NCBI GenBank assembly: GCA_963719495.1
Contig: CAVRCI010000003.1
Location: 1 to 64,000 of the forward strand
Direction: 5' to 3'
DNA length: 64,000 bases
Origin: an uncultured Verrucomicrobiae bacterium
Lineage (GTDB): Bacteria; Verrucomicrobiota; Verrucomicrobiia; Chthoniobacterales; JAATET01
The notes under the pieces were generated by a model. That model saw only the letters and a program-made list of their open reading frames with translations, had not been told where the DNA came from and searched no databases. This document shows, piece by piece, positions 1 to 64,000 of the stretch; within the stretch, counting starts at the first letter, position 1, and each line of letters opens with the position of its first letter. A program made the translations under genes and the position numbers.

Positions 1-45
1 CGCCTCCAGCGTCCAAACGTGATCCCGCAGCCCCAGCGTCTTCAT
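1..45 (-). CDS. 5' end of the next gene of the export operon ([15 protein letters not shown]...), probably the second NHLP-type ABC transporter; runs off the window
   Basis: ATG at 45-43 overlaps the TGA of the upstream transporter (ATGA coupling). Identity inferred only from the usual NHLM operon order. Confidence 0.4.
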
Positions 46-2190
46 TCCATTAACCTCGCGTAGGCTCCACCGACCTCGATCAGCTCCCGGTGCCGACCGC
101 TTTCCACGATCCGGCCATCGTCCAAAACGACGATCTGATCGGCGTCCCGGATCGTGCTCTAGCCGGTGCGCCACGATCAGACACGTGCAACCCCGCGCCC
201 GCAGATTTCCGGCGACGGCTTCCTCCGTCGACGGATCGAGTGCGCTCGTCGCCTCGTCGAGAATGAGAATGCTGCATTTTCTCCCACGAGAGCTCGCGCG
301 ATCTCGAGACGTTGACGCTGCCCGCCACTCAGATTGCTCCCGCCCTCCGTCAACTTGGCCTCGTAACCTCCCGGTCCGCGAACTCATCAGATCATGAATC
401 TCGGCGTCCCACGCCGGCCTTGATCATTCGCTGCGTCGGGATGCCCGCGTCCGACATCGTGAGATTCTCCCGGATCGTCCCACCGAAGAGAAAGATGTCC
501 TGATCCACCACGCCGACGCTCACCACGAGCAAAATCCCGTGGCACGCGCGGCCGCGGCACCCCGTCGAACAACACCTCCCCGGACCACGGCTCGTAAAGT
601 CCCGACGCCAGCTTCGACAACGTCGATTTCCCGCTCCCCTGATCTCCGATCAGCGCGACGCGTTCGCCCGCGCCGATCGTCAGGTCGAAATTTTCGATCA
701 GCGGCGGCTCCAGTCGACTGTAGCCGAACGTGACGTTACGGAAACTCAATCCGCCCCGACAGCCGGCGGCCTCTCCACCAGCGCCGGGTCCGCGTTCTCG
801 TCCGTGAGATGCGGCGCGCTCCCGGTCCGCAACACGTCGTCGAGTCGTCCCACGTCGCCCTCCGTCTGCTGCAGCGCCCCGCCCAGACTCACCAGCGTCG
901 CGACCGGCGCAAGGAAGCTCCCCATCAGCGTCTGAAACGCCACCAGCGTGCCAATCGTCAGATGACCATCCATCACCCGCAGCCCGCCGATCACGAGGAT
1001 TGCCGTCGTATTCAACGCCAGCAGCAACGCCGGCACGCTCAACAGGATCTGGTCAAACGTCGCCAACTCCTGCTTCACCACGAGCGCCTTCGCGTGGTGA
1101 CCCGCCCACCGCGTGAAGAACGAATCCTCCGCCCCCGAGGCCTTGAGCGTCTCGATCCCGCGCAACCCGCCGATCGTCACGCCCGACAGCTTTCCGCTCT
1201 CCTGCAGCACCCGCAGGTTCCCGTCCTTCCGAGCCCGTGACACCGCCACCAGCAGCCGGCATTCGGCCGCAGCCACCGTGACGCCGACGACCGTGAGCAC
1301 CCAGTTCTGCAACCGGAGCAGCAGAATGAGGTAGATCTCGCCGTGAAACACCCCAGCATCGCCGCCGCGAGCTGGCCGGAGAGCAGCGATGCGACCCGGT
1401 CGTTGATCGCGACCCGCGTCGCGATTTCTCCGCCGTGACGCTGGGCAAAGAACTCGATCGGCAGCGACAGAACGTGCCAGAAAAAACGGCTCGACGCCCG
1501 CAGCGCCAACTTCGTCTCCAGCCGCATCAGGTAGTTCGATCTGCACCCACGTCAACGCCGCCTGCACGAGGATCACGCCACCCATCGCCAGCAGCATCGG
1601 TCGCAGCCAAACAGCGTTCGCCCTGCACCAAAATCTGATCGAGAAAGATCCGCATGAACGCCGGCAACACCATCCCCGGCACCACCAGCGCCAGCCCCAC
1701 GCAGACGACGTAGAGCAAATCCCGCCGCGACCCGTGCAACCGCTCACCGAGCGCCCGAAGTAAACTCGGTCGCTCGCCGCCGCGCTGGAAGTCCGCCGTT
1801 TTCTCGAACGTGATCACCACGCCCGTGAACGACGTGTCGAAATCCTCTCGTCCGTCACCTTCCGCGGCCCCATCGCCGGATCGTTGAGGTGGACCTTCCC
1901 CCGCCGGAATCCCTCCAGCACCACGAAGTGATTGAACTCCCAGAAGATGATCGCCGGCAGCGGCAGGGTCCGCAATTCCGCCGGCTCCTTCCGGAACGCC
2001 CGCGGGGCGAGGCCGTAGGTCCGTGCCGCCTTCACGATATTGCTCGCCTTGCTCCCGTCCCGCGACACCCCGCACGCGATGCGCAACTCCTCCAGCGGCA
2101 CGATCCACCGTGATACGCCAGGATAATGGCCAACGTCGCCGCGCCGCACTCGACGGCTTCCATCTGGATGACGGTGGGTGTGCGAATCAC
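42..2190 (-). pseudogene. NHLP/NHLM-family C39 peptidase-containing ABC transporter; several frameshifts (decay or sequencing indels)
   Basis: Fragments across frames: [23 protein letters not shown] (C39 Cys), [14 protein letters not shown] (His), ABC membrane domain, [19 protein letters not shown], Walker [11 protein letters not shown]-terminus GGAYARLME*. Confidence 0.85.
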
Positions 2191-2202
2191 GAGACCGTTC
2201 GT

Positions 2203-3440
2203 TTAGTGAACCCCGAAGAGCTGACCGAACGGCAGCACCAGTGTGATCGGCCGCTGCCGTAGCACGACGATCTGACCCTCGGCGAGCGTGCCCGACGTGA
2301 TGTCCGTCGGCGGCCCCTGCGAGGTCGACCACGCAAACCCACTCGTCGTCGTTTCATCGGGAATCAATTCGACAGTCGCGATGATCGGATTGCCGCGAGC
2401 AAAGAGCTGCTCGACCAGCCGCGAATTGTGGAGGATGGGATTCCGCCGCCGCGTCCGTCGCTGGCAGTCCGCTCACGCTCACCACCGTCCCCTTCAGAAA
2501 CCCGTATTCCTCCCGCTTCGCCACTGAAGGTGCCAATTGCGCCGCCATACCCGGCTTCACCTTCTTACCCTCGCCCGCCGGGATGATACAGGCACTGCAG
2601 CGCCTCGTGCGTATTCTCGAGCGCCAGCACGCTTTCGCCCCGCCGCACCACGTCGCCAATGTCCGTCGCAATCTCAATGATCCGCCCGTCGAACGGACTC
2701 CGGATGTCGATCGCCTCGTCGTATTGCTTCTGCAGCGTGCGAAGTTCGCGCTCCGCGTCCGCGATGCCCAGCCGACGCGCCTCGTCCTTTTCGCGCAGCG
2801 TATTCATCATCTCGGATCGGCTGGTCTCCGTGTTCGCGAGTTCCACCCGTGCGTTCGACGCGCTCCGCCGACTGGAAGCCAGCGCCGTCTGGTTCGCCAG
2901 CAAAGTCGACCGCGGAATCAGGTCCCGCTTTGATATCCCGCGGATCTCCACCTGTCGGAAAGCGCCTTCGTTGCTCGTCGAAATCGGCCGTTATTGCTCA
3001 ACGTTTCCTTCGCTCGTCGAGCGCCGGACCGTCAAACGCAGATTCGTCGCGTTGGCCTCGTCGGGATCCCGTCGGCCTTTTCCAATTCCTTCAGCGCGCC
3101 GCCGCGTCTCCACCCGCACCTCCAGCTCGGGCAGCTCCAGGTGCCCGATCACCTCCCCCTTGCTCACGATGTCTCCCGACGCCCACCGTCAGGTCGATCA
3201 CCAGCCATCCCCGCGCGAAACGACTGAAACGCCCCACCCATCCGCACAAAAATCCCTGGCCCCGCCACCCGCGTCGGCAGCGATCCCAGCAGACTCCACG
3301 CCAGCGCCGCAACGAGGATTTCAACGATGGCGGCCAACGCCAACCAGGCCCGCCGCGCGGAGTCACCGCCAGCAACTGATCAAGCCGCTCGGTGACGAAG
3401 GTTTGTCGAGCGCCTTCCGGCCGAAAAGGTTCGATTGCAT
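2203..3440 (-). pseudogene. NHLP bacteriocin system secretion protein (HlyD family), frameshifted
   Basis: Reconstructed N-terminus MQSNLFGRKALDKPSSP-ERLDQLLAVTP; coiled coil; IRSPFDGRIIEI; GKKVKPGMAAQLAPSVAKREEYGFLKGTVVSVS. Confidence 0.85.
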
Positions 3441-3443
3441 CGG

Positions 3444-5020
3444 TTATCGGCGTGCGAGCCGCGAACGGAATGGTGGTCCAGAGCAACGGCGTGATCCAGC
3501 TGCCGGACTGTTCCACGGCAGGAGGGTTCCGTGTCGCACCGCAACTGCGCGATCCCGATCGCGTAACGCTCGCTCACGTCAACGAACGAAAGCTCGGCCG
3601 AGATCAATCGCTGCCGCGCGGCGATGACGTCGGTGATCGAGCCTGCCCGAGGGAGAGGAGTTCCTGCTGCGCCGACAACGCCTCACGATTGAACCGCGCC
3701 GCCTCCGCAACCGCAGCACCTGCGCCGCCGCGCTCCGCAATTCCGCGAAGACCGATCACCGACGACACGATGTTGCGCTCATATCCTCCACCGGATCCTG
3801 ACTGTCCGCGTACGTCGCCAGATCCTGGATCAACCCTCCGCGCTGGAACTGTTCTCGATCGGCCACTCGAGGTTCGCCGACGCTCCCGGTGAACTGCCCC
3901 CGCGATCCGTCGACGCCGACGACCGCGTGTCGAACGGCACGTATCCGCGTCCAGCCGCAGATCGATGATCGGCGCAAATTCAGAAACGACGCCGTCACCA
4001 GCACCTTCCGCGAAATCTCCAGCGACCGCGCCGTGCAAATCGTCGCGCAACGCCAGCGCCGCCGTCGTCAGGTCGATCAGCTCCGGGTAATCGGGATCGC
4101 TCTGGCGGCACCGGCAGCTCCGCCGAAGTCAGCGGAGCCAGCGCCACCCGGTCGGGACCGTTCCCATCGCCAGCGCGAGCCGCCGCCTCGCCTGAATGAG
4201 ACCCTGTTCGCTCTGATCCGCTGCGCCGCCGTGCTCTGCTGATCCGGCCGGATACTGCGACTGCGAACTCGCCAACTCCTGCGCCTCGACCATCGCCTCG
4301 ACGGTCCCGACCAGCCCGGGGGAAATTTCCTCGTTCTCGACCAGCGGCTCATACCGCTGCTCTGCTGCCGGCAGCTCCATACGTCGAGACCGTCGTCGAG
4401 CACCGCCTGCGACGTCACGTTCCGCAACGAAAACAACTCGCCCGCCGATCGAACTGCGCCGCGATCTCCGGCGCCTCGTTCACCGTCGTCCCAGCCCTCG
4501 ACCAGCGTGAATCGTTACGCCGAAATTAAACCCAGAACTCGCTCATCCATCGAATTTCTCCGGATCACTCCCACCCGCGAAGCGATAATTCGTCGTCGGC
4601 TCGACCACCACGCCGTCGCGGAATTTCTTCCGCAATCCCGACCTCGAATTTGTACAGCGAATTCCGCGCACAAACGCGATTCTGCCAATCCGCTCCCGCC
4701 GCCCGCCCCGCCGGCACAGCCCCCTCCCGCGGCGTCACCGAGCGATCCTCCCGCGCTCCGCGGTCCTCCGCGCCCACCACCGTCGTGTCAAATGGCCCCG
4801 CCGATCACGACGCCACCATCCGCAGCCCACCTGTTCCTCCTGCAGCGCGATCTGCGACTGTCTTCGAGCGTGGCAGAGACCGCCGCCGTCGGGTCGATCC
4901 GTGGCAGGTCGAATCCGAATTCCGACCGGGTGAACTCCCCACTCGCCGCCGCACCCCACCCGACCCGCCAGCCAGCATCAGGAGGCAGCGAACCCAGGCG
5001 ACCCGCCGAGCCCCACTCAC
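3444..5020 (-). pseudogene. TolC-family outer-membrane efflux protein, frameshifted
   Basis: Helical fragments AEAARFNREALSAQQELLSLG, ISAELSFVDVSERYAIGIAQLR and LIQARRRLALAMG; lies directly upstream of HlyD and the ABC. Confidence 0.6.
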
Positions 5021-5318
5021 ACGTAGCCGCGAACCGCTCCACCGGAGCCGTCACTCCGCCGGCCACCCGACTCGATTCCTCGCGGACTCAGCTCGCCGCC
5101 CTCCCACAGCACCCGCGGCAGCACGATGGAGAAACTTCCCGGCTCCTCGACGTGCACGTTCACCACGACATCCTCGCCCAGCGGCAGCCCGAACTCGGTC
5201 AACGCCGCGCGCGGCTCCCGGATCAACCGTTCGCGAAACGACGCGTCCACGAACTCCGCTCGATCAGGTAATCCTCGATCTCGCGCCGGGTCATGTTTTG
5301 AAAATCCGGACCGTTCAT
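5017..5318 (-). CDS. Nitrile-hydratase-leader (NHLP) family RiPP precursor-like protein; frameshifted, 3' end uncertain
   Basis: MNGPDFQNMTRREIEDYLIER / DASFRERLIREPRAALTEFGLPLGEDVVVNVHVEEPGSFSIVLP...GELS / EESSRVAGG matches the NHLP leader pattern with a double-Gly site. Confidence 0.75.
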
Positions 5319-5337
5319 GGTGCAATTCCACACGACC

Positions 5338-6148
5338 TTACGTCGAACCGCTCTCCGTGCCACGAGTTTCGGACGAACGGATCGTCCCCGGGCTGACGAG
5401 GGCGCCAGCGCCGACCCGCAGCGCTGCCAGACAGCGCCGACTCATCGGCCTGCTCGCCACAGACACCTCGATCTCCGCGAGTCCCCTTCCCCGCTCGCCG
5501 ACACCTCCAGCCGCCGGATCCGCGCCACGTTCGCGATCGTCGACCGATGAATCCGAATAAACCGCCGCCGCCCAGTGTCGCCTCCCACCGCACCAGCGAC
5601 CGCATCACCACCTCCGTCGCCCCGCCGCCAGCAACACCTGCGTGTGCATTTCCAATCGCGTGGATCGCGCAATGTCGTCGATCGCGATCAGCGCCGCCCC
5701 GCTCGAACGGCACGAAGATCCGCTGCACGGTCTCCGCCACCTCCGCACTCCCCGCCGCCCAGTCCAGCGCAGCAACCGCCGCACCGTCCGCCCCACCCGA
5801 TCGCTCTCCACCGGCTTCACCAGGAAATCCAACGCGTCCACCTCGAACGCCGCCGCCGCCCACCGCTCCTCACCCGCCAGCAGGATCACGTCCAACGACG
5901 AAGGCCGCTCCCCCAGCATCCGGAGCACGCGCTCACTTTCCCGTCCAAATCACAAAACAACAGCCGGGCCCCCGACCACGACACCTCGCCCAGCGACTCC
6001 GGCGTCCGCGTCACCGAGATCGCCGGATGCCGGAGCAAAAGCCGCTGCAAATGATCCCGAAACGTCCGGTCCGCCGAAAATATCTCCGCCACCAGCGGGA
6101 GCTGCGCACTCCGCCGGACGGCGGCGAAGATTCGGACACGCTTGGCAT
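5338..6148 (-). pseudogene. LytTR/AlgR-family response regulator, frameshifted
   Basis: Receiver fragments LLFCDLDG and AFEVDALDFLVKPVESDR; LytTR fragments FIRIHRSTIANVARI and PMSRR. Confidence 0.8.
5372..5404 (-). promoter_or_regulatory. Putative LytTR direct-repeat site upstream of the NHLP-leader/export operon
   Basis: CGCCCTCGTC ... TCCGTTCGTC on the minus strand, 23-nt period, in an indel-prone region. Confidence 0.5.
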
Positions 6149-6281
6149 GTAGGTTGTTGCGAAATCCATGCAAAGAGCTGCCTGCCAGGTCAAGAAGCAA
6201 CCGCTTCTGACAACCTTCGTTCAGAAAAATACCTCCCAAGGGAAGCAACCGCCCGGCGATGCGGCCCATCTCCCTGCTGCG

Positions 6282-6313
6282 ACCATTCATCCGGCCCTCG
6301 GCGGCCACTCGTC
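6282..6313 (+). promoter_or_regulatory. Putative LytTR direct-repeat site upstream of precursor 1
   Basis: ACCATTCATC (6282) and GCCACTCGTC (6304), 22-nt period, followed by CCAAACACTTGGACGAAA. Confidence 0.65.
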
Positions 6314-6410
6314 CCAAACACTTGGACGAAATTCCCAACCGCTGAAACCGTTCCATCCATCGAAACGCGAGCCACCACTGAGTTCAAAACGACCCAACGC
6401 AACCACAACC

Positions 6411-6749
6411 ATGAGCACCGAAAACATCACCAAATTCTCCGAAGCCGTTGCCGCCAGCCCCGACCTGCAGGCAAAAGTCCAGTTCATCCACGCCTCCACC
6501 GCCCGCGATGCCGCCGCCCGGATCGCCGCGTTGTCAGCCGAAACCGACGCACCCTTCACCGTCGAAGAATTCCTCGCCTCCGCGAACTCCGCCCAGGCCG
6601 AACTCACCGACGAGCAACTCGAAGCGGTCGCCGGTGGCAACCGGGAGGTTCTCGGCCGAGTCGCCGCCAGCATCTTCACCGCCGGTCTGGCCTGCCTGAT
6701 CATGTATCAGAATTCGCAGAACGGTGACCGCCCCCAGAATTGCATGTAG
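6411..6749 (+). CDS. Nif11-like leader lanthipeptide precursor 1
   Basis: Leader MSTENITKFSEAVAASPDLQAK...ELTDEQLEAVAGG; core NREVLGRVAASIFTAGLACLIMYQNSQNGDRPQNCM. Confidence 0.9.
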   Translation: MSTENITKFSEAVAASPDLQAKVQFIHASTARDAAARIAALSAETDAPFTVEEFLASANSAQAELTDEQLEAVAGGNREVLGRVAASIFTAGLACLIMYQNSQNGDRPQNCM

Positions 6750-6796
6750 TCCCCGCGAACATTCCCGCGCCCAGTCCGCAGGAGCGTCGGCGGAAA

Positions 6797-7635
6797 TTAC
6801 TCCGCCGTCGCAGCAGTTTGCAGTTGCTCGACGCTGCGAAGGACTTGGTCCGGCAGCGGATGCGCTTCCCGGGCTGCCACCAGGAAATCTTCCAGGTGCG
6901 GCCGTGAGGCTGTGCCGCCGATCGTCGTCTGGATGACGGACTCGCTGGCGGCCAACCGGAGGTTGAACGCGGTTAAATTGCGACAACCAACCGATTCGAC
7001 GAGCTGATCGAGAAGGTCCGCCTGGCGGCGCTGGATTTGTCACCGGGCCCTCCACCCAGAGTGCGCAAGGCCAATGTCGGGATCCGATTCTCACGAATCG
7101 TCGCCCAGGCCGTGGCGCTGCAATCGCGCTGACAGGCATTCCAATACAAGGTGACGCCGTCGATCAGCTCGCTGCGGGCGGCCCGCACGGCGGCATCGGA
7201 ATTTTGTGGAGTCAAAAAGATCACCGCCTGTCGGATGAGTCCCCGTGAGCGAAGAGAATCGAGTTCTTCAACAAGTGGGCCATCACCGGCGCACAGTTGA
7301 TCCACCAGATTGCCCGGATTGGCATCCATGGAAACGAGCTGCGCCACGTCAATTGATTCCAGTCCGAGACGGCGGCAGCTGTCCTCCACTTCAAACCGCA
7401 TTAATGACACCGACGCATCGCGCACTTTCAGAATCATCGGCGGAACTGCACTTCGATCTTCATCAAATGCCGTCCGCAAAACCATGTAGGTGAAGCCACT
7501 ATTGTAAGTCGGGCTGGAGTGAAACCAGACGCCCGCCTCCATCGCCCGCCGGGCCACAGCAAGGTCGCTTTTGATGTCGGCGGGATTCCTTCCCAACGAC
7601 ATGCTGCCGAAGGTGTAGGGGGTGAATGGTGTCAT
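6797..7635 (-). CDS. Aldo/keto reductase family protein, one frameshift near 7020
   Basis: FGSMSLG, HSSPTYNSG, VEDSCRRLGLESIDVAQL; the shifted frame continues LRLAASESVIQTTIGGTASRPHLEDFLVAA to TAA at 6797. Confidence 0.75.
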
Positions 7636-7778
7636 GCTTTTTCGGTAGGTTGGTCGGGTTGGAACGGCTTCGCCAAGCTATTCATCCTGGTCTCATTCGA
7701 AAAGGATACCTTGCGCTACGATCGCCTCGCCGTCAGACGACCCAACTGGCTCGACAAAGAATTTCCAAGCTTCTCGCC

Positions 7779-7810
7779 ACCACTCATCCAGCCCCCATCC
7801 GCCGTTCATC
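7779..7810 (+). promoter_or_regulatory. Putative LytTR direct-repeat site upstream of precursors 2-3 and lanM
   Basis: ACCACTCATC (7779) and GCCGTTCATC (7801), 22-nt period, followed by CCAATCGCTTGGACGAAA. Confidence 0.65.
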
Positions 7811-7898
7811 CCAATCGCTTGGACGAAAACCCGCGCCGATGAAAATTTCCCCTCCATCGGGAACGCCCACCACGATTCCCACTCAATCAGTCATAATC

Positions 7899-8264
7899 AT
7901 GAGCATCGAAAACATCACCAAATTCACCGAAGTCGTCGCCGCCAGCCCCGACCTCCAAGCCAAAATCCAGGCCATCCAAGCCGCCGCCGCCCGCGAGACC
8001 GCCGTGCGAATCGCTGCCCTCTCCGCCGAGACGGACGCGCCGTTCACCGCCGACGAGTTCCTCGCCTCCGCCCAATCCGCTCAAGGCGAACTCTCCGACG
8101 AACAACTCGAATCCGTCTCCGGCGGCTGGTGGAACTCCGGGGAGGCCAACGTCATGGCCAGCATCATTACCCTCGGCATCGGCTGCGCCTTCATCGCTTC
8201 GGCCTCCGCCTTGATCAAAGGCAACGAAGCCGACAAATGCCAACCCTCGCAGTGGGGGAAATAG
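7899..8264 (+). CDS. Nif11-like leader lanthipeptide precursor 2
   Basis: Leader ends ELSDEQLESVSGG; core WWNSGEANVMASIITLGIGCAFIASASALIKGNEADKCQPSQWGK. Confidence 0.9.
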   Translation: MSIENITKFTEVVAASPDLQAKIQAIQAAAARETAVRIAALSAETDAPFTADEFLASAQSAQGELSDEQLESVSGGWWNSGEANVMASIITLGIGCAFIASASALIKGNEADKCQPSQWGK

Positions 8265-8304
8265 TCCGCCGAGACCCATCACCCCACCCAGCAAACCAAA
8301 CACC

Positions 8305-8655
8305 ATGAGCACCGAAAACGTCACGAAGTTCACCGAAGCCGTCGCCGCCAGCCCCGAGCTTCAAGCGAAAGTCCAATCCATCCACGCCGCCGCCGCCCGC
8401 GAAGCCGCCGCCCGGATCGCCGCGTTGTCCTCCGAGACCGGCACTCCGTTCACCGCCGACGACTTCCTCGCAGCCACCCACCTCAACCATAGCGAGCTAT
8501 CGGACGAGCAACTCGGCGCGGTCGCCGGCGGAGGCTCAAACTATAGCGCGATCTACATCAACACCCACCTGGGTTGCGGCAGCATTCCCGCCAAGTTCGG
8601 TTCCGAGAAGGGCGGTGAGTTGGCTGACCTGCTCCGGAAAGACGGTCGTCCATGA
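8305..8655 (+). CDS. Nif11-like leader precursor 3
   Basis: Leader ends ELSDEQLGAVAGG; core GSNYSAIYINTHLGCGSIPAKFGSEKGGELADLLRKDGRP. Confidence 0.88.
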   Translation: MSTENVTKFTEAVAASPELQAKVQSIHAAAAREAAARIAALSSETGTPFTADDFLAATHLNHSELSDEQLGAVAGGGSNYSAIYINTHLGCGSIPAKFGSEKGGELADLLRKDGRP

Positions 8656-8683
8656 ACAAAGCGAACTCCCGTCCTTGAGTCCG

Positions 8684-11600
8684 GTGAAGGCGCTGGATCC
8701 CAGACTCGTCGACGACCGCCTCCGAGCGTGGGAGAGCGCCATCTCGGCTTCGCCGAACCCCGCGCGCCTCGCCCAGCGTTGGCGCTACCTGGGCTGGTCG
8801 ACCGACGAGGCGCGCACCCGACTCGCAGGAGCAGCCTTGTTCGAGACCCAGCCGCCAGACAAAGCGCACTCGCTCCTCCAACGCGGACTGGCGCGGCTCG
8901 AATCGTCCCCGCTCGGGCCGCTCGACGACGAAGTCCCCTTCGGCGAAATTTTCAGCCCGCTCGCCCACGCGACCGCCGACGGCCTCGCCGGATTACCCCT
9001 CAGTCTCGTCCGGGAACTCACCCGCACGCTCGCCGAACTCGCCGCCCCGGCGCTCATCAGCGAATTGAGCAGCGGCCGCCTCGGCCTCCTCCCGCCTCGA
9101 CGGGAACCCTACGCCCGCCTCGCCGTGGACCTCCGAGCGGGCGGTCTCCGCTCCCGCCTCGACCGCTGGCCAGTCCTCGCGCGCGAACTCGCACTCGCCC
9201 TGCAGCACTGGCGCACGAGCGTCGCGGAGTTTCTCGACCGACTCGCCCGGGATCGTGAGGCACTGGCGGAGACGTTCCCCGGGGCTGAGGGCGACATCAT
9301 CGCCATCGACGGCCAACTCGGCGACGCCCACCGCGGCGGTCGGCGTGTCATGGGCCTCACCTTCGCGGACGGTCGTCGCTTGATCTACAAACCCCGCGGC
9401 CTCCGGATGGACGTTGCCTGGCACGACCTCATCGAATGGCTGCGCATCCGCAATCCGGCCAGCCAACTCCGCGCGCCTCACGCGCTCGACCGCGGCGACT
9501 ACGGCTGGGTGGAATTCGTCGCCCCCGGCACCCCCGCCGATCCCGCGGCCTACTACCACAGCGCCGGCGAACTCCTCGCGCTCGCCTGGATCTGTGGCGG
9601 CTCGGATTTTCACGAGGAAAACGTCATCGCCACCGCAAACGGCCCCGTCCTCATCGATCTGGAAACCCTCTTCACGCCCACCCCGAGGCCGTTCGGCGCG
9701 ACCGATGCAGAACTCGCCGCCGCCGGCGACGCGCCCACTTTCGACACGGGGGTTCTCACCACCCTCCTGCTCCCCGTCTGGCAGATCGACGAACGCGGCA
9801 ACGCCCGCGACCTCAGCGGCTTCAGCGGGACGCAACGCGCTTCGGCGGGTTGGCACGAACCGACCTGGCTCGACCTCGGCACCGACCGAATGCGCCAGGA
9901 AATGCGCCCCGCTCCCGACCAGCAGCCGGGCAACGTTCCCCGCGACGCCGCCGGCCACCTCATCCCGGCCACGCCTTTTGCCGACGAGGTCGTCACCGGC
10001 TTCACCGCCGCGGCCCGCACCCTGCTCGCCGCCCGCTACGACCTCCCGCTCGCGCCGTTTCGGGGTGCCGAGATTCGCTTCCTCGTTCGAAACACCCAGA
10101 TCTACGGCGTCATGCGCCAGCGCCTCGGACGACCGGAATTTCTCGCCAGCGCCATTGATCGCTCGATCGAGATCGAGAAACTGGCCCGGCCCTTTCTCCC
10201 ACCCGACCCCGCCGCCGATTGCCCGGAGGTCTTCAAATGCTACGAAGCGGAACGTCGCGGCCTCGAGAATGGCGACATCCCCATCTTCCACGCGCACAAC
10301 GACGAGACGACCCTCCGCGGGGACGGCGGCGTCGCCGTGCGCGATTACTTCTGGCGCACCGGCTGGCAGAACGCTCAGGACAAGCTCCGCCAGCTCGACG
10401 CGAGCGTCATCGCCGAACAAGCCGCCCTCGTGCGCGCCAGCCTCACCCTTCGCTACTCAAAATCAGACCCCGCACCGCCGGACGACTGGCTCGGCGTCGC
10501 GACCTCCATCGCCGGGGACCTCGCCGCCCGCGCCATCCCGCTGCGCGACGGCGGCATCTCGTGGCTCTCGTTCGGCTTCGATCCGCTGCGCAAGATGCAG
10601 ACGGCCTCCCTCATGGGCCTCGATCTCTACAGCGGTTCCCTGGGAGTCGCCGTCTTTCTTGCCGCCCTCGCTCGCGTGACCGGCGAATCCCGTTGGCTCG
10701 ACCTCGCCCTCGACTCGACGCGCCCGCGCCTCGACGAAATGCGCCGCGACCGCAACCGCCCCTTCCTCACGCACCTGCCACTTGGCGTCGGCTCCGGCCT
10801 CGGCTCGCTCCTCTACGGCTCCCAACTCCTGGCCAATCTCACCGGCCAGGACGACTACCTCGAAGACGCGGCCTTTTTCGCAAAACTCATCGGTGAGCGT
10901 CCCGACACTCCCGGCGACATCGACGACCTCCTCGGTGGTGGGGCCGGGGCCATCCTCGCGCTCGTCCAGCTCCACGCGCAGACCGGCGATCCCTCGCTCC
11001 TCGAGTCCGCGATCCGGCTCGGCGACACCCTCGTCGCCCGCCGCGTCGCCTCCGGCGACGGCCTCCGCGCCTGGCAGCCGGAGTTCGCTCTCCGCCCGCT
11101 CACCGGACTCGCTCACGGAGCCGCCGGATTCGCCTGGGCGCTCAGCCGACTCGGCGAGGCCACCGGAGAGTCACGCTTCCTCGAAGCCTCCACCGAAGCC
11201 ATCGCCTACGAACGCTCCACGTTCCGCCCCGACCCGGGGAACTGGCCCGACTTCCGCCGCGGCGCGTGCACGACCGATCGCGACGCCTTCATGTGGGGTT
11301 GGTGCTCCGGCGCTCCCGGCGTCGGCCTGGCCCGAATCGCGCAGGGATTTTCGGACACGGAAACCCGCACCGAAATCAACGTCGCCATCGCCGACGCCCG
11401 TCACGGTCCAGCGCTAACCCCCACCCACCTCTGCTGCGGCGAATCCGCGCGCATCGAACTCCTCCTCGAAGCCTCAAAAATCACGCCGCACTCCGACCTG
11501 CGAGAAGCGGCGGTCGCCCGCGCCCGCCCCATCCTCACCCAGCGAAACGACGCCGGTCATTTCCCGCTCACGGGTGCCGACCGCGGGCGACTCTTTGCCC

Positions 11601-11695
11601 CGTCCTTCTTCCAGGGCACCACCGGGGTTGGCTACACCTTCCTCCGGCTCCTCGATCCCTCCCTCCCCTCGGTTGCCAGTTTGCAACCGAGGTGA
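8684..11695 (+). CDS. lanM: Class II lanthipeptide synthetase LanM (start may be 8615, 8675 or 8684)
   Basis: Dehydratase motifs GDAHRGGR, IYKPR, YGWVEFV, DFHEENVI, LIDLETLF, RFLVRNTQIY, GDIPIF; cyclase motifs DLYSG, GLAHGAAG, WCSGAPG, HLCCG, FFQGTTGVGY. Confidence 0.95.
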   Translation: MKALDPRLVDDRLRAWESAISASPNPARLAQRWRYLGWSTDEARTRLAGAALFETQPPDKAHSLLQRGLARLESSPLGPLDDEVPFGEIFSPLAHATADGLAGLPLSLVRELTRTLAELAAPALISELSSGRLGLLPPRREPYARLAVDLRAGGLRSRLDRWPVLARELALALQHWRTSVAEFLDRLARDREALAETFPGAEGDIIAIDGQLGDAHRGGRRVMGLTFADGRRLIYKPRGLRMDVAWHDLIEWLRIRNPASQLRAPHALDRGDYGWVEFVAPGTPADPAAYYHSAGELLALAWICGGSDFHEENVIATANGPVLIDLETLFTPTPRPFGATDAELAAAGDAPTFDTGVLTTLLLPVWQIDERGNARDLSGFSGTQRASAGWHEPTWLDLGTDRMRQEMRPAPDQQPGNVPRDAAGHLIPATPFADEVVTGFTAAARTLLAARYDLPLAPFRGAEIRFLVRNTQIYGVMRQRLGRPEFLASAIDRSIEIEKLARPFLPPDPAADCPEVFKCYEAERRGLENGDIPIFHAHNDETTLRGDGGVAVRDYFWRTGWQNAQDKLRQLDASVIAEQAALVRASLTLRYSKSDPAPPDDWLGVATSIAGDLAARAIPLRDGGISWLSFGFDPLRKMQTASLMGLDLYSGSLGVAVFLAALARVTGESRWLDLALDSTRPRLDEMRRDRNRPFLTHLPLGVGSGLGSLLYGSQLLANLTGQDDYLEDAAFFAKLIGERPDTPGDIDDLLGGGAGAILALVQLHAQTGDPSLLESAIRLGDTLVARRVASGDGLRAWQPEFALRPLTGLAHGAAGFAWALSRLGEATGESRFLEASTEAIAYERSTFRPDPGNWPDFRRGACTTDRDAFMWGWCSGAPGVGLARIAQGFSDTETRTEINVAIADARHGPALTPTHLCCGESARIELLLEASKITPHSDLREAAVARARPILTQRNDAGHFPLTGADRGRLFAPSFFQGTTGVGYTFLRLLDPSLPSVASLQPR

Positions 11696-11707
11696 CCTCT
11701 CCGGATC

Positions 11708-12067
11708 TCAACGCCAGTCCTTGGGCTGGCAGTTCGTGACCTCAGGAGCCGCCGCGGTCAGGATCCCGGATATCGCACACATCAGCCCCAGAGAGAAAAG
11801 GCTCGCCATCACGTTGGTCGGCGAGTCCGCCTTCCAGCCCGCGCCACCCGCGACGGCTCCCAGCTCTTCTTCCGACAACTCCCGCGTCGTCGCCGCCGCG
11901 CTGGCGAGGAATTCTTCTCCGGTGAACGGAGTTCCCACTTCCCGCGACAAGTCCGCCAAGTCTGCAGCCGCCGCCTTCGCCGCGTCCGCGTGGATTGCCT
12001 GAACTTTCGCCTGGAGCTCGGGATCGTTGGCGATCGCCGCGCTGAATTTTTCAATGTTTGGATTCAT
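11708..12067 (-). CDS. Nif11-like leader lanthipeptide precursor 4
   Basis: Leader MNPNIEKFSAAIANDPELQAK...ELSEEELGAVAGG; core AGWKADSPTNVMASLFSLGLMCAISGILTAAAPEVTNCQPKDWR. Confidence 0.9.
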   Translation of the reverse strand: MNPNIEKFSAAIANDPELQAKVQAIHADAAKAAAADLADLSREVGTPFTGEEFLASAAATTRELSEEELGAVAGGAGWKADSPTNVMASLFSLGLMCAISGILTAAAPEVTNCQPKDWR

Positions 12068-12141
12068 GATTTGATTTTTGTGATTCGATCTCTCGACGAG
12101 CCGATTGGACCTCCTCCATCGCAGCCAAACCACCCCTTTGT

Positions 12142-12173
12142 GCCGAACGGCCGGCAGACCCCGGACGAACGGC
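12142..12173 (-). promoter_or_regulatory. Putative LytTR direct-repeat site upstream of precursor 4
   Basis: GCCGTTCGTC and GCCGTTCGGC on the minus strand, 22-nt period. Confidence 0.7.
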
Positions 12174-12206
12174 TGTCCGTCGCAACAAATCCCCACCGCG
12201 TATCCG

Positions 12207-13526
12207 CTACGGCACTCGCGTCGCCATGAACTCCTGCAACCGCTCCCGCATCACCACAACGTCGCTGCCGTAATCATACTCGCCGATCCGATTCTCCGAT
12301 TCGCCCGGGTCACTTGCCAGATCGAACAGCACGTCGGGACCCCATTCCCCGAAGGTGAGATATTTCAAATTGCCGCGCTTGATCATGAAATGATCCGCCT
12401 CGAATTGCGAAAACGTCTCGTTCTCCCACCGCCCGTCACGCCCCTCGAGGAGCGGCAACAAGCTCCGTCCGTCGAGATCATCCGGCACGCCGATCCCGGC
12501 CAGCCCACACAGCGTCGGATACACATCCACGAGGTTCACGTTCTGCCGTCGCCGTCCCGGCGCAAACCGCTCGACGTCCCGCACAAACAGCGGCACCCGC
12601 ACACTTCCCTCGTAAAATTTCCGTTTCTCCCAGAGCGAATGCTCGCCCAACATCTCGCCGTGGTCCGCCGTGAAAACGATGGTCCACTCGTCCGGATCCT
12701 CCCCCTCGTCCCGCAGCCCCTGGAGCACTCGACCAAACTCCGCGTCGACCCGCTCCACCAACGCGTAGTAGGCCGCCGTCGCGTCGAGCACCTGCTCCGC
12801 CGTCACGACGTCTCCGCACGGCAACGCGCCGATCGCCAGCGCCGGATGACCCGGCACCCCCTCGTCCGTCCGGGCCCTCACCCGCTCGCGGTAATAATCG
12901 AACGTCTCCCGATCCGCCAGCAGCGGGAAATGCGGCTGCTGCAGACTCACCTTGAGCAGCACCGGGGGCGATTCCGTCTCACCCCGCCGATACATTCCAC
13001 CGAAATGCATCCGCAGGAAATCCAGCGCACCGTCGACCGTGTACTCGTCGTGAATCTCGAGCGGCGATTCGCCCACCCCGGCCAACGCCAGTTCTTCCGC
13101 CCCCCGCCATTTCATCCGACCGACCTGTGCCCGCCGCCGATTCGGTGGGGTATCCGGCCAATTCACCGCCGCCTCCGATCCGATCCGGTGCATCCAGCCC
13201 TGCATCTGATCCGGCCCCCGGTGGTGCAGCTTCCCGCACGCCACGGTGTAATAACCCGCCTCGGAAAAGCGCCGCGCGAACGTATCCGAACCCGGCTCGA
13301 GGTCATCGCCAAAATACTCGCACCCGATGTGCAGCGGATATTTACCCGTCGCCAGACACTGCCGCCCGGGGATGCAAACCGGCGACGCTGCGTAAGCATT
13401 GTCGAAAATGACCGCCTCCTCCGCGAGGGCATCGAGATTCGGGGTCCGACACACCGGGTTCCCCATGAACCCCGGCAAATCAAACCGCAGCTCGTCCGCC
13501 ATCAAAAAAAGCACGTTCCGCCCCAT
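12207..13526 (-). CDS. Sulfatase (formylglycine-dependent, choline-sulfatase-like)
   Basis: NVLFLMADELR, TPNLDALA, CIPGR (CxPxR), GKLH, FTADHGEMLGEH, YEGSVRVPL. Confidence 0.93.
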   Translation of the reverse strand: MGRNVLFLMADELRFDLPGFMGNPVCRTPNLDALAEEAVIFDNAYAASPVCIPGRQCLATGKYPLHIGCEYFGDDLEPGSDTFARRFSEAGYYTVACGKLHHRGPDQMQGWMHRIGSEAAVNWPDTPPNRRRAQVGRMKWRGAEELALAGVGESPLEIHDEYTVDGALDFLRMHFGGMYRRGETESPPVLLKVSLQQPHFPLLADRETFDYYRERVRARTDEGVPGHPALAIGALPCGDVVTAEQVLDATAAYYALVERVDAEFGRVLQGLRDEGEDPDEWTIVFTADHGEMLGEHSLWEKRKFYEGSVRVPLFVRDVERFAPGRRRQNVNLVDVYPTLCGLAGIGVPDDLDGRSLLPLLEGRDGRWENETFSQFEADHFMIKRGNLKYLTFGEWGPDVLFDLASDPGESENRIGEYDYGSDVVVMRERLQEFMATRVP

Positions 13527-13649
13527 CGCGCCGCTCGGTATGCCCCGACCCCACCCCACCGCGCAAGCCTAAGCGACTCCCCGCCACCAGACGGCCACCC
13601 AACACCAACGCTCGCCACGACGCGTAAATTCGGGAAACCTCCGCCATCC

Positions 13650-15743
13650 ATGCCGCATCGACCCGTCCTCACCCACACCCACACCCACGGCGAACACAAG
13701 CTCCGCTACGGCCACCCGCTTCCCTTCGGCGCGAGCCTGATCCCCGGCGGCATTAATTTCTCCATCTACTCGGCCAACGCAACGGCCTGCACGCTCGTCC
13801 TCTTCGAGCGCGGAGCCACCCACCCATTCGTCGAGATCCCGTTCCCGCCGGAATTCCGCATCGGCGACGTCTTTGCGATGATCGTGTTCGAACTCGATTC
13901 GCAGCGTATCGAATACGGCTACCGCTTCGACGGCCCCAGCGATCCCGCGCACGTCCATCGCTTCGACCCCTCCCTCGTCCTCCTCGACCCACTCGCCACC
14001 GCGATCGCCGGTCGCGAGACCTGGATGCAACCCGCCGACCCCCACATCGACTACCCCCACCGCGCCCGCATCATCGAGGAAGATTTCGACTGGGGTCACG
14101 ACCGACCTCTGCAGATCCCGGAAGCCAAACTCGTTATCTACGAGATGCACGTCCGCGGATTCACCCGCCACGAGTCTTCCGGCGCCACCCACCCCGGCAC
14201 CTTCGATGCCATCCGCGAAAAAATTCCCTACTTCCAGTCCATCGGCATCAATTGCCTCGAACTCCTCCCCATTTTCGAATTCGACGAACGGGAAAATACC
14301 CGCACCAACCCGCTCACGGGCGAGACCCTTTGCAATTACTGGGGCTACAGCACCGTCGGGTTCAACGCCCCGAAATCCGCGTTCGCCGCCAGCGGCCCAA
14401 CCGGCGACCAGGCCAACGAAGTCCGCGCGCTCGTCAAGGACCTTCACGCCGCCGGCATCCAAATCGTTCTCGATGTCGTCTTCAATCACACCGCCGAGGG
14501 CGGCGAAGGCGGCCCCACCATTTCATTCCGCGGCATCGACAATAAGACCTACTACATGCTCCTGCCCGACGGCGGCTACGCGAACCACACCGGCTGCGGA
14601 AACACGGTGAATTGCAACCACCCCATCGTCCGCAATTTCGTCCGCGACACCCTTCGCTACTGGGCCGCCGAATACCACATCGACGGCTTCCGCTTCGACC
14701 TTGCCTCCGTCCTCGGCCGCGACGAAAACGGCGCGCCGCTCGCCGACCCGCCGCTCATCGAAGACCTCGCCCACGACCCCGTCCTGGCCAACTGCAACCT
14801 CATCGCCGAAGCCTGGGACGCCGGCGGCCTCTACCAGGTCGGCAATTTCCCCGACTACGGCCGCTGGACCGAGTGGAACGGCAAATTCCGCGACGCCGCC
14901 CGCCGCTTCCTCAAAGGCGACGCCGGCCTCACCGGCGAGATCGCCCAGCGCATCATGGGATCCCCCGACCTCTACCGCGCCGCCGGTCGCAAGCCGACCG
15001 CATCCGTCAATTTCATCACCTGCCACGACGGCTTCACCCTCCACGACCTCTTCGCCTACAACGAAAAGCACAACCTCGAGAACGGCGAGACGAACCGCGA
15101 CGGCACCAACGATAATCTCAGCTGGAACTGCGGAGCCGAAGGTCCCACCGACGACCCGAAAATCAACGCCCTCCGCCTGCGCCTCCAAAAAAATGCCCTC
15201 ACTCTCCTCATGTTGAGCCAGGGCGTCCCAATGATCTGGATGGGCGACGAATGCGAGCGCACCCAACGCGGCAACAACAATGCCTACTGCCAGGACGAGC
15301 CGTGGAATTGGTTTGACTGGACGCTCACCGACAACAACGAACTCCTCGCCTTCTTCAAAAAACTCACCGCCCTCCGCCGCGACTACCCCGCCCTCCGCCA
15401 GCCGGAATTCCTCACCGGCCACGATTGCGTCGGCAGCGGCTACCCCGACATCTCGTGGCACGGCACCGAGCCGTGGCAGCCCGATTGGTCGGCCGACGCC
15501 CACACCGTCGCCTTCCTCCTCTGCGGCCGCCACGCGGAGAAACTCCCCAACAGCCCCGCCACCTTCCTCTACGCCGCCTTCAACATGCACTGGGAGGACA
15601 AGACCTTCGAACTCCCCATCCTCCCCAAAGGCCTCACCTACCACCCGATCCTCGACACCGCCACCGACGACGCAACCGCGCCCAAGGAAAACAAAATCAC
15701 CCTAAAACCCCGCTCCATCCAAATCCACACCGGCAAAACCTAA
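13650..15743 (+). CDS. glgX: Glycogen debranching enzyme / isoamylase (GH13)
   Basis: GINFSIYSANA, IYEMHVRGFT, NYWGYST, DVVFNHTAEG, DGFRFDLA, LIAEAWD, NFITCHDGFTL, RTQRGNNNAYCQD. Confidence 0.96.
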   Translation: MPHRPVLTHTHTHGEHKLRYGHPLPFGASLIPGGINFSIYSANATACTLVLFERGATHPFVEIPFPPEFRIGDVFAMIVFELDSQRIEYGYRFDGPSDPAHVHRFDPSLVLLDPLATAIAGRETWMQPADPHIDYPHRARIIEEDFDWGHDRPLQIPEAKLVIYEMHVRGFTRHESSGATHPGTFDAIREKIPYFQSIGINCLELLPIFEFDERENTRTNPLTGETLCNYWGYSTVGFNAPKSAFAASGPTGDQANEVRALVKDLHAAGIQIVLDVVFNHTAEGGEGGPTISFRGIDNKTYYMLLPDGGYANHTGCGNTVNCNHPIVRNFVRDTLRYWAAEYHIDGFRFDLASVLGRDENGAPLADPPLIEDLAHDPVLANCNLIAEAWDAGGLYQVGNFPDYGRWTEWNGKFRDAARRFLKGDAGLTGEIAQRIMGSPDLYRAAGRKPTASVNFITCHDGFTLHDLFAYNEKHNLENGETNRDGTNDNLSWNCGAEGPTDDPKINALRLRLQKNALTLLMLSQGVPMIWMGDECERTQRGNNNAYCQDEPWNWFDWTLTDNNELLAFFKKLTALRRDYPALRQPEFLTGHDCVGSGYPDISWHGTEPWQPDWSADAHTVAFLLCGRHAEKLPNSPATFLYAAFNMHWEDKTFELPILPKGLTYHPILDTATDDATAPKENKITLKPRSIQIHTGKT

Positions 15744-15876
15744 AGCCTCCCGCGGGAAGGCCGGGGACCGCGGGCTTCCAGCCCGCCGCGTCGAGCTTCC
15801 AGCTCGAAGCCCCCAACCCTACGGCAAAGCCGCACTCCCCCCACCACCACCAGCCACCAGTCTCCAATCACTCACC

Positions 15877-16345
15877 TTGCTCCCCGACCTCCACCTAGCC
15901 GCCACCCTCTTCATGACCGGCCTCATCTGTTTCGTGCAGGTCGTCCATTACCCCCTCTTCCACCGCGTCCCGTCCGACGCGTTCGTCGCCTACGAGCACG
16001 CCCACACCACCCGCACCGGCTGGGTCGTCGGCCCCGTCATGCTCCTCGAACTCGCCACCGCCGTCGCCCTCCTCCTCGAGAGCCCCGCGCTCCGCGGATC
16101 GCCCGCCTTCCTTCACCTCCCTCGCGCTCCTCGCCCTCATCTGGATCGCCACCGCCACCGTCCAAATCCCCCTCCACCGCCGCCTCGCCAGCACCCCCGA
16201 CCCCGCCGCCATCACCGCCCTCGTCCGCTCGAATTGGCTCCGCACGACCGCCTGGACCCTCCGTTCCGTTCTTCTGTTCATCGCCTTTCAATCAGCCGAA
16301 ATCACCCTCGAAATACAACTTGCGCCCAGGCTCCCCGGGCAATAG
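15877..16345 (+). CDS. Conserved small membrane protein, one frameshift near 16120
   Basis: MTGLICFVQVVHYPLF...VVGPVMLLELATA, continuing in another frame as LALIWIATATVQIPLHRRLA...LVRSNWLRTTAWTLR. Confidence 0.65.
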
Positions 16346-16384
16346 ATTCCCCGCCTTTTCCACTCACCCAGTTCCGCTTCTCTC

Positions 16385-17038
16385 ATGCCCACCAAGAAAT
16401 CCGCCGACGAAAAGACGCCGGCCAAGCCGAAGGCCAAAGCCCCGGCAAAATCCCCCGCCAAACCGAAATCCACCAAGGCCGCCAAAGCCGCCAAGGCTCC
16501 GAAAGCCGCCCCGGCTCCCGAAGAGACCCCCGCCGCCGCGAAAAAGCCCGGCAACGGCGCGAAAGCCGCCCCTGTCAAGCTCTCCCCCTTCCACGAGAAA
16601 CAGCGCGAGCGCCTGCTCATCCTCAAGGACACCCTCCTCGACAGCATGAATGGCGTCGCCCGCGACAGCCTGCGCAACGGCGGCGACAGCGAGTCCGCCT
16701 TCGGCATGCACCAAGCCGACGCCGGCAGTGACGCCTACGATCGTGACTTCGCGTTGAGCCTCCTTTCCCAGGAGCAGGACAGCCTCTACGAGATCGACGA
16801 AGCTCTCAAACGGCTCGAAGACGGCAACTACGGCAATTGCGAAATGTCCGGCAAGCCCATCATGAAAGCCAGGCTTGAAGCTCTGCCCTTCACCCGCTAC
16901 ACCGTCGAGTGCCAGGCCGAGATCGAGAAGCGCGGGCGCTATCGCAAGCACAATCAACCCGTCGCATCCCTCTTCGGGCTCACCGACGGCGACGACGACG
17001 GCGACGACGACGACAACTCATCCGACAGCAAAGACTAA
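16385..17038 (+). CDS. dksA: TraR/DksA family transcription factor with Lys/Ala/Pro-rich N-terminus
   Basis: HQADAGSD, LYEIDEALKRLEDGNYGNCEMSGKPIMKARLEALPFTRYTVECQ. Confidence 0.9.
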   Translation: MPTKKSADEKTPAKPKAKAPAKSPAKPKSTKAAKAAKAPKAAPAPEETPAAAKKPGNGAKAAPVKLSPFHEKQRERLLILKDTLLDSMNGVARDSLRNGGDSESAFGMHQADAGSDAYDRDFALSLLSQEQDSLYEIDEALKRLEDGNYGNCEMSGKPIMKARLEALPFTRYTVECQAEIEKRGRYRKHNQPVASLFGLTDGDDDGDDDDNSSDSKD

Positions 17039-17047
17039 TCAATCATT

Positions 17048-17221
17048 ATGGCACAGGACATCATCACCCTCGAATGCACCGAGGCTCGAGCCGAAGGGAA
17101 ATCCCCTTCCCGCTACATGAGCTCGCGCAATAAAAAGAGCCCGCAGACTCCCAACCGGCTCGAAAAGAAAAAATACAACCCGGCCCTCAAGCGCCACACT
17201 CTCCACCGCGAGATTCGCTAA
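17048..17221 (+). CDS. rpmG: 50S ribosomal protein L33 (57 aa; not in the ORF track)
   Basis: [30 protein letters not shown]...[21 protein letters not shown]. Confidence 0.95.
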
Positions 17222-17227
17222 CTCATC

Positions 17228-17467
17228 ATGCAACCGAAAAACGCCAAACGCCGCTCCGCCTTCCGCCGCGCGAATCGCCGCATCCCCCGCCGCCGCATCG
17301 ACCTCGCCGTCGAGGCCATCGACTACAAGAACCCCGATCTCCTCAAGCGCTTCGTCACCGAAAGCGGCAAGATCCTGCCCCGTCGCATGACCGGCATGCC
17401 CGCCCACCTGCACCGCAAAATCACCCGCGAGATCAAACGCTCCCGCGCCAGCCTCCTCATGCGCTAA
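17228..17467 (+). CDS. rpsR: 30S ribosomal protein S18
   Basis: IDYKNPDLLKRFVTESGKILPRRMTG...ITREIKRSR. Confidence 0.96.
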   Translation: MQPKNAKRRSAFRRANRRIPRRRIDLAVEAIDYKNPDLLKRFVTESGKILPRRMTGMPAHLHRKITREIKRSRASLLMR

Positions 17468-17495
17468 GCCGGAAAAACAATTTCCCCTCCCAACC

Positions 17496-17535
17496 AAGGG
17501 ACGTTCCCGCGCAAGCGGCACGTCCCTTATTGTTT
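17496..17535 (+). terminator. Probable intrinsic terminator after rpsR
   Basis: Hairpin AAGGGACGT-TCCCGC-GCAA-GCGG-C-ACGTCCCTT followed by ATTGTTT. Confidence 0.6.
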
Positions 17536-17860
17536 GTTCAGCAAACACAGTCGGCAAAGCCGACCCATCCAAGAAAAAATCCTGTCAGGTCGAGGACCAC
17601 GAACGCGCAGGCGAGTCGAGAAGCCAGTGATAACATTGGCAACCCGGCGGCGTCAGCCGACCCCATCGGGCATTCGGAGGGCGAGGCTCCGCCGAGCCGT
17701 GGCTTTCACGTTGGAATTCCGCGTCACTGAAGCCCAAGCTGCGTCCCTCCCGGTCACCCAAATCAAGCGTCCAAACACTTCAACCATCATAGACCCCCGA
17801 ACGTGGCAGCTTTCCCGTGGCAGCAAAAGGACTGCCGTCGTATCTCGTGGATCGGGAAAG

Positions 17861-17932
17861 TGGGTTGGCTGGGACTCGAACCCAGAACCAATGCCTTAAA
17901 AGGGCACTGCTCTACCATTGAGCTACCAACCC
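17861..17932 (-). tRNA. tRNA-Lys (anticodon UUU), CCA not encoded
   Basis: GGGTTGGTAGCTCAATGGTAGAGCA-GTGCC-CTTTTAA-GGCAT-TGGTT-CTGGGTTCGAGTCCCAG-CCAACCCA folds as a cloverleaf. Confidence 0.95.
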
Positions 17933-17999
17933 GTAAAAAAAGTGAAACGAAAGGTTAGCGCGTCCCTCCGTCCGTTCAAGCCCTGGTTTCCCGAAAAGT

Positions 18000-18518
18000 T
18001 CAGCTTTTCAATTCAGCGACAGCTTTCGCCACTTCCTCGGCGTGCGTCTTCGTCTGAGCGCTCAACGACCGCCACACCACTTTCCCATCCTGGATCAGGA
18101 ACGACTGCCGCTTAGAAATTCCCATCACCATCGTCGGAACACCGAACGCCTCGATCACCTTCCCGTCCGCGTCAGCGATCAGCGTGAACGGCAAATCGTA
18201 GGCTTCCTTGAATTTTTTCTGATCCGCCGGCTTGTCGTGACTCACTCCAAGGATCGTCACGCCATCGGCCTTGAGATCAGCGATCGAATCCCGCAGCGAG
18301 CAAGCCTGCGCCGTGCAGCCCGGCGTGCTCGCCTTCGGGTAAAAGTAAACGAGCGTCAGCCCCTGCGAGTAGACGTCGGCGAAAGCGACCGGATCACCGT
18401 TTTCGTCCGGCGCGATAATGACAGGTGCCGCGGCACCAACGGCGAGCGGTTCAGCGTGAAGATTGATTCCAAGAAAGGCCATGATTGCGAAGGCGGTGAG
18501 GGTTGGGATTGGTTTCAT
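18000..18518 (-). CDS. Peroxiredoxin (Bcp/PrxQ) with signal peptide
   Basis: YFYPKASTPGCTAQAC, ILGVSHD, LPFTLIAD. Confidence 0.92.
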   Translation of the reverse strand: MKPIPTLTAFAIMAFLGINLHAEPLAVGAAAPVIIAPDENGDPVAFADVYSQGLTLVYFYPKASTPGCTAQACSLRDSIADLKADGVTILGVSHDKPADQKKFKEAYDLPFTLIADADGKVIEAFGVPTMVMGISKRQSFLIQDGKVVWRSLSAQTKTHAEEVAKAVAELKS

Positions 18519-18558
18519 GAACGGCAGGAAGCTGGCAGCATGCCAGCCAAAACCAAAC

Positions 18559-18656
18559 CTGTCATCTTGAACGATCTAAAAGATCTCCGGCTCACACTGC
18601 ATTCCTCACTGAGCGCCTGAGAAGCCAGAGATGCTTCGCTTCGCTCAGCACGACAG
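18559..18656. repeat. Palindromic intergenic repeat of the TGTCATCCTGAGCGAAGCGAAG type
   Basis: CTGTCATCTTGAACG...AGATCT paired with AGATGCTTCGCTTCGCTCAGCACGACAG; relatives at 24863, 26186 and 47978-48099. Confidence 0.7.
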
Positions 18657-18750
18657 TAAAACCAAGAGACCATTCCCATCCACCCGTTCATCATCCCACC
18701 CCCGCCACGAGCTTTTGATTAATCCCGCAATTCCCCTATTCTCGCCGCCA

Positions 18751-19791
18751 ATGCGCCCAACCGTCCTCGCAGCCCTGCTCACCGTCCTCTGGGTCAGCGG
18801 CTGTTCGAAGCCCACCCCCACCGACCCCCGGCTGGCAGCCCCAACCGAGCTCTGGGCCGCCCGTCCGCCCGACGCCACCATTTTTCTGAATCCCGGAGCG
18901 GCCGCCGCGCTCACCGACACCGCGAAGGACGTCACCCCGCCCACCAGCGATGAAACGAACACCCTCACCGACCCTTCGGCCTGGCGGAGCCTCGACCGCC
19001 GTCAGCGCTACGACGCCGTCCTCCTCGCCGGCCAACCCGCGGAAACCGCTCCTCTCGCCGCCCACCTGATCCAATCACCAGACTTCCGCCTCGAGCGCCT
19101 CGACAACTGGGGCTTCCTCTTCTCGCGGAAGCCCAGCGTCTCCTACCGCCCGCCTCCGCCAACCGAAGTCGTCCCGGACCTCTCCGATCCCACGCTTCGC
19201 GCCGATTACCTCGCCGCGTTTGCGGTGAATCTCGACACCATCGGAGCCTACGAAGCGGCGCGCGACTACCTCGACGCGGCGCGAGCCCTCGCGCCGGAAT
19301 CCGCGATGGTTCTCGTCCGCGAGGCCTACGTCGACCTTGCCCACAAACGCCATTCCGCCGCCGTAGCCGCCGCCAGCCGCGCGCTCGAGATTGCGCCGGA
19401 TTCCGCGCCCGCCCTCGAGATCGCGGCCCAATCGTTCGCCGCCGTCGGAGCGACGGACCGCGCCTGGCAGGTCGGCGAACGCCTCCTCGAAGTCGCGGGC
19501 TCCAACGACCCGCGCATCCTCTTCCTCCACGCCCGTCTTGCCAGCGACGCCCACGCCTACTCGCGGGAACAGGACTCGCTCGAGAGACTCGTCGCGATCA
19601 CCGAAGCGGTCGGGCGTTCCGCCACGTCCTACCGCGTTTACCTCGGCCAATCCTACGCCCGCCAAGCTCTCCCCCGCCCCGCTCTCAAACAGTTTGAAGC
19701 CGCCCTGGCCGATCCCGACCTTGGCGACCAGCAACGCGCCGACCTCCAGCTCACCATCGCGACGATCCGCGAAAAGACCGGTATCGAGTAG
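18751..19791 (+). CDS. TPR-containing lipoprotein
   Basis: Lipobox-like WVSGC; Ala-rich TPR helices (ARALAPES, ALEIAPDS, YLGQSYARQ). Confidence 0.75.
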   Translation: MRPTVLAALLTVLWVSGCSKPTPTDPRLAAPTELWAARPPDATIFLNPGAAAALTDTAKDVTPPTSDETNTLTDPSAWRSLDRRQRYDAVLLAGQPAETAPLAAHLIQSPDFRLERLDNWGFLFSRKPSVSYRPPPPTEVVPDLSDPTLRADYLAAFAVNLDTIGAYEAARDYLDAARALAPESAMVLVREAYVDLAHKRHSAAVAAASRALEIAPDSAPALEIAAQSFAAVGATDRAWQVGERLLEVAGSNDPRILFLHARLASDAHAYSREQDSLERLVAITEAVGRSATSYRVYLGQSYARQALPRPALKQFEAALADPDLGDQQRADLQLTIATIREKTGIE

Positions 19792-19857
19792 GTGACCGCT
19801 CGACGTCAAAAGCTCCGCCCCACTTGCAAACCCGTCGCTTCTACGCGATAAGCCCCC

Positions 19858-21519
19858 ATGCGCCCCTTCGCTTTCCTGGTCGTTTTTGCCTCCGCTCTCG
19901 CTGCCCCAATCGTCGTCCACGCCGCCGGCCCGTTCCCAAACCCAATCAAGCCAACGAACTTCGTGGTCGAGCTCGCGGACTTCGCCGTCATCCCCGGCTC
20001 GCCCGGCTCGGCCCGAATGAATCTGCTCACGACCGATCCGGCCGGTCGGATCTACGCGAACGACCAGCGGGGTCCGATCTACCTCATCAGCGCCGACGGA
20101 ACCTCCGTCTCGCCCTACCTCAACCTCGCTACGACGGCGGGTGTGAACCTGCAGAGCACCACTGAACAGGGATTTCAGAGCTTCGCGTTTCACCCGCAAT
20201 TCAACCAACCCGGCATGCCCGGATTCGGAAAATTCTACACCGCCCACACTTCGTCCGACCTGACTCCAGTCGCGGATTTCACGCCCGGCGGCGGCGGTGA
20301 CGCCGGCGACAACGTCGTGCTCGAATGGACGACCAGCGATCCGAGCGCGGCCACGTTCGTTCCAGCCGATCCCGCCGCCCCCTTCCGCGAAATCCTCCGC
20401 ATCCAGGCCCCGTTCGGCAATCACACCATGGGCCTCGTCGCGTTCAATCCGAACGCCGCGCCGCCCTCCGCCGAGTTTGGCCTCCTCTACGTCGCGGTCG
20501 GCGACGGAGGCAGCGGCGGAGACCCACTCAATCTTGCTCAGAATCCCGGCAATCCCTACGGCTCCATCCTCCGCATTGATCCACTCGGCACCAACAGTGC
20601 CAACGGCCAATACGGCATCCCCGCGGCGAACCCGTTTGTCGGCAACGCCAACGCGATCAGCGAGACGTTCGCCTATGGCTTCCGCAATCCCCAGCGCTTC
20701 TTCTGGGACCGCGGCGGCAACCAACTCATGTTCATCGCCGACATCGGCCAGAATCTCATCGAGGAAATCGACGTCGGCCTCGCCGGCGGAAACTACGGTT
20801 GGAACCGGCGCGAAGGCAGTTTTGCCTACCCCGGCGCACAGAACGGAAACAGCCTGCGTGGCGACGCTGGCACAACCGGATTCACTTACCCGATCGCCGA
20901 ATACGACCACGACGAAGGCAACGCCGTGACCGTCGGCCCGGTCGAGCGCTCCGGAACGATCCCAAGGCTCTTCGGCAAACTCGTCTTCGCCGATCTCGCC
21001 CGCGGCCGCATTTTTCTCCTCGACGCCGATAACCTGCCCGCCGGTGGTCCGAGTGGCATTTCCGAGCTCCGCGTCCGCCACCAAGGCGTCGAACGCCCCT
21101 TCCAATCCATCATCAATCTCCGCAATCCCGGAGCGAGTCGCTCGGACCTCCGCTTCGGCACCGACACCGCCGGTCGCATCTTCCTCATCAACAAGCAGGA
21201 CAACGTCATCCGCGTTCTCGCACCTACCTTCGTCCCCACCGGCCCACGCCCGAATGTCCGCATCATCGGTCGCAACAAACGCACCACCGACAACAAGCGG
21301 ATCAACATCCGCGGACGCGCCACCGACGACGGCCCAATCGTCCGCGTCGAAATCAAATCCGTTCGCCAAAAGCGCGGTTTCACTCCAGTCGTCGGCACGA
21401 ACGTCTGGCGCGAGCGAATCCGCCTCCGCCCCGGCCGCAATGCCCTCCGCGTCCGAGCCATCGACGCCGACGGTCGGAAATCGCGCGTTGATCGCATCAT
21501 CGTTTTCCGCGAAAAATAA
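19858..21519 (+). CDS. PQQ-dependent glucose/sorbosone dehydrogenase family protein with Arg-rich C-terminal beta domain
   Basis: Signal peptide; EQGFQSFAFHPQF, LYVAVGDGG, YGSILRID, AYGFRNPQRF, ADIGQN, GGNYGW, PIAEYDH. Confidence 0.88.
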   Translation: MRPFAFLVVFASALAAPIVVHAAGPFPNPIKPTNFVVELADFAVIPGSPGSARMNLLTTDPAGRIYANDQRGPIYLISADGTSVSPYLNLATTAGVNLQSTTEQGFQSFAFHPQFNQPGMPGFGKFYTAHTSSDLTPVADFTPGGGGDAGDNVVLEWTTSDPSAATFVPADPAAPFREILRIQAPFGNHTMGLVAFNPNAAPPSAEFGLLYVAVGDGGSGGDPLNLAQNPGNPYGSILRIDPLGTNSANGQYGIPAANPFVGNANAISETFAYGFRNPQRFFWDRGGNQLMFIADIGQNLIEEIDVGLAGGNYGWNRREGSFAYPGAQNGNSLRGDAGTTGFTYPIAEYDHDEGNAVTVGPVERSGTIPRLFGKLVFADLARGRIFLLDADNLPAGGPSGISELRVRHQGVERPFQSIINLRNPGASRSDLRFGTDTAGRIFLINKQDNVIRVLAPTFVPTGPRPNVRIIGRNKRTTDNKRINIRGRATDDGPIVRVEIKSVRQKRGFTPVVGTNVWRERIRLRPGRNALRVRAIDADGRKSRVDRIIVFREK

Positions 21520-21522
21520 CGG

Positions 21523-22590
21523 ATGGTTTATTTCCCCCGAGCGGCTGCCCTGCTGATCGCAGCCTTCACCGCCATCTCGGCGCGGGCGATCACGGTCAAC
21601 GTGCAATACGCCGATCTCGCCGACCCCTTCTTCACACCCGCCGCCCGCGCCACGCTTCAGCAAGCGGCCAACGACGTCAGCTTCGCGATCACGACGTCAC
21701 TCGCCCCGCTGAATCAAAGCTCGTTCACCGGAACGAACGCGTCGACGGACGCGACGGTCGACTGGAATTTCTCCTACACGAACCCAGGCACGGGCGCGCC
21801 CGCACCGGACGTGACGACGTTCAATTTCCTGCAAAACGAATTCCGCATTTTCGTCGGCAGTCGCACGCTGGGCGGTTCGACCCTTGGTCGCGGCGGTCCC
21901 GGCGGAGTGGGAATTGGTCTGAGTGGCAGCGGTTTCGAGAACCAGTGGGACGCCGCCGTCGACAACATGGAAGCCGCCTCGAATGCCTTGATGCCGCGCG
22001 GAGGCCCGGTTCTCGGCGAATTGTCGGGCAGCTTCGATTTCGGGGCCGCGCCCGGCAATTACTCGCTGCAATACGGCTACGCGATCGGCTCCCTCGTCTT
22101 CGACGACGTGTCGACCTGGCACTTCGACTACGCGACCCTCCCCGGGTCCGGCCAGAACGACTTCTACAGCGTCGCCGTTCACGAGATCATCCACTCGATT
22201 GGCTTTGGCACCGGAGACACCTGGGACGCGCTCGTGAGCGGCACCGACTGGCTCGGCCCCGAGGTCGCTGCCACCTGTGGCTGCGGACAAAACGGACTTC
22301 ACACCGATCAATCCCACATTCGTTCCGGCCTCGAAGGCCACCCGCTCATCGACGGCGTCTTCGATCTGAGTTCCACGCAGGAGGCCATCATGGACCCGAC
22401 CCTCACCACCGGCACCCGCAAATACATCACCGACCTCGATCTCGCCTTCCTCAGTGACATGGGTTGGCAGACGGTCGCCGTCCCCGAGCCCCACGCGATC
22501 GCCCTCGTCTTGGCGGCGCTCGTCGTCCTTGGAGGAGCGCGGGCGTCCCGCCTGCGTCCGAGGGCGTCCCGCGGGAAGGCACGTTCCTGA
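21523..22590 (+). CDS. PEP-CTERM-sorted zinc metalloprotease-like (matrixin-like) protein
   Basis: Signal peptide; DFYSVAVHEIIHSIGF (HExxH), distal His and AIMDP Met-turn; VPEP + hydrophobic helix + basic tail. Confidence 0.82.
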   Translation: MVYFPRAAALLIAAFTAISARAITVNVQYADLADPFFTPAARATLQQAANDVSFAITTSLAPLNQSSFTGTNASTDATVDWNFSYTNPGTGAPAPDVTTFNFLQNEFRIFVGSRTLGGSTLGRGGPGGVGIGLSGSGFENQWDAAVDNMEAASNALMPRGGPVLGELSGSFDFGAAPGNYSLQYGYAIGSLVFDDVSTWHFDYATLPGSGQNDFYSVAVHEIIHSIGFGTGDTWDALVSGTDWLGPEVAATCGCGQNGLHTDQSHIRSGLEGHPLIDGVFDLSSTQEAIMDPTLTTGTRKYITDLDLAFLSDMGWQTVAVPEPHAIALVLAALVVLGGARASRLRPRASRGKARS

Positions 22591-22646
22591 AGGCGGAGCC
22601 TCACTCCCCTTGCGACCTCCGAAAACCCGGTTAAAGTTACCGGTTC

Positions 22647-24809
22647 ATGCCGTTCGATCTCTCGTCCCACTACGAACCCCGCGGCGACCAGGCCCAAGCC
22701 ATTGAAAAACTCACCCGCTCCCTGCGAGCGGGCAACCGCCACCAGACGCTCCTCGGCGTCACCGGCTCGGGCAAGACATTCACCGTCGCGAACATCGTCC
22801 GCGAGCTCGACCGTCCGACGCTCGTCATGTCGCACAACAAGACGCTCGCCGCGCAGCTCTACAGCGAGTTCAAACAATTCTTCCCGCGCAACGCCGTCGA
22901 GTATTTCGTATCCTACTTCGACTACTACCAACCCGAGGCCTACATCCCGCGCTCCGACACCTACATTGAGAAGGACTCCTCCATCAACGAGGAGATCGAG
23001 CGCCTCCGCCTCTCCACCGTCAGCTCCCTCCTCTCCCGCCGCGACGTCCTCGTCGTCGCCTCGGTCTCCTGCATCTACGGCCTCGCGTCGCCCGAGGATT
23101 TCCTCCAGATGCTCTGCACGATCCGCCAGCACCAGCAAATGTCTCGCGAGGCGTTCCTGGCCAAGCTCATCGACATGCTCTACGAGCGCAACGACATCGC
23201 CTTCGAGCGCGGGCGATTCCGCGTCCGCGGCGACACCGTCGAAGTCCACCCCGCCCAGGTCGACGATCGGGCGATCCGCGTGGAATTCTTCGGCGACGAA
23301 ATCGACCGCATCAGCGAATTCGATCCGCTCACCGGCCACGTCCACGCCCAGCTCACGAACCTCACGCTCTACCCAGCCAAGCAGTTCGTCACGCCGCACG
23401 ATAAGCTCAACCGCGCCATGCGCGAGATCCGCGCCGAGCTCGACGCCCGCGTCGCCTACTTCGAGAAACACGGCCAGCTCATCGAGGCCCAGCGCATCAA
23501 GATGCGCACGGAATTCGACCTCGAGATGATGCAGGAAATGGGCTTCTGCAACGGCATCGAGAATTACTCGCGCCACCTCACCGGCCGCCCGCCGAACTCG
23601 AAGCCCTACACCCTCATGGACTTCCTGCCGGAAGATTCCCTCATCGTCGTCGACGAATCCCACGCCACCATCCCGCAGGTCGGCGGCATGTACGCCGGCG
23701 ACCGCTCGCGCAAGCAGGTCCTCGTCGACTACGGCTTCCGCCTCCCCAGCGCCCTCGACAACCGCCCGCTCGAATTCGCCGAATACATGGAAAACGTCGG
23801 CCAGCTCGTTTACGTGAGCGCCACGCCCGGCAACTTCGAAGTCATCAACTCCGTCGTCGGCAACACCAGCTACACCGCCGCCAAGGGCGGATTCAAGCAG
23901 CAGAACGACCCCACCCTCATCGCCGGCGGCGACGGCTCCGACACCCAGCGCCCCTTCGATCCAACCACGCCCGGCGCTCCCCTCATCGCCGAGCAAATCA
24001 TCCGCCCCACCGGCCTCCTCGATCCCAAAATCGTCGTCCGGCCCCTCAAAGGCCAGATCGACGAAACGATCGAACGCTGCCGTCAGCGCATCGAAGTCAA
24101 CGAACGCGTCCTCGTCACCACTCTCACCAAGCGCACCGCCGAGGACCTCACCGACTACCTCCGAGACATCGACCTCAAGGTCCGCTACCTCCACTCCGAC
24201 ATCGACACCATCGAGCGGGTGGAAATTCTGCGCGGCCTCCGAGCCGGCGACTTCGACATCCTCGTCGGCATCAACCTCCTCCGCGAAGGCCTCGACCTCC
24301 CCGAGGTCAGCCTCATCTGCATCCTCGACGCCGACAAGGAGGGCTACCTCCGCAGCCAGACCAGCCTCATCCAGACCGCCGGCCGCGCCGCCCGCCACGT
24401 CAACGGCGAGGTCATCCTCTTCGCCGACGTCATCACCCAAAGCATCCAGGCCCTCCTCAACATCAGCGACTACCGCCGCGCCCGCCAGATCGCCTACAAC
24501 AAAAAGCACGGCATCACGCCCAAGTCCGTCGTCCGAGCCGTTCAGGAAAGTCTCCACGTCATTCTTGCGAACAAAGACGACAGCGCCATCGTCTCCGAAA
24601 CCGAGGGCGGCCTCGACCTCCACGAGCTCATGGCCGAGCTCGAGCGCGACATGGCCACCGCCGCCGGCAACATGGAATACGAAAGAGCCGCCCTCCTCCG
24701 CGACCAAATCGCCGAATTGAAAGCCGGAGCCGGAATCGAAAAAATCAGCCCCAACCGCCAACCAGTCAGCTACAAAAAACCAAAAAGAAAACGCTCCGCC
24801 CGAGCCTGA
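22647..24809 (+). CDS. uvrB: Excinuclease ABC subunit B
   Basis: QTLLGVTGSGKTFT, HNKTLAAQLY, YFVSYFDYYQPEAY, DESH, GINLLREGLDLPEVSL, IQTAGRAAR, C-terminal UVR domain. Confidence 0.99.
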   Translation: MPFDLSSHYEPRGDQAQAIEKLTRSLRAGNRHQTLLGVTGSGKTFTVANIVRELDRPTLVMSHNKTLAAQLYSEFKQFFPRNAVEYFVSYFDYYQPEAYIPRSDTYIEKDSSINEEIERLRLSTVSSLLSRRDVLVVASVSCIYGLASPEDFLQMLCTIRQHQQMSREAFLAKLIDMLYERNDIAFERGRFRVRGDTVEVHPAQVDDRAIRVEFFGDEIDRISEFDPLTGHVHAQLTNLTLYPAKQFVTPHDKLNRAMREIRAELDARVAYFEKHGQLIEAQRIKMRTEFDLEMMQEMGFCNGIENYSRHLTGRPPNSKPYTLMDFLPEDSLIVVDESHATIPQVGGMYAGDRSRKQVLVDYGFRLPSALDNRPLEFAEYMENVGQLVYVSATPGNFEVINSVVGNTSYTAAKGGFKQQNDPTLIAGGDGSDTQRPFDPTTPGAPLIAEQIIRPTGLLDPKIVVRPLKGQIDETIERCRQRIEVNERVLVTTLTKRTAEDLTDYLRDIDLKVRYLHSDIDTIERVEILRGLRAGDFDILVGINLLREGLDLPEVSLICILDADKEGYLRSQTSLIQTAGRAARHVNGEVILFADVITQSIQALLNISDYRRARQIAYNKKHGITPKSVVRAVQESLHVILANKDDSAIVSETEGGLDLHELMAELERDMATAAGNMEYERAALLRDQIAELKAGAGIEKISPNRQPVSYKKPKRKRSARA

Positions 24810-24862
24810 TCGGACCCCGCACCGGCAACGCCAAGCGCGAAGCGCGCCCATCGTCCAAACGC

Positions 24863-24958
24863 TGTCATGCTGAGCGAAGCGAAGCATCTCTGGCTGACAC
24901 TGCATTTCACCCCGCCCGCCTGGGAAGCCAGAGATATTTCGCTTCGCTCAATATGACA
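24863..24958. repeat. Palindromic intergenic repeat (same family as 18559)
   Basis: TGTCATGCTGAGCGAAGCGAAGCATCTCTGGCT ... AGCCAGAGATATTTCGCTTCGCTCAATATGACA inverted pair. Confidence 0.8.
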
Positions 24959-24981
24959 AATTAGGTAAACGCAGCCTGAAT

Positions 24982-25065
24982 CAGCCACCAGCCACCAGCC
25001 ACCAGCCACCAGCCACCAGCCACCAGCCACCAGCCACCAGTCACCAGTCACCAGTCACCAATCAC
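24982..25065. repeat. Heptamer tandem repeat (CAGCCAC)8(CAGTCAC)3(CAATCAC)
   Basis: Read directly; ends 7 nt before the ATG at 25073. Confidence 0.95.
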
Positions 25066-25072
25066 CACCGCA

Positions 25073-26134
25073 ATGCCCACCCCACTCAAAATCGGCATCG
25101 TCGGCCTCGGATACCCCGGCCGCATGCACTCCCTCGCCCTCGCCGCCACCCCCGACGCCGAGGTCCACGCCATCGCCGACCTCTCGCCCGAGCGACGCGC
25201 AGCCTACGTCGGGGAATTCGGCAAACCACCCGTCGTCTACGAGAAGTTCGAAGAGCTCCTCGCCGACCCCGACCTCGACGCCATCGTTCTGAGTCTCCCG
25301 AATTTTCTTCACCACCCCACGTCCCTCGCCGTCCTGCAATCCGGCCGTCACGTCCTTTGCGAAAAACCGCCGACGATGAACGCCGCCGAAATGCTCGAAC
25401 TCGAAGCCGAAGCCGAGTCCCGCAAGCTCACCTACTTCTTCGGCCGCCAGATGCGCTTCTCGCCCGAAATGACCGCCGCCCGCGAGATCGTGAAAGCCGG
25501 CACCCTCGGGCCCATCCACCGCGGCGAAGCCCGCTGGCTCCGCTCCCGCTGCATCCCGACCGGCCTCGACTCGTGGTTCACTGACAAACGCCGTTCCGGT
25601 GGCGGCGTCCTCATCGACCTCGGCGTCCACGCCCTCGACGGAGCCTGGTTCCTCATGAACCATCCTCGCCCCGTCACCGTCTCCGCCAAAGTCTCCCAAG
25701 CCTTCGCCCACCTCGTCCCCGACCTCGCCATCAACGACGTCGACGACTGCGCCTCCGCGTTCATCCGCTTCGAGGACGGCAGCGTCATCGACCTGAACGT
25801 GACCTGGGCCGGCCACCACATCGAGAACCCCATCGACGCCACGCAAAACAACCGGAACGGCCACCAGAACACCACCCTCCACGGCAGCCACGGCACCATC
25901 ACGCTCAACCCACCCACCCTCATCACCGGCGACGCCGAGTCGACGAAAAGCCAGCCCATCGCCATCGGGACCGGCGATTCCTTCGCGCTCCAGATGCGCG
26001 ATTTCATCGACGCGATCCTCGGGCGGGCGAAACCGACCAACAGCGCCCGCCAAGCCGTCCACCTCATGGAAATGCTCGACGCCATCTACCAATCCAGCGA
26101 GCTCAACCGCGAAGTCATCCTACCGGAAAATTAG
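25073..26134 (+). CDS. Gfo/Idh/MocA family oxidoreductase
   Basis: KIGIVGLGYPG, PNFLH, HVLCEKP, SGGGVLIDLGVHALD. Confidence 0.93.
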   Translation: MPTPLKIGIVGLGYPGRMHSLALAATPDAEVHAIADLSPERRAAYVGEFGKPPVVYEKFEELLADPDLDAIVLSLPNFLHHPTSLAVLQSGRHVLCEKPPTMNAAEMLELEAEAESRKLTYFFGRQMRFSPEMTAAREIVKAGTLGPIHRGEARWLRSRCIPTGLDSWFTDKRRSGGGVLIDLGVHALDGAWFLMNHPRPVTVSAKVSQAFAHLVPDLAINDVDDCASAFIRFEDGSVIDLNVTWAGHHIENPIDATQNNRNGHQNTTLHGSHGTITLNPPTLITGDAESTKSQPIAIGTGDSFALQMRDFIDAILGRAKPTNSARQAVHLMEMLDAIYQSSELNREVILPEN

Positions 26135-26234
26135 GCCGCCGCGGCGGCCACCGCGGCGCAGCCGCCCCATCGTCCAATCACCCTCCTGTCCTGTTGAGCA
26201 AAGCGAAACATCTCTGGCTCCCGCATTACAAGAG

Positions 26235-26324
26235 TGTAGCGGCGGTCTGTGACCGCCGCTGACCTCCTCACAGGATGATCGACGTCGGGCTCAACGGCGT
26301 CGACGGTCACAGACCATCGCTACA
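26235..26324. repeat. GTAG-type REP inverted pair
   Basis: TGTAGCGGCGGTCTGTGACCGCCG ... CGACGGTCACAGACCATCGCTACA between convergent genes. Confidence 0.75.
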
Positions 26325-26370
26325 AAGTCTCTTTATCAGCGGCACTGGGTGAAGGCCCGCCCAGCCACAC

Positions 26371-27249
26371 TCACCCCCGAAACACCCGCCGCAGAACCCC
26401 GCGAAACACCCCCGCCAACCCAACCCCGACCGCCCCACCGGTCACCACATCCCCCGGGTAATGCGCCCCGAGGTAAACCCGCGAAAACCCAACCAGCCCC
26501 GCCACCACCAGAAACACCCCCCGCCCCCGCGGATACCGGCTCCCCAGCAACATCGCCCCCGCGAACGCCGCCGCGCTGTGACCCGAAGGAAACGAATAAC
26601 TCCCCGGCTTCCGCCCCACCACCACCGCATCCACCAGCGAAACGAACGGTCGATGACGCCGGAAGTAGTGCTTCACCGGCCCCTCGACCACCGCCGTCGC
26701 CAGCCAAAGCGGCGGCATCGCGTCCAGAAGCGCTGCCCGCGCCCGCGGGCGATCCCAAAACGCCGCCACCGCTGGCACCAACATCCAGGCGTGCCCACCC
26801 GTCATCGCTTTACTGAACGCCCGAAAGCCTTCGTTCACGATCGGGGACCTCGGTAGTCCGTTGACCGCCAGGAACGCCCGCGTGTCCAGCGACTCGAGCG
26901 GCCCCAGCCGCGCAAGCACCTCCTGCCGAAGCAAGTCGCGTCCCCTCCGCACCGCCGGATCTTCATCGTCAGCCGCCGCCTCCACGGCCTCGTCCACTGG
27001 CGCATCCTCGATCGCGGAGCCCTCGTCCGGCGTCCGCGCGGCGATCTCCGCGACTCCCGTCAGATCCTTCGCCACTTCATCGTCCACTTCCCGCGGCAGG
27101 TCGACGACCTCCCCCTGCTTCGAGTCACCAGCCGCCCGCGCGACCTCGTCCAGAGCCCTCGCCGCATCGCGCCGCCCGCGCACCCCGGCCATCCCCCGTT
27201 CGATTTGCTCGGTCTCCCGCCTCACCTCGTCTCGCTTCGGTCCGCTCAT
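26371..27249 (-). CDS. PAP2-family phosphatase with acidic N-terminal extension
   Basis: KHYFRRHRP, SFPSGH, SRVYLGAHYPGDV. Confidence 0.9.
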   Translation of the reverse strand: MSGPKRDEVRRETEQIERGMAGVRGRRDAARALDEVARAAGDSKQGEVVDLPREVDDEVAKDLTGVAEIAARTPDEGSAIEDAPVDEAVEAAADDEDPAVRRGRDLLRQEVLARLGPLESLDTRAFLAVNGLPRSPIVNEGFRAFSKAMTGGHAWMLVPAVAAFWDRPRARAALLDAMPPLWLATAVVEGPVKHYFRRHRPFVSLVDAVVVGRKPGSYSFPSGHSAAAFAGAMLLGSRYPRGRGVFLVVAGLVGFSRVYLGAHYPGDVVTGGAVGVGLAGVFRGVLRRVFRG

Positions 27250-27323
27250 CTTGTTAAGTCTACCGTAAGGCTTCCACCCGGCGGACGCCCAATATCTTTT
27301 CCACCACCGAAGCATCCCTCGCC

Positions 27324-28172
27324 ATGGCCCTCTCCTACCAATTGCGCAACCGGTTACCGCAGCCCGAGCCATCGAAAAAACAGACCGTCCTCGTCACCGG
27401 AGCCGCAGGTCGCATCGGCACCCATTTTTGCGAACAAACCCACGAGCGCTACGACCTCCGCCTCCTCGACCACCACGGCAAAACCGATAAGCTGCAAGCG
27501 CTCGGTCAGACTCTCGACTGCGAACTCCGCGACTCCGAAGCGCTCCGCGGTCACCTCACCGGCGTCGACACCGTCCTGCACCTCGCCGCCGATCCGAACC
27601 CCACCGCCGATTGGCGGCACCTCCTCCCCGCCAACGTCCTCGGAACCTACCAGCTCATGACCGCCGCGCTCGCAGCCGGCTGCCGAAAGGTCATCTACGC
27701 GTCCTCGATCCACGCGGTTTCCGGATACCCGACCGACGTTCAGGTCAAAACCAGCGACCCAGTCAATCCCGGCGACCTCTACGGCGTCTCGAAGTGCTTC
27801 GGCGAAGCGCTGGGCCGATTTCTCGCCGAGCAGGAACAAATGGCCGTAATCGCTCTCCGCATCGGGGCCTTCCAACCATCCGAGACCGCAACCCGCTCTG
27901 ACCGGGCTGGAATTTGGAGCGCTTGGATCTCTCCGCGCGATCTCACCCAGCTCATCACGCGTTGCGTCGACGATGCCTCCCTCCAATTCGCGATCTTCCA
28001 CGCCGTCAGCGGCCACCGATTCACCCGCCTCGACATCAGCGACGCCCGCGAGCTGCTCGGATATGCGCCCGAAGACGACTTCACGACCGACCGTCCCGAA
28101 TTCGATCGACTCGACTTCGAACCCCACGGCGAAACGAACCCCCTCCCGAAAACCAACCCGTCCAATGCATGA
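27324..28172 (+). CDS. NAD(P)-dependent epimerase/dehydratase (uronate dehydrogenase-like)
   Basis: VLVTGAAGRIG, YASSIHAV, YGVSKCFGE, ALRIG, WISPRD. Confidence 0.9.
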   Translation: MALSYQLRNRLPQPEPSKKQTVLVTGAAGRIGTHFCEQTHERYDLRLLDHHGKTDKLQALGQTLDCELRDSEALRGHLTGVDTVLHLAADPNPTADWRHLLPANVLGTYQLMTAALAAGCRKVIYASSIHAVSGYPTDVQVKTSDPVNPGDLYGVSKCFGEALGRFLAEQEQMAVIALRIGAFQPSETATRSDRAGIWSAWISPRDLTQLITRCVDDASLQFAIFHAVSGHRFTRLDISDARELLGYAPEDDFTTDRPEFDRLDFEPHGETNPLPKTNPSNA

Positions 28173-28333
28173 AAAAATCCACCACCTGGCTGCTCGTCAG
28201 CGCCGCCACCAGCCTCGCCGGAGCCGCCCTCTACACGCTCTACGGCACGTCCCGCTTCTCCACCGGGCAAACTCGCTACACCCTGGTCCGCTCCGAAGGT
28301 CCGTTCGAAATCCTCCAAGCACTCGCCGAATAA
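28169..28333 (+). pseudogene. Short coupled ORF, possibly a truncated SOUL heme-binding protein N-terminus
   Basis: ATGA overlap with the upstream gene; signal-like segment then TRYTLVRSEGPFEI; stops after 54 aa. Confidence 0.35.
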
Positions 28334-28829
28334 AGGGTAAAGCCTGCGCGCGGAAGCCCGCCGGGTCCGTCGGTCCAGGCTGTCATTGACGGCTTCGCTT
28401 TTCGAGCCGTTACGCGATTCCCGCGCTGGGAAATTGTGTTCCGCTGCTTTCACGCTCGTCGCCGACTCGCTCCTCGCCCCGGGGGGCGATCAAGTATCCG
28501 TGCGGCTTTGCGATCACCCGCCACGGATCGCCCAAGTCCGTCACGAAGACGTAGAGGACGTAGCGCAATCCAGCCGCGCAGTTCCTCACCCCGTGAGCCA
28601 GATGCGGCCATCCCCGCTCCTTCTTGATCGGTTGCGGCCCCGGCCCGTTCTTCGCCTCGGTGATCGTGTCCATCCTCACCGCCGTGCCTTACCGCGTTGA
28701 TGGCGAGGAAACCGGAACGTGCCGTTCTCGAGCAAGCCGGACGGGTTCACGAGGGCCAGCCCGGTAGCCGTCCGCGGAAAGGGGCGAGCCGAACGACGAA
28801 CCCGAAATTCCGCCGTCGAGCCCGCCCAA

Positions 28830-29867
28830 TCAATCAACCGCGCGAAATACTCCTTTGTTCTCCTCGGCCAGCGGCTCCATAAATTTGGTTCCACCGCCTT
28901 TGTAGGCGATCGTGTTGATCTGGACCGGCTTATCCTGATCTTGCTGCTGCTCGGTCACCCACTGGATCAGTTGTTCGCGATCCCTCACGTCGGATCCGTC
29001 CGCGAGTTTCACTCGCAGCTTGGGATCTTTCATCTGGGGCTCGCCATCCGAGAGCAGGACGATGACGTCGGGTTTCATTTTGAAAGCCATCTCCAGTGCC
29101 GACGCCGTTTCCGTCCCCGCATGAATGGTTCCGCCGAACTTACCGCCCGCTTTCTTGCCGGGGATCGGACTCCGCGATTTGAGCCAAGCCATCGCTTTTT
29201 CCACGACTCCGGCTCCCGTTTTTTGAGCGTATTGACTGAATGAATCTGCAAACCCGCCGAAGACGATGATGTTGAACTCGGTCGGACTTTTGAGTTGCCC
29301 CAGTGCTTTCTCGACTTCCTTTTCCATCCCCTCGTAGGCCTCGATTTCCTTCTCGCTGCCGACCATGCTGCCGGAGACATCGAGCACGAAGACGATGCGC
29401 GAGCCGCTGGAACTCACGCCGAAGAAGCTGAATCCCGAGCCGGAGCCTCCCCCACCCCCGCCGGCTCCCGCTCCGAAACCAATCGCGGAGGCGTCGACCT
29501 GACTGTCGATCAAGGCGGACGGATCGAACTCGGTTGTGTCCTCGGCCGGGGCCATCGGCAGGTCGGGCAGGGCGAAGTCCATCTCGCGCAGGCTCATCAT
29601 TTTCACGTCCATCGTGGGCTTGCTCATCGCGGCTTCGAACTCGGCCGAGGCCAGCTTCGGATCGATAATCTTGGGCGGAATCGCGACAATCTTTCGCGAC
29701 ACGAAGACGGCCTGCGGCTCCTGGAAATATCGCGCCACGATCCAGATCGCCGCGCCGACCCCGCCGAGCAGATGCACAACGATGCTGATCACGATCACCC
29801 CCATGATGACCTTGCGGTTGTTACTCTTCCCGAGGAACTGGGAGACGCTGGAGGAGGGTGTCGACAT
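28830..29867 (-). CDS. Membrane-anchored vWA-domain protein
   Basis: TM VIVISIVVHLLGG, Pro-rich linker, Gly tract; MIDAS FVLDVSGSM, GTET, VLLSDGEP, INTIA. Confidence 0.88.
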   Translation of the reverse strand: MSTPSSSVSQFLGKSNNRKVIMGVIVISIVVHLLGGVGAAIWIVARYFQEPQAVFVSRKIVAIPPKIIDPKLASAEFEAAMSKPTMDVKMMSLREMDFALPDLPMAPAEDTTEFDPSALIDSQVDASAIGFGAGAGGGGGGSGSGFSFFGVSSSGSRIVFVLDVSGSMVGSEKEIEAYEGMEKEVEKALGQLKSPTEFNIIVFGGFADSFSQYAQKTGAGVVEKAMAWLKSRSPIPGKKAGGKFGGTIHAGTETASALEMAFKMKPDVIVLLSDGEPQMKDPKLRVKLADGSDVRDREQLIQWVTEQQQDQDKPVQINTIAYKGGGTKFMEPLAEENKGVFRAVD

Positions 29868-29871
29868 AAGG

Positions 29872-30312
29872 CTATTCGGGGTCCGAGGGGGAGAAGGTCA
29901 CGCCGTTGAGTCCGGCCCGCGCGCAGGCGTCCATCACGTCGACCACTCGCTGGTGCTTGCCGCCATCCTCGGCGTTGATCATCACCAGGGCGTCGAGGTT
30001 GTTGGCGTCGGAGGATTCCTTGAAGCGGGTGAGAAGTTTGAGCAGCGCCGCCATTTCGCGATCTTCCGGGGGGGCGATCGGCGATTCGTTGACGATCACC
30101 GTAGCGTCCTGGCGGATCTGGATTTTCACCTCGTTCGGGAGGTTGATCGCTTCGTCCTGCGAGATGGTTCCGGGGAGTTGGAGGCCCACGTCGGCTTCGG
30201 GCTTGATCGGTTTCGCAGTGACCATGAAGAACACCAGCAGGAGAAACACGATGTCGATCATCGGCCCCATCTGCATCTCGATCACTTGGGTCTCTTGTCT
30301 TCGTGCGAACAT
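29872..30312 (-). CDS. exbD: ExbD/TolR family protein
   Basis: MGPMIDIVFLLLVFFMVT; VMINAED; VVDVMDACARAG. Confidence 0.92.
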   Translation of the reverse strand: MFARRQETQVIEMQMGPMIDIVFLLLVFFMVTAKPIKPEADVGLQLPGTISQDEAINLPNEVKIQIRQDATVIVNESPIAPPEDREMAALLKLLTRFKESSDANNLDALVMINAEDGGKHQRVVDVMDACARAGLNGVTFSPSDPE

Positions 30313-30313
30313 C

Positions 30314-30733
30314 TTATTTGTCCCGGTGGCTCCCGAAAATCACTTCGACGGCACCGGCCTCGGCGCAGGCACTCATGATCTGTTTGATGACTTTGACGTC
30401 GGTGTTCGCGTCGGCGCGGACGTAGATCCGCAGGGGCGGCACGTCGACGAGGCGCTGCTTGAGGTAGGTCTTCAGCTCGGCGGACGTCAGCGGGCGCTCG
30501 CCCGCAAAAATCTGGCCTTCGCCGTCGACGTTGATGATGTCGCGTCCGCTCAAGTCGTCCGGCTGCTTGGCCGCGAAGGCGACCGGCAGATCGATGTTCA
30601 TCTTCATCTGGTCGCGGGTGATCTTCGACGTCACCATGAAGAAAATCAGCAGGAGAAAGGTCATATCGATCATGGGCGCCAGTTGGAAACTGACGTCCTC
30701 CTTTGCTTTTTTTCTGCCGAAGGTCGAGTTCAT
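30314..30733 (-). CDS. exbD: ExbD/TolR family protein
   Basis: LAPMIDMTFLLLIFFMVT; IYVRAD; IMSACAEAG. Confidence 0.92.
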   Translation of the reverse strand: MNSTFGRKKAKEDVSFQLAPMIDMTFLLLIFFMVTSKITRDQMKMNIDLPVAFAAKQPDDLSGRDIINVDGEGQIFAGERPLTSAELKTYLKQRLVDVPPLRIYVRADANTDVKVIKQIMSACAEAGAVEVIFGSHRDK

Positions 30734-30753
30734 GGGGCGGGCTTCCGCGAGAC

Positions 30754-31602
30754 TCAGGCTTCCACCGCCGCTTCGTCCGCGGGCGGCTCTTCGTCGGCGG
30801 TCTGCTCCGCCGGGGCGGCGACGAACCCGTCGAGCATCGCGAGGATCGCGGCCTCGATGTCGGCGATCGCGCCGGTGAGAATGTTGCGGAAGAAGAAGAA
30901 CAGGAACATCGCGGGGATGCCGACGATCAATCCGCCGGCGGTGGTGACCATCGCCTGCCCGATCCCACCCGCCAGATCGGAGGGTTCTGATCGGCCAGCG
31001 GCGAGCTCGTTGAAGGCCGCGATCATCCCGGCGACCGTGCCGAGCAGACCGAGCATGGGGGCGATCGTGGCGAAGACGTTGAGATAATTGATCCACAGGG
31101 TCAGTCGCGTCTCCTCGTGCACGAGCTTCTCGGCGGCGGCTTTTTCCATCAGCGCGCGACCGTATTTCGGCTCGGCGAAGTCCGCTTTCAACGTGGCGGC
31201 GCCGAGCGTGTTCGTGAGCATGGTCGGGTTTTCCTGACAGAGCCGGTAGGTATTCGGCAGATCTTTCTGCGCCATGGATTCGGTCAGTTGACCGACGAGC
31301 GCGTTTGGCATCAGTCGGCGTCGATTGATCTTCAAGGCGCAAAACGCCGCGACGGCGATGGTGCAAAGCGAGCAGAGAGCGATCACCCACATCAGCGCCC
31401 CGCCCTGGAGGAACAGGTCGAACAGCGATTGGTCGGTGGGAGGAGCGGCCGCGGCTTCCGCCGACGGAGCATCCTGCGCGACGGCCACAGCGGCAAACGC
31501 GATGGTGGCGACGAAGCTCGCGAACAGGGATTTTGCGACGGGGACGGGGTGATTCAGCATGGTGATTGGGATTTGGGATTGGTTGGTGTGAGGGGAGGTC
31601 AT
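30754..31602 (-). CDS. exbB: MotA/TolQ/ExbB proton channel protein (start 31602 or 31560)
   Basis: QGGALMWVI, IAPMLGLLGTVAGMI, GIGQAMVTTAGGLIVGIPA. Confidence 0.93.
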   Translation of the reverse strand: MTSPHTNQSQIPITMLNHPVPVAKSLFASFVATIAFAAVAVAQDAPSAEAAAAPPTDQSLFDLFLQGGALMWVIALCSLCTIAVAAFCALKINRRRLMPNALVGQLTESMAQKDLPNTYRLCQENPTMLTNTLGAATLKADFAEPKYGRALMEKAAAEKLVHEETRLTLWINYLNVFATIAPMLGLLGTVAGMIAAFNELAAGRSEPSDLAGGIGQAMVTTAGGLIVGIPAMFLFFFFRNILTGAIADIEAAILAMLDGFVAAPAEQTADEEPPADEAAVEA

Positions 31603-32510
31603 TCGCTTTCGGCGGGGTGGTCGGCGAGGAAATCCACCGCCTCGGTCAATTGGGGTTCGATTGGAAAATTGTCGACGATGTCCTGGTAGCGCAGCCGGGC
31701 CTCGGCGACGTCCCCGGTGGCGGCGAGAAGATTCCCCGCCTTGGCGAGGCCCGACGCCGTCAATTCGGCGGGCTCGGGGCTGAAGGCGACCGGATACAAA
31801 TAGCCATCCAGGGCGGCGTCGATGAGGCGGCGCCTTTGCTCGACGATCTCGGGCATCAATTCCCATTTCGGCCATTCCTCGACGAGTTCCTCGTATTTCT
31901 TCCGGTCGAGGTCCGCGTTGACGAGTTTGAACTGCCCGGCCACCCGGCTCATGTTTTCGAAGACGGCGGCATCGGCCTTGGTGGCGGAATCGATCATGCC
32001 CTGTGCCGTCTCGATGTCACCCTCCTTGATGGCCGCTTCCACCTCGACGAGCAGAATCGCGCCCGCCAGATCCTTGGGCGGTTCGGCGAGGGCTTTCAGT
32101 TTTTCGAGAATCTCCCTGGCGGCACGCTGCCCCGGCCGATCCTCCAACAGCGTCCGAGCGTAGGCGACTCCCACCGGTGCGATCTGCGCCGGAGCAAACG
32201 CAAGAAATGGCTCCAGCGTCCGCCAAGTCTTCCGCAAACCGTCCAAGCCAGACTGCGCGGGCGCCGCGAGCACCTCGGCCGAATCAGCCGGAAGCGCGAA
32301 CTCGATCCCGGCGACCTTGTCCGGAGAATAGGTCGTGGCGACCTCCCCGTATTGCGACGCCTCCACGACCCGCAGCGATCCGGCCCCATCCACGCTGATC
32401 CGGCCTTCCTTGGTCGAGCCATCGCTCAAAGTGACGGTCTCCGCCCGACCGCAGACGACCAAAGCCGCGCAGGCGGCGACGAGCACGAATTGCAAGGTCG
32501 GCCTACGCAT
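31599..32510 (-). CDS. Secreted helical/TPR-like hypothetical protein
   Basis: Signal peptide, ETVTLSDG start, TPR-like end (EARLRYQDIVDNFP); overlaps both neighbours. Confidence 0.75.
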   Translation of the reverse strand: MRRPTLQFVLVAACAALVVCGRAETVTLSDGSTKEGRISVDGAGSLRVVEASQYGEVATTYSPDKVAGIEFALPADSAEVLAAPAQSGLDGLRKTWRTLEPFLAFAPAQIAPVGVAYARTLLEDRPGQRAAREILEKLKALAEPPKDLAGAILLVEVEAAIKEGDIETAQGMIDSATKADAAVFENMSRVAGQFKLVNADLDRKKYEELVEEWPKWELMPEIVEQRRRLIDAALDGYLYPVAFSPEPAELTASGLAKAGNLLAATGDVAEARLRYQDIVDNFPIEPQLTEAVDFLADHPAESE

Positions 32511-35289
32511 CGGGAGCCTCCTTGTCGGCGGTCGCGGGTGGGGCGGGCAACTGTTCGAGCCGCTTGCGGGCAAGCGCGTATTCAGGCGTGGCGGCGAGAT
32601 CGGAGTTGTCGGTGAGTTCCTTGTAGGTGCGCCACGCCTCGTCCTTCATTTCCAGCTCTTCAAACGCCTGGCCGCTCTCCCAGTAGCTCTGCGCGACGAA
32701 TTCCGGCATGCCGCCGTAGAGGATGTAGATGCGCTGGAAGTAGGCGATCGCCTTTTTCGGTTCTCCGACGGCGCGGTAGAGCTTGCCGATGCGGTAGATC
32801 GTCTCGGCCTTGAGCTTGCCCTTCGTCGACGGCAGATTGATCAATTCTTCCAGCGCGGCGAGCGCCTGCTCCCGTTCGCCGCGCTCCTCGTAGATGTCCG
32901 CGGTTGCGAGCAGAATCCGGGGAGTCAGTGGCGAGCTGGCCGCGACTTTCCGGAAAGTTTCGAAATACTCCAGCGCCCGCTTGTCGTCCCCGTCGGCCCG
33001 GGCGAGAAACCCGAGACCCGCGTAGGCCCGGTCTTTACTCAACGAGAGAGGGTAATACCGGAGCAGGGTGCGGTAGAATTCCGTCGCCTTCTCCGGCTCG
33101 CCCGCGTCCCGTAGGGCGTCGGCGACGTCCGCGAGAACCGGGACGCTCAGGTCCGTGGGGGCGGTATCGGCCGCCGTGTCCAGCAGCAGAGTCCCCGCCT
33201 TCGCGGGATTGGCGGTCCGCAGCATTTGCGCCCGCACCCAGCGGGTCCGGCTGGCGAGGGTGGCCTGCTTTTTGCGGGATGCGTTCGTCGTCAGGCCGTC
33301 CAGCCGGGTAACGAAGTCTTCCTGCTCCTCCCCGGGATACAGGCGGGAGAGATTCATGAGCATGTCTTCGACGGCACCCGCTTCGGGGTCGTTGCCGTAT
33401 TTCTCGACGGCCTCCCAGTAGAGTTTTCGCGCCTCGTCGGGCTGATCGTGCGTGCGGTAGTAGCCCGCGAGTTCGTTGAGCGCCTCGGAGATCCGGGAGC
33501 TGTTGGGACGTTCTTCGACGAATTTCCGGAAATGCGCCGTGAACGTGTCCCATTCCTCCAGGGACTCGTGGATTTTCCCGGCGCGGAACCACGCGTAATC
33601 GTAGAGCCGCTCGTTCGCCAGGGTCACCTGGGAATACACCTCGAGCGCCGATTCCCAATCCCCAAGCGCCAGCCGGGCGTCGCCCAGCAGCGCCAGCGCG
33701 TCGTTGTCGAGCCCGGACCCCGGGTGGGCCTCGAGAAACTCCCGCAACTCCTCGCCCGCGGGTTCAAATTGCTTCTGATTGAACAGGGTCTGCGCCATGC
33801 GGAACTCACTGTCCACGGAATGCGAGCCTTCGGGATATTGCTCGAGGTAGGAGGCGTGCGCCTCGCGGGCAGCCGGATAATCGCCATCGTAAAGCTTGGA
33901 CATCGCGAGCCAATACGCCGAATCGTCCCGGTGCGGGCTCTCCGGGAACGTCTCGGGGTGCGATTCGAGCAGCTCCGCGGCGGCGACGTTCTGATCGGCG
34001 AGGAGCAGGGCGTAGGCCGCCATGAAGTGGGCGCGCGCGGCGTAGGTCGATTTTGGAAATTCCTCCGCCACGCGCAGGAACGCGTCGCTGGCCGGCTCGG
34101 GACGTTTGAGCCGGAGCAGCGCCTCGGCCTTGAGGTAGGCGACGTCCGCACCTTGCTCGGAAGTCGGGTGGCGCTCGAGGAAGGCGTCCGCCGCGTCGAC
34201 CGCTTCCGGCCAACTCTCGGTGCGCGAGAGCGCGATCAACAATTGATAATTCGCCCGCTCCAGCAACTCGCTCTCGGGCAGAGTCCCGAGCATTTCCCGG
34301 TAGACCAGCGCCGCTTCGCGAAACCGATCCAAGTCGAAAAATCCTCCCGCGATCCGAAGCTGGAGCGCGCTGTCGAAATTCTCGATCTTTTCGAAGTCCG
34401 CCAATTCCTTCTCCGCTTGCTTGATCGCCTGCTGCATGGAAGCCGCGACGGCGGCCAGCCGGGGATCCTCGGGCACTTTCTCCTTCACCCCGGCGATCAC
34501 CTCCATCGTCCGCGCAATGATGCGTTCGCGCGGCCAGATCCGCTGGAGGACGAGGATGCCCTCGCGTTTCGACCCCTGCCCGAGCAACTTGTCGCCGAGC
34601 TGGAGCGCGGCGAGTTCGAAGCCCGCCAACGAGAGATTATCCGGCATGGCGGGCTCGTATTGCCGGACGAGTTCGGCGGCCCGTTCGAATTGCTCCGACT
34701 CGACGAGGCTCGCGAGGAGCATCTTGAAGGCCTGCGCTTTCTTGTCCCCGGTCAGCTTGTCCTTGTATTCGTCGAGGACCTCGGTGCCGTCAGCGGCCTG
34801 TCCCGCGCGCATCAAGGAAACCGCCATGAAGATGGCCGCCTGCTGCGCGTTGCCCGAGGTCGGGAAGACTTTGATGAACTCTTTGAACGCCGCGCTGGCG
34901 GCTTCGTTCTGCCCGCTTTGCATCAACCCGATGCCGAGGAAAAACGCCACGTCGTCGCGATTCGGGGCACTCGGGAATCTCGACAAATATTGCTTGGCGG
35001 CCTCAGCCACGCCGGACCAGTTCGCCGTCTTCGCGTTCGCGGTGACGAGCATCAAGTAAGCGCGATCCAGATTCGTCGGCTCCTGGCCGGTCTCGTCCAT
35101 CTGACGCAACGCGCTCGCCAAACGCTCGAGGGCCAGCGGGAAGTTCTGCTGATTGTAGGCCTCGACCCCGGCGTCGAACTCCGCTTCGACCGTGTAATAG
35201 ACTTCGGCTTCTTGCGCCGATAGCGCGTGAACGCTCACGCAGAGGGCAAGAATCCAGCCTAGGAATCGCTTGGAGTTCGGGGGAATCAA
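32503..35289 (-). CDS. Large secreted tetratricopeptide-repeat protein (928 aa)
   Basis: Signal peptide; many TPR units ending F(L/V)xx(F/Y)PxS; C-terminal AIAYFQRIYILY. Confidence 0.9.
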   Translation of the reverse strand: MIPPNSKRFLGWILALCVSVHALSAQEAEVYYTVEAEFDAGVEAYNQQNFPLALERLASALRQMDETGQEPTNLDRAYLMLVTANAKTANWSGVAEAAKQYLSRFPSAPNRDDVAFFLGIGLMQSGQNEAASAAFKEFIKVFPTSGNAQQAAIFMAVSLMRAGQAADGTEVLDEYKDKLTGDKKAQAFKMLLASLVESEQFERAAELVRQYEPAMPDNLSLAGFELAALQLGDKLLGQGSKREGILVLQRIWPRERIIARTMEVIAGVKEKVPEDPRLAAVAASMQQAIKQAEKELADFEKIENFDSALQLRIAGGFFDLDRFREAALVYREMLGTLPESELLERANYQLLIALSRTESWPEAVDAADAFLERHPTSEQGADVAYLKAEALLRLKRPEPASDAFLRVAEEFPKSTYAARAHFMAAYALLLADQNVAAAELLESHPETFPESPHRDDSAYWLAMSKLYDGDYPAAREAHASYLEQYPEGSHSVDSEFRMAQTLFNQKQFEPAGEELREFLEAHPGSGLDNDALALLGDARLALGDWESALEVYSQVTLANERLYDYAWFRAGKIHESLEEWDTFTAHFRKFVEERPNSSRISEALNELAGYYRTHDQPDEARKLYWEAVEKYGNDPEAGAVEDMLMNLSRLYPGEEQEDFVTRLDGLTTNASRKKQATLASRTRWVRAQMLRTANPAKAGTLLLDTAADTAPTDLSVPVLADVADALRDAGEPEKATEFYRTLLRYYPLSLSKDRAYAGLGFLARADGDDKRALEYFETFRKVAASSPLTPRILLATADIYEERGEREQALAALEELINLPSTKGKLKAETIYRIGKLYRAVGEPKKAIAYFQRIYILYGGMPEFVAQSYWESGQAFEELEMKDEAWRTYKELTDNSDLAATPEYALARKRLEQLPAPPATADKEAPDA

Positions 35290-35343
35290 GTTGGATGACC
35301 CTAGCAGAGTTTACCGGTCGACGCACTTGGGAAGTCAGGCATT

Positions 35344-35355
35344 TCTACGCGTAAA
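35344..35355. promoter_or_regulatory. Palindromic operator-like site, copy 1
   Basis: TCTACGCGTAAA about 55 nt upstream of the TPR-ExbBD operon. Confidence 0.7.
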
Positions 35356-35379
35356 CAGCTGGCCGGTCCGTCGGGCGGA

Positions 35380-36576
35380 TCAGCCCGGGATCCAGAACGT
35401 TTCCTGCGTTCTCAGCGGGCGGGGCTCCCCGGCGACCTGGAGCGTAATGGTGGCGGCGGGAGAGTCGGGCAGCGGGTCGGACAATCCGCGGAGGAACAGA
35501 CGTTCGCCGCACTGCTCGAACTCGACCGGTTCGCCGGTCGCCTGCCAGCGGGCGCTCAACACTTCGTTGCCGATCTCGGCGAGGCAAAATTCGTCACCCG
35601 GGCAGCGGATCAGATGCACGAAAACCTGCCGACCCTTCGTGGTGATCAGCGCGCTGTTGTTCCACGAGAACGGCGAGCGATCCGAATCCGCCAGAATGTC
35701 GTGATGCCGCCGGACCCAGCGCCCGGCCTCTTCGATGATGCGGACACTTGCCTCCGGGATGCGTCCGTCGCCGCGCGGCCCGACGTTGAGCAGCAAATTC
35801 CCGGCGCTGCCCGCGGTGGTGAGAAGCATTCGGACGACGTCGGCGGGCGTCTTCCAGTTCGTGTCGCCGACGTGCCAGCCCCAGTTATCGTTCAGCGTCA
35901 TGCACGCCTCCCACGGGCCCTGCTTCGCGCTGAGCGACTGCTCGGAGCAGCGAAAATCGAACGGCTCACCGTTGCGTTCGTTGATCAGGATGCCGGGCTG
36001 GAGTTCCTTCGCCAGCCGGTTGGTGTCGCCCCCGTCGCGGAGGGCCGGAATCCCGCCGTCGTACCAGAGAACGTCGATCCGGCCGTAGTTCGTCATGAGC
36101 TCGCGCATCTGCGCCTGCACAAACGAGGCAAAGCCCCGCCGCGCGTCCTCCGAAGCCCACTCATCCGTCCAGTCCCTCGCGTAGGGCGTCGGATAGTCGG
36201 CGTGAAACCAATCCGCGACGGAGTAGTAAAATCCCACGCGCAGCCCCTCGGCCCGCACCGCCTCGACAAACGGTCGCAGCAGGTCGCGACATGCGCCGAT
36301 CTTCGCCGACTGAAAATCCGTCGTCGCCGTGTCCCAGAGACAAAACCCATCGTGATGCCGCGTCGTGAGAACGACGTATTTCATACCGCCCCGCTTCGCC
36401 AAGCGCGCCCATTCAGCAGGATCGTAATTCTCCGCGGTGAACGCCGCGGCGTAACGGTCCCGGTATTCCTCGAAGGGAATGCACTCGCGATTGGCGACCC
36501 ATTCACCCCGCCCGGCAACCGAGTAGGGCCCCCAATGCACAAAAAGACCGTAGCGCGCCGCCGAGAACCATTCCAT
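35380..36576 (-). CDS. Alpha-L-fucosidase (GH29)
   Basis: YGLFVHWG, GMKYVVLTTRHHDGFCLW, GFYYS, LMTNYGRIDVLWYDG, INER, WEACMT, NLLLNVGP. Confidence 0.95.
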   Translation of the reverse strand: MEWFSAARYGLFVHWGPYSVAGRGEWVANRECIPFEEYRDRYAAAFTAENYDPAEWARLAKRGGMKYVVLTTRHHDGFCLWDTATTDFQSAKIGACRDLLRPFVEAVRAEGLRVGFYYSVADWFHADYPTPYARDWTDEWASEDARRGFASFVQAQMRELMTNYGRIDVLWYDGGIPALRDGGDTNRLAKELQPGILINERNGEPFDFRCSEQSLSAKQGPWEACMTLNDNWGWHVGDTNWKTPADVVRMLLTTAGSAGNLLLNVGPRGDGRIPEASVRIIEEAGRWVRRHHDILADSDRSPFSWNNSALITTKGRQVFVHLIRCPGDEFCLAEIGNEVLSARWQATGEPVEFEQCGERLFLRGLSDPLPDSPAATITLQVAGEPRPLRTQETFWIPG

Positions 36577-36631
36577 GCGCCAGACCTAGCAAAGTCGGCG
36601 GCTTCGACCAGCGTGGAGACGATTGGAAGCG

Positions 36632-36643
36632 TTTACGCGTAAA
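36632..36643. promoter_or_regulatory. Palindromic operator-like site, copy 2
   Basis: Perfect palindrome TTTACGCGTAAA about 55 nt upstream of the fucosidase. Confidence 0.75.
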
Positions 36644-36760
36644 TTTCTCCAAGGCGTTTCATCGACCGCGCCCCACGGCTTCCGCCTCGTCGTTCATCTG
36701 TTGAGCCCATCTTTGTTCTTCGGGAATTTCCAGCCGAGCCGAGCGGTATTCCAAACCACT

Positions 36761-37387
36761 CTAGATCTCCGGGCGCAAAATCTCGTTATCTGCATATCGC
36801 GGATCCTTCAACAGAGACTGCAGGCATTCCTCCGCTCGCGGCGAAGGATGGCAGGAAATCGCGGTAAGCGCCTCACTTTGGGCCGTATCCAAAGACTCGA
36901 ACGGACCGCCCTCCGGTCTGTCCATCAGTCGACTAATTGCGCTCGGCATCGATCGACCATCCCAATAGTCGAAGGACGCTCGCTCGATGAGAAAATCCAA
37001 AGATTCTGGAGTGCCCTGCCAAGACGCGACGCGATACGCGAAACTTTGGTTGTTCATCCGGTTCCGATCAGCCGGTCCGCTCGCTCGTTCGAAAGACTCA
37101 ATCATTTCCACCAAACGAGGGAGATCATCTGGATTCTACCTCCCCGCCGCGATGGCACCAATCGCAATGAACGCCGAATGCATTAAACGTGGACTCAACG
37201 CATCCGGTTGCTGAACGATGGCGAGCAATGCGGAAAGCGTGGTTTCGTCCGAGGCTAATATGTAGTAAGCTGGATGCTGTCTTCTGCAACGGCGAGAGGT
37301 ATCTCCTGTTTCAGATATTTCAGAATCCACGGAATGACTTCCGAAGAATGGCGGGTGTTCTCGAAATATGCCAGAGGCTGAATTCAA
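36761..37387 (-). pseudogene. Lower-GC interrupted ORF remnants of unknown function
   Basis: Two short same-strand ORFs (36761-37114, 37136-37387) with atypical composition; no recognised motif. Confidence 0.3.
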
Positions 37388-37501
37388 AATGATGATTTTT
37401 CATTTCCGGTCACATCCGTGCCGGGAGGTTCCGTGCATGGCGGTTCGCCGACGTCGCTCCCCACCACTAAGTGATACGCGGTGCAGATGTGGGTCAGCGC
37501 C

Positions 37502-37659
37502 AAATGGCACTGCTTTGAGCGGATTTTCGGGAAAACGGTCGTGAGACATCTGCTGGTTGGGCTCGAGCCCAGGCTAATATCATTTGATCCTACCGGGCAG
37601 CGGCGAGCGTTGTGCATAAAACGAGAACGGTCGACGATCTGCTTAAAGCAGTGCCATTC
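37502..37659. mobile_element. MITE-like element (158 bp) with IS4-like terminal inverted repeats
   Basis: AAATGGCACTGCTTTGAGC ... GCTTAAAGCAGTGCCATTC; flanks GGGTCAGCGCC / GGGTCAGGAGG. Confidence 0.65.
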
Positions 37660-37848
37660 GGGTCAGGAGGAGGGAAAGAAGCGGGATTCGCATCACGTAT
37701 CCCGTTTTTATCGGGAGCGTCATGGCTCGGATAGTTTTCGATGTGTTTGCGCGTATCGTGACTCGCCGAGAAGGTCGGTTACGACGATTCAATGATCGGC
37801 GCGAAAGGGATCGGGGAGACGAAGGTCGGTCGGAAACGTCCCGCAGAA

Positions 37849-37860
37849 TTTACGCGTAAA
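37849..37860. promoter_or_regulatory. Palindromic operator-like site, copy 3
   Basis: Perfect TTTACGCGTAAA upstream of the ABC operon. Confidence 0.75.
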
Positions 37861-37923
37861 AGCAGCGCAGGCACCGAGGGAATGGCTTCTCCTCCCTGGT
37901 CTGGTAACCTGCCCGTTTCCCCG

Positions 37924-40698
37924 ATGCCACGCCCACAGATTCGCCCTCGATTCCCGCTTCTCCACTGCCTGATCGCGGCGGCGATGCTCGTGGTGCCGGG
38001 CCTCACGGGAACCCGAGCGGCTGAATCCGACGGCGCGAATCGAGCGGACGAGGACAAAGCGACCATTCGCGTCACCGGCTACACGCCGTGGGCTTGGAAC
38101 GCCCTCACCCGCGCCCGGCGCTCGGCCCTTCAGGATTGGCTGGCCACCGAGCGCGATCCGGTGACGGGCGAACTCTGGGGCGACCTCATCAAGCTCGCGC
38201 CCGACAACCAGCTCAGCTTCCCGGGATTCAGCCTCAAGCTCCTCAACTTTGCCGCCGGCACGGGCGAGGAGGTCATCACGACGCCGGACGTCGGCGTGCA
38301 GGATTTTTTTCGCTACCGCGACCAGCGGTTCCTCCTGCCACTCAATCCCTTCATCTGGGAGATCCGCGCGGACGAGGCCGGCAAGCCGCTGCGGGCAAAG
38401 GACGGGAGCTGGGACTACGTCCTCGATGCCCGCGGCGAACGCGTGGTGGTCTGGCCCGACTGGGAAAAGGTCCCCGCGGCCTTCCGGGACATCGTCACGA
38501 ACGACGGCGACGTCTTCGGCCTCCCGATCCAGCGCACGGGGGTGGGACTCATGTATCGACGCGACATGTTCGAGCGGGCCGGGCTCGACCCCGATGCTCC
38601 GCCGCGTGATTGGGATGAGCTGTTCGACGTGGCCCTGCGTATCTCCGCGACTGGCGAAGGAGAGTCTCGCCGGTATGGCCTCATGTTGGCCGGCGATTTC
38701 GTGGAACTTCACACCCTCGGCGGCGGCGGAGAGAGCGCCCGGGTCGAGGAATACCCGGACGGCGCGACTCGCTGGGTCGCGGACTTCGCCTCGCCCGAAC
38801 GCCTCGCCGCGCTGCGCTTCGTCCGCCGTTGCACGCTCACGAAATGGATCGTGACGCCGGACGGCACGCCGCTGATCGTCTGGGAGCCGGATCGCGAGAC
38901 GCAGCCAGTGGTCGAGCATCCTTCCCTCGGAATCGGTCGTTGGGAGGGTGAACCCGGTCGCTCTGGAAGCCAGATCATTTTCCCCGACGCGGCCTACGGA
39001 CCCGCCCAGATCCGCACCGGCGTCGCCTTTAATCAATTGGGCGGATACGGCGTCGGCAACGACGACAAGTGGTACAACCTCTTCGCCGAACCGGAGGGCC
39101 GGCTGGCGATGAGCGTGCAGACGCCGGCGGCCATGATTCAGCAGCTGCAGGCCCTCGACCCCACGCAGGTCGGGTTCGGTCCAATCCCCCGCGGAAAGGC
39201 GGGTGCATTCATCCGCGCCGAGGGGCAGATCGGATCGCTGAACTACGTGCTGGCCGACAATCCCGAGCGGGCCCGGCTGTCCTGGGCCGTGCTCAGTTTC
39301 CTGGCCAGTCGCACTTACGAACGCCTCGCGGTCCATTCCTACGTGCGGGAGGGAGAAGGCGTGGCCGACACCCTCGACCCACGGCTACTCGTCGAGGAAG
39401 GTTACGAGACCATCACCGAGCAGATGTCGCCTTCCATGAAGGCCTATTGGGAGGGACTCGAGTCGTCGACGAAAGCGCCCATAGTGGCGCGGAATTTCCA
39501 GACCTTGTCCGACCAATACCTCCAGCCGATCTACCGGCGCGCGTCGCTGGAGCCAGACTACGACTACCTCACGGCCATCACCGGGGCGGAGGAGCAAGTG
39601 CAGAAGCGGCTGGATTTCCAGATGGGCGATTATCAGCGCGTCGAGGGGCGGGGCTGGATCATCACGGCGATCGTCGTCATTTTCGGCGCCGTCATCATTT
39701 TCAGCTGGGTCGCGTTCCGCTCGCTCTCCCAGCGCTACGACACTTCCAGTCAACGACCCGCGAAACGAAGCCGCGCGGACCGACGCCGAGCCCTCACGGC
39801 CTACTCCCTGCTGGCTCCGGGGATGATCCTCATCCTGGTCTTCAGCTACTACCCGATCCTCATTTCGCTGCCAATCGCGTTCCAGGATTACTACGTGGTC
39901 GGTGAAAGCGAGTGGATCGGTATCGCCAACTTCGTCGAGGTCTTCAGCAATCCGGTGACGTGGATCTCGCTCGCAAAAGCATTCTATTACCTGGGGCTCA
40001 CGGCCGCGGTCGGCTTCCTGGCCCCGGTGGTGCTCGCAATTCTGTTGAGCGAAACGTTCTCCATGCGCTACCTGCTGCGCACCATCTACTACCTGCCCGC
40101 CGTGGTCGCCGGGATTGTCATGCTGCTCATGTGGCGCCGGTTCTTCGAAGCGACCCCGGAAGGAATGGTCAACCGGCTCGTCATGCCGCTGATGGAACTC
40201 TGGAACAAAGTCGCGCCCGGCATCCGGTGGGACATCGCCGTCGAGCCCGTCGATTGGCTGCATCACCCGATCCTGGGCATTCCCAGCATCGTCTTCGTCG
40301 GCATCTGGGGCGGGATGGGACCCGGGATGCTGATTTATCTCGCGGCGCTCAAGAGCGTGCCGGAGGAACTCTACGAAGCGGCGGAACTCGATGGGGCCGG
40401 CTGGTGGGCGCGCTTCAGCCAGATTACCCTCTCTTATCTCCGTCCGCTTCTCGTGATCAACTTTGTCGGAGCGGTCATCGGAGCCTTCCAAGCTTCGGGA
40501 AACATTCTGGCGCTCTCCGGGAATTTCCCGGCGACCTACACCTTCGCGGTGCACATTTGGTTCGAGGCCTTCGGGCTCGGGCAATTCGGTGTCGGCACGG
40601 CTCTTTCGTGGGTGATGGCCAGTCTGCTGGTCGGCTTCACCGTCTGGCAGCTCCGGATCCTTCGCGACGTCGAATTCAAAAAAGCGGGAGCAGACTGA
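37924..40698 (+). CDS. Sugar ABC transporter: solute-binding protein fused to permease (start uncertain, 37792-37984)
   Basis: SBP part LMYRRDMFERAGLDPDAPPRDWDEL; permease part WIGIANF, LRTIYYLP, EAA loop ELYEAAELDGA. Confidence 0.9.
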   Translation: MPRPQIRPRFPLLHCLIAAAMLVVPGLTGTRAAESDGANRADEDKATIRVTGYTPWAWNALTRARRSALQDWLATERDPVTGELWGDLIKLAPDNQLSFPGFSLKLLNFAAGTGEEVITTPDVGVQDFFRYRDQRFLLPLNPFIWEIRADEAGKPLRAKDGSWDYVLDARGERVVVWPDWEKVPAAFRDIVTNDGDVFGLPIQRTGVGLMYRRDMFERAGLDPDAPPRDWDELFDVALRISATGEGESRRYGLMLAGDFVELHTLGGGGESARVEEYPDGATRWVADFASPERLAALRFVRRCTLTKWIVTPDGTPLIVWEPDRETQPVVEHPSLGIGRWEGEPGRSGSQIIFPDAAYGPAQIRTGVAFNQLGGYGVGNDDKWYNLFAEPEGRLAMSVQTPAAMIQQLQALDPTQVGFGPIPRGKAGAFIRAEGQIGSLNYVLADNPERARLSWAVLSFLASRTYERLAVHSYVREGEGVADTLDPRLLVEEGYETITEQMSPSMKAYWEGLESSTKAPIVARNFQTLSDQYLQPIYRRASLEPDYDYLTAITGAEEQVQKRLDFQMGDYQRVEGRGWIITAIVVIFGAVIIFSWVAFRSLSQRYDTSSQRPAKRSRADRRRALTAYSLLAPGMILILVFSYYPILISLPIAFQDYYVVGESEWIGIANFVEVFSNPVTWISLAKAFYYLGLTAAVGFLAPVVLAILLSETFSMRYLLRTIYYLPAVVAGIVMLLMWRRFFEATPEGMVNRLVMPLMELWNKVAPGIRWDIAVEPVDWLHHPILGIPSIVFVGIWGGMGPGMLIYLAALKSVPEELYEAAELDGAGWWARFSQITLSYLRPLLVINFVGAVIGAFQASGNILALSGNFPATYTFAVHIWFEAFGLGQFGVGTALSWVMASLLVGFTVWQLRILRDVEFKKAGAD

Positions 40699-40699
40699 C

Positions 40700-42580
40700 A
40701 TGCCGATCATCTCAAACATCGAAAGGCGGACCACGGCGGGCCGCTTTGCCGTCGGCACGATCTACGCCGTGCTCATCATCGGGGCCATTTCGATGCTGTA
40801 TCCGTTCCTGCTCATGCTCCGCCTGGCGACAGCCGACGCCGTGGATCAGCATTCGCTCTCCCCCCTCCCCGCCTTCTGGTGGGACGAGGACGTGCTGGTG
40901 CGGAAATACTTGGAGAATCAGTACAGCGAAAAGGGCCAGCAACTCCCCTACGCCTACGGCTCGACCGAATGGACGGCGTTCTCCCAGGCCGACGGATTCT
41001 GGGAAAAGTCGTTCAAGCCGCTCGAATCCGTCCCCTTCGCCGCGATCGAACGCCGCACCAACGACTACCGCGAATACCTCGCCCAGGCCGACCTCCGCTT
41101 CCTCTACCCCCAGTTCACCTACATCCCGGGCCGCGGCCAGTCGGATCGCTGGATTGCCTTCTGGCTCGCCGAGAAGGAAGGCGTCCCGCCCGACACCTAC
41201 CGCTACTTCGAGCGGCCCCGGCCCGATTGGAAACGCCGCGACTGGACCCCGACCTACGGCAAGCCCTGGAACGACTGGCAGGAATGGCTGGCCTGGCTCC
41301 AGCCCGCCGAACGCTACGCCTTCTCCTCGAGCTACCCGTGGCAGCGTTTTCTGGGACTGAAATACGACACGGTCGCCGCCCTCAACGCCGCGCACGGGTC
41401 GGACCACACCAGCTTTGCCGTCGGCCCGGTCCTGCCGGTCGATCCGCCGGACGCGGATTCGCCGCTCCGGGCGGATTGGATCGAGTTCGTCGAAACCAGC
41501 TACCCGCTCTACTGGCAGCAACTCACCCCCGGGGCGGTCGCGGCCAACGAGCTCTCCTGGCGGAACTGGCTGCGGACCGATAAAAACATCCGCAACCCGG
41601 CCGATTGGAAAGCCTTCACCGGTCTCGAAGTCGCGTCACTCGACGAGATCGAACTGTCGGCGGAAATGCCGCCGAACGAAATTCTCGCCCGGTGGTGGAC
41701 CGAATACGTTGCCGACGAAATCGGCTGGGAGGGCCGCCGCATCCTCTCCAGCGAGGCGGATTTCCACGCGCTGCTCCGGGGCAAATACCCCGACCTCGCC
41801 GCGCTCAACGCCGCCTGGGACACGTCCTACACCGACTGGAGCGAAATCCGTTTCCCGCTCGCGTCCGCCGATTACCACACGCTCAAGACCTACGGGTGGC
41901 GCATCAAGAGCTACCTGACCTTCAAAAATTTCGAGATCGTCCTCCAGTCCCTCGTCTTCGAGGGCGGCGCGTTCTTCAACACGTTCGTCGTCATCTCGCT
42001 CAGCATCCTCACCTCGCTCACGGTCAATCCGCTCGCCGCCTACGCGCTCTCGCGCTTCCGGCTCCGCAATTCCAACAAGATCCTCATCTTCCTCCTCGCG
42101 ACCATGGCGCTCCCGGCTGAAGTCGCCATCGTGCCCAGCTTCCTCCTCGTCCGCGACCTCGGCCTCACCGACAACTACCTCGCCCTCGTCCTGCCGCAAG
42201 CCGCCAACGCCTTCAGCATCTTCCTCCTCAAGGGCTTCTTCGACTCCCTGCCGTCGGAACTCTACGAAGCCGCCCTGCTGGACGGAGCCGGCGAATTCAC
42301 GCTCTTCTTCCGCATCACGATTCCCCTCTCGATGCCCATCATCGCGGTCACGCTTCTCAGCACCACCGTGGCGTCCTACAACCTCTTCATGCCGGCCGTG
42401 ATGTACATCGGCGACGTCACGATGTGGCCAATCTCGACGAAAATCTACGAGATCAACCAGACCAACAGCATCGGCGTCGGCATGGCCGCCCTCGTGGTCG
42501 CCAGCATCTTCCCGCTCCTCGTCTTCACCTTCTGCCAACGCATCATCATGCGCGGCATCATTCTTCCGACGATGAAATAG
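40700..42580 (+). CDS. Carbohydrate ABC permease with large periplasmic insertion
   Basis: SMLYPFLLM; about 370-aa insert; AAYALSR, IFLLKGFFDSLPSELYEAALLDGA. Confidence 0.9.
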   Translation: MPIISNIERRTTAGRFAVGTIYAVLIIGAISMLYPFLLMLRLATADAVDQHSLSPLPAFWWDEDVLVRKYLENQYSEKGQQLPYAYGSTEWTAFSQADGFWEKSFKPLESVPFAAIERRTNDYREYLAQADLRFLYPQFTYIPGRGQSDRWIAFWLAEKEGVPPDTYRYFERPRPDWKRRDWTPTYGKPWNDWQEWLAWLQPAERYAFSSSYPWQRFLGLKYDTVAALNAAHGSDHTSFAVGPVLPVDPPDADSPLRADWIEFVETSYPLYWQQLTPGAVAANELSWRNWLRTDKNIRNPADWKAFTGLEVASLDEIELSAEMPPNEILARWWTEYVADEIGWEGRRILSSEADFHALLRGKYPDLAALNAAWDTSYTDWSEIRFPLASADYHTLKTYGWRIKSYLTFKNFEIVLQSLVFEGGAFFNTFVVISLSILTSLTVNPLAAYALSRFRLRNSNKILIFLLATMALPAEVAIVPSFLLVRDLGLTDNYLALVLPQAANAFSIFLLKGFFDSLPSELYEAALLDGAGEFTLFFRITIPLSMPIIAVTLLSTTVASYNLFMPAVMYIGDVTMWPISTKIYEINQTNSIGVGMAALVVASIFPLLVFTFCQRIIMRGIILPTMK

Positions 42581-42603
42581 CCGCCCGGCAGTCCGCAACG
42601 ATT

Positions 42604-44187
42604 ATGAAACTCAGCTTGTTCCGCCTCCTCCCGATTTGCCTCCTCGCCCCCGGCGTCGTCATTTCCGCAAGCGAAAAGGATTTGAAAACCACCACCAGCG
42701 TCGCTCTCGGCCAGGAATTCACCGCGAATCCCTACAACCATCCGAACATCCCGAACGTCGCCTTCGCCGGCTACGGCTACGGCGAAAAGCCCCTCCCGGA
42801 ACCCGCCGTCGTGGCCGACGTGAAGAGCGAAGGCGCGAAGGGCGACGGCCGCACCGACGACACCGCCGCGTTCCAGGCGGCCATCGCGAAGGCTGGAGAA
42901 AAAGGCGGAGCCGTGGCGATCCCGGCCGGCGAATACAAGCTCACCGACGCCCTCGTCATCACCCAGCCCGGCGTCGTCCTCCGCGGCGAGGGCCCCGACC
43001 GGACCATCCTCGCCTTCGCAAAACCCCTCGCCCAGAGCAGTCTGTCCTTCATGACCGGCAGCCGCCCCTCCTGGTACGGCGGAATGATCTGGATCGAACC
43101 CGGCGAGCCGAAGCAACCGAAGGACGCCGTCGCCGCCGACGTCCAGTTGGCGGTCATAGCCCCCGCCAGCCTGGGCGACTTCTCCGTGGAAGTGTCCGCC
43201 GCCGACGCCGAAAAACTCCGTCCCCTCGTTGGACAAATGGTGCAAATGACCTGGGAAGGCGACAAATCGCTCGCCATGCACATCGCCGGCGACCCCTCGA
43301 TGGAGGCCTACGATTGGAACTCCTGGGCGATGATGAAAGGCGGCTCCCTGGCCTGGCATTGGGCCAACGAGATCACCGCCGTTTCCGGCTCAACCGTCAC
43401 CTTCAAAAAACCGCTTCGACTCGACGTCCAACCGAATTGGAAAGTCACGATCAACGTCGGCCGCGATTACCTCACCAACTGCGGCGTCGAGCACCTCACC
43501 ATCCGATTTCCCGACACCAAAAAAGCCGACCACCTCAAGGACCCCGGATACAACGGCATCATGCTCCGCAACACCGCCCATTGCTGGGTGCGCGACGTCA
43601 CCATCGACAACACCGACAACGCCCTTCTCTTCGGTGGCGAGGTCATCAACTGCACCGCCACCGGCATCGAGATCACCGGTCGCCCGAATCACCACGGCAC
43701 GATGACGCGCGCCATGTCGCACGACAACCTCATCGAGAAATTCCACATTACCTCCGAGCCCCATCACGGCATCAACACCGAAGGCGCGTCCAGCGGCAAC
43801 GTCTGGCGCGCCGGCGTGATGGACCACGGCACCTTCGACTCGCACTGCATGATGTCCTTCGACTCCGTTCGCACCGACATCAAGATCAACAACACCGGCA
43901 ATCCCGGCGGAGCCAAGGACCACGGACCCTTCGTTGGACGCCGTATGGTGAGTTGGAACATCGACATCACCAACAACAACGCCGAATGGATCGCCCAGCC
44001 CGCGATCTTCCCCAGCGGCGCCATCGTCGGCATCCGCGGCGCCGCGCTCGATCTCAAAGCGACCGACCTCTGGCACATGCCCGACGGCCTCGACAAAGGC
44101 TGCGTCGTCGCCGACATCGGCACCAAACCCGCCGCCCCGGATCTCTACGAAGCGCAGCTGAATCTCCGCCTCGGCGCTCAGCGCTGA
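42604..44187 (+). CDS. Secreted pectate-lyase-superfamily (right-handed beta-helix) protein
   Basis: Signal peptide; GAKGDGRTDDTAAFQAAI, IPAGEY, VVLRGEG, NCGVEHLTI, CWVRDVTI. Confidence 0.85.
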   Translation: MKLSLFRLLPICLLAPGVVISASEKDLKTTTSVALGQEFTANPYNHPNIPNVAFAGYGYGEKPLPEPAVVADVKSEGAKGDGRTDDTAAFQAAIAKAGEKGGAVAIPAGEYKLTDALVITQPGVVLRGEGPDRTILAFAKPLAQSSLSFMTGSRPSWYGGMIWIEPGEPKQPKDAVAADVQLAVIAPASLGDFSVEVSAADAEKLRPLVGQMVQMTWEGDKSLAMHIAGDPSMEAYDWNSWAMMKGGSLAWHWANEITAVSGSTVTFKKPLRLDVQPNWKVTINVGRDYLTNCGVEHLTIRFPDTKKADHLKDPGYNGIMLRNTAHCWVRDVTIDNTDNALLFGGEVINCTATGIEITGRPNHHGTMTRAMSHDNLIEKFHITSEPHHGINTEGASSGNVWRAGVMDHGTFDSHCMMSFDSVRTDIKINNTGNPGGAKDHGPFVGRRMVSWNIDITNNNAEWIAQPAIFPSGAIVGIRGAALDLKATDLWHMPDGLDKGCVVADIGTKPAAPDLYEAQLNLRLGAQR

Positions 44188-44322
44188 CCCGCCCCCTTCC
44201 CGGTCCCGGAGGGACATCCGGATTTTAGCCGGTGGCGCGAGCCACCGGGTTCCACGTCATCAACGCACGCGCCCCGAATGGGGCGCCGGACTCACAACCG
44301 TCTCGAGCACGGCGGAGGGGTC

Positions 44323-44406
44323 GCGGAGGGGTCGGTCATTCATATTGACACATCGGCGGCTGCGGCGGAGGGGTCGGTCATTCATATTGACACATCGGCG
44401 GCTGCG
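44323..44406. repeat. 42-bp exact tandem duplication
   Basis: GCGGAGGGGTCGGTCATTCATATTGACACATCGGCGGCTGCG x2. Confidence 0.9.
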
Positions 44407-44550
44407 GGAACGAAGCCGTTGTATGCGCGGACACCATCCAAAATGCGCTCAAGTGGAATGACCACTCCCACAATGACGCTACCAGCCGCAGTTATCGCTG
44501 CGCCCCGAAACGAGGCAATGACGGCACAAATCAGATCAACGGCGGTTTAC

Positions 44551-46281
44551 TTACGCCGGACTGACGATCGTCTCCAGCACGTGCCTTCCAGGCGGCAAGA
44601 TCGTGGTGAGGATCGGAACATCGGTGAATCGATGGATGAGGTTGCCGCCCCTCGGCGATTCCTGCACGGACGGGACCCGCCGATCACGAAATTCCATCCG
44701 GCTCGTCAGCCCCCCACCGGAAAGTACGATTTGCGTCGGTGAAATCTCATGTTCCCCCCGCGGACAGGGAAATCCCCCTTCCAGCACCTCCGTCTCCCGC
44801 TCGAGTTCCAGAACGTGCCGGGCCGCGTAGCCGGTTCCGCTCGGAGTCAACGTGGTCTCCACGTGCGACCACGGTGCCGGTCGCCATTCGATCCGCGCGG
44901 AATGCCCATCAATGCTCGCGCTCAGGGGGCGCTCGCGACCGATCCAGGCGGTCTCATCGGTCGCGCGAAGGATCAGCGCCAGATCGACCGGGGGCATCCC
45001 GTCGCAGCCCAGTAGTTCGAAGCCGTGCCTCGTGCCGTACGCAAATCGCCCGTAACGGCTGTCGGCACGTCCCATCCAAGCGGGCCCGTATTGCCCCGCC
45101 ATCAGCAACAGTGGTTCGTCGGGGGTGCCAGCGAGCACTCCTCCAAATTCCAGAAAAGGAATCGCCGAGTTTCTCGTCGCCGCGGGCGCAGCCCCCGCGG
45201 ACCAGAATGGATGCGTTGCGGGTTGGCCCAGTGCGAGTAGCGACTTGAGGCACCAGTAGGGCGACGTCTCGGCGATGTACAGCTCCGCGACATTTTCGTT
45301 CGGGTAGGTGCAACCCAGCCCCAGGCATCCGTCGTCCCGGCGAACGGGTCGTGCATGCCACCAACGCCGCTGACGCCGCCACAGCCCGGCGATCACCGGC
45401 CACGGAAGGGCCTCGCAATCGACGAGCGCCAAGGTCGCCCAAGCGGCATTCCAGACTTCGCGGTAGCACAGACTGCGACCCCACAGGATCGGCGCGCCAT
45501 CGGCGGCGGCGAAGTGTTGGAAATTGGCGGCGAAAGCGACCGACCGGGCGAGTAGTGCGCGTGCCCGTTCCGGCTGTCTGGGCGCGAGCATCTCCGCGGC
45601 AATCGGACCGTAGCAATGGAACGCCGCGGGAAGGTAAAGGTCCGCCGAGCGGGTGCCGGGATCGCAACCATCGAAATACCAGCCGTCTCCCGAGTACATC
45701 GCGTCGAGGGCATCGAGGTCCTCCTCGATCCGCGTCCACGAACCCGAACCGACCAGCGCGTCGAGCGCAAGATTCACGAGCACCCGGAACCACAGCCAGT
45801 TGTTCGGATGGACTCGGCGATGGTTGATTTGATCCAGCCAATCAACCGCCCTCTGGCGCTCCCCCGGCGAAAGCGGCTCCCACATTTCCCTCCGCGCCCA
45901 CAGCAGCGCCATCGCGACGGCGGGCATCTCACAAAATCCCTGGCAAAGATCTTCGCACGGCCCCCAAAAGTCCGGGTGATCGGGATCCGTGCCGGCGATC
46001 AGACCCGCCCGCCACCGGCTCCACATCCGCCCATCAAGCCGCGCCCCGTCGCCGGCTCGCGCCAGCGCGGCCATCGCCCACAGCGGACGGGCGTAACCCT
46101 GGAATGCATCCCACACCGGCTCGTAAAACGCTCGCGGCGGCCCAATCACGATCCGCGCGCCCGACGGAGTCATGTGTGGAACGAGCGCCCAAAGCTCTTC
46201 GTTCAACCGCGCAATCGCGGCGTCCCGGCGTCGTTCGCCCGCCGCCCCCTCAACCACGAAACCCGCCCCGCGTGCGCACAC
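44551..46281 (-). CDS. DUF2264 family protein (start uncertain)
   Basis: GYARPLW, GTDPDHPDFWG, NNWLWFRVLV, GDGWYFDG, WGRSLCYR, ELYIAETSPYWCLK. Confidence 0.8.
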   Translation of the reverse strand: MCARGAGFVVEGAAGERRRDAAIARLNEELWALVPHMTPSGARIVIGPPRAFYEPVWDAFQGYARPLWAMAALARAGDGARLDGRMWSRWRAGLIAGTDPDHPDFWGPCEDLCQGFCEMPAVAMALLWARREMWEPLSPGERQRAVDWLDQINHRRVHPNNWLWFRVLVNLALDALVGSGSWTRIEEDLDALDAMYSGDGWYFDGCDPGTRSADLYLPAAFHCYGPIAAEMLAPRQPERARALLARSVAFAANFQHFAAADGAPILWGRSLCYREVWNAAWATLALVDCEALPWPVIAGLWRRQRRWWHARPVRRDDGCLGLGCTYPNENVAELYIAETSPYWCLKSLLALGQPATHPFWSAGAAPAATRNSAIPFLEFGGVLAGTPDEPLLLMAGQYGPAWMGRADSRYGRFAYGTRHGFELLGCDGMPPVDLALILRATDETAWIGRERPLSASIDGHSARIEWRPAPWSHVETTLTPSGTGYAARHVLELERETEVLEGGFPCPRGEHEISPTQIVLSGGGLTSRMEFRDRRVPSVQESPRGGNLIHRFTDVPILTTILPPGRHVLETIVSPA

Positions 46282-47707
46282 GCAGATTCCGCAGCAGCAG
46301 ATCGGTGCGCGTCATGCAGCGAATCGCGAACCGCCCGCACGACAGGACCGGGCCGTTATTGTCGTCCGCGCGGTCGGTCGCATCGATCACGACCGTCCCG
46401 TCGATCGCGCACTGGATGCGATCGCCAATCTGTAGGAAATCGAGTCGATGCCACGAACCAATCTCGTAGAGCGGACCGTGCACGCCGAATCCCATCGGGC
46501 GAAGCCACGGATTCTTCAGCATCGCGTGCGAGGCCACGTCGTTCCGCACGTCGTCCATCTCGCGGTAATACTCCCAGTGGTAATTTCGGATATCCTCCCA
46601 GCACACCGGACGCATCACGCCATTTGTCCTTGGTCGGTGGCAGGCCAGAAAATCCTCCCGCTGCATGCCGCTGCACTGCGTCATCAGCAGGCTCAACCCG
46701 CCCCGGCGCAGCGGCTGAAATTCGTAATTGATGTGCAAATCGCCCTCGAACCAATCCCGTGACCACAAATACACGTGGTTCAGATCGAGCACGGAAAAGT
46801 CGTGCAGCGGATCCGCCGGAGGGGTCGTGATCCGCAGGCCGTCCGCCGTGATCCGGGGAGCCTGCACGCAGCCCTGAAGGTGAAAACGGCGCAAATCCTC
46901 CGGGTCAGTCAGCCCCAACGACAACCTCTCCCGCCAATCCGCACCCTCCGGCGACTCGAACGTCGCGCGTCCGCGTCCGAGGTAGGTGCGCTCGAGTTGC
47001 CGCTGCACCGCCGCGTCCGGCTCGGGACATTCCTGCGCGAACAACCGGACCGCACCCGCCTCGTCCAGTTCCTCGTCGTATCCCCGCACCTCGCCCGTCG
47101 CAAACATCGTCGATCCCACGCACAGCATGCCCCCCGGCTCCGGCACGGACAACGGTCCCTCGTGCATCGTGTCGCTGTGCCCCACGAGCACCCCGTTGGC
47201 GAACAACCGGTGTCGATTGGCCGCCGCATCCCACGAATAGGCGAGGTGCACCCATCGACGCGCACGAAATTCCCAGTGGCCCGCCGCCGCGACCGCGTGC
47301 CGTTTCTTGAACGCTTCGTAAACGTAACCCGGCCCCCGCTTCAGGTAGAGGCTCGGCGTCCAAAAACTCGACCACACCAACGCCACGTGCGCCGCCCGAC
47401 TGTCCTTCACCGTCTCCCGGTCGCTGAAAAGCGTGAACTCGTCCGCATCCGGCACCGACAGACTGTGCGTTTCGAGCTTCTGCGCCGGATGCAAGTCCTC
47501 CAGCGCCATCACCCAGATCGTCAGGGTTCCCCGCGGTTCCCCCAGATGATGCGGCCCCAGCACGATCCCGCCAAACACGTCGTCCAGGGTCAATCCCGAA
47601 CGCCCCTCGTGCGTGACCCGCCGCACCCCACCACGACGCACGTCCAACTCATCCTTCGGAATCGACGCCACATCGTAGGTAAATCGCGGAGACATGCGCG
47701 CGATCAT
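46250..47707 (-). CDS. LamG/ConA-like domain plus DUF1961 (YesU-like) protein
   Basis: WVHLAYSWD...LFANG; HVYLWSRDWFEGDLHINYEF, NYHWEYYR, GRFAIRCM. Confidence 0.7.
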   Translation of the reverse strand: MIARMSPRFTYDVASIPKDELDVRRGGVRRVTHEGRSGLTLDDVFGGIVLGPHHLGEPRGTLTIWVMALEDLHPAQKLETHSLSVPDADEFTLFSDRETVKDSRAAHVALVWSSFWTPSLYLKRGPGYVYEAFKKRHAVAAAGHWEFRARRWVHLAYSWDAAANRHRLFANGVLVGHSDTMHEGPLSVPEPGGMLCVGSTMFATGEVRGYDEELDEAGAVRLFAQECPEPDAAVQRQLERTYLGRGRATFESPEGADWRERLSLGLTDPEDLRRFHLQGCVQAPRITADGLRITTPPADPLHDFSVLDLNHVYLWSRDWFEGDLHINYEFQPLRRGGLSLLMTQCSGMQREDFLACHRPRTNGVMRPVCWEDIRNYHWEYYREMDDVRNDVASHAMLKNPWLRPMGFGVHGPLYEIGSWHRLDFLQIGDRIQCAIDGTVVIDATDRADDNNGPVLSCGRFAIRCMTRTDLLLRNLRVRTRGGFRG

Positions 47708-47863
47708 CGTTCACTCGCCGCGCAAGACAAGATCGAAGCCCCTTTTCGGCAGGTTCAGGGTGTGATTGCGAAAATTGTCGGTCATGCGGCGCGCTGGGTG
47801 AAGAAGTGGGCGCGGAAGGGATTCTGCGCCCTACCTTTGGTGACCGTTTTCGCGGTCACACCC

Positions 47864-48143
47864 GAATGGCACTGCTTTAAGCGGTTCGTCGGCGGAAAAC
47901 GGGTTACTGGTTCACCGGATGACTTGAGTCCAAACTGGCTTATTTACCCTCGCAGGGCAGTTGCGCGCAGTGTGCAGAAAGTCAGAGATTCTTCGGATTA
48001 CCTCAGAATGACAGCTTGGGGGGACGGGAGACATTCGTTGCGAAGCAACGTCTTCGTCCAAACCTGTCATCCTGAATGCAATGAAGGATCTCTGACTTTT
48101 CAGGACGAGAGCGGTCGAAAACTCGCTTAAAACAGTGCCATTC
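47864..48143. mobile_element. MITE-like element (280 bp), same TIRs as 37502, with 11-bp target duplication and an internal REP pair
   Basis: GAATGGCACTGCTTTAAGCG ... CGCTTAAAACAGTGCCATTC; flanks CGGTCACACCC (47853-47863) / CGATCACACCC (48144-48154). Confidence 0.75.
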
Positions 48144-48160
48144 CGATCACACCCGCAGAT

Positions 48161-49276
48161 TCATCTTCCCACGGATTCACGCCGGATCTGGCCGGGCGTT
48201 TTCCCCGTCACCCTTCGGCACACGTTGTTGAACAACCGGGCGTCGGAAAATCCCGCGCGCTCCGCCAGCGCAAACATCGGCTCCTCGCCATTCACGATTT
48301 CCGGCATGACCGCTTCCAGCTTGGCCCGGCACAATTCCCCGTAGATCGGCAATCCAATCTCGTCCCGAAACAGGCGCTCCAAAGTCCGCCGCCCAATGCC
48401 ACTCCCCAGCGCGACGTCCTCGACCGTCTGGAGTTCCGCCGATTGGGTTCGCATGATCCGCAACGCGGCCGCCACCGCCGGATGCCTCGCCGTGAAACGG
48501 TCGGTCGACCGGCGGGCCACCACGTAGAGCGGAGGAATCTTTTCGGTTTTCCGGGGTGCGGGTTTGCCCCGCAGCAGCCGGGCCAGCAGCCGCGCCGCCT
48601 CGAATCCGAGTGTTGCGTAATCCGGCGCCACGCTCGACAACGCCACCGGCGAAATCAGTGACTCCAGCTCGTCGTCGTCCACGCCGACCACCGCGACATC
48701 GATCGGCACCTGCAGGTTGGTCTGCAAGGTTGCTTCAACCAGCCGCCGCGCACGGTGATCGTTCACCGCCATGATCCCGATGGGTTCCCCCGACGTCGTG
48801 CCCCCCCCAAGGATATCGTCATCCTCGTTGCACAGACGGCAGGAAAAATCCCGGGCCGCGAGAGCCTCCGAGAATCCGGCGAAGCGCTCCCGCCCGAAAA
48901 CCGTGTCGGTCGAACCCACGAACGCAAATCGCCGAAATCCGTGGTCCAGCAGGTGCTTCGCCGCCAGCTCTCCCGCGGCAATGTCGTCGCAAACGATCCG
49001 CGGCACCGGACTTCCCTCCAGTCGATTGGACACGTTGACGGTCGCGCGATAGTGTTGGCCTGCGGCAACCCACTCGTCCGTCGCCAGAAAGCCGATCATC
49101 CCGTCGAGACGAAGGCTGGGGTCTGGCGGGGGTTGCGCCGAATCGGAAGCGTCGATCAGCCACTCGGGTTGCTCCGCAGCAAACTGTCGAATACCTCGCA
49201 AAATTCCCCGGCTGAGCTTGAGCGCAAACGGAAGAAACACTCCGATGTGGAGGGATCGACGCACGGGCTCACTCAC
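48161..49276 (-). CDS. XylR-type regulator (periplasmic-binding-protein-like sensor plus AraC HTH)
   Basis: AGELAAKHLLDHGFRRFAF, VAVVGVDDD, LSSV, RRSTD, RRTLERLFR, AGFSD. Confidence 0.9.
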   Translation of the reverse strand: MSEPVRRSLHIGVFLPFALKLSRGILRGIRQFAAEQPEWLIDASDSAQPPPDPSLRLDGMIGFLATDEWVAAGQHYRATVNVSNRLEGSPVPRIVCDDIAAGELAAKHLLDHGFRRFAFVGSTDTVFGRERFAGFSEALAARDFSCRLCNEDDDILGGGTTSGEPIGIMAVNDHRARRLVEATLQTNLQVPIDVAVVGVDDDELESLISPVALSSVAPDYATLGFEAARLLARLLRGKPAPRKTEKIPPLYVVARRSTDRFTARHPAVAAALRIMRTQSAELQTVEDVALGSGIGRRTLERLFRDEIGLPIYGELCRAKLEAVMPEIVNGEEPMFALAERAGFSDARLFNNVCRRVTGKTPGQIRRESVGR

Positions 49277-49401
49277 GCAAAGAGAATGGTCGGTGTCAAG
49301 TCACGCTGCCGGTGAAGTGCGGTTGCGTCGGCGGGTTGGACGGCGATTGTTGGCGGCTGGAAGCCACCACTCCGGTGCCCGCGATGCCCGAACTGCTCCA
49401 T

Positions 49402-49439
49402 AAATCGAAAAGTCCCACCGCCCGTTGGGCGGTGGGACT
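49402..49439 (-). terminator. Intrinsic terminator after the PEP-CTERM gene
   Basis: 13-bp perfect stem AGTCCCACCGCCC/GGGCGGTGGGACT followed by TTTCGATTT on the minus strand. Confidence 0.75.
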
Positions 49440-49486
49440 GATCAGAAGTCCAGTTGATCGACGCGCCGCTTGGGCGCGCTATCGGT

Positions 49487-50434
49487 TCAGGACCGACGCC
49501 GACGACGCATGGCCAGAACGCCCACACCACCGGCGATCAAGAGAGCAAACGAAGAAGGCTCCGGGACCGCGGCCATTCCCGTGAGAACTTCCTGCAGCCC
49601 TGCATCACCAGCTGTGGTGCTGAAGCGGAGGATGTCGGCTTGGCCCTGCTTGTTGAAATTGATGCCAAAGCCAGAAATAGAGCCTAAGTCGGTGCTACTG
49701 CTGGTGAGTAGAGCTGCGCCCAGACCGGCCTCGGTCTGCGAACTCAAATCGACGCCAAAATCTTTGGCACCGCCCGAGTCATCGTTTCCGACCCACAACT
49801 GAATCGTGTCGTTGCCGGCGGTTAGGTCAATCTTGATGAGCAATAGATAAGTGCCGCTAGCGTTCAATTCCTTGGCAGCTTCGTTGATACCTGGGTTGCC
49901 GAAGGTCAAGGCCCCGCCCCCGGCGTTGAGGTATGGTTTGGCGTTATCCTCACCGAAAACCACACTATTCAGACTACCACTAAGTTGCAGCCGCGTGTCA
50001 CGGTCGGGAACCGTCTCGGGGCCTGGTGTGCTTGTCATCCCGGTCGCGCCAGTGGAACTGATCAACCCCGTCACCCATACCGTGCCGAGTGAGAACGTAG
50101 AATCAAACGCCCGAGTGGCGACTCCGGTGCCACCCCGGTTGGCCCGACCGTCGTTGGTGTCCGTCTCGTTGCCGAAAGTGCTGTAGCCGGACGAGGTGAA
50201 GGTGAGCTGATTATTCGCCTGATAGTCTACATTATTGGAGCCGGTCCACGCCCCGCCCCACCCATCAGTTGCCGTACCCAGCGTCGGCAAATCCAAGTTA
50301 GAAGTGCCGTAGTTATTGAAATATTCCGTGATCAACGCCCCACTTGCGGGAACCGACACGGCCAAGGGGAGCGCGACAGCGAGGGCCGCGAGAGATGGAA
50401 ATTGTAGTCTGAAGGGAATGGATGGGGTTTTCAT
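49487..50434 (-). CDS. PEP-CTERM sorting domain protein
   Basis: Signal peptide; Gly/Thr/Asn-rich beta body; AVPEPSSFALLIAGGVGVLAMRRRRRS. Confidence 0.92.
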   Translation of the reverse strand: MKTPSIPFRLQFPSLAALAVALPLAVSVPASGALITEYFNNYGTSNLDLPTLGTATDGWGGAWTGSNNVDYQANNQLTFTSSGYSTFGNETDTNDGRANRGGTGVATRAFDSTFSLGTVWVTGLISSTGATGMTSTPGPETVPDRDTRLQLSGSLNSVVFGEDNAKPYLNAGGGALTFGNPGINEAAKELNASGTYLLLIKIDLTAGNDTIQLWVGNDDSGGAKDFGVDLSSQTEAGLGAALLTSSSTDLGSISGFGINFNKQGQADILRFSTTAGDAGLQEVLTGMAAVPEPSSFALLIAGGVGVLAMRRRRRS

Positions 50435-50705
50435 ACTTTCCAACGATGGTTCGACAGACCGCTCCTGTCATTACCGTTTTACGTCAAAGTCTTACTTTTT
50501 CGCGTCTAAGGCGTTTTTTTTGCAAAACGAAGAGGAACCACAGATTGCAGGCACGGGTGCAGATAATGAAGAGGCGTCCCTGCCATCTGCGCCCATCCGT
50601 GCCATCTGCGGTCAATCCATCCCTTCTCGGCGGGAGGCCGGGGTGAGGGCAAGCATCCGAGCAATGGAGTTCGCGCCGCCGCGCCCCACCAGACCCGCCG
50701 CGAAT

Positions 50706-50717
50706 TCTACACGTAAA
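50706..50717. promoter_or_regulatory. Palindromic operator-like site, copy 4
   Basis: TCTACACGTAAA about 50 nt upstream of the ATG at 50766. Confidence 0.7.
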
Positions 50718-50765
50718 CCTCAAACCCCTTTGCCCTCCCGAGTGCCGATCCCTAGCTTCCCCGCC

Positions 50766-53105
50766 ATGACCATTCGCCCCCTCTTCGCACTCGCGGCCTC
50801 CGCCCTCCTCACCACCGCCTCCGCGGAGACGGGAGCGGACCTTGCCGCGCAATATCGCGAGACGCCCGACACGCATCCGCTGCTCCCGAACGTCTCCTAC
50901 GCCGGGTATCGCGCCGGGGAAATGGCTCCCCCGACGGTGCCGGTCGTCGTCAACCTGCGGGACTTCGGCGGCAAGGGCGATGGCAAGACGGATAATCGCG
51001 ACGCGTTTCGGGCGGCGATCGAGGCGGCGTGGCAGAAGGGCGGCGGCGCGGTGGAGATTCCCAACGGCACCTACGCCGTAGACGGACTGATCCTGCTGGA
51101 CCGCGACGGCGTCGTGCTGCGGGGCGAGAGCCGGGACGGAACCATCATCAAATTCACCCGCCCCCTGGCCGACATCCTCGGCGCGCCCGGGCACGGTTCT
51201 TCGCCGTGGAACTGGAGCGGCGGCCTCCTCTGGATGGGCCCGGGCGACCGATTCCTCGCGGACAAGGACGGGACGTGGAAGCACGACAAGACACCCCCAG
51301 CCGACTCGAAGTCCCGCAGCGCGTGGGAATTGGTCGGTGCCGCGGAAAAGCTCGCCGCGGTGAAGGACACCCCCAAACGCGGTGAGACGGTGGTGACCGT
51401 CGACGACGCCTCGCGGCTGCAGCCGGGTGCCCTGCTGAACCTCGTCTGGAACAACCCGACCGACAACTCGCTCTGGCGCGAGATCGGGCAGGACGAGTCG
51501 TTCAACGATTACGACTTCGGCGACGTGTTGAGCGATCCGGCGCGGAAGCCGCGGCTTTTCTGGACCGTGAAGATCGCCGCCATCGACGGCAACAAGGTGA
51601 CGCTCGCACAGCCCCTCCGGGTCGACGTGCGCCCGGAGTGGGAGGTTGCCTTCTTCGATCCGGGTGCGCTCCTCACGGAGGCTGGCGTTGAAAATCTCAC
51701 CATCGAACTCGATGCCCGCGCGGAGCTGGGTCACAACGCGGGCCTCGGTTGGAACGGCATCTTCGTCAACCGCGCGTGGAATTGCTGGGTGCGCAACGTG
51801 ACGGTGAAAAATGGCGAGTGCGGCATTCACGTCGCGGGTGCCAAAAATGTCTCTCTGCTCGACACCAAGGTCACCGGCGACCGCCCCATGCACCACCCCT
51901 ACACCGTGCGCTCGCAGGCGCAGGACATCCTCACCGACGGCTTCGAGATCGACGTGAAGGGTCAGGTGATGCACGGCATCAACATCGAAAGCCGCGCCGC
52001 CGGCTGCGTCTGGACGCGCGGCGTGATGAACGCGGGCACCTTCGACTCGCACCGGGCGATGCCGTTCGACTACGTGCGCACCGACATCGACGTGGCCAAC
52101 ACCGAGGACTCCTGGCCGGGTGGCGCGAAAAAAGCCGGTCCCTACACCGGTCGTCGCGCCGTCAATTGGAACATCCGCATCAAGGATTCCAACCGCCCCG
52201 AAGCCGAGAGCGCCATCTACATCAACCACCCCCGCACCTACACCTACGGTGCGCTGGTCGGCATCCAGGGCGGCCCGCTCTTCGAGGGCGAAGGCATCGC
52301 GATGCCCGCGCCGGAGAAAATCAAGAACGTCGTCAACGCCGACGACGGCACCGTGCCGGATCCGGCCAACCTCTACGACTTTCAGCGCGACGTGCGGCGG
52401 GAGCGCGACGGCTGGGTGCGGCTCGCGAGTCCGACCACCGGTATTGTCTCGCCCGGCGACATCACGCTCTCGGCGGCGGGTGGCCCCGCGGGTGGCGGTG
52501 CCGTGAAGGAATACAAATACCTCATCAATGGCGAGGCCGTCGGCACCGGATCGGGGACGGCCCCGGACTTTGTCTGGAAGAACGCTCCCGCCGGTGATTA
52601 CACGGTGGTCGTCGAAGCCACCGACGAGGCGGGCCAGACGCTCGCCTCCGCGCCGAGCCGCCTCGTCGTGGGCACGCGTCGCCGGGTGCAGGAGTCCGAT
52701 CCAGCCATCGAATACATCGGCGAAAAATGGGAAACCGAGGAAAATCCCGCCTTCGACGGCGGTGCCGCCGAAGTGAGCAAGGCCGACGAATCGGCGATTG
52801 AATTCAAATTCACCGGCACCCGGGTTCGCCTCTTCACTCTGCACAACAACAACTCGCAGATTTTGAAATTCTACATCGACGACCTGACCACTCCGGTCGC
52901 CGAGGCCAAGATCCACGGCGGGCAGGCCTACTACGATTATCTCGGCTGGGACTCCGGCCCGCTCCCCGCCGGCCCGCACGTGCTCCGCATCGAGGCGGAA
53001 CGCCGATTGCTCGTGGATTACCTCGAGGTGGTGGATACCAGCGGTGGCGGCGAGGGCGACGGCGAGGGCAACGGCGAGGGCGGCGGCGAGGGCGGCGCGC
53101 CTTGA
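50766..53105 (+). CDS. Secreted beta-helix (pectate lyase superfamily) protein with Ig-like and CBM-like C-terminal domains
   Basis: FGGKGDGKTDNRDAFRAAI, VVLRGES, GVENLTI, GTFDSH; then YTVVVEATD (Ig-like) and IEFKFTGT...GPHVLRI (jelly roll). Confidence 0.85.
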   Translation: MTIRPLFALAASALLTTASAETGADLAAQYRETPDTHPLLPNVSYAGYRAGEMAPPTVPVVVNLRDFGGKGDGKTDNRDAFRAAIEAAWQKGGGAVEIPNGTYAVDGLILLDRDGVVLRGESRDGTIIKFTRPLADILGAPGHGSSPWNWSGGLLWMGPGDRFLADKDGTWKHDKTPPADSKSRSAWELVGAAEKLAAVKDTPKRGETVVTVDDASRLQPGALLNLVWNNPTDNSLWREIGQDESFNDYDFGDVLSDPARKPRLFWTVKIAAIDGNKVTLAQPLRVDVRPEWEVAFFDPGALLTEAGVENLTIELDARAELGHNAGLGWNGIFVNRAWNCWVRNVTVKNGECGIHVAGAKNVSLLDTKVTGDRPMHHPYTVRSQAQDILTDGFEIDVKGQVMHGINIESRAAGCVWTRGVMNAGTFDSHRAMPFDYVRTDIDVANTEDSWPGGAKKAGPYTGRRAVNWNIRIKDSNRPEAESAIYINHPRTYTYGALVGIQGGPLFEGEGIAMPAPEKIKNVVNADDGTVPDPANLYDFQRDVRRERDGWVRLASPTTGIVSPGDITLSAAGGPAGGGAVKEYKYLINGEAVGTGSGTAPDFVWKNAPAGDYTVVVEATDEAGQTLASAPSRLVVGTRRRVQESDPAIEYIGEKWETEENPAFDGGAAEVSKADESAIEFKFTGTRVRLFTLHNNNSQILKFYIDDLTTPVAEAKIHGGQAYYDYLGWDSGPLPAGPHVLRIEAERRLLVDYLEVVDTSGGGEGDGEGNGEGGGEGGAP

Positions 53106-53116
53106 GCGGAGCACCC

Positions 53117-53142
53117 GGGTCTCCTCACGTCGACCACTACGG
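53117..53142. repeat. REP half-element, near-identical to 62471-62496
   Basis: GGGTCTCCTCACGTCGACC(A/G)CTACGG, one mismatch over 26 nt. Confidence 0.7.
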
Positions 53143-53157
53143 CGGGGGCTGGGTAAT

Positions 53158-53169
53158 TCTACACGTATA
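53158..53169. promoter_or_regulatory. Palindromic operator-like site, copy 5
   Basis: TCTACACGTATA about 48 nt upstream of the ATG at 53217. Confidence 0.65.
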
Positions 53170-53216
53170 GCATCCCCGACTTTGCCGGTTCGGGGACGGT
53201 GCGGCACACTGCCGCG

Positions 53217-55136
53217 ATGAAGAAATCCCCGCTTCCCCTCCTCGCGCTCCTGGCGCTCGCGCCCGCCGTCTTCGCCGCCGACATCGTCTACGAGGCCGAA
53301 GGCCAATCGCGGGTGCGGCCCGTCGCGATGCCGGAGAAGCTCACCAATCCCTGGTCGGACGAACTGGAGAAGGAGTTTTGGACGCGCGCGAACGTCTCCA
53401 TCGACGCCTACGAAGGCAAAGGCTACGGCGGCACCTTCTTCGAGAATGAGAAGCGATCCTACCCGATTGCGATGATGGATTTCCTGGCCGGCAACCGCGA
53501 GAACGCGCTGAAATTTCTCCAAGCGGAGGACGCCGACGCCAAACGCTGGCATGGGCACACGGAGGGCATCGACCTTTTCCCCAGCTTCACGCTCAAGGCG
53601 CAGATGCGGAAGTATTTCTACTTCGGCCAATTCCTCGACGGCGACTACCGCCAGCGCATGAAGAAGGCCTTCGGCAAACTCACTGAAAAGGAGCCTCTGC
53701 GCCGCCCGCACGACGCCTTCGAGGGCGCAGGTGACGGGTGGACGCCCGAGGTGATGAACAGTTGGGTCGACGTGCGCGGCACCGACAACCTGCGCTTCAT
53801 GCGCGACACGTCCGTTTACCTGATGGCCGAGGAGTCGGGCAACGACGAGGTCCGCGACCTCTACCGCGACAAACTCGTCGAGCACGTGCGCGCGATGTTC
53901 ACGATGGGGATGGGCGAATGGGACTCGGAAAATTACCTCGGGCATTCCTTCGAGGCGTGGCTCAACCTTTACGACTTCGCCCAGGACGAGCAGATGCGGC
54001 TGCTCGGGAAAGGTGCGCTGGACTGGATCTCCGCCGCCGCCGCGGTGAAGTATTTTCACGGCGGCTTCAACGGCCCGACCAAGCGCGATTACTACCACAT
54101 GCGGCCCTTCAGCGCGGCGGCTGCCGTGTTCGGTCTCTACTTCGGCGACTCCGCCGCGGAACCCGAGGCCGACTACGACCACGTCTATCTCCTCACCAGC
54201 AACTACCGACCGCCGCAGGCCGTGGTCGGACTCGCCCGCAAGGAATTCGACAAGCCGGTCGAGTTGCAGCTCTCGCACCCCACCTACGAGCACTTCCAGG
54301 AAGGCAAGGACGCCGCGCCGGAATTCTTCGAGTTTCAATTTATCGCCGACACCTGCCAGCTCGGTTCACTGCCGACCGGCAACACCGGCGACGCCAACGG
54401 CCTCAAGCTCATCGCCGTGCACCCGGAGCGCGGTATCGTTTACTTCGTGCCCGCCTCCGGTGAAGCCGGGACCAAGATCACAACCAGCACGAACGGCAAG
54501 GACCACGTCGCGCAAAATCGCAACCTCATCCTCTTTCTCAACGGCGATGGCAAAGCACCGTTCCGGTTTTTCGTTCCCACCGACGCGAAACGCGAAAACA
54601 CCGACGGCGTCACGTTTTTCCAACTTGCGAAGACGTGGATCGCCATCCGCCCCATCGCGATGAAAATCGGCGGCCGCGACGCCGAGGCGACGAAGACCGT
54701 GCAGGAAAAACAGAAATACTCCGAAGCCGAAATCCTCACCGGGGAGGGTAACGGGAAAAATTTCTGCGGCTTCGCGATGGAAGTCGGCGAGAAGGGAACG
54801 CACGGCGACTACGGCAAGTTCAAGCGGGCCGTGCTCGAGAAGTCCCGCGTCGACCTCGACCGCCTCGACGACGGCGCGGCTGAATTCACCGGTGCCAACG
54901 GCGACACCGTCCGCATCCAGATCAACGCCGACGGCCTGCCCACCGTCTGGCGCAACGGGAAGGAACACGACTGGAAAGCCCACTGGGCGCCCTACCAGCC
55001 GACCGACGGCGGCAACGCCCCCATCCGCGAAGAATGGAAGAGCGGCAAACTCCACGTCGAGGCGGGCGCACACACCTTCGAGGGCCGGATCGACGAAGCC
55101 GGGCACTACACCTTCACGAACGAACGAGCGAAGTGA
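53217..55136 (+). CDS. Secreted hypothetical protein (helical N-half, beta C-half; possibly polysaccharide-lyase-like)
   Basis: Signal peptide MKKSPLPLLALLALAPAVFA; TDNLRFM, GMGEWDSENY; host-like codon use. Confidence 0.75.
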   Translation: MKKSPLPLLALLALAPAVFAADIVYEAEGQSRVRPVAMPEKLTNPWSDELEKEFWTRANVSIDAYEGKGYGGTFFENEKRSYPIAMMDFLAGNRENALKFLQAEDADAKRWHGHTEGIDLFPSFTLKAQMRKYFYFGQFLDGDYRQRMKKAFGKLTEKEPLRRPHDAFEGAGDGWTPEVMNSWVDVRGTDNLRFMRDTSVYLMAEESGNDEVRDLYRDKLVEHVRAMFTMGMGEWDSENYLGHSFEAWLNLYDFAQDEQMRLLGKGALDWISAAAAVKYFHGGFNGPTKRDYYHMRPFSAAAAVFGLYFGDSAAEPEADYDHVYLLTSNYRPPQAVVGLARKEFDKPVELQLSHPTYEHFQEGKDAAPEFFEFQFIADTCQLGSLPTGNTGDANGLKLIAVHPERGIVYFVPASGEAGTKITTSTNGKDHVAQNRNLILFLNGDGKAPFRFFVPTDAKRENTDGVTFFQLAKTWIAIRPIAMKIGGRDAEATKTVQEKQKYSEAEILTGEGNGKNFCGFAMEVGEKGTHGDYGKFKRAVLEKSRVDLDRLDDGAAEFTGANGDTVRIQINADGLPTVWRNGKEHDWKAHWAPYQPTDGGNAPIREEWKSGKLHVEAGAHTFEGRIDEAGHYTFTNERAK

Positions 55137-55150
55137 ACCCACGGCTTGCC

Positions 55151-56731
55151 ATGACTATCTCCCGACCCCTCGTCCTCGCCACGGCGGCGGGAGCGCTGTT
55201 CTCGTTCACCACCCTCCCCCTGCGGGCCCAGAACGATCCCTTCACCGAAGTCCAGGTGAACGTCCTGCCGAAGAAGGGGATGAAGTTCGATCCGCTGGCG
55301 ATCTACCGCGAGGATCAGGCCGTGTTGCAGGGCGCGTTTGGCACGAGCGCGGACGACACGGTCACCGATTTGGCGACGCTCCCCGACGGACGCGTCCTGG
55401 CCATCGGGACGCTCGGCGCGCCCGCCGAGGCGGCGAAGCGTTTTCCCGTCACGATGGCGGACGGGGTCGGCGCGACGGGATCGGCGTTTCTCGCGGTCTT
55501 TGATCCGACCTTCCGCCAGATGGAGCGGCTGGTTCCGCTTCCCAAGGACATCACGCGCCCCGCGTGCATCCGGGTTGCCCCGGACGGCACGGTGTTTGTC
55601 GGCGGCGATGCCGCGGCTGTGGACCGCCTCGCCGTGATGAAATTTTCGCCAGCTCTCGACGTCATGCTCTGGCGCGCCGACGCGGTTGGTGACCGCATGA
55701 CCGGCCTCGCGCTCATGCCCGACGGCTCCGTCGTCGTCGCCCCGGATCAAGCGCCCTTCATCTCACGCATCCGCGCCGACGGCGGTGGCCTCATTCCGTT
55801 CGGGAACGAAAAACACTTCCGCGTGGATGGGGCCAATCCGCAGGTGGCGGACAAATACTGGGGCGGCAACGGCTACTCGGACCTCGGATATCGCGGCTGC
55901 ACGTATCAGCGAGGCGGCTCCGGCGGGATCGGCGTGACCGCGGACGGCAACCTCGTCTTCTTCACGAGTAATTTCGTGAGGCTGCCCGACGGCAGTCCGG
56001 ACTTCGATCCGATGCTGCTGAAGTTCACGCCGTCCGGCGAATTACTCTGGGCCAGGAACCTGCTCCAGGGCCTGCCATCCCCGTCGGACCAGAAGTCGCC
56101 CTACCTCACCGTCGATCCGCACTCAGGCGATCTGCTGCTCACCCTACGCCAGCACGGAAGCTTTGCGAACAACATGGCCGTCGGTCCGCAAGCCTACCTC
56201 ACCACGGAATCCTGGCTCACCGGCAACATCATGATCGGCTGGATCGCCCGGGTCGACGCGGGCACCGGCGACGTGAAAGCGGGCACGATGTATTTCCCCG
56301 ACATGGGCCGGCCGCCGAAGGGCGGGAAGCGCACCGCGAACTCGCTCTTCCCCTCCGCCGTGCGCGCCGACGCGGCCGGTCGCATCTACGTGACTGGTGC
56401 GACGGCCTACAAGCTCACCACCACCCGGCACGCCTTTCAGCCCGAGCCGCTGGGCGGCAGCGGATTCCTCACCGTCTTCGATCCCGATCTTTCGCGCGTC
56501 CTCTACGCGAATTTGCTCACAGGTCAGGGATTCAACCTCCAGGGAACGGCGCTCACGGTGACGGACGGCGGCCCGATCGTCGCGGCCGCTCTCAAGCGCG
56601 GCGCCAAACCACCCTTCGGATTCGTGGCGGCCAACGCGGAGAAAACCGACTTTCTCTCGCCCGAACCGACGGGCGAAAAAGACGCGATGCTCTCGCTGTT
56701 CCCCTCCCAAACGTGGTTCGCCGAAGACTGA
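55151..56731 (+). CDS. Secreted beta-propeller (SBBP-like) protein
   Basis: Signal peptide; repeated blades PDGRVL, PDGTVFVGG, PDGSVVV, ADGNLV, DAAGRIYVTG. Confidence 0.75.
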   Translation: MTISRPLVLATAAGALFSFTTLPLRAQNDPFTEVQVNVLPKKGMKFDPLAIYREDQAVLQGAFGTSADDTVTDLATLPDGRVLAIGTLGAPAEAAKRFPVTMADGVGATGSAFLAVFDPTFRQMERLVPLPKDITRPACIRVAPDGTVFVGGDAAAVDRLAVMKFSPALDVMLWRADAVGDRMTGLALMPDGSVVVAPDQAPFISRIRADGGGLIPFGNEKHFRVDGANPQVADKYWGGNGYSDLGYRGCTYQRGGSGGIGVTADGNLVFFTSNFVRLPDGSPDFDPMLLKFTPSGELLWARNLLQGLPSPSDQKSPYLTVDPHSGDLLLTLRQHGSFANNMAVGPQAYLTTESWLTGNIMIGWIARVDAGTGDVKAGTMYFPDMGRPPKGGKRTANSLFPSAVRADAAGRIYVTGATAYKLTTTRHAFQPEPLGGSGFLTVFDPDLSRVLYANLLTGQGFNLQGTALTVTDGGPIVAAALKRGAKPPFGFVAANAEKTDFLSPEPTGEKDAMLSLFPSQTWFAED

Positions 56732-57523
56732 ACTCAAACGGGGAGAGGACGTCTCGTCCTCTCGATCCAGACGTGAGGACGAGACGTCCTCACTCCGCTT
56801 ATCCGACTACCTCGTGGGCGGCAGATCGGTCGTCGAGATCGCCACGTCGCGGATCCCCACCACCCCGCGACCAAGCAACCGGATGGCGAAAAAGACGCAA
56901 TGCTCTCGCTGTTCCCCTCCCAAACGTGGTTCGCCGAAGACTGAACTCAAACGGGGAGAGGACGTCTCGTCCTCTCGATCCAGACGTGAGGACGAGACGT
57001 CCTCACTCCGCTTATCCGACTACTTCGTGGGCGGCAGATCGGTCGTCGAGATCGCCACGTCTCGGATCCCCACCACCCCGCGACCAAGCAACCGGATGGC
57101 GAAAAAGACGCGATGCTCTCGCTGTTCCCCTCCCAAACGTGGTTCGCCGAAGACTGAGCTCAAACGGGGAGAGGACGTCTCGTCCTCTCGATCCAGACGT
57201 GAGGACGAGACGTCCTCACTCCGCTTATCCGACTACTTCGTGGGCGGCAGATCGGTCGTCGAGATCGCCACGTCGCGGATCCCCACCACCCCGCGACCAA
57301 GCAACCGGATGGCGAAAAAGACGCAATGCTCTCGCTGTTCCCCTCCCAAACGTGGTTCGCCGAAGACTGAACTCAAACGGGGAGAGGACGTCTCGTCCTC
57401 TCGATCCAGACGTGAGGACGAGACGTCCTCACTCCGCTTATCCGACTACTTCGTGGGCGGCAGATCGGTCGTCGAGATCGCCACGTCTCGGATCCCCACC
57501 ACCCCGCGACCAAGCAACCGGAT
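56672..57523. repeat. Tandem array of four 213-bp units
   Basis: Units start at 56672, 56885, 57098 and 57311. Each contains the left gene's 3' end, a REP palindrome and the right gene's 3' end. Confidence 0.97.
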
Positions 57524-59614
57524 GAATAGCCTGCCCCCACTGGAACGCGGATACTCGCCCTTCGGCACGACGGCTTCGTAGGAGATCCAAGCCCCCGCCG
57601 GCATCGGGACCAACGGCGGAAAGACCACGAGATTGCGCCCCCGCGCTTTCTTCCCCTCGTAATAGGCGGTGTCGTATTGCACTTCCAGCCGTGTGAATTG
57701 ACCTTCGACCCGGATCTGGAACGCCACCCGGAGGTTTTCGTCCACCGTCGCGGCCGCTTCCCGCCGACCGTCGGCGGCAAAAAACGCAAACCCAACCCCC
57801 TGCCCGAAGGAAGTGACCCCGTCGCGCGGTCGGCGAAAGACACTGTGCCGCGCCGGATCGTGCCAGCTCTGCACGAACGTGGCCCCAAGGCCGGGATCGC
57901 CCGCGGTGGCGGGGATCACCTGAAAGAGGTCGAACGGAACGGGCGCGACCCCCCACGAGGCCGAAAGGCCGGGCAGACCGTCGCGCCGCCCCGGATCGAA
58001 CAAGCCCTCCGGTGGGTTCTCCGGATCCCAGGACGGCATGAGCCCAAAAGCCACGTCGGGACGGTTCGGGAAACCCGAACTGTTCTGACTGCTCCCACCC
58101 TGCTGCGTGAAGTAGCGCGAGGCATCCGCCGTCCCGCCCGCCGCCTTGTTCGCCGTGGGCACGGCGCAGAAGCTCACGTCGAGCGGCAGGGCCAGCTTCG
58201 ACACCGGTTCGGCGGCGGTGCTCCGCACCGGGGTGGGCGCGCCAAACTCGACGGCCCCTTTCGCCGTTCCGAGCGCGTAGAAGATCCGCCCGTCCGGGCT
58301 CGACCAGATGAGATCCACGATCCCGTCGGCGTTCCAATCGCAGGGCTGCGGCGCGCAGTAGGCGAGAAAAGCCGAGTCCTTCGTTCCCTCGAACGTGATC
58401 ACCTTCGAGTCGGTCATCGGCGTTTCGCCACTGGTCCAGCGCCCCTCCGCATTCGGGAAAACGGTGAGCAATCCCTCGCTGTCGTTCACGAACAGGTCGA
58501 AGTGCCCGTCGCCGTCCCAATCTGCCGCAAACGGAGCGAGAAACGTGCGCTCGCCACCCACCATGAGCAACTGCTCGCGGGGTTGACCGGTCGAACGGGA
58601 GGGGAACGTAAACAGCCGGATGGCGTTCACCGAATAGGTGCCTTCACCAACGAGAATGTCCCGGAGGCCGTCGCGGTTCCAGTCCACGACGAACGGCGTC
58701 GCGTAGTTCATGAACGCCACCGGCTCGTTCGTCGTCTTTCGGGTGACCAGGCTGTGCTGCGGCACGAGCTTGAGCACGATCCGATCATTGCTCTTCGAGT
58801 AGGTGCGGAAATCCGGCGCGCCGGGACGCCCGCCATTCAGCGCCAGATAAAGATTTCCCTGCGCGTCGCCCGCGACGAAATCCGCCATCCCATCCCCGTT
58901 CCAATCGCACGGCGCGGCCACGGCGCGCAGTTGCCGGTAGCCGTTGAGAACCGCCACCGTTGCCCCCGCCTCGCCGTCGGCCGCAACTTCCTCCCACGGA
59001 TACGGCAGCCCGGCTTCGGCCTCCTCCTCGATTTCGTCGTCGGCGCGCTGCTGGGCCGATGATCGTGATTTGTTCTCGCGTTTCAGCCGCTCGAGCGCGT
59101 CCTCGCGCTGCTTATCGATCCGTTCCTTCTGCCGCTCCTCGTTCCGCGTGAGCTGCTTTTTTTCCGTTCCCTCCAGTGTGATCGCGCGGAAGGTCGAGCG
59201 CTCGTTGTCGAGGAGGAGCGGCATCACCTCGCCGACGCCAAAGGCGGGCGAGCCGGGCGAGCCAACGTTTTTCCAAAACCAGAAAAACCCCGCGCCATCC
59301 GGCGACACCAGGTCCGGAAGGTTGTCGCCATCGAGATCGACGAGCGAAGCCGAGTGTCCCATCGGCGCGTAGGCAAACTGATTGCTCTTGTCGACGTGCA
59401 TGTTCACGCCCTCCACCGCCACCGATTTCCGCAACCAGCCGTACGCATCCACCCCCAACCACGGATACACCGCCTCGACCGTGCGCTCGAACCGTCCGTT
59501 CGCGAGGAAGTTCTCCCCGCTCATCCCGTCCATACTGCCGTTCCCCTGCGCCCAGGTGCCCCCCGCCGCCAACGCCAACGCAATGAGGCCGAAAATACCC
59601 CCGCGGACGCTCAC
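57446..59614 (-). CDS. Secreted FG-GAP/VCBS repeat protein
   Basis: GTG start overlaps the PIN stop; signal peptide; DLDGDNLPDL, DWNGDGMADF, DWNRDGLRDI, DWDGDGHFDL, DWNADGIVDL. Confidence 0.88.
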   Translation of the reverse strand: MSVRGGIFGLIALALAAGGTWAQGNGSMDGMSGENFLANGRFERTVEAVYPWLGVDAYGWLRKSVAVEGVNMHVDKSNQFAYAPMGHSASLVDLDGDNLPDLVSPDGAGFFWFWKNVGSPGSPAFGVGEVMPLLLDNERSTFRAITLEGTEKKQLTRNEERQKERIDKQREDALERLKRENKSRSSAQQRADDEIEEEAEAGLPYPWEEVAADGEAGATVAVLNGYRQLRAVAAPCDWNGDGMADFVAGDAQGNLYLALNGGRPGAPDFRTYSKSNDRIVLKLVPQHSLVTRKTTNEPVAFMNYATPFVVDWNRDGLRDILVGEGTYSVNAIRLFTFPSRSTGQPREQLLMVGGERTFLAPFAADWDGDGHFDLFVNDSEGLLTVFPNAEGRWTSGETPMTDSKVITFEGTKDSAFLAYCAPQPCDWNADGIVDLIWSSPDGRIFYALGTAKGAVEFGAPTPVRSTAAEPVSKLALPLDVSFCAVPTANKAAGGTADASRYFTQQGGSSQNSSGFPNRPDVAFGLMPSWDPENPPEGLFDPGRRDGLPGLSASWGVAPVPFDLFQVIPATAGDPGLGATFVQSWHDPARHSVFRRPRDGVTSFGQGVGFAFFAADGRREAAATVDENLRVAFQIRVEGQFTRLEVQYDTAYYEGKKARGRNLVVFPPLVPMPAGAWISYEAVVPKGEYPRSSGGRLFIRLLGRGVVGIRDVAISTTDLPPTK

Positions 59615-60054
59615 TCGAATCCCGCCACATCCAGGACGCGCAGCCCGACCTTCTCCGCGAGAATCCGTTGGCGGGCATCGAAGCTGATAAAAATCTCCGG
59701 TTCCAACTGCGCGGCACACGCGACGTGCAACACATCCAACGTCCGGCAACCCAGCTCCGGAGTGTGGGCGGAGAATTGCCGAAAGGACTCCATCAACGCC
59801 AAGCGGTCGATCTCTGGAAAATAGTAGAACCCTTGGTGTTTCCGGCGCTGGAAGAGCGCGATCTGCCCGTCCGCGTCCGTGACGCTGATATCGTTCCAAA
59901 AGACCTTGAGTCGCAACGCGTTGATCAACTCCGCTTCCTGTAATTCCCAGACCGGCAGCGGATCGTCCTGACCGACGACCAGCCGCTCCAACCCAACCGA
60001 ACCCGTCTCGAGCAGGTAAAGTTTGATCAGGGCGCTGGTGTCGAGATAGATCAC
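59611..60054 (-). CDS. vapC: PIN-domain toxin (VapC family)
   Basis: MIYLDTSALIKLY, E in WELQEAE, RTLDVLHVACA, FISFDARQ. Confidence 0.92.
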   Translation of the reverse strand: MIYLDTSALIKLYLLETGSVGLERLVVGQDDPLPVWELQEAELINALRLKVFWNDISVTDADGQIALFQRRKHQGFYYFPEIDRLALMESFRQFSAHTPELGCRTLDVLHVACAAQLEPEIFISFDARQRILAEKVGLRVLDVAGFE

Positions 60055-60284
60055 CAGCGGCCCTCGCGGTCGGCTCGCACGGTTTCAGCCCCGGATCGAC
60101 CCTTGCAGCGAAGAGCCGTTGCCAGGTGGTCCTCCCACTCGAGAATCTTTCGCGGCCCGGCGGGGACGAGTCTGACGGCGGGCTTGCCGCGATTGGAGAC
60201 TTCGAAGATCTCACCCTGCTTGACCCGCGCCTCGATAGTCGACCAATGCGCTTTCATCTCGCGAACCGAAATTGTCGTTATCAC
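60051..60284 (-). CDS. Phd/YefM-family antitoxin
   Basis: TISVREMKAHWS...VKQGE...VSNRGKPAVRLVP; 4-nt overlap with the PIN gene. Confidence 0.88.
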   Translation of the reverse strand: MITTISVREMKAHWSTIEARVKQGEIFEVSNRGKPAVRLVPAGPRKILEWEDHLATALRCKGRSGAETVRADREGRW

Positions 60285-60391
60285 TAAAAATGGATATCAT
60301 AGGTGTTACAAAACGTCAAACTTCGGGAGTTTGCTCCGCCCCCCTCCGCCCCCCTCCGCTCCACTGACCGGCCCGATAGCGAGCGATTGCC

Positions 60392-62341
60392 TCACAGCTT
60401 CCCCCCCTGCTGATTAAGGATCGTGGGCCAGCGGCCGAGCATGTAGACGAGGATGTTCGACGCCAGCGCGTAAGAGTTGCGGATGTTGCCGTCGTCGATG
60501 CCGCGGAAAAACTCATCCCGGTAATCCCACATGAGATTCACCCACCGCCCGCGCCCATCACTGCCGCCGATCTGGAAGGCATTGTTGACGAGCGTCATGT
60601 CGTAACGCAGGAAATTCCCGTAGGCGTTCTTCGTGAGCACCACCGACACGACCCCGGGCCGGATCTCGATCACCTCGATGGGCGACTGGTAATACTGCAT
60701 CCCGGGCGGCAGCTCCGCGAGGTCGAAGTAGGCGTCCTCGCCGCTCAGGAACGTCGTGTCACGCCCCCGCAACGGGTGAAAATCCTTGTCCACGTCGGGA
60801 ATCACGCGCCGCATCTCGCGGCGAAACGCGACGTTGAATTTCGACCCCTCGCCCGCGAAGCCCGAGTCGCCCCAGATCGCGCCGCCGCGCAACACGTATT
60901 GAAAGAGCGTGTCCACCTCCGTCTCCGTGAGCGTGAAATCGTCGTTCCCGGTGAAGTAGATGAACGGCGGCATCGGCTTCACGTCGAGCAGGTATTCGAC
61001 GAGAAAATCCGTGCTCTCCGGATTGCCCGGCTCGGGGTTCCAGATGTATCCGCGCATCGAATAAAAATCCCCGCCCGGCAGGTTCTCCCGCAGCTTCGTG
61101 CGCAGGGCCTCGCGCCCCTCCGCGTTCCACGTCATCGTCTTCGACGCCTTGTCGTAGGTGTAGGGCACCAGCTTCGGATCGAGCACCACGGCGGTCGGTT
61201 TACGCCGACCCTTGATCGCGTCGTTCGACGCCGCGCGCAGAAATTGCAGCATGTTCGACATCGCCCCCGGCGTGAATTCCCACAGCGCGCCGCGGGCATC
61301 GGTCGTCTTCCCATTCACGTCGCGATACCCCCAGCCGTAGCTGATGAACGGCCCCGTCGTCGGATCGAAGTCGGACTGCTGCTCGTAGAGTTTGTAATTC
61401 CCGTCCGAGCTGTCCGGCAGTCCGACGGCGGATTTTTCGATCTGCCGCCCATTGTCCGCCCGCCGCCAATCGAGCGCCGCGTACCAGTCGCCGGAGTGGA
61501 TGACGAAGTAGCAGGAAAATTCGTTGATCGTCTTGAGCGTTTTCCCGCGGCCCGAGATGCCGATACCGCCCTCGCCCGACCCGATCCATTCCCGCAGTCC
61601 CTTGCCCAGGCCCGATCCTTCGCCGAAGCCACTGGACACCCCGCCGCCCCCGCCGCCCACCACGCTCGAAGATGGAGCCGGCGGTCCGCCGCCCACGACC
61701 GGCGCCGCCACGCTGAACTGCAGCGGGCTCGCTTGCGCGGCCATCGTCGTGATCGCCGTGAACATCGCGTCCGTCTGCATCGCTCCCACCACCACCGACA
61801 CCTGGGGGTCGAACGTGGGCGCGCCCCCGCTCGCCGAACTGCCCGGCGGCGACGCCTCCACGGAAGGCTCCAAAAATCCGTCGTCCGTCGCCTCGAAGTC
61901 GGATTTCTCAGTCTGCAACGGTGCCAGCACGACCAGAAACAACGCCACGACCACACCCGTATGAAACAGGATCGATATGCCTATGGGGCGGGACGCCCGC
62001 AGGCGATCCACCCACCCGACGGGTGCCGCCGGCACCTCCGCGGCTCGCGCGATGAACCCACACTCGACCTCGCCGAAACTGATCCGGTCCCCCCGCCGCA
62101 ATCTCACCGGATCGACGACGCGATCCCCGTTCACCATTGTCCCATTCGTCGACCCCAGATCCTCCAGCACCACCGCGCCGTCCTCGCCCCGCGTGATCCG
62201 CGCGTGGCGCGACGAAACCGACGAATCGTCGAGCACGATGTCGTTGTCCGACGTGCGCCCGACCGTCGCCTCCCCGACTTTCAACGGGACATCCTGGGTC
62301 GGCGAATCTGGAAAATCGAAACTCAGGAAAAAATCAGCCAC
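60392..62341 (-). CDS. FHA domain + TM + linker + DUF4159-like protein
   Basis: FHA motifs VGR, SVSSRHA, DLGSTNGTMVNG; TM IGISILFHTGVV; C-terminal HSGDW, PFIYFTG, YVLRGGAIWGD, FRREMRRVIP, NILVY. Confidence 0.85.
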   Translation of the reverse strand: MADFFLSFDFPDSPTQDVPLKVGEATVGRTSDNDIVLDDSSVSSRHARITRGEDGAVVLEDLGSTNGTMVNGDRVVDPVRLRRGDRISFGEVECGFIARAAEVPAAPVGWVDRLRASRPIGISILFHTGVVVALFLVVLAPLQTEKSDFEATDDGFLEPSVEASPPGSSASGGAPTFDPQVSVVVGAMQTDAMFTAITTMAAQASPLQFSVAAPVVGGGPPAPSSSVVGGGGGGVSSGFGEGSGLGKGLREWIGSGEGGIGISGRGKTLKTINEFSCYFVIHSGDWYAALDWRRADNGRQIEKSAVGLPDSSDGNYKLYEQQSDFDPTTGPFISYGWGYRDVNGKTTDARGALWEFTPGAMSNMLQFLRAASNDAIKGRRKPTAVVLDPKLVPYTYDKASKTMTWNAEGREALRTKLRENLPGGDFYSMRGYIWNPEPGNPESTDFLVEYLLDVKPMPPFIYFTGNDDFTLTETEVDTLFQYVLRGGAIWGDSGFAGEGSKFNVAFRREMRRVIPDVDKDFHPLRGRDTTFLSGEDAYFDLAELPPGMQYYQSPIEVIEIRPGVVSVVLTKNAYGNFLRYDMTLVNNAFQIGGSDGRGRWVNLMWDYRDEFFRGIDDGNIRNSYALASNILVYMLGRWPTILNQQGGKL

Positions 62342-62391
62342 GCGCCACGCAGAATGCACCAGACGATCCCCCGATCAAACCAACGCCGAAA

Positions 62392-62403
62392 TGTACGCGT
62401 AGA
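62392..62403. promoter_or_regulatory. Palindromic operator-like site, copy 6
   Basis: TCTACGCGTACA on the minus strand, about 50 nt upstream of the FHA gene. Confidence 0.65.
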
Positions 62404-62565
62404 ACTCGCGACCTGTCACCCGGGTTCACCGCGTAGTAGCGGAGGTCACGACGCTTCACCCTCCGCCCAAGGGTCTCCTCACGTCGACCGCTACGGACCA
62501 CGGCAAAGAAAAGGGCGGACCCGCAACTTGCAGGTCCGCCCGGAAGAAGGGACGCGTTCGCCTGA

Positions 62566-63417
62566 TCAGCTCTCGCGCCGACGGCGGCGCTGGAGAGCGA
62601 TGATTCCCATCCCGCCAGCCACAAATAGTGCGACCGAGCCAGGCTCGGGAACCGCCACGATGTCACCGAAATCCTTGGTGAAGCGAACTTCGTCCCAAGT
62701 GTATCCTCCGCCGGTGTCACCGCCGTAGTAGGCCTCGTCAATCGCGTTTCCACTGCCGTCACGAGCAAACTTCGAATCCAAAATCGACCCATCCGCGGTG
62801 CCCAGGTTGGTCAGGTCGGGATTGAACCAAAACTCGATCTGCGTATCACTCGGACTTGCGCCCGTCCCCTTGGTCACCTTGGCGAGAAATCCAACGGTGC
62901 TGCCGACCGTGTAAGCCCCACCGGACACCTCCACCACCTGATTGCCGCCGGACGTCTGCCACGCCTTCGCATAAATATTCGTATCCGTGAAACCAAAGCC
63001 GAGGATGTTGACGACGCTACCACCCTCCAAACGCATCTCGGTGAACCCGCCCGCCGTGAGCGCAGTATCGATCCGGCCCAGCGTGAACATCCAGTAAACC
63101 TCTCCGTCGGGGTCGCTGGAGAAATCGTAGGACGTCGTCTGCGAGGCGGAGCGGGAACCGGCGGAAGCAAAATCATACACCAACGCACCGCCGCTCGGCG
63201 CGCTCAGGTCGGAATAGGTCAATCCGCTCGAGGGCTCATAGGAAATCGTTCCGGTGTTGTCCGACCAGCCGTCACCCGAGAGATCGTCCTGAAAGTCCAA
63301 CGGACTCGCGCCGTAGTCGAACGATTGATCGTAGATGGGCACCGCGAAGGCTGCGGACGAAACGACGGTCACCAAGCTGGCGGCGATGAGCAGTGGGGAG
63401 GCTTTGCGGGATTTCAT
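62566..63417 (-). CDS. PEP-CTERM sorting domain protein
   Basis: Signal peptide; WDEVRF...AVPEPGSVALFVAGGMGIIALQRRRRRES. Confidence 0.92.
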   Translation of the reverse strand: MKSRKASPLLIAASLVTVVSSAAFAVPIYDQSFDYGASPLDFQDDLSGDGWSDNTGTISYEPSSGLTYSDLSAPSGGALVYDFASAGSRSASQTTSYDFSSDPDGEVYWMFTLGRIDTALTAGGFTEMRLEGGSVVNILGFGFTDTNIYAKAWQTSGGNQVVEVSGGAYTVGSTVGFLAKVTKGTGASPSDTQIEFWFNPDLTNLGTADGSILDSKFARDGSGNAIDEAYYGGDTGGGYTWDEVRFTKDFGDIVAVPEPGSVALFVAGGMGIIALQRRRRRES

Positions 63418-63475
63418 TGCCGCAAATATTCGCCCGGAAAACCATCAAGGCAACTCCAACCAGGAAAACCTGGAG

Positions 63476-63487
63476 TTTACACGTAAA
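63476..63487. promoter_or_regulatory. Palindromic operator-like site, copy 7
   Basis: TTTACACGTAAA in the divergent promoter between the PEP-CTERM gene and the FAD oxidoreductase. Confidence 0.72.
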
Positions 63488-63519
63488 TATTCAGAGCCCT
63501 TGGTGGGGAGTCCCGGTCG

Positions 63520-64000
63520 ATGCACGGTGACCTCGTGCCTTCCACCGACTCCCTCCATTACCACCAGCCACCGTCCGAAAACCTTGCCCTCACGCTCGAC
63601 GTCGACCTCTGCATTTACGGCGGCAATTCCGGCGGCGTGATCGCCGCTCTCGCCGCCACCCGACGCGGCCTTCGCGTCGCGCTCCTCGAGCCGGGCCGAC
63701 ACCTGGGCGGACTCACGGCAGGCGGACTCACCTTCACCGACATCGGCAACAAACACGCCATCGGCGGACTCTCGCGCGAGTTCTACCGACGCGTCGGACG
63801 ACACTACGACCGCGAGGAATTCTGGACCTTCGAGCCGCACGTCGCCGAGACCGTTTTCCGCGACTGGCTCGCGGAGGCCGGGATCACCTGTCACTTCGGC
63901 AGCTTCCTCGACTCGGTCGAGATGGACGCCGACCGCATCCGGCGGATCACCACCGAGAATGGCATCATCGTCTCGGCCCGGATGTTCATCGACGCCAGCT
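63520..64000 (+). CDS. FAD-dependent oxidoreductase (FAD_oxidored-type), runs off the window; not in the ORF track
   Basis: DLCIYGGNSGGVIAALAATRRG...LLEPGRHLGGLTAGGLTFTDIG...IGGLSREFY...FEPHVAE...MFIDAS. Confidence 0.9.
   Translation, partial: MHGDLVPSTDSLHYHQPPSENLALTLDVDLCIYGGNSGGVIAALAATRRGLRVALLEPGRHLGGLTAGGLTFTDIGNKHAIGGLSREFYRRVGRHYDREEFWTFEPHVAETVFRDWLAEAGITCHFGSFLDSVEMDADRIRRITTENGIIVSARMFIDAS

Follow-up and report, generated by a model that had tools for sequence, protein, structure and literature searches.

A predicted class II lanthipeptide island with one CCG-type LanM and four Nif11-leader precursors in a verrucomicrobial genome

Introduction

A single LanM gene surrounded by four precursor genes with similar leaders and different cores raises the question whether the enzyme diversifies a library of peptides, as in the prochlorosin system, or makes a fixed set of products. 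Such an arrangement is found in the first 64,000 nucleotides of contig CAVRCI010000003.1 (this whole stretch is called the window here), and an earlier note, made from the letters alone, had read it as a prochlorosin-style, combinatorial lanthipeptide system in a probable verrucomicrobium. Nif11/NHLP clusters with a LanM outside the cyanobacteria have been in print since 2010, when Haft, Basu and Mitchell, in the accessible portion of their paper (PMC2887384), described a cassette of Nif11/NHLP precursors, LanM and TIGR03794/03796/03797 in several phyla. The accessible sections of PMC8524650 and PMC13509491 give the CCG motif as the distinctive mark of ProcM-like enzymes, and the latter source describes for Verrucomicrobiota a different class II precursor family, DUF6229, which goes with a CHG-type LanM. 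The word Verrucomicrobia does not occur in the accessible portion of the 2010 paper (PMC2887384) and is absent from the main text of Walker 2020 (PMC7268733). The claim that the lineage has no characterised example agrees with the literature searched on lanthipeptides, Nif11 and Verrucomicrobia, in which no such cluster is described.

Results and Discussion

Precursors and synthetase

The biosynthetic core of the locus consists of the following genes:

6411..6749, plus strand: precursor A1, 76-aa Nif11 leader and 36-aa core with C-terminal NCM
7899..8264, plus strand: precursor A2, 76-aa leader and 45-aa hydrophobic W-type core
8305..8655, plus strand: precursor A3, 76-aa leader and 40-aa core of a second type with a single Cys
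8615..11695, plus strand: LanM, a class II lanthipeptide synthetase with a CCG zinc site, in an uninterrupted 1026-aa frame
11708..12067, minus strand: precursor A4, 75-aa leader and 44-aa W-type core

All four precursor frames that had been reported around one intact LanM are present, with leaders of 75-76 aa, each ending in Gly-Gly at residue 75/76, and cores of 36-45 aa. Pfam PF07862 yields 22.5, 23.1, 32.0 and 24.2 bits for A1 to A4, with two of the four (A3, A4) above the cut-off of 23.8, while TIGR03798 yields 27.8, 30.3, 41.4 and 32.1 bits, with one (A3) above the cut-off of 32.3; A4 passes the latter when searched with its neighbours in frame. The leaders of A1 and A2 are below both curated Nif11 cut-offs and are nevertheless taken as Nif11 leaders here, because A1 to A3 are clear paralogues (75-81% DNA identity). 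Two Cys residues are found in each of the cores of A1, A2 and A4 and one in that of A3, along with several Ser/Thr in every core. A3 is located directly 5' of lanM, and one precursor likewise lies directly upstream of lanM in the related loci L006 and L007.

The start of lanM is probably at 8684, as suggested by an annotated orthologue of 1003 aa. The protein matches TIGR03897 with 635 bits (cut-off 304) over model positions 33-932 and shows the bifunctional architecture that defines class II, with an N-terminal dehydratase domain (DUF4135, PF13575; 310 bits, residues 185-560) followed by a C-terminal LanC-like cyclase domain (LANC_like, PF05147; 181 bits, residues 667-1018). In the alignment with LicM2 (PDB 6st5), its 'WCSG' is placed opposite 'WCHG' and its 'CCG' opposite 'CHG'. 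The cyclase domain retains its zinc ligands, and C897, C940 and C941 are invariant across a clade of 13 members, in which the first zinc-ligand motif is WC[SA]G, not WCHG. This clade is set apart at support 1.0 in a midpoint-rooted tree of 121 homologues, a tree without the ProcM sequence among its tips; its sister is a 26-tip group (support 0.92), and CCG is found in 95 of the 121 aligned LanMs. Since the sister group is entirely of the CHG type, the label 'ProcM-like' would here describe the motif of the enzyme and not a demonstrated place beside ProcM in the tree. Identity to named cyanobacterial LanMs is at most 36% among the matches listed. Independent short-read contigs (X1) are identical to the window at 8404-8937 and 9747-10168, in the A3/LanM region. 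The reading as a class II lanthipeptide system in which one LanM goes with several Nif11-leader precursors is upheld.

Exporter, regulator and further genes

Upstream of and among these genes, the following were recognised:

45..2190, minus strand: ABC1, C39 peptidase/permease/ATPase exporter; frameshifted in the window, intact (711 aa) in the overlapping copy at L002:11603-13738
2193..3446, minus strand: HlyD-type periplasmic adaptor; frameshifted in the window, intact (417 aa) at L002:10337-11590
3450..4950 (approximate), minus strand: TolC-like outer-membrane factor; broken in both noisy copies
5017..5318, minus strand: NHLP-leader precursor, frameshifted in the window; its Gly-Gly is followed by a Cys-less core of 13 aa, VTAPVEQFFRGYV
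5340..6200 (approximate), minus strand: LytTR-family response-regulator-like gene; frameshifted in the window, intact 287-aa frame at L001:1116-1979
6797..7635, minus strand: aldo/keto-reductase-like gene inside the island; one frameshift near 7018-7036, 279 aa in L001

A second copy of the region is found on contig C2 (see below). In this copy, ABC1 matches TIGR03796 with 1069 bits (cut-off 853) and contains the domains Peptidase_C39, ABC_membrane and ABC_tran, the HlyD protein matches TIGR03794 with 336 bits (cut-off 156), and ABC2, the gene of which lies outside the window past its start, matches TIGR03797 with 864 bits (cut-off 709). The three families of the NHLM bacteriocin export set are hence all found above their equivalog cut-offs, adjoining the precursors. 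The outer-membrane factor is represented by an OEP domain (PF02321, 49 bits) at C2:9874-10239, which corresponds to roughly 3540-3905 of the window; full OEP genes adjoin the exporter genes in L006 and L007, and L001 has an OEP-like frame after its NHLP gene.

The regulator, NHLP and OEP genes form no single frame in either copy and were read from the 93%-identical relative L001. Here, the intact NHLP orthologue (L001:790-1113) scores 56.6 bits with TIGR03793 (cut-off 50.9), while the pieces in the window and in C2 score 31 and 29 bits, respectively; the core reads the same in the C2 copy and in L001. The intact regulator orthologue matches PF04397 with 48.9 bits and, weakly, BtsR and LytR.

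The reductase-like gene matches PF00248 weakly (E 0.0074), and its homologues, 307 in number and mostly at 69-79% identity, carry PF00248. It occurs in two of 41 relatives and, within the genus, only in the two island-bearing genomes; thus, it appears to travel with the island. A role as a regular partner of Nif11 precursors is not supported: six of the 400 further genomes sampled from the phylum carry it, all of them lacking a full LanM match, and no Nif11 leader was found within about 1.5 kb of the homologues in five loci (L020-L024).

Insertion site, host and rarity

The island comprises about 17.3 kb inserted between zwf and a sulfatase gene, with its right edge at about 12210. In a congener (G403) the site is empty: within about 16 bp of the sulfatase stop, the sequence continues with the equivalent of C2:18900 on the zwf side. 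Another genome (G401) carries a different insert of 9.5 kb with a transposase at the same site. Direct repeats or att-like sites were not found at the island edges, which have no common word of at least 8 nt, and no integrase was seen in the island. The verrucomicrobial host suspected earlier is supported by the nearest sequence (93% nucleotide identity), which comes from an uncultured Verrucomicrobiae bacterium. A full LanM match was obtained in one of five other genomes of the genus and in none of the 400 further genomes sampled from the phylum.

Proposed pathway

Taken together, the best explanation, to which we assign a probability of about 0.68, is a horizontally acquired class II island in which one CCG-type LanM would modify four Nif11-leader precursors, while an NHLM-type exporter would cut and export a fixed set of products under LytTR control. 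Hereby, the genes and their families, the zinc motif of LanM, the precursor set of the genome, the conservation of the cores and the insertion site are seen directly, and the pathway itself is read from them.

LanM is predicted to dehydrate Ser/Thr residues and to form thioether rings in A1 to A4, and we infer that it acts on all four precursors. In the cores of A1, A2 and A4, the invariant Cys could form a ring with the conserved Ser at position -8 or with the Ser/Thr at position -5, and the C-terminal Cys could close a larger ring with a Ser/Thr about 10-13 residues upstream; A3 with its one Cys would carry one ring. These ring assignments are guesses read off the conserved positions. The C39 domain of ABC1 would remove the 75-76-aa leaders after Gly-Gly during export, and ABC1 together with ABC2, HlyD and the TolC-like protein would move the peptides across both membranes. 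The products are expected to be hydrophobic peptides in a fixed set, and not a diversifying library; they are probably active on membranes, would act outside the cell and might do so jointly.

Nature of the products

Two-peptide lantibiotics pair an elongated beta peptide with an alpha peptide that binds lipid II and resembles mersacidin. By eye, the four cores of A1 to A4 show no such lipid II-binding motif, and they are not placed in this group. The model of the plantaricin C family gives 17 bits on A4, compared to a cut-off of 29. A2 exceeds the class IIb bacteriocin model TIGR03949 (24.5 bits, cut-off 21.5), with a match that spans Gly-Gly and the first part of the core.

The peptides might instead work for the producer itself, in signalling, at its surface or membrane, or as morphogens; such roles have been debated in the case of the prochlorosins. 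No immunity gene was recognised among the locus genes, a peptide gene is paired with a LytTR regulator inside the island, and the function of the prochlorosins is stated as unknown in the accessible text of PMC8524650 and PMC10783134. Nevertheless, we consider a non-antibiotic role rather unlikely, given the hydrophobic cores with small-residue motifs, the match of A2 to the bacteriocin model and a dedicated tripartite exporter that suggests action outside the cell, none of these points being decisive.

Fixed set or combinatorial library

The alternative raised by the earlier note is a prochlorosin-like combinatorial system, in which a promiscuous LanM would act on a diversifying library of unrelated cores. 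The CCG zinc motif and the Nif11 leaders are in line with it, as are the four cores per LanM, the W-type paralogues of which (A1, A2, A4) share only 32-36% identity, and the relatives with three to six precursors and at least three core types (six in L007 and three in L006, along with one in the short locus L009, ABC and OEP genes being near each).

However, no Nif11, NHLP or LanM gene was found outside the locus in the 4.54-Mb genome (98.6% complete; TIGR03798 and TIGR03793 searches), save for the duplicate contig end, so that the dispersed precursors which a check with the leader might have revealed did not appear; one stand-alone LanC-like gene is present elsewhere in the genome. Moreover, the cores of A1, A2 and A4 share the pattern S-x2-S/T-x-G-x2-C ... 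C and form a single conserved family of homologous sequences, which also occurs in distant relatives; the core of A3 represents another type. In an alignment of eight cores from four loci, Ser, Gly, Cys and Cys are invariant. A search of 1.84 billion proteins with the core profile returned 16 cluster representatives at E <= 0.001, including A4 of the window itself; 14 of the 16 were retrieved, and in these a Gly-Gly-type leader end is followed by a similar core. A described member of this W-type family was not found in the literature.

The comparison of orthologues points in the same direction. Between the window and its relative G404, the leaders differ at 21 of 303 positions and the cores at 2 of 165 (Fisher p = 0.006), the A1 core being identical in L001, and between A2 and P0247 the leaders differ at 25 of 76 and the cores at 7 of 45 positions (p = 0.054). 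The same core family recurs elsewhere with LanMs that are only 46-64% identical to that of the window, an A1-like orthologue (P0261) being located on a contig with a 64%-identical LanM. Since the cores change less than the leaders between orthologues, a fixed multi-peptide product is favored over a library, which we regard as quite unlikely. Hence, of 'prochlorosin-style' the CCG motif, the Nif11 leaders and the single LanM stand, while hypervariable cores and dispersed precursors were not found, and 'combinatorial' is not supported.

Regulation

Upstream of three of the precursor genes a direct repeat was found:

6283..6314, plus strand: CCATTCATCC-N12-CCACTCGTCC, candidate LytTR box between the divergent A1 and regulator genes, 97-128 nt upstream of A1
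7780..7811, plus strand: CCACTCATCC-N12-CCGTTCATCC, 88-119 nt upstream of A2
12141..12172, minus strand: CCGTTCGTCC-N12-CCGTTCGGCA, 74-105 nt upstream of A4

LytTR regulators bind two direct repeats set about 12 bp apart in front of their target genes. The LytTR regulator of the island may act on the precursor genes via these candidate 10-bp repeats with their 12-bp spacer. The pattern CCRYTCRTCC-N12-CCRYTCR, which was derived from these same three promoters, occurs three times in the window compared to 0.00 expected, and genome-wide only at these three sites and two of their C2 duplicates; these counts are not independent, and the genome-wide count is no independent test of the motif, because it was taken from the counted promoters and the upstream regions of A1 and A2 are paralogous. 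Looser matches at 36139 (three mismatches) and 49070 (one mismatch, within an ORF) were taken as chance.

Class II bacteriocins of Gram-positive bacteria are controlled by circuits of a Gly-Gly peptide pheromone and a LytTR regulator, such as ComC-ComE, plantaricin A-PlnC/D and the AgrA boxes. Similar to these, the island combines the gene for a short Gly-Gly-leader peptide with a neighbouring LytTR regulator and C39 ABC exporter, and its peptide genes are preceded by candidate direct repeats of about 9-10 bp, set 12 bp apart. One might propose a self-contained quorum circuit of the Gram-positive style in a diderm, in which the C39 pump of the lantibiotics also cuts and exports the Cys-less 13-aa NHLP peptide as pheromone, the LytTR regulator answers via the boxes of A1, A2-A3-lanM and A4, and the products form a new membrane-active, multi-component lanthipeptide family; in such a circuit, the reductase-like gene might encode a tailoring enzyme of a new type. 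In contrast to the Gram-positive circuits, however, the NHLP leader is a domain of about 90 aa compared to 20 aa, no histidine kinase was recognised within the island, and the predicted binding and signalling would take place in a Gram-negative host. As a whole, this proposal is improbable in our view.

Contig ends and frameshifts

Read in reverse complement, C2:1-13779 matches positions 1-13737 of the window at 97.3% identity; indels are numerous, and the alignment stops exactly at both contig ends. The first 6-7 kb or so of the window are a noisy contig end that dovetails with the start of contig C2. A second cluster on C2 was hence rejected: it is the same locus, assembled twice in overlapping contig ends. 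In the window letters, the ABC1, HlyD, LytTR and NHLP genes are each split over several frames, while the C2 copy has ABC1 and HlyD in single, intact frames. The X1 contigs, which cover the locus in short, low-depth pieces, agree with C2 at 12 of the 12 indels listed, out of 13 in all, for positions 1-6000, among them those at 640, 645, 1845 and 2106 in the ABC1 region. The frameshifts of exporter and regulator are therefore assigned to assembly noise and a pseudogenised exporter was rejected; the neighbouring C39 exporter and regulator noted earlier are both there, while their frame breaks do not reflect the genome. A decaying, non-functional cluster with true pseudogenes for exporter, regulator and reductase is most improbable, since, in spite of the multi-frame genes in the window and of a reductase-like gene that is broken in the C2 copy as well, the positions of the breaks differ between the two copies, the regulator, NHLP and reductase-like genes are intact in G404, and LanM and all four precursors are intact in the window. 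What looks like a second, broken cluster with a broken exporter is an artefact of two overlapping noisy contig ends.

Comparison with known systems

With prochlorosin/ProcM and SyncM of marine picocyanobacteria, as described in the accessible text of PMC8524650, the island shares a CCG (three-Cys) LanM, Nif11-type Gly-Gly leaders and one enzyme for several precursors. It differs from them in its four precursors, all at the locus, in its two conserved core families, which are more constrained than the leaders, in its full ABC1/ABC2/HlyD/TolC exporter and LytTR regulator, and in its verrucomicrobial host. The clusters in the accessible portion of PMC2887384 contain the same three exporter families, Nif11 and NHLP precursors side by side and a LanM-like enzyme, while the outer-membrane factor and the LytTR regulator with candidate boxes set the island apart. 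Roseocin from Streptomyces, according to the available part of PMC10027976, likewise depends on one LanM and similar leaders with different cores, which give a small fixed set with possibly joint action; in contrast, the leaders of the island are Nif11-type, its diderm host requires a TolC-like channel, and synergy is here a conjecture.

Conclusions

In conclusion, the island adds an uncharacterised example to a kind of system that is well known. New are the rare core family, the pairing of a Cys-less NHLP peptide with a LytTR regulator and the 10-bp direct repeats upstream of three precursor genes. The host, a soil or sediment verrucomicrobium, likely produces a few membrane-active peptides in a fixed set. 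With one enzyme, four substrates and an exporter of its own, the locus is a clean, complete and compact expression target, which would provide initial insight into the lanthipeptide chemistry of Verrucomicrobiota, where LanM is very rare. The conserved core family further indicates that a CCG-type LanM, usually seen as a generalist, can go with few substrates under strong constraint, which is useful for the question whether the CCG site itself implies promiscuity.

Gene content and assembly of the locus

The locus combines four precursor genes (A1 to A4) with a lanthipeptide synthetase gene, a regulator and an exporter:

within 6411-12067, A1-A3 on +, A4 on -: precursors with a leader of 75-76 residues to Gly-Gly and cores of 36, 45, 40 and 44 residues, respectively
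8615-11695, +: lanM, a 1026-residue frame, full-length class II lanthipeptide synthetase
6797-7635, -: aldo/keto-reductase-like gene between A1 and A2
leftwards from 6200, -: LytTR-domain regulator (PF04397, 48.9 bits in L001, the corresponding locus of the congener G404)
left of the regulator, -: NHLP-leader precursor (TIGR03793, 56.6 bits in L001; cut-off 50.9)
left of the NHLP gene, -: TolC-like outer-membrane factor (PF02321)
left of the TolC-like gene, -: HlyD (TIGR03794, 336 bits)
left of HlyD, -: ABC1, with C39 peptidase domain (TIGR03796, 1069 bits)
past the window start, -: ABC2 (TIGR03797, 864 bits)
beyond ABC2, outside the window: an MgtE gene, then a small secreted-looking protein

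On the plus strand A1 is followed by A2, A3 and lanM, with A4 lying past lanM on the minus strand. The arrangement proposed in the earlier note, four Nif11-leader precursors around an intact LanM with a C39 exporter (ABC1) and a regulator (LytTR) adjacent, was confirmed. All four precursors match Nif11 leader models, two passing the Pfam and one the NCBIfam cut-off; those below fall just short and are plain paralogues of the rest. The NHLP precursor carries a 13-residue, Cys-less core after Gly-Gly, VTAPVEQFFRGYV; the copy on contig C2 and L001 have the identical core. In L007 (3934-4491) and L006 (1066-1596), loci of more distant relatives, a conserved lipoprotein-like gene of ~180 aa and no Pfam family lies between the TolC-like gene and the precursors; by tblastn, no counterpart was found in L001 or the C2 copy.

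Contig C3 begins with the window, which covers its initial 64 kb. Window positions 1-13737 are the reverse complement of positions 1-13779 of contig C2, with 97.3% identity, many indels and an alignment that ends exactly at both contig ends. The C2 and C3 copies are one locus assembled twice at noisy contig ends (a dovetail overlap). A second cluster on C2, seen in genome-wide family searches as a broken LanM and two more precursors, was rejected as the overlap duplicate. Both copies are poorest towards their own contig ends, and genome-wide counts thus see the locus twice. Disagreement is maximal at window 4001-5000 (27-48 mismatches per 500 bp), and because of the contig-end noise the C39 exporter, HlyD, regulator, NHLP and reductase-like genes are each distributed over several frames in the window. 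On C2, the genes for the exporter (711 aa) and HlyD (417 aa) are intact and LanM is broken. Independent short contigs from the public sequencing run X1 show zero differences to the window at 6523-6864, 8404-8937 and 9747-10168, and within window 1-6000 all 12 listed indels (there is one more beyond these) agree with the C2 copy. We therefore treated the frameshifts as errors, and genes unreadable in both copies were read from the 93%-identical L001. The latter, on a 1.45-Mb contig (G404:C7), also ends inside the island, in the TolC-like gene at about window 4241; the G404 MgtE gene sits on a separate contig, C8. That two assemblies are broken in the same stretch suggests a feature that is difficult to sequence or assemble.

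An island at a variable site

A sulfatase gene ends at window 12207, and in the congener G403 the sequence continues, within ~16 bp, with that of C2:18900, next to zwf. In the congener G401 the same site is occupied by another insert, of 9.5 kb, which includes two transposase genes. Taken together, this identifies the locus as an insertion of ~17.3 kb (C2:18899-13780 plus window 1-12216), and the zwf/sulfatase site is a variable hotspot. The G401 insert (L026 9514-19022, on G401:C3) encodes a DDE transposase, an IS200-like transposase, and NHL- and FG-GAP-repeat proteins. Neither a flanking repeat nor an integrase was found at the edges or among the genes of the island. The sole tRNA gene in the window, tRNA-Lys (TTT) at 17860-17932 (-), lies ~5.6 kb away from the right edge of the island and is not adjacent to it; between ABC2 and the left edge, L002:17900-18950 (the C2 copy region) holds the MgtE magnesium transporter gene and the gene for the small secreted-looking protein, a 111-aa frame with a signal-like N-terminus.

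A full LanM match is present in one of five other genomes of the genus (G404) and in none of a phylum-wide sample of 400 other genomes, one of which has a LanC-like match (73 bits). The reductase-like gene travels with the island: among 41 relatives it occurs only in the two island-carrying genomes. It has 307 homologues, most 69-79% identical and some named Terrimicrobiaceae, and is found in six of the 400 sampled phylum genomes, all without LanM; at the homologous loci examined, no Nif11 genes were found within ~1.5 kb. Its frameshifts differ between the C3 and C2 copies, and G404 has an intact frame of 279 aa. On visual inspection, the usual aldo/keto-reductase catalytic Asp and His positions look substituted, with Tyr and Lys kept.

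The LanM enzyme

LanM scores 635 bits on TIGR03897 (cut-off 304) and contains DUF4135 and LANC_like domains. An annotated orthologue (95% identity) is 1003 residues long, and the start of lanM is thus probably at 8684, right after the A3 stop. In an alignment to PDB 6st5, the zinc-ligand motifs WCSG and CCG pair with WCHG and CHG of LicM2. CCG is described as the mark of ProcM-like enzymes in PMC8524650 and PMC13509491. The closest LanMs in a search of 5.8 billion clustered proteins share 95, 64, 61 and 59% identity, followed by eight at 45-47%; beyond this top group identity is at most 36%, with named matches from filamentous cyanobacteria, Rubrobacteraceae, Vicinamibacterales and Ktedonobacteraceae. 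All 13 members of the top group have CCG and WC[AS]G. In a FastTree phylogeny of 121 sequences that did not include ProcM, the 13 form one clade (support 1.0), whose sister under midpoint rooting comprises 26 sequences, all of CHG type (support 0.92). For this LanM, 'ProcM-like' thus denotes the motif and nothing more.

A stand-alone LanC-like gene (G000:C13:280429-281574; 395-aa frame; LanM model, 122 bits) is located at a distance from the island, and a similar one occurs in the congener G402, which is without the island.

Precursor cores

The earlier note had read the locus as a combinatorial, prochlorosin-style system and had suggested looking for dispersed precursors. In the genome (98.6% complete), searches found no Nif11, NHLP or LanM genes outside the locus except the LanC-like gene on C13. 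Moreover, the A1, A2 and A4 cores belong to one family: they align among themselves as well as to cores of L006, L007 and L009, loci of distant relatives whose LanM is only ~46% identical. The common pattern starts with Gly-Gly, in most cases followed by x-Trp, and continues with N-[IV]-x2-S-[IL]-x-[ST]-x-G-x2-C; ~15-17 residues separate this Cys from a second one, often in C-Q-P; Ser, Gly and both Cys are invariant in all eight aligned cores. Against 1.84 billion proteins, a profile of these eight retrieves only 16 cluster representatives at E <= 0.001 (3 at <= 1e-10), the window's own A4 among them, and the layout is the same in the 14 of them that were retrieved. Of nine precursor matches traced to their records, two carry a name, both as Nif11 precursors from a MAG of the Terrimicrobiaceae, a different family of verrucomicrobia. 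When the A2 core by itself served as a word query, two proteins matched. The A3 core is of a different type with one Cys. In L006 and L007 the precursor directly upstream of lanM likewise has an [IV]-Y ... G-C stretch, a weak resemblance to A3.

Compared with G404, the four precursors of the window differ at 21/303 leader and 2/165 core positions (Fisher p = 0.006); of the two differences in the cores, one is Ser to Thr. A2 and P0247, an A2-like precursor whose LanM is 64% identical, differ at 25/76 leader and 7/45 core positions (p = 0.054). Stronger constraint on cores than on leaders is opposite to the expectation for a diversifying library, and the combinatorial reading is thus not supported. 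The cores are hydrophobic, with many small residues, and over the cleavage site and core start A2 exceeds the cut-off of the class IIb bacteriocin model TIGR03949 (24.5 against 21.5 bits). We infer that the products are a fixed set of membrane-active peptides, which may act together.

Candidate regulation

What the sequences ahead of A1, A2 and A4 have in common is a pair of 10-bp direct repeats, CCRYTCRTCC, with 12-bp spacing, and little else. The repeats lie 74-128 nt upstream of the start codons; in L001 they are conserved. CCRYTCRTCC-N12-CCRYTCR occurs three times in the window (0.00 expected), the pattern being derived from these same sites; genome-wide (4.54 Mb) it matches only these three and two of their C2 duplicates, and all other spacers of 8-16 bp give four unrelated matches in total. 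As the pattern was built on the very sites in which it is counted, and as the sequences upstream of A1 and A2 are paralogues, the repeats are a lead rather than a test. LytTR regulators such as AgrA and ComE recognize paired repeats with a 12-13-bp spacer, and the LytTR gene is divergent from A1; by analogy, the direct repeats are candidate LytTR boxes. No histidine kinase was recognised in the island. The Cys-less NHLP peptide, encoded next to the regulator, may serve as a signal or may be just one more exported peptide.

Conclusion

A three-gene export cassette was tied to Nif11 and NHLP precursors by Haft and colleagues (PMC2887384); the TIGR03794/03796/03797 cassette found here is the same, with an outer-membrane channel added. 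Judged by architecture and gene families, the locus falls squarely among the Nif11/NHLP-LanM clusters with NHLM exporter described in 2010 by genome mining. Specific here are the host phylum, in which clusters of this kind are rare, the island-type acquisition, the LytTR/NHLP pair with its candidate boxes, and a small, strongly conserved core family of which we found no characterised member in the literature. In conclusion, the novelty of the locus is modest, and it is a good expression target.

Follow-up and report, generated by a model that had tools for sequence, protein, structure and literature searches.

A palindromic box and a LacI-family protein as candidate operator and regulator of a glycan-utilisation regulon in an uncultured Verrucomicrobiae bacterium

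Results

The window, i.e. the whole stretch of 64,000 nucleotides that was analysed, lies on contig C3 of an uncultured Verrucomicrobiae bacterium (GCA_963719495.1, CAVRCI010000003.1:1-64000; genome G000). The genes and palindromic boxes of interest are collected in Table 1, together with the counterparts of the boxes in the closely related genome G004. In motor cassette 1, Pfam recognised TPR families, MotA_ExbB (1.4e-22) and ExbD twice (about 1e-20), and the vWA families fell just under the cut-off (25.6 vs 27 bits). The vWA protein has an N-terminal membrane helix (...ISIVVHLLGG...) in which, as far as the SHLS-type motif with its conserved His was compared, S-x3-H is present. A second motor cassette, from C3:90891 onward, also follows a box.

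Table 1 Boxes and genes of the locus in the window, with positions counted from the first nucleotide of the window
Feature	Coordinates	Strand	Position relative to genes	Counterpart in G004 or basis
Box 1, TCTACGCGTAAA	35344..35355		54 nt before TTG start of the TPR gene heading motor cassette 1 (-)	TTTACACGTAGA, in gene orientation
Box 2, TTTACGCGTAAA, perfect	36632..36643		55 nt before ATG of GH29 fucosidase (-)	One perfect box
Box 3, TTTACGCGTAAA, perfect	37849..37860		21 or 63 nt before ATG of SBP-permease gene (+)	
Box 4, TCTACACGTAAA	50706..50717		48 nt before ATG of beta-helix protein 929 (+); 262 nt from divergent PEP-CTERM/XylR-like unit	
Box 5, TCTACACGTATA	53158..53169		47 nt before ATG of secreted 645-aa protein of unknown family	
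Box 6, TGTACGCGTAGA on + (TCTACGCGTACA on -)	62392..62403		32 or 50 nt before FHA-DUF4159 gene (-)	TATACGCGTAAA, same place
Box 7, TTTACACGTAAA	63476..63487		Divergent: 32 nt before FAD oxidoreductase (+), 58 nt before PEP-CTERM protein 283 (-)	TGTACACGTAAA
Motor cassette 1: TPR, TolQ/ExbB-like, two ExbD/TolR-like, membrane-anchored vWA protein	28830..35289	-		Pfam
GH29 alpha-L-fucosidase	35380..36576	-		Pfam Alpha_L_fucos 3.5e-79
Low-GC (0.545) DNA of 1.2 kb	36644..37848		Between boxes 2 and 3	ORFs without Pfam family
Sugar ABC unit: SBP-permease fusion, second permease, beta-helix (RHGA-like)/DUF4955 protein	37882..44187	+		Pfam
DUF2264, DUF1961, XylR-like regulator, PEP-CTERM protein	44551..50443	-		Pfam
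XylR-like regulator: Peripla_BP_3 and AraC HTH	48161..49276	-		Pfam
Secreted beta-helix (RHGA-like) protein with Ig-like domains	50766..53105	+		Pfam; start from signal peptide
Two secreted proteins without Pfam family, 645 and 565 aa as longest ORFs	53217..56731	+		
FHA-DUF4159 protein and FG-GAP repeat protein	57446..62359	-		Pfam
PEP-CTERM protein, 283 aa	62566..63417	-		Pfam
FAD-dependent oxidoreductase	63520..64000	+	Leaves the window, ends at C3:65094	Pfam

The box is a 12-base palindrome, TnTAC-NN-GTAnA, i.e. a 12-bp dyad with 5-bp half-sites. A pattern search of the window found all seven sites where the sequence-only reading had placed them. The pattern TYTACRCGTAWA gave 8 strand matches in the window, compared to a mean of 0.00 in 100 shuffles, and when up to two mismatches to the consensus were allowed, 7 matches were obtained, compared to a shuffle mean of 0.57 and a maximum of 3. 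The first 35 kb, which had been said to lack a full copy, has none, the best candidate there (TTTCCGCGAAAA at 21504) being without the TAC/GTA core, and the motif is indeed AT-rich against GC-rich DNA (window GC 0.58-0.69). The statement that each copy lies about 45-65 nt upstream of a likely start codon holds only roughly: with start codons chosen from signal peptides or from their conservation in G004, the distances were, in box order, 54, 55, 21 or 63, 48, 47, 32 or 50, and 32 nt (58 nt for the divergent gene). After correction of over-long ORF starts, all seven boxes were outside coding sequence.

The C3 locus and a second locus on contig C2 form one contiguous locus in G004, with 73-93 % DNA identity to G000. 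The boxes persist in orthologous intergenic regions of G004 that are otherwise poorly alignable or not alignable; box 4 is kept, though the remaining intergenic DNA was left unaligned by BLAST. At box 5, G004 has only the weaker TATACCAGTAAA, behind about 1 kb of extra DNA. The low-GC DNA between boxes 2 and 3 is missing from G004, where a single box serves both divergent genes. It is uncertain whether the 44551..50443 unit belongs to the regulon, because it has no strong box nearer than the one at 50706, 262 nt upstream, and the box at 50497 is weak (score 10.2).

In the 4.54-Mb genome the relaxed pattern TNTACNNGTANA has 22 matches, 17 of them within C3:35-91 kb and C2:678-698 kb, all in promoter regions, whereas five control patterns of the same composition gave 6-88 dispersed matches each. 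A search for frequent copies before housekeeping genes was thus negative, and the box is not a general promoter element. The pattern TNTACRCGTANA has 15 distinct sites in G000, every one in C3:35344-90732 or C2:678411-697756. A weight-matrix scan of the genome placed 19 of its 20 top matches inside the two loci, a result that is not independent because the matrix was trained on 18 of those sites. The C3 locus begins inside the window and extends 27 kb beyond the window end. The regulon of 28 kb proposed earlier is supported as a regulon but not in its extent, which is larger: 19 boxes in C3:35344-90806 and C2:678411-697756, about 76 kb with about 20 transcription units. The enzymes predicted to belong to it are a GH29 fucosidase, two GH28 enzymes, a CE15-like esterase, a GH42-like enzyme and five RHGA-type beta-helix proteins. 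Further predicted members are DUF2264, DUF1961 and DUF5060 proteins, ABC and SSF transporters, oxidoreductases, a DegT aminotransferase, PEP-CTERM and pilin-like proteins, the FHA-DUF4159 protein and two TPR-TolQ-TolR-TolR motor cassettes.

A palindrome of this kind could also be a hot spot of recombination or insertion, a target of restriction-modification or an alternative sigma promoter element. Copies of the box bound two G000-specific low-GC insertions, one break of synteny between G000 and G004 ends at a box, and ACRYGT, as a restriction target, fits most cores. However, the two insertions share no sequence, the cores ACTCGT, ACCCGT and ACGCAT fail ACRYGT, no second conserved element was found at a sigma-like spacing on either side, and the box is limited to two functionally coherent loci, always in promoter regions. 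It also precedes LacI genes in other genera, and we consider a non-regulatory role or a sigma element extremely improbable. Two more specific candidates were rejected, i.e. that the two insertions are copies of one mobile element (no mutual similarity and no other copy in the genome) and that the box belongs to an ECF-type promoter (GGAA ... CGT), for which the spacing to the box was inconsistent and no flanking position was conserved.

The second locus, outside the window, contains a gene (C2:678440-679471) for a LacI-family protein of 343 aa. Pfam detected a LacI HTH domain (PF00356, residues 9-54, E 2.6e-13) and a partial Peripla_BP_3 match of 3.6e-4, below the cut-off, and the sequence matches in the PDB were LacI-family chains. 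A predicted model (pLDDT 86.7) had Lac repressor, CcpA, CelR, PurR and RbsR as its best PDB folds in Foldseek, over the full length and with E values of 1e-15 to 1e-13. Judged by this model, the protein has the LacI fold, with an HTH and a periplasmic-binding-protein type I domain joined by a hinge helix. The gene has a box of its own 17 nt before the ATG and 2 nt after a TTGACA hexamer, a box likewise precedes the ATG in G004, and two further boxes lie downstream of the gene.

Among 41 related genomes the box is enriched only in G000 (23 strand matches) and G004 (18), the other 39 having 0-5. The same two genomes are the only ones among the 41 with an ortholog of the regulator (99 % identity), the best match elsewhere being 40 % identical. 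No closer ortholog beyond G004 was found in genome contigs, metagenome contigs or 401 genomes of the class (best 44 %). In 46 loci of other genomes with LacI homologs of 37-44 % identity, searched 1.5 kb to each side, 8 have a TTTAC-NN-GTAAA box scoring at least 15, compared to about 0.5 expected by chance, and these 8 span five genera. Most of these boxes are 18-45 nt upstream of the regulator gene. In 6 of the 8, and at a paralog in G000 (C4:333814-334821), the box lies upstream of the HTH-coding segment and ends 18-61 nt from it. A search of 31 genomes at E 1e-60 for orthologs of this paralog, intended for footprinting, gave none. All 11 boxed loci, including the regulator itself, its G004 ortholog and the C4 paralog, share the recognition helix VS[PRK][MVS][TS]VSLALR. 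For this helix group, which was defined after the data had been seen, the box occurs in 11 of 17 loci, compared to none of the 32 loci with a different helix. Within 1.5 kb to either side, a box is absent from two homologs of the same helix group (L013, L047) and from four of the eight g128 loci (L049, L050, L052, L053).

The XylR-like protein of the window is the only regulator gene that Pfam found inside the C3 locus, and it is possible in principle that it binds the boxes and that the LacI gene is a mere neighbour. Co-occurrence cannot separate the two regulators, because the whole island, including the XylR-like gene, which like the boxes is found at orthologous identity only in G000 and G004, was limited to these two of the searched genomes. 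AraC-type domains read asymmetric or directly repeated sites of about 17-20 bp, with two HTH units per monomer. The 12-bp dyad without conserved flanks does not fit sites of this type. Furthermore, the XylR-like gene has no strong box of its own, the nearest being 262 nt before the upstream gene apart from the weak one at 50497, and its ortholog in G004, where the boxes persist, is in two overlapping pieces in different frames, possibly through an error of assembly. The boxes beside LacI homologs in five other genera need no XylR-like gene. We find binding of the boxes by the XylR-like protein very unlikely, and it is likely a neighbour in the regulon and not the binder of the box.

In the 39 nt upstream and the 70 nt downstream of the box no position is conserved among the 18 aligned sites, and a search for a second shared motif in 16 regulon promoter regions gave nothing clearly above chance (best 7-mer in 6 regions, compared to a shuffle maximum of 5). 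The conserved core is only 12 bp and its centre, G|C, varies, positions 6 and 7 being the most variable (position 6 is G in 11, A in 6 and T in 1 of the 18 sites). The half-site away from the gene is more degenerate, with C at position 2 in 9 of 18 sites compared to G at position 11 in 1, and with A at position 6 in 6 compared to T at position 7 in 1. This bias counts against a plain symmetric repressor because such a repressor does not predict it, but it is weak (9 vs 2) once four sites of divergent regions are dropped.

Promoter-like blocks lie directly before start codons, at 5-9 nt, and are kept in both G000 and G004 (TTGATC-16-CATCGT-6-ATG, TTGCCT-18-TATGGT-9-ATG and TAGGGT-8-TTG). Over the whole genome, 19 of 154 genes have a TAnnnT that starts 16-12 nt ahead of the ATG, where about 3.5 would be expected, and SD-like tetramers hardly occur. 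This suggests that the mRNAs may be leaderless, in which case most boxes would be centred at about -52 to -68 (10 of 16 units), upstream of -35. Both repression and activation are possible for this reason. The same LacI-family protein could be an activator or anti-activator at most of its targets, just upstream of -35 in leaderless promoters, and a repressor of its own gene only; we regard this as unlikely, although the promoter-like blocks, the TAnnnT enrichment without SD-like motifs, the box positions and the orientation bias all speak for it. A sigma-70 consensus scan of 35250-37950, around boxes 1-3, gave 0 promoter-like sites compared to 0.8 expected; this would fit weak promoters needing help, but is uninformative at such an expectation. 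On the other hand, the distance from box to start codon is 17-88 nt over the whole regulon without helical phasing, nothing occurs at a fixed distance from the box, and the TAGG-like blocks could be translation signals, the leaderless starts being putative. The orientation bias depends largely on the divergent regions, and among local LacI-family regulators repressors are by far the rule. An analysis of hexamer enrichment over 746 upstream regions, for which the start codons used were imprecise, gave no clear positional signal. For positions 35200-41000 of the window, no RNA run with this DNA was listed among sequencing runs, and one DNA run contained 0.36 of the sampled words.

Discussion

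The boxes are probably the operators of the LacI-family protein encoded at C2:678440-679471 and define its regulon, as far as can be judged from sequence. The earlier proposal that the operator of one dimeric regulator unites these genes into a glycan-utilisation system is supported by the confinement to two loci, the promoter positions, the conservation in G004 and the link to the LacI-family regulator. The protein would bind the boxes as a dimer and silence the approximately 20 transcription units of this 76-kb regulon for polysaccharide utilisation, until a substrate-derived sugar released it from the DNA. The box between the TTGACA hexamer and the ATG of its own gene would give negative autoregulation. 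We infer the binding of the box by this protein, the response of the binding to a sugar and the sign of regulation, and the repressor sign is less certain than the operator assignment. We lean slightly towards repression of the targets; activation or anti-activation from an upstream position is conceivable but doubtful.

The system resembles the local LacI/GalR regulons (LacI, GalR and PurR of E. coli, CcpA of Bacillus) in its HTH and sugar-binding fold, in the even palindrome in promoter regions, in the box at the gene of the regulator itself and in having sugar catabolism and transport as targets. Most LacI/GalR operators of even length have a conserved central CG, whereas the box here has a variable G|C centre and a 12-bp core. 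In the recognition helix (TVSLALR), Leu takes the place of the Arg found in LacI and most of the family. With 19 operators and about 20 transcription units the regulon is very large for a local one, and unlike in local regulons the regulator in G000 is on another contig than most targets. Binding upstream of the promoter is known in the family: GalR OE is at -60.5, Cra and CcpA bind in this way at activated genes, and CytR is an anti-activator between activator sites. With leaderless mRNAs, most of the boxes here would likewise be at about -52 to -68, but helical phasing was not seen. The regulators in a survey of 1303 LacI-family members (PMC4052901) are mainly repressors, a few global ones being predicted to act in both ways. 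Even palindromes are the norm there, 72 % of the family is autoregulated, and more than 75 % of the sites are located 30-140 nt upstream of a start codon. According to the same survey, 1173 of 1251 even motifs have the conserved central CG and 78 are without it.

The XylR-like protein shares the sugar-binding and AraC DNA-binding architecture of E. coli XylR, amid glycan genes. Like the polysaccharide utilisation loci (PULs) of Bacteroidota (SusC/D with SusR, hybrid two-component or ECF/anti-sigma regulators), the predicted regulon would place many glycoside hydrolases, esterases, binding proteins and transporters that serve a single complex glycan under common control. Unlike them, it has TPR-TolQ-TolR motor cassettes, pilin-like and PEP-CTERM proteins and one LacI-type box. 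Neither a SusC/D pair nor a SusC/TonB-style locus was seen among the genes scanned with Pfam.

Motor cassette 1 has the same gene order (TPR, tolQ-like, two tolR-like, membrane-anchored vWA) as the force-transducer cassette of PVC bacteria in PMC12204202, which reports no function for the vWA cassette and suggests gliding. Unlike that cassette as described there, both cassettes here follow a box of a glycan regulon. It is possible that one LacI-type box commands the motor cassettes together with hydrolases, pilin-like proteins and transporters, that the cassettes energise capture and import of polysaccharide, and that the regulator is a ligand-dependent activator upstream of leaderless promoters, but we hold this combination to be speculative and rather improbable.

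To our knowledge, gene regulation in Verrucomicrobia is almost unstudied, and our literature search gave no publication about this box or about LacI regulons of Verrucomicrobia. The box most likely belongs to a solid but conventional LacI-type switch. Its notable feature is that two membrane-motor cassettes without a reported function would be under its control as well. The box and the LacI protein are a clean, testable candidate operator-regulator pair, and the box delimits computationally a 76-kb glycan-utilisation system without SusC/D markers. Co-regulation would link the motor cassettes and the pilin-like, PEP-CTERM and FHA-DUF4159 proteins to the breakdown of a polysaccharide containing fucose and uronic acid. 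The box may be a general handle for such regulons, because it recurs beside related LacI genes in five other genera.

Results

The seven 12-base palindromes of the TnTAC-NN-GTAnA type that the sequence-only reading had placed at 35344, 36632, 37849, 50706, 53158, 62392 and 63476 (boxes 1 to 7) were all recovered there by a pattern search of the window. TYTACRCGTAWA gave eight strand matches, i.e. six sites including two perfect palindromes (0.00 expected from 100 shuffles), and the consensus with at most two mismatches gave seven matches compared to a mean of 0.57 expected; the latter search recovered site 62392 (TGTACGCGTAGA on the plus strand). It was also correct that the first 35 kb contain no full copy; the best sequence there, TTTCCGCGAAAA at 21504, is without the invariant TAC/GTA. 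The GC content of the window is 58-69 %.

In the whole source genome (4.54 Mb in 16 contigs; the window is C3:1-64000), the strict pattern TNTACRCGTANA was found at 15 distinct sites, all within C3:35344-90732 or C2:678411-697756. The 20 highest-scoring sites of a weight matrix comprised C4:334874 and 19 sites within the two loci, with a clear drop in score below them; the matrix was trained on 18 sites and the ranking is thus partly circular, 697745 and C4:334874 being outside the training set. With two degenerate copies of the TTTACGCATA type (90795 and 679501) counted, the boxes number 19, of which 12 are on C3 (seven in the window) and seven on C2. T1, T3, A4, T9, A10 and A12 are invariant and C5 and G8 nearly so, the central pair is most variable, and the flanks carry almost no information. 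The alternative that the sequence-only reading had named, a general promoter element, was searched for with a negative result, 17 of the 22 genome matches of the looser pattern TNTACNNGTANA being in the two loci. Five control patterns of equal composition had 6-88 matches each, dispersed over the genome. As it is confined to these loci, the box is a local signal rather than a general promoter element.

Some 45-50 genes in about 20 transcription units make up the predicted regulon. With starts picked by signal peptide or conservation, 10 of 16 well-defined units have a gap of 46-63 nt between box and start codon, and the full range is 17-88 nt. Membership of the DUF2264 to PEP-CTERM unit is uncertain, because its strong box is distant and the nearer one weak. 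An identical 18-mer is present near boxes 5 and 6 (53118-53135 and 62472-62489), with further copies at C3:79045 and C13:345486; the copy at the 62.4-kb site is conserved in G004, the genome of a close relative.

Units of the predicted regulon (genes are our own rough calls, with Pfam families added on top)
Unit	Location	Box	Family basis
Motor cassette: TPR, TolQ/ExbB-like, two ExbD/TolR-like, vWA protein	window 28830-35289 (- strand)	boxed	Pfam
GH29 fucosidase	window	boxed	Pfam
SBP-permease, permease, beta-helix	window	boxed	Pfam
Beta-helix protein	window	boxed	Pfam
Two secreted proteins without known family	window	boxed	
FHA-DUF4159, FG-GAP protein	window	boxed	Pfam
PEP-CTERM protein	window	boxed	Pfam
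FAD oxidoreductase	window	boxed	Pfam
DUF2264, DUF1961, XylR-like, PEP-CTERM	window 44551-50443 (- strand)	nearest strong box 262 nt off; weak box 50497	
SSF transporter, CE15-like esterase, GH28	C3 past window	boxed	Pfam
Three pilin-like (N_methyl) genes, 1370-aa protein	C3 past window	boxed	
GFO oxidoreductase	C3 past window	boxed	Pfam
1120-aa protein, GH28	C3 past window	boxed	
DUF5060 protein, PKD/beta-helix protein	C3 past window	boxed	Pfam
Second TPR-ExbB-ExbD-ExbD cassette	C3:90891 onward	boxed	Pfam
638-aa protein	C2	boxed	
LacI gene	C2:678440-679471	boxed	Pfam
GH42-like enzyme, PKD/beta-helix protein	C2	boxed	Pfam
DUF1349/Golvesin protein	C2	boxed	Pfam
DegT aminotransferase	C2	boxed	Pfam
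MAM/PA14 protein	C2	boxed	Pfam
477-aa protein	C2	boxed	

The LacI gene on C2 encodes 343 aa with a LacI HTH. Its structure model is confident (pLDDT 86.7), and the top matches of this predicted model, over the full length, are Lac repressor, CcpA, CelR, PurR and RbsR. The box at this gene starts 2 nt after a TTGACA hexamer and ends 17 nt before the ATG. Only one other regulator gene was seen in these loci, the XylR-like gene (48161-49276; Peripla_BP_3 and AraC HTH by Pfam), whose product is an improbable alternative binder of the box. Its G004 ortholog (C1:267219-268317, locus L040) matches as two overlapping fragments that differ in reading frame; the sugar-binding part is 67 % identical and the DNA-binding part 84 %. 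This speaks weakly against the XylR-like protein as the binder, as the split, if not a true frameshift in the gene, may be an error of assembly.

The LacI protein was followed further by scanning 1.5 kb on either side of 49 loci with LacI homologs (a 50th, L072, was dropped as no HTH was found). A box scoring at least 15 was present in 11: the query's own locus, its G004 ortholog, a paralog on C4 and eight of 46 loci from other genomes, these eight representing five genera. About 0.5 boxed loci would be expected in 46, based on ~12 extra-regulon hits of at least this score per 4.54 Mb of source genome. In six of the eight, the box precedes the HTH-coding segment by 18-45 nt, and in G006, another genome with a LacI homolog, it directly adjoins the GTG start. 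All 11 boxed loci share the recognition helix VS[PRK][MVS][TS]VSLALR; the box was found in 11 of 17 loci with this helix and in none of 32 with other helices, a grouping that was drawn after the data were seen and is a description, not a test. Loci L013 and L047 have exactly the helix of the query or the paralog, yet no box within the scanned flanks. The half-sites are the same across lineages, and the central pair differs (GC or AC in the source regulon, GG/CC or GA/TC in others). The box is most probably the operator of the LacI protein, which is predicted to bind it. At the C4 paralog (C4:333814-334821, 35 % identical), TTTACGGGTAAA (334874-334885) lies 46 nt ahead of the gene start; no match to this paralog was found in 30 relatives searched at E 1e-60. 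Since the regulon box at 697692 has the same central CC/GG, cross-talk between the two proteins is possible.

Among 41 genomes of the order, the box was enriched only in the source genome and G004 (23 and 18 strand matches, 0-5 in the other 39), and only these have the regulator ortholog (99 % identity, next best 40 %); searches of the genome and metagenome collections and of 401 genomes of the class gave no closer one. The 13 strict sites of G004 all lie within C1:255233-323614, where the two source loci are contiguous: C2:700443-671435, reversed, directly adjoins the end of C3:28830-83732, and the DNA identity is 73-93 %. In orthologous intergenic regions the box is kept and its surroundings have diverged, BLAST alignments being limited to the flanking genes in several cases. 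Box 5 is the exception, with only TATACCAGTAAA in G004 behind ~1 kb of extra DNA. The protein identity of the regulator (G004 copy at C1:322556-323584) exceeds the DNA identity of the surrounding locus; a regulator fitting ~19 operators may be under unusually strong constraint.

Three structural differences between these genomes touch boxes. Window 36644-37848 is a 1.2-kb low-GC (0.545) stretch between two perfect boxes, where G004 lacks the insert and has one box only; the ORFs of the insert match no Pfam family, and it has no further genome copy except a 32-42-nt stretch recurring on four contigs. A second source-specific low-GC insert (0.496; C2:679473-680582, loci L003/L004), unrelated in sequence, begins right after the LacI stop codon and is bordered by the degenerate box 679501 and a good box at 680581. 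The third is a synteny break ending exactly at a box (C3:83721-83732 vs. G004 C1:302447-302588), where the C3-type and C2-type loci are joined in G004 and the source genome runs on with 14 kb more boxed genes. Separately, four 213-bp tandem units (56672-57524, 98 % matches) lie between convergent genes, also in G004; each unit contains an inverted repeat, and the 17-mer arm of this repeat is found 28 times genome-wide, resembling REP elements.

Discussion

A classical LacI circuit would be the simplest explanation. In it, the dimer would bind the box dyad and block transcription, a sugar from the substrate would release it, and the box between -35 and start of its own gene would give negative autoregulation. 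If the box is the LacI operator, repression is somewhat favoured. A LacI family survey (PMC4052901) agrees with this in general: palindromes are even, 72 % of the family show autoregulation, and over 75 % of sites lie 30-140 nt ahead of the start codon. The conserved central CG that is the rule there (1173 of 1251) is absent from the box.

Given the same operator, activation or anti-activation from an upstream position is less probable. The two genomes have promoter-like blocks directly ahead of start codons in common and differ in the spacers: TTGATC-16-CATCGT-6-ATG (477-aa protein), TTGCCT-18-TATGGT-9-ATG (1120-aa protein), TAGGGT-8-TTG (TPR gene) and TAGGTC-6-ATG (GH29 gene). Across the genome, 19 of 154 unambiguous ATG starts are preceded by a TAnnnT that begins 16-12 nt ahead of them (about 3.5 expected), and SD-like tetramers reach at most 2.6 % at every position before starts; from these two features, many mRNAs may be leaderless. 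The centres of most boxes would then fall at about -52 to -68; from such positions upstream of -35, GalR, Cra, CcpA and CytR act by other means than simple repression. The gene-distal half-site is also the more degenerate one (13 vs. 2 sites; 9 vs. 2 without four divergent regions). On the other hand, neither a fixed distance nor helical phasing of the boxes was found, as would suit an activator, and translation signals are another possible reading of the TAGG-like blocks.

The Pfam names of the regulon enzymes (GH29 fucosidase, two GH28, a CE15-like glucuronyl esterase, a GH42-like enzyme, five RHGA-type beta-helix proteins), accompanied by DUF2264, DUF1961 and DUF5060/collagen-binding-type proteins, point to a plant or microbial heteropolysaccharide containing fucose and uronic acid as the putative substrate. 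No sulfatase was found by Pfam among the regulon genes scanned. The first motor cassette has the same gene order (TPR, tolQ-like, two tolR-like, vWA) as one described for the PVC group in 2025, for which that paper gives no known function and suggests gliding (PMC12204202). In the vWA protein of the first cassette, a membrane helix carries S-x3-H. The 393-aa gene of the second cassette gave no PA14 domain in a Pfam scan. As both motor cassettes stand behind a box each, their predicted co-regulation is evidence that they may have a role in glycan capture or import.

Nothing relevant on the box core as an operator or on LacI regulons or operators in Verrucomicrobia was found among the literature titles and abstracts searched. 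The predicted regulon stands out by an operator that is short and has no central CG, by its large size and by the unusual genes it would command, and is also set apart by the recurrence of the box beside related LacI genes in five other genera.
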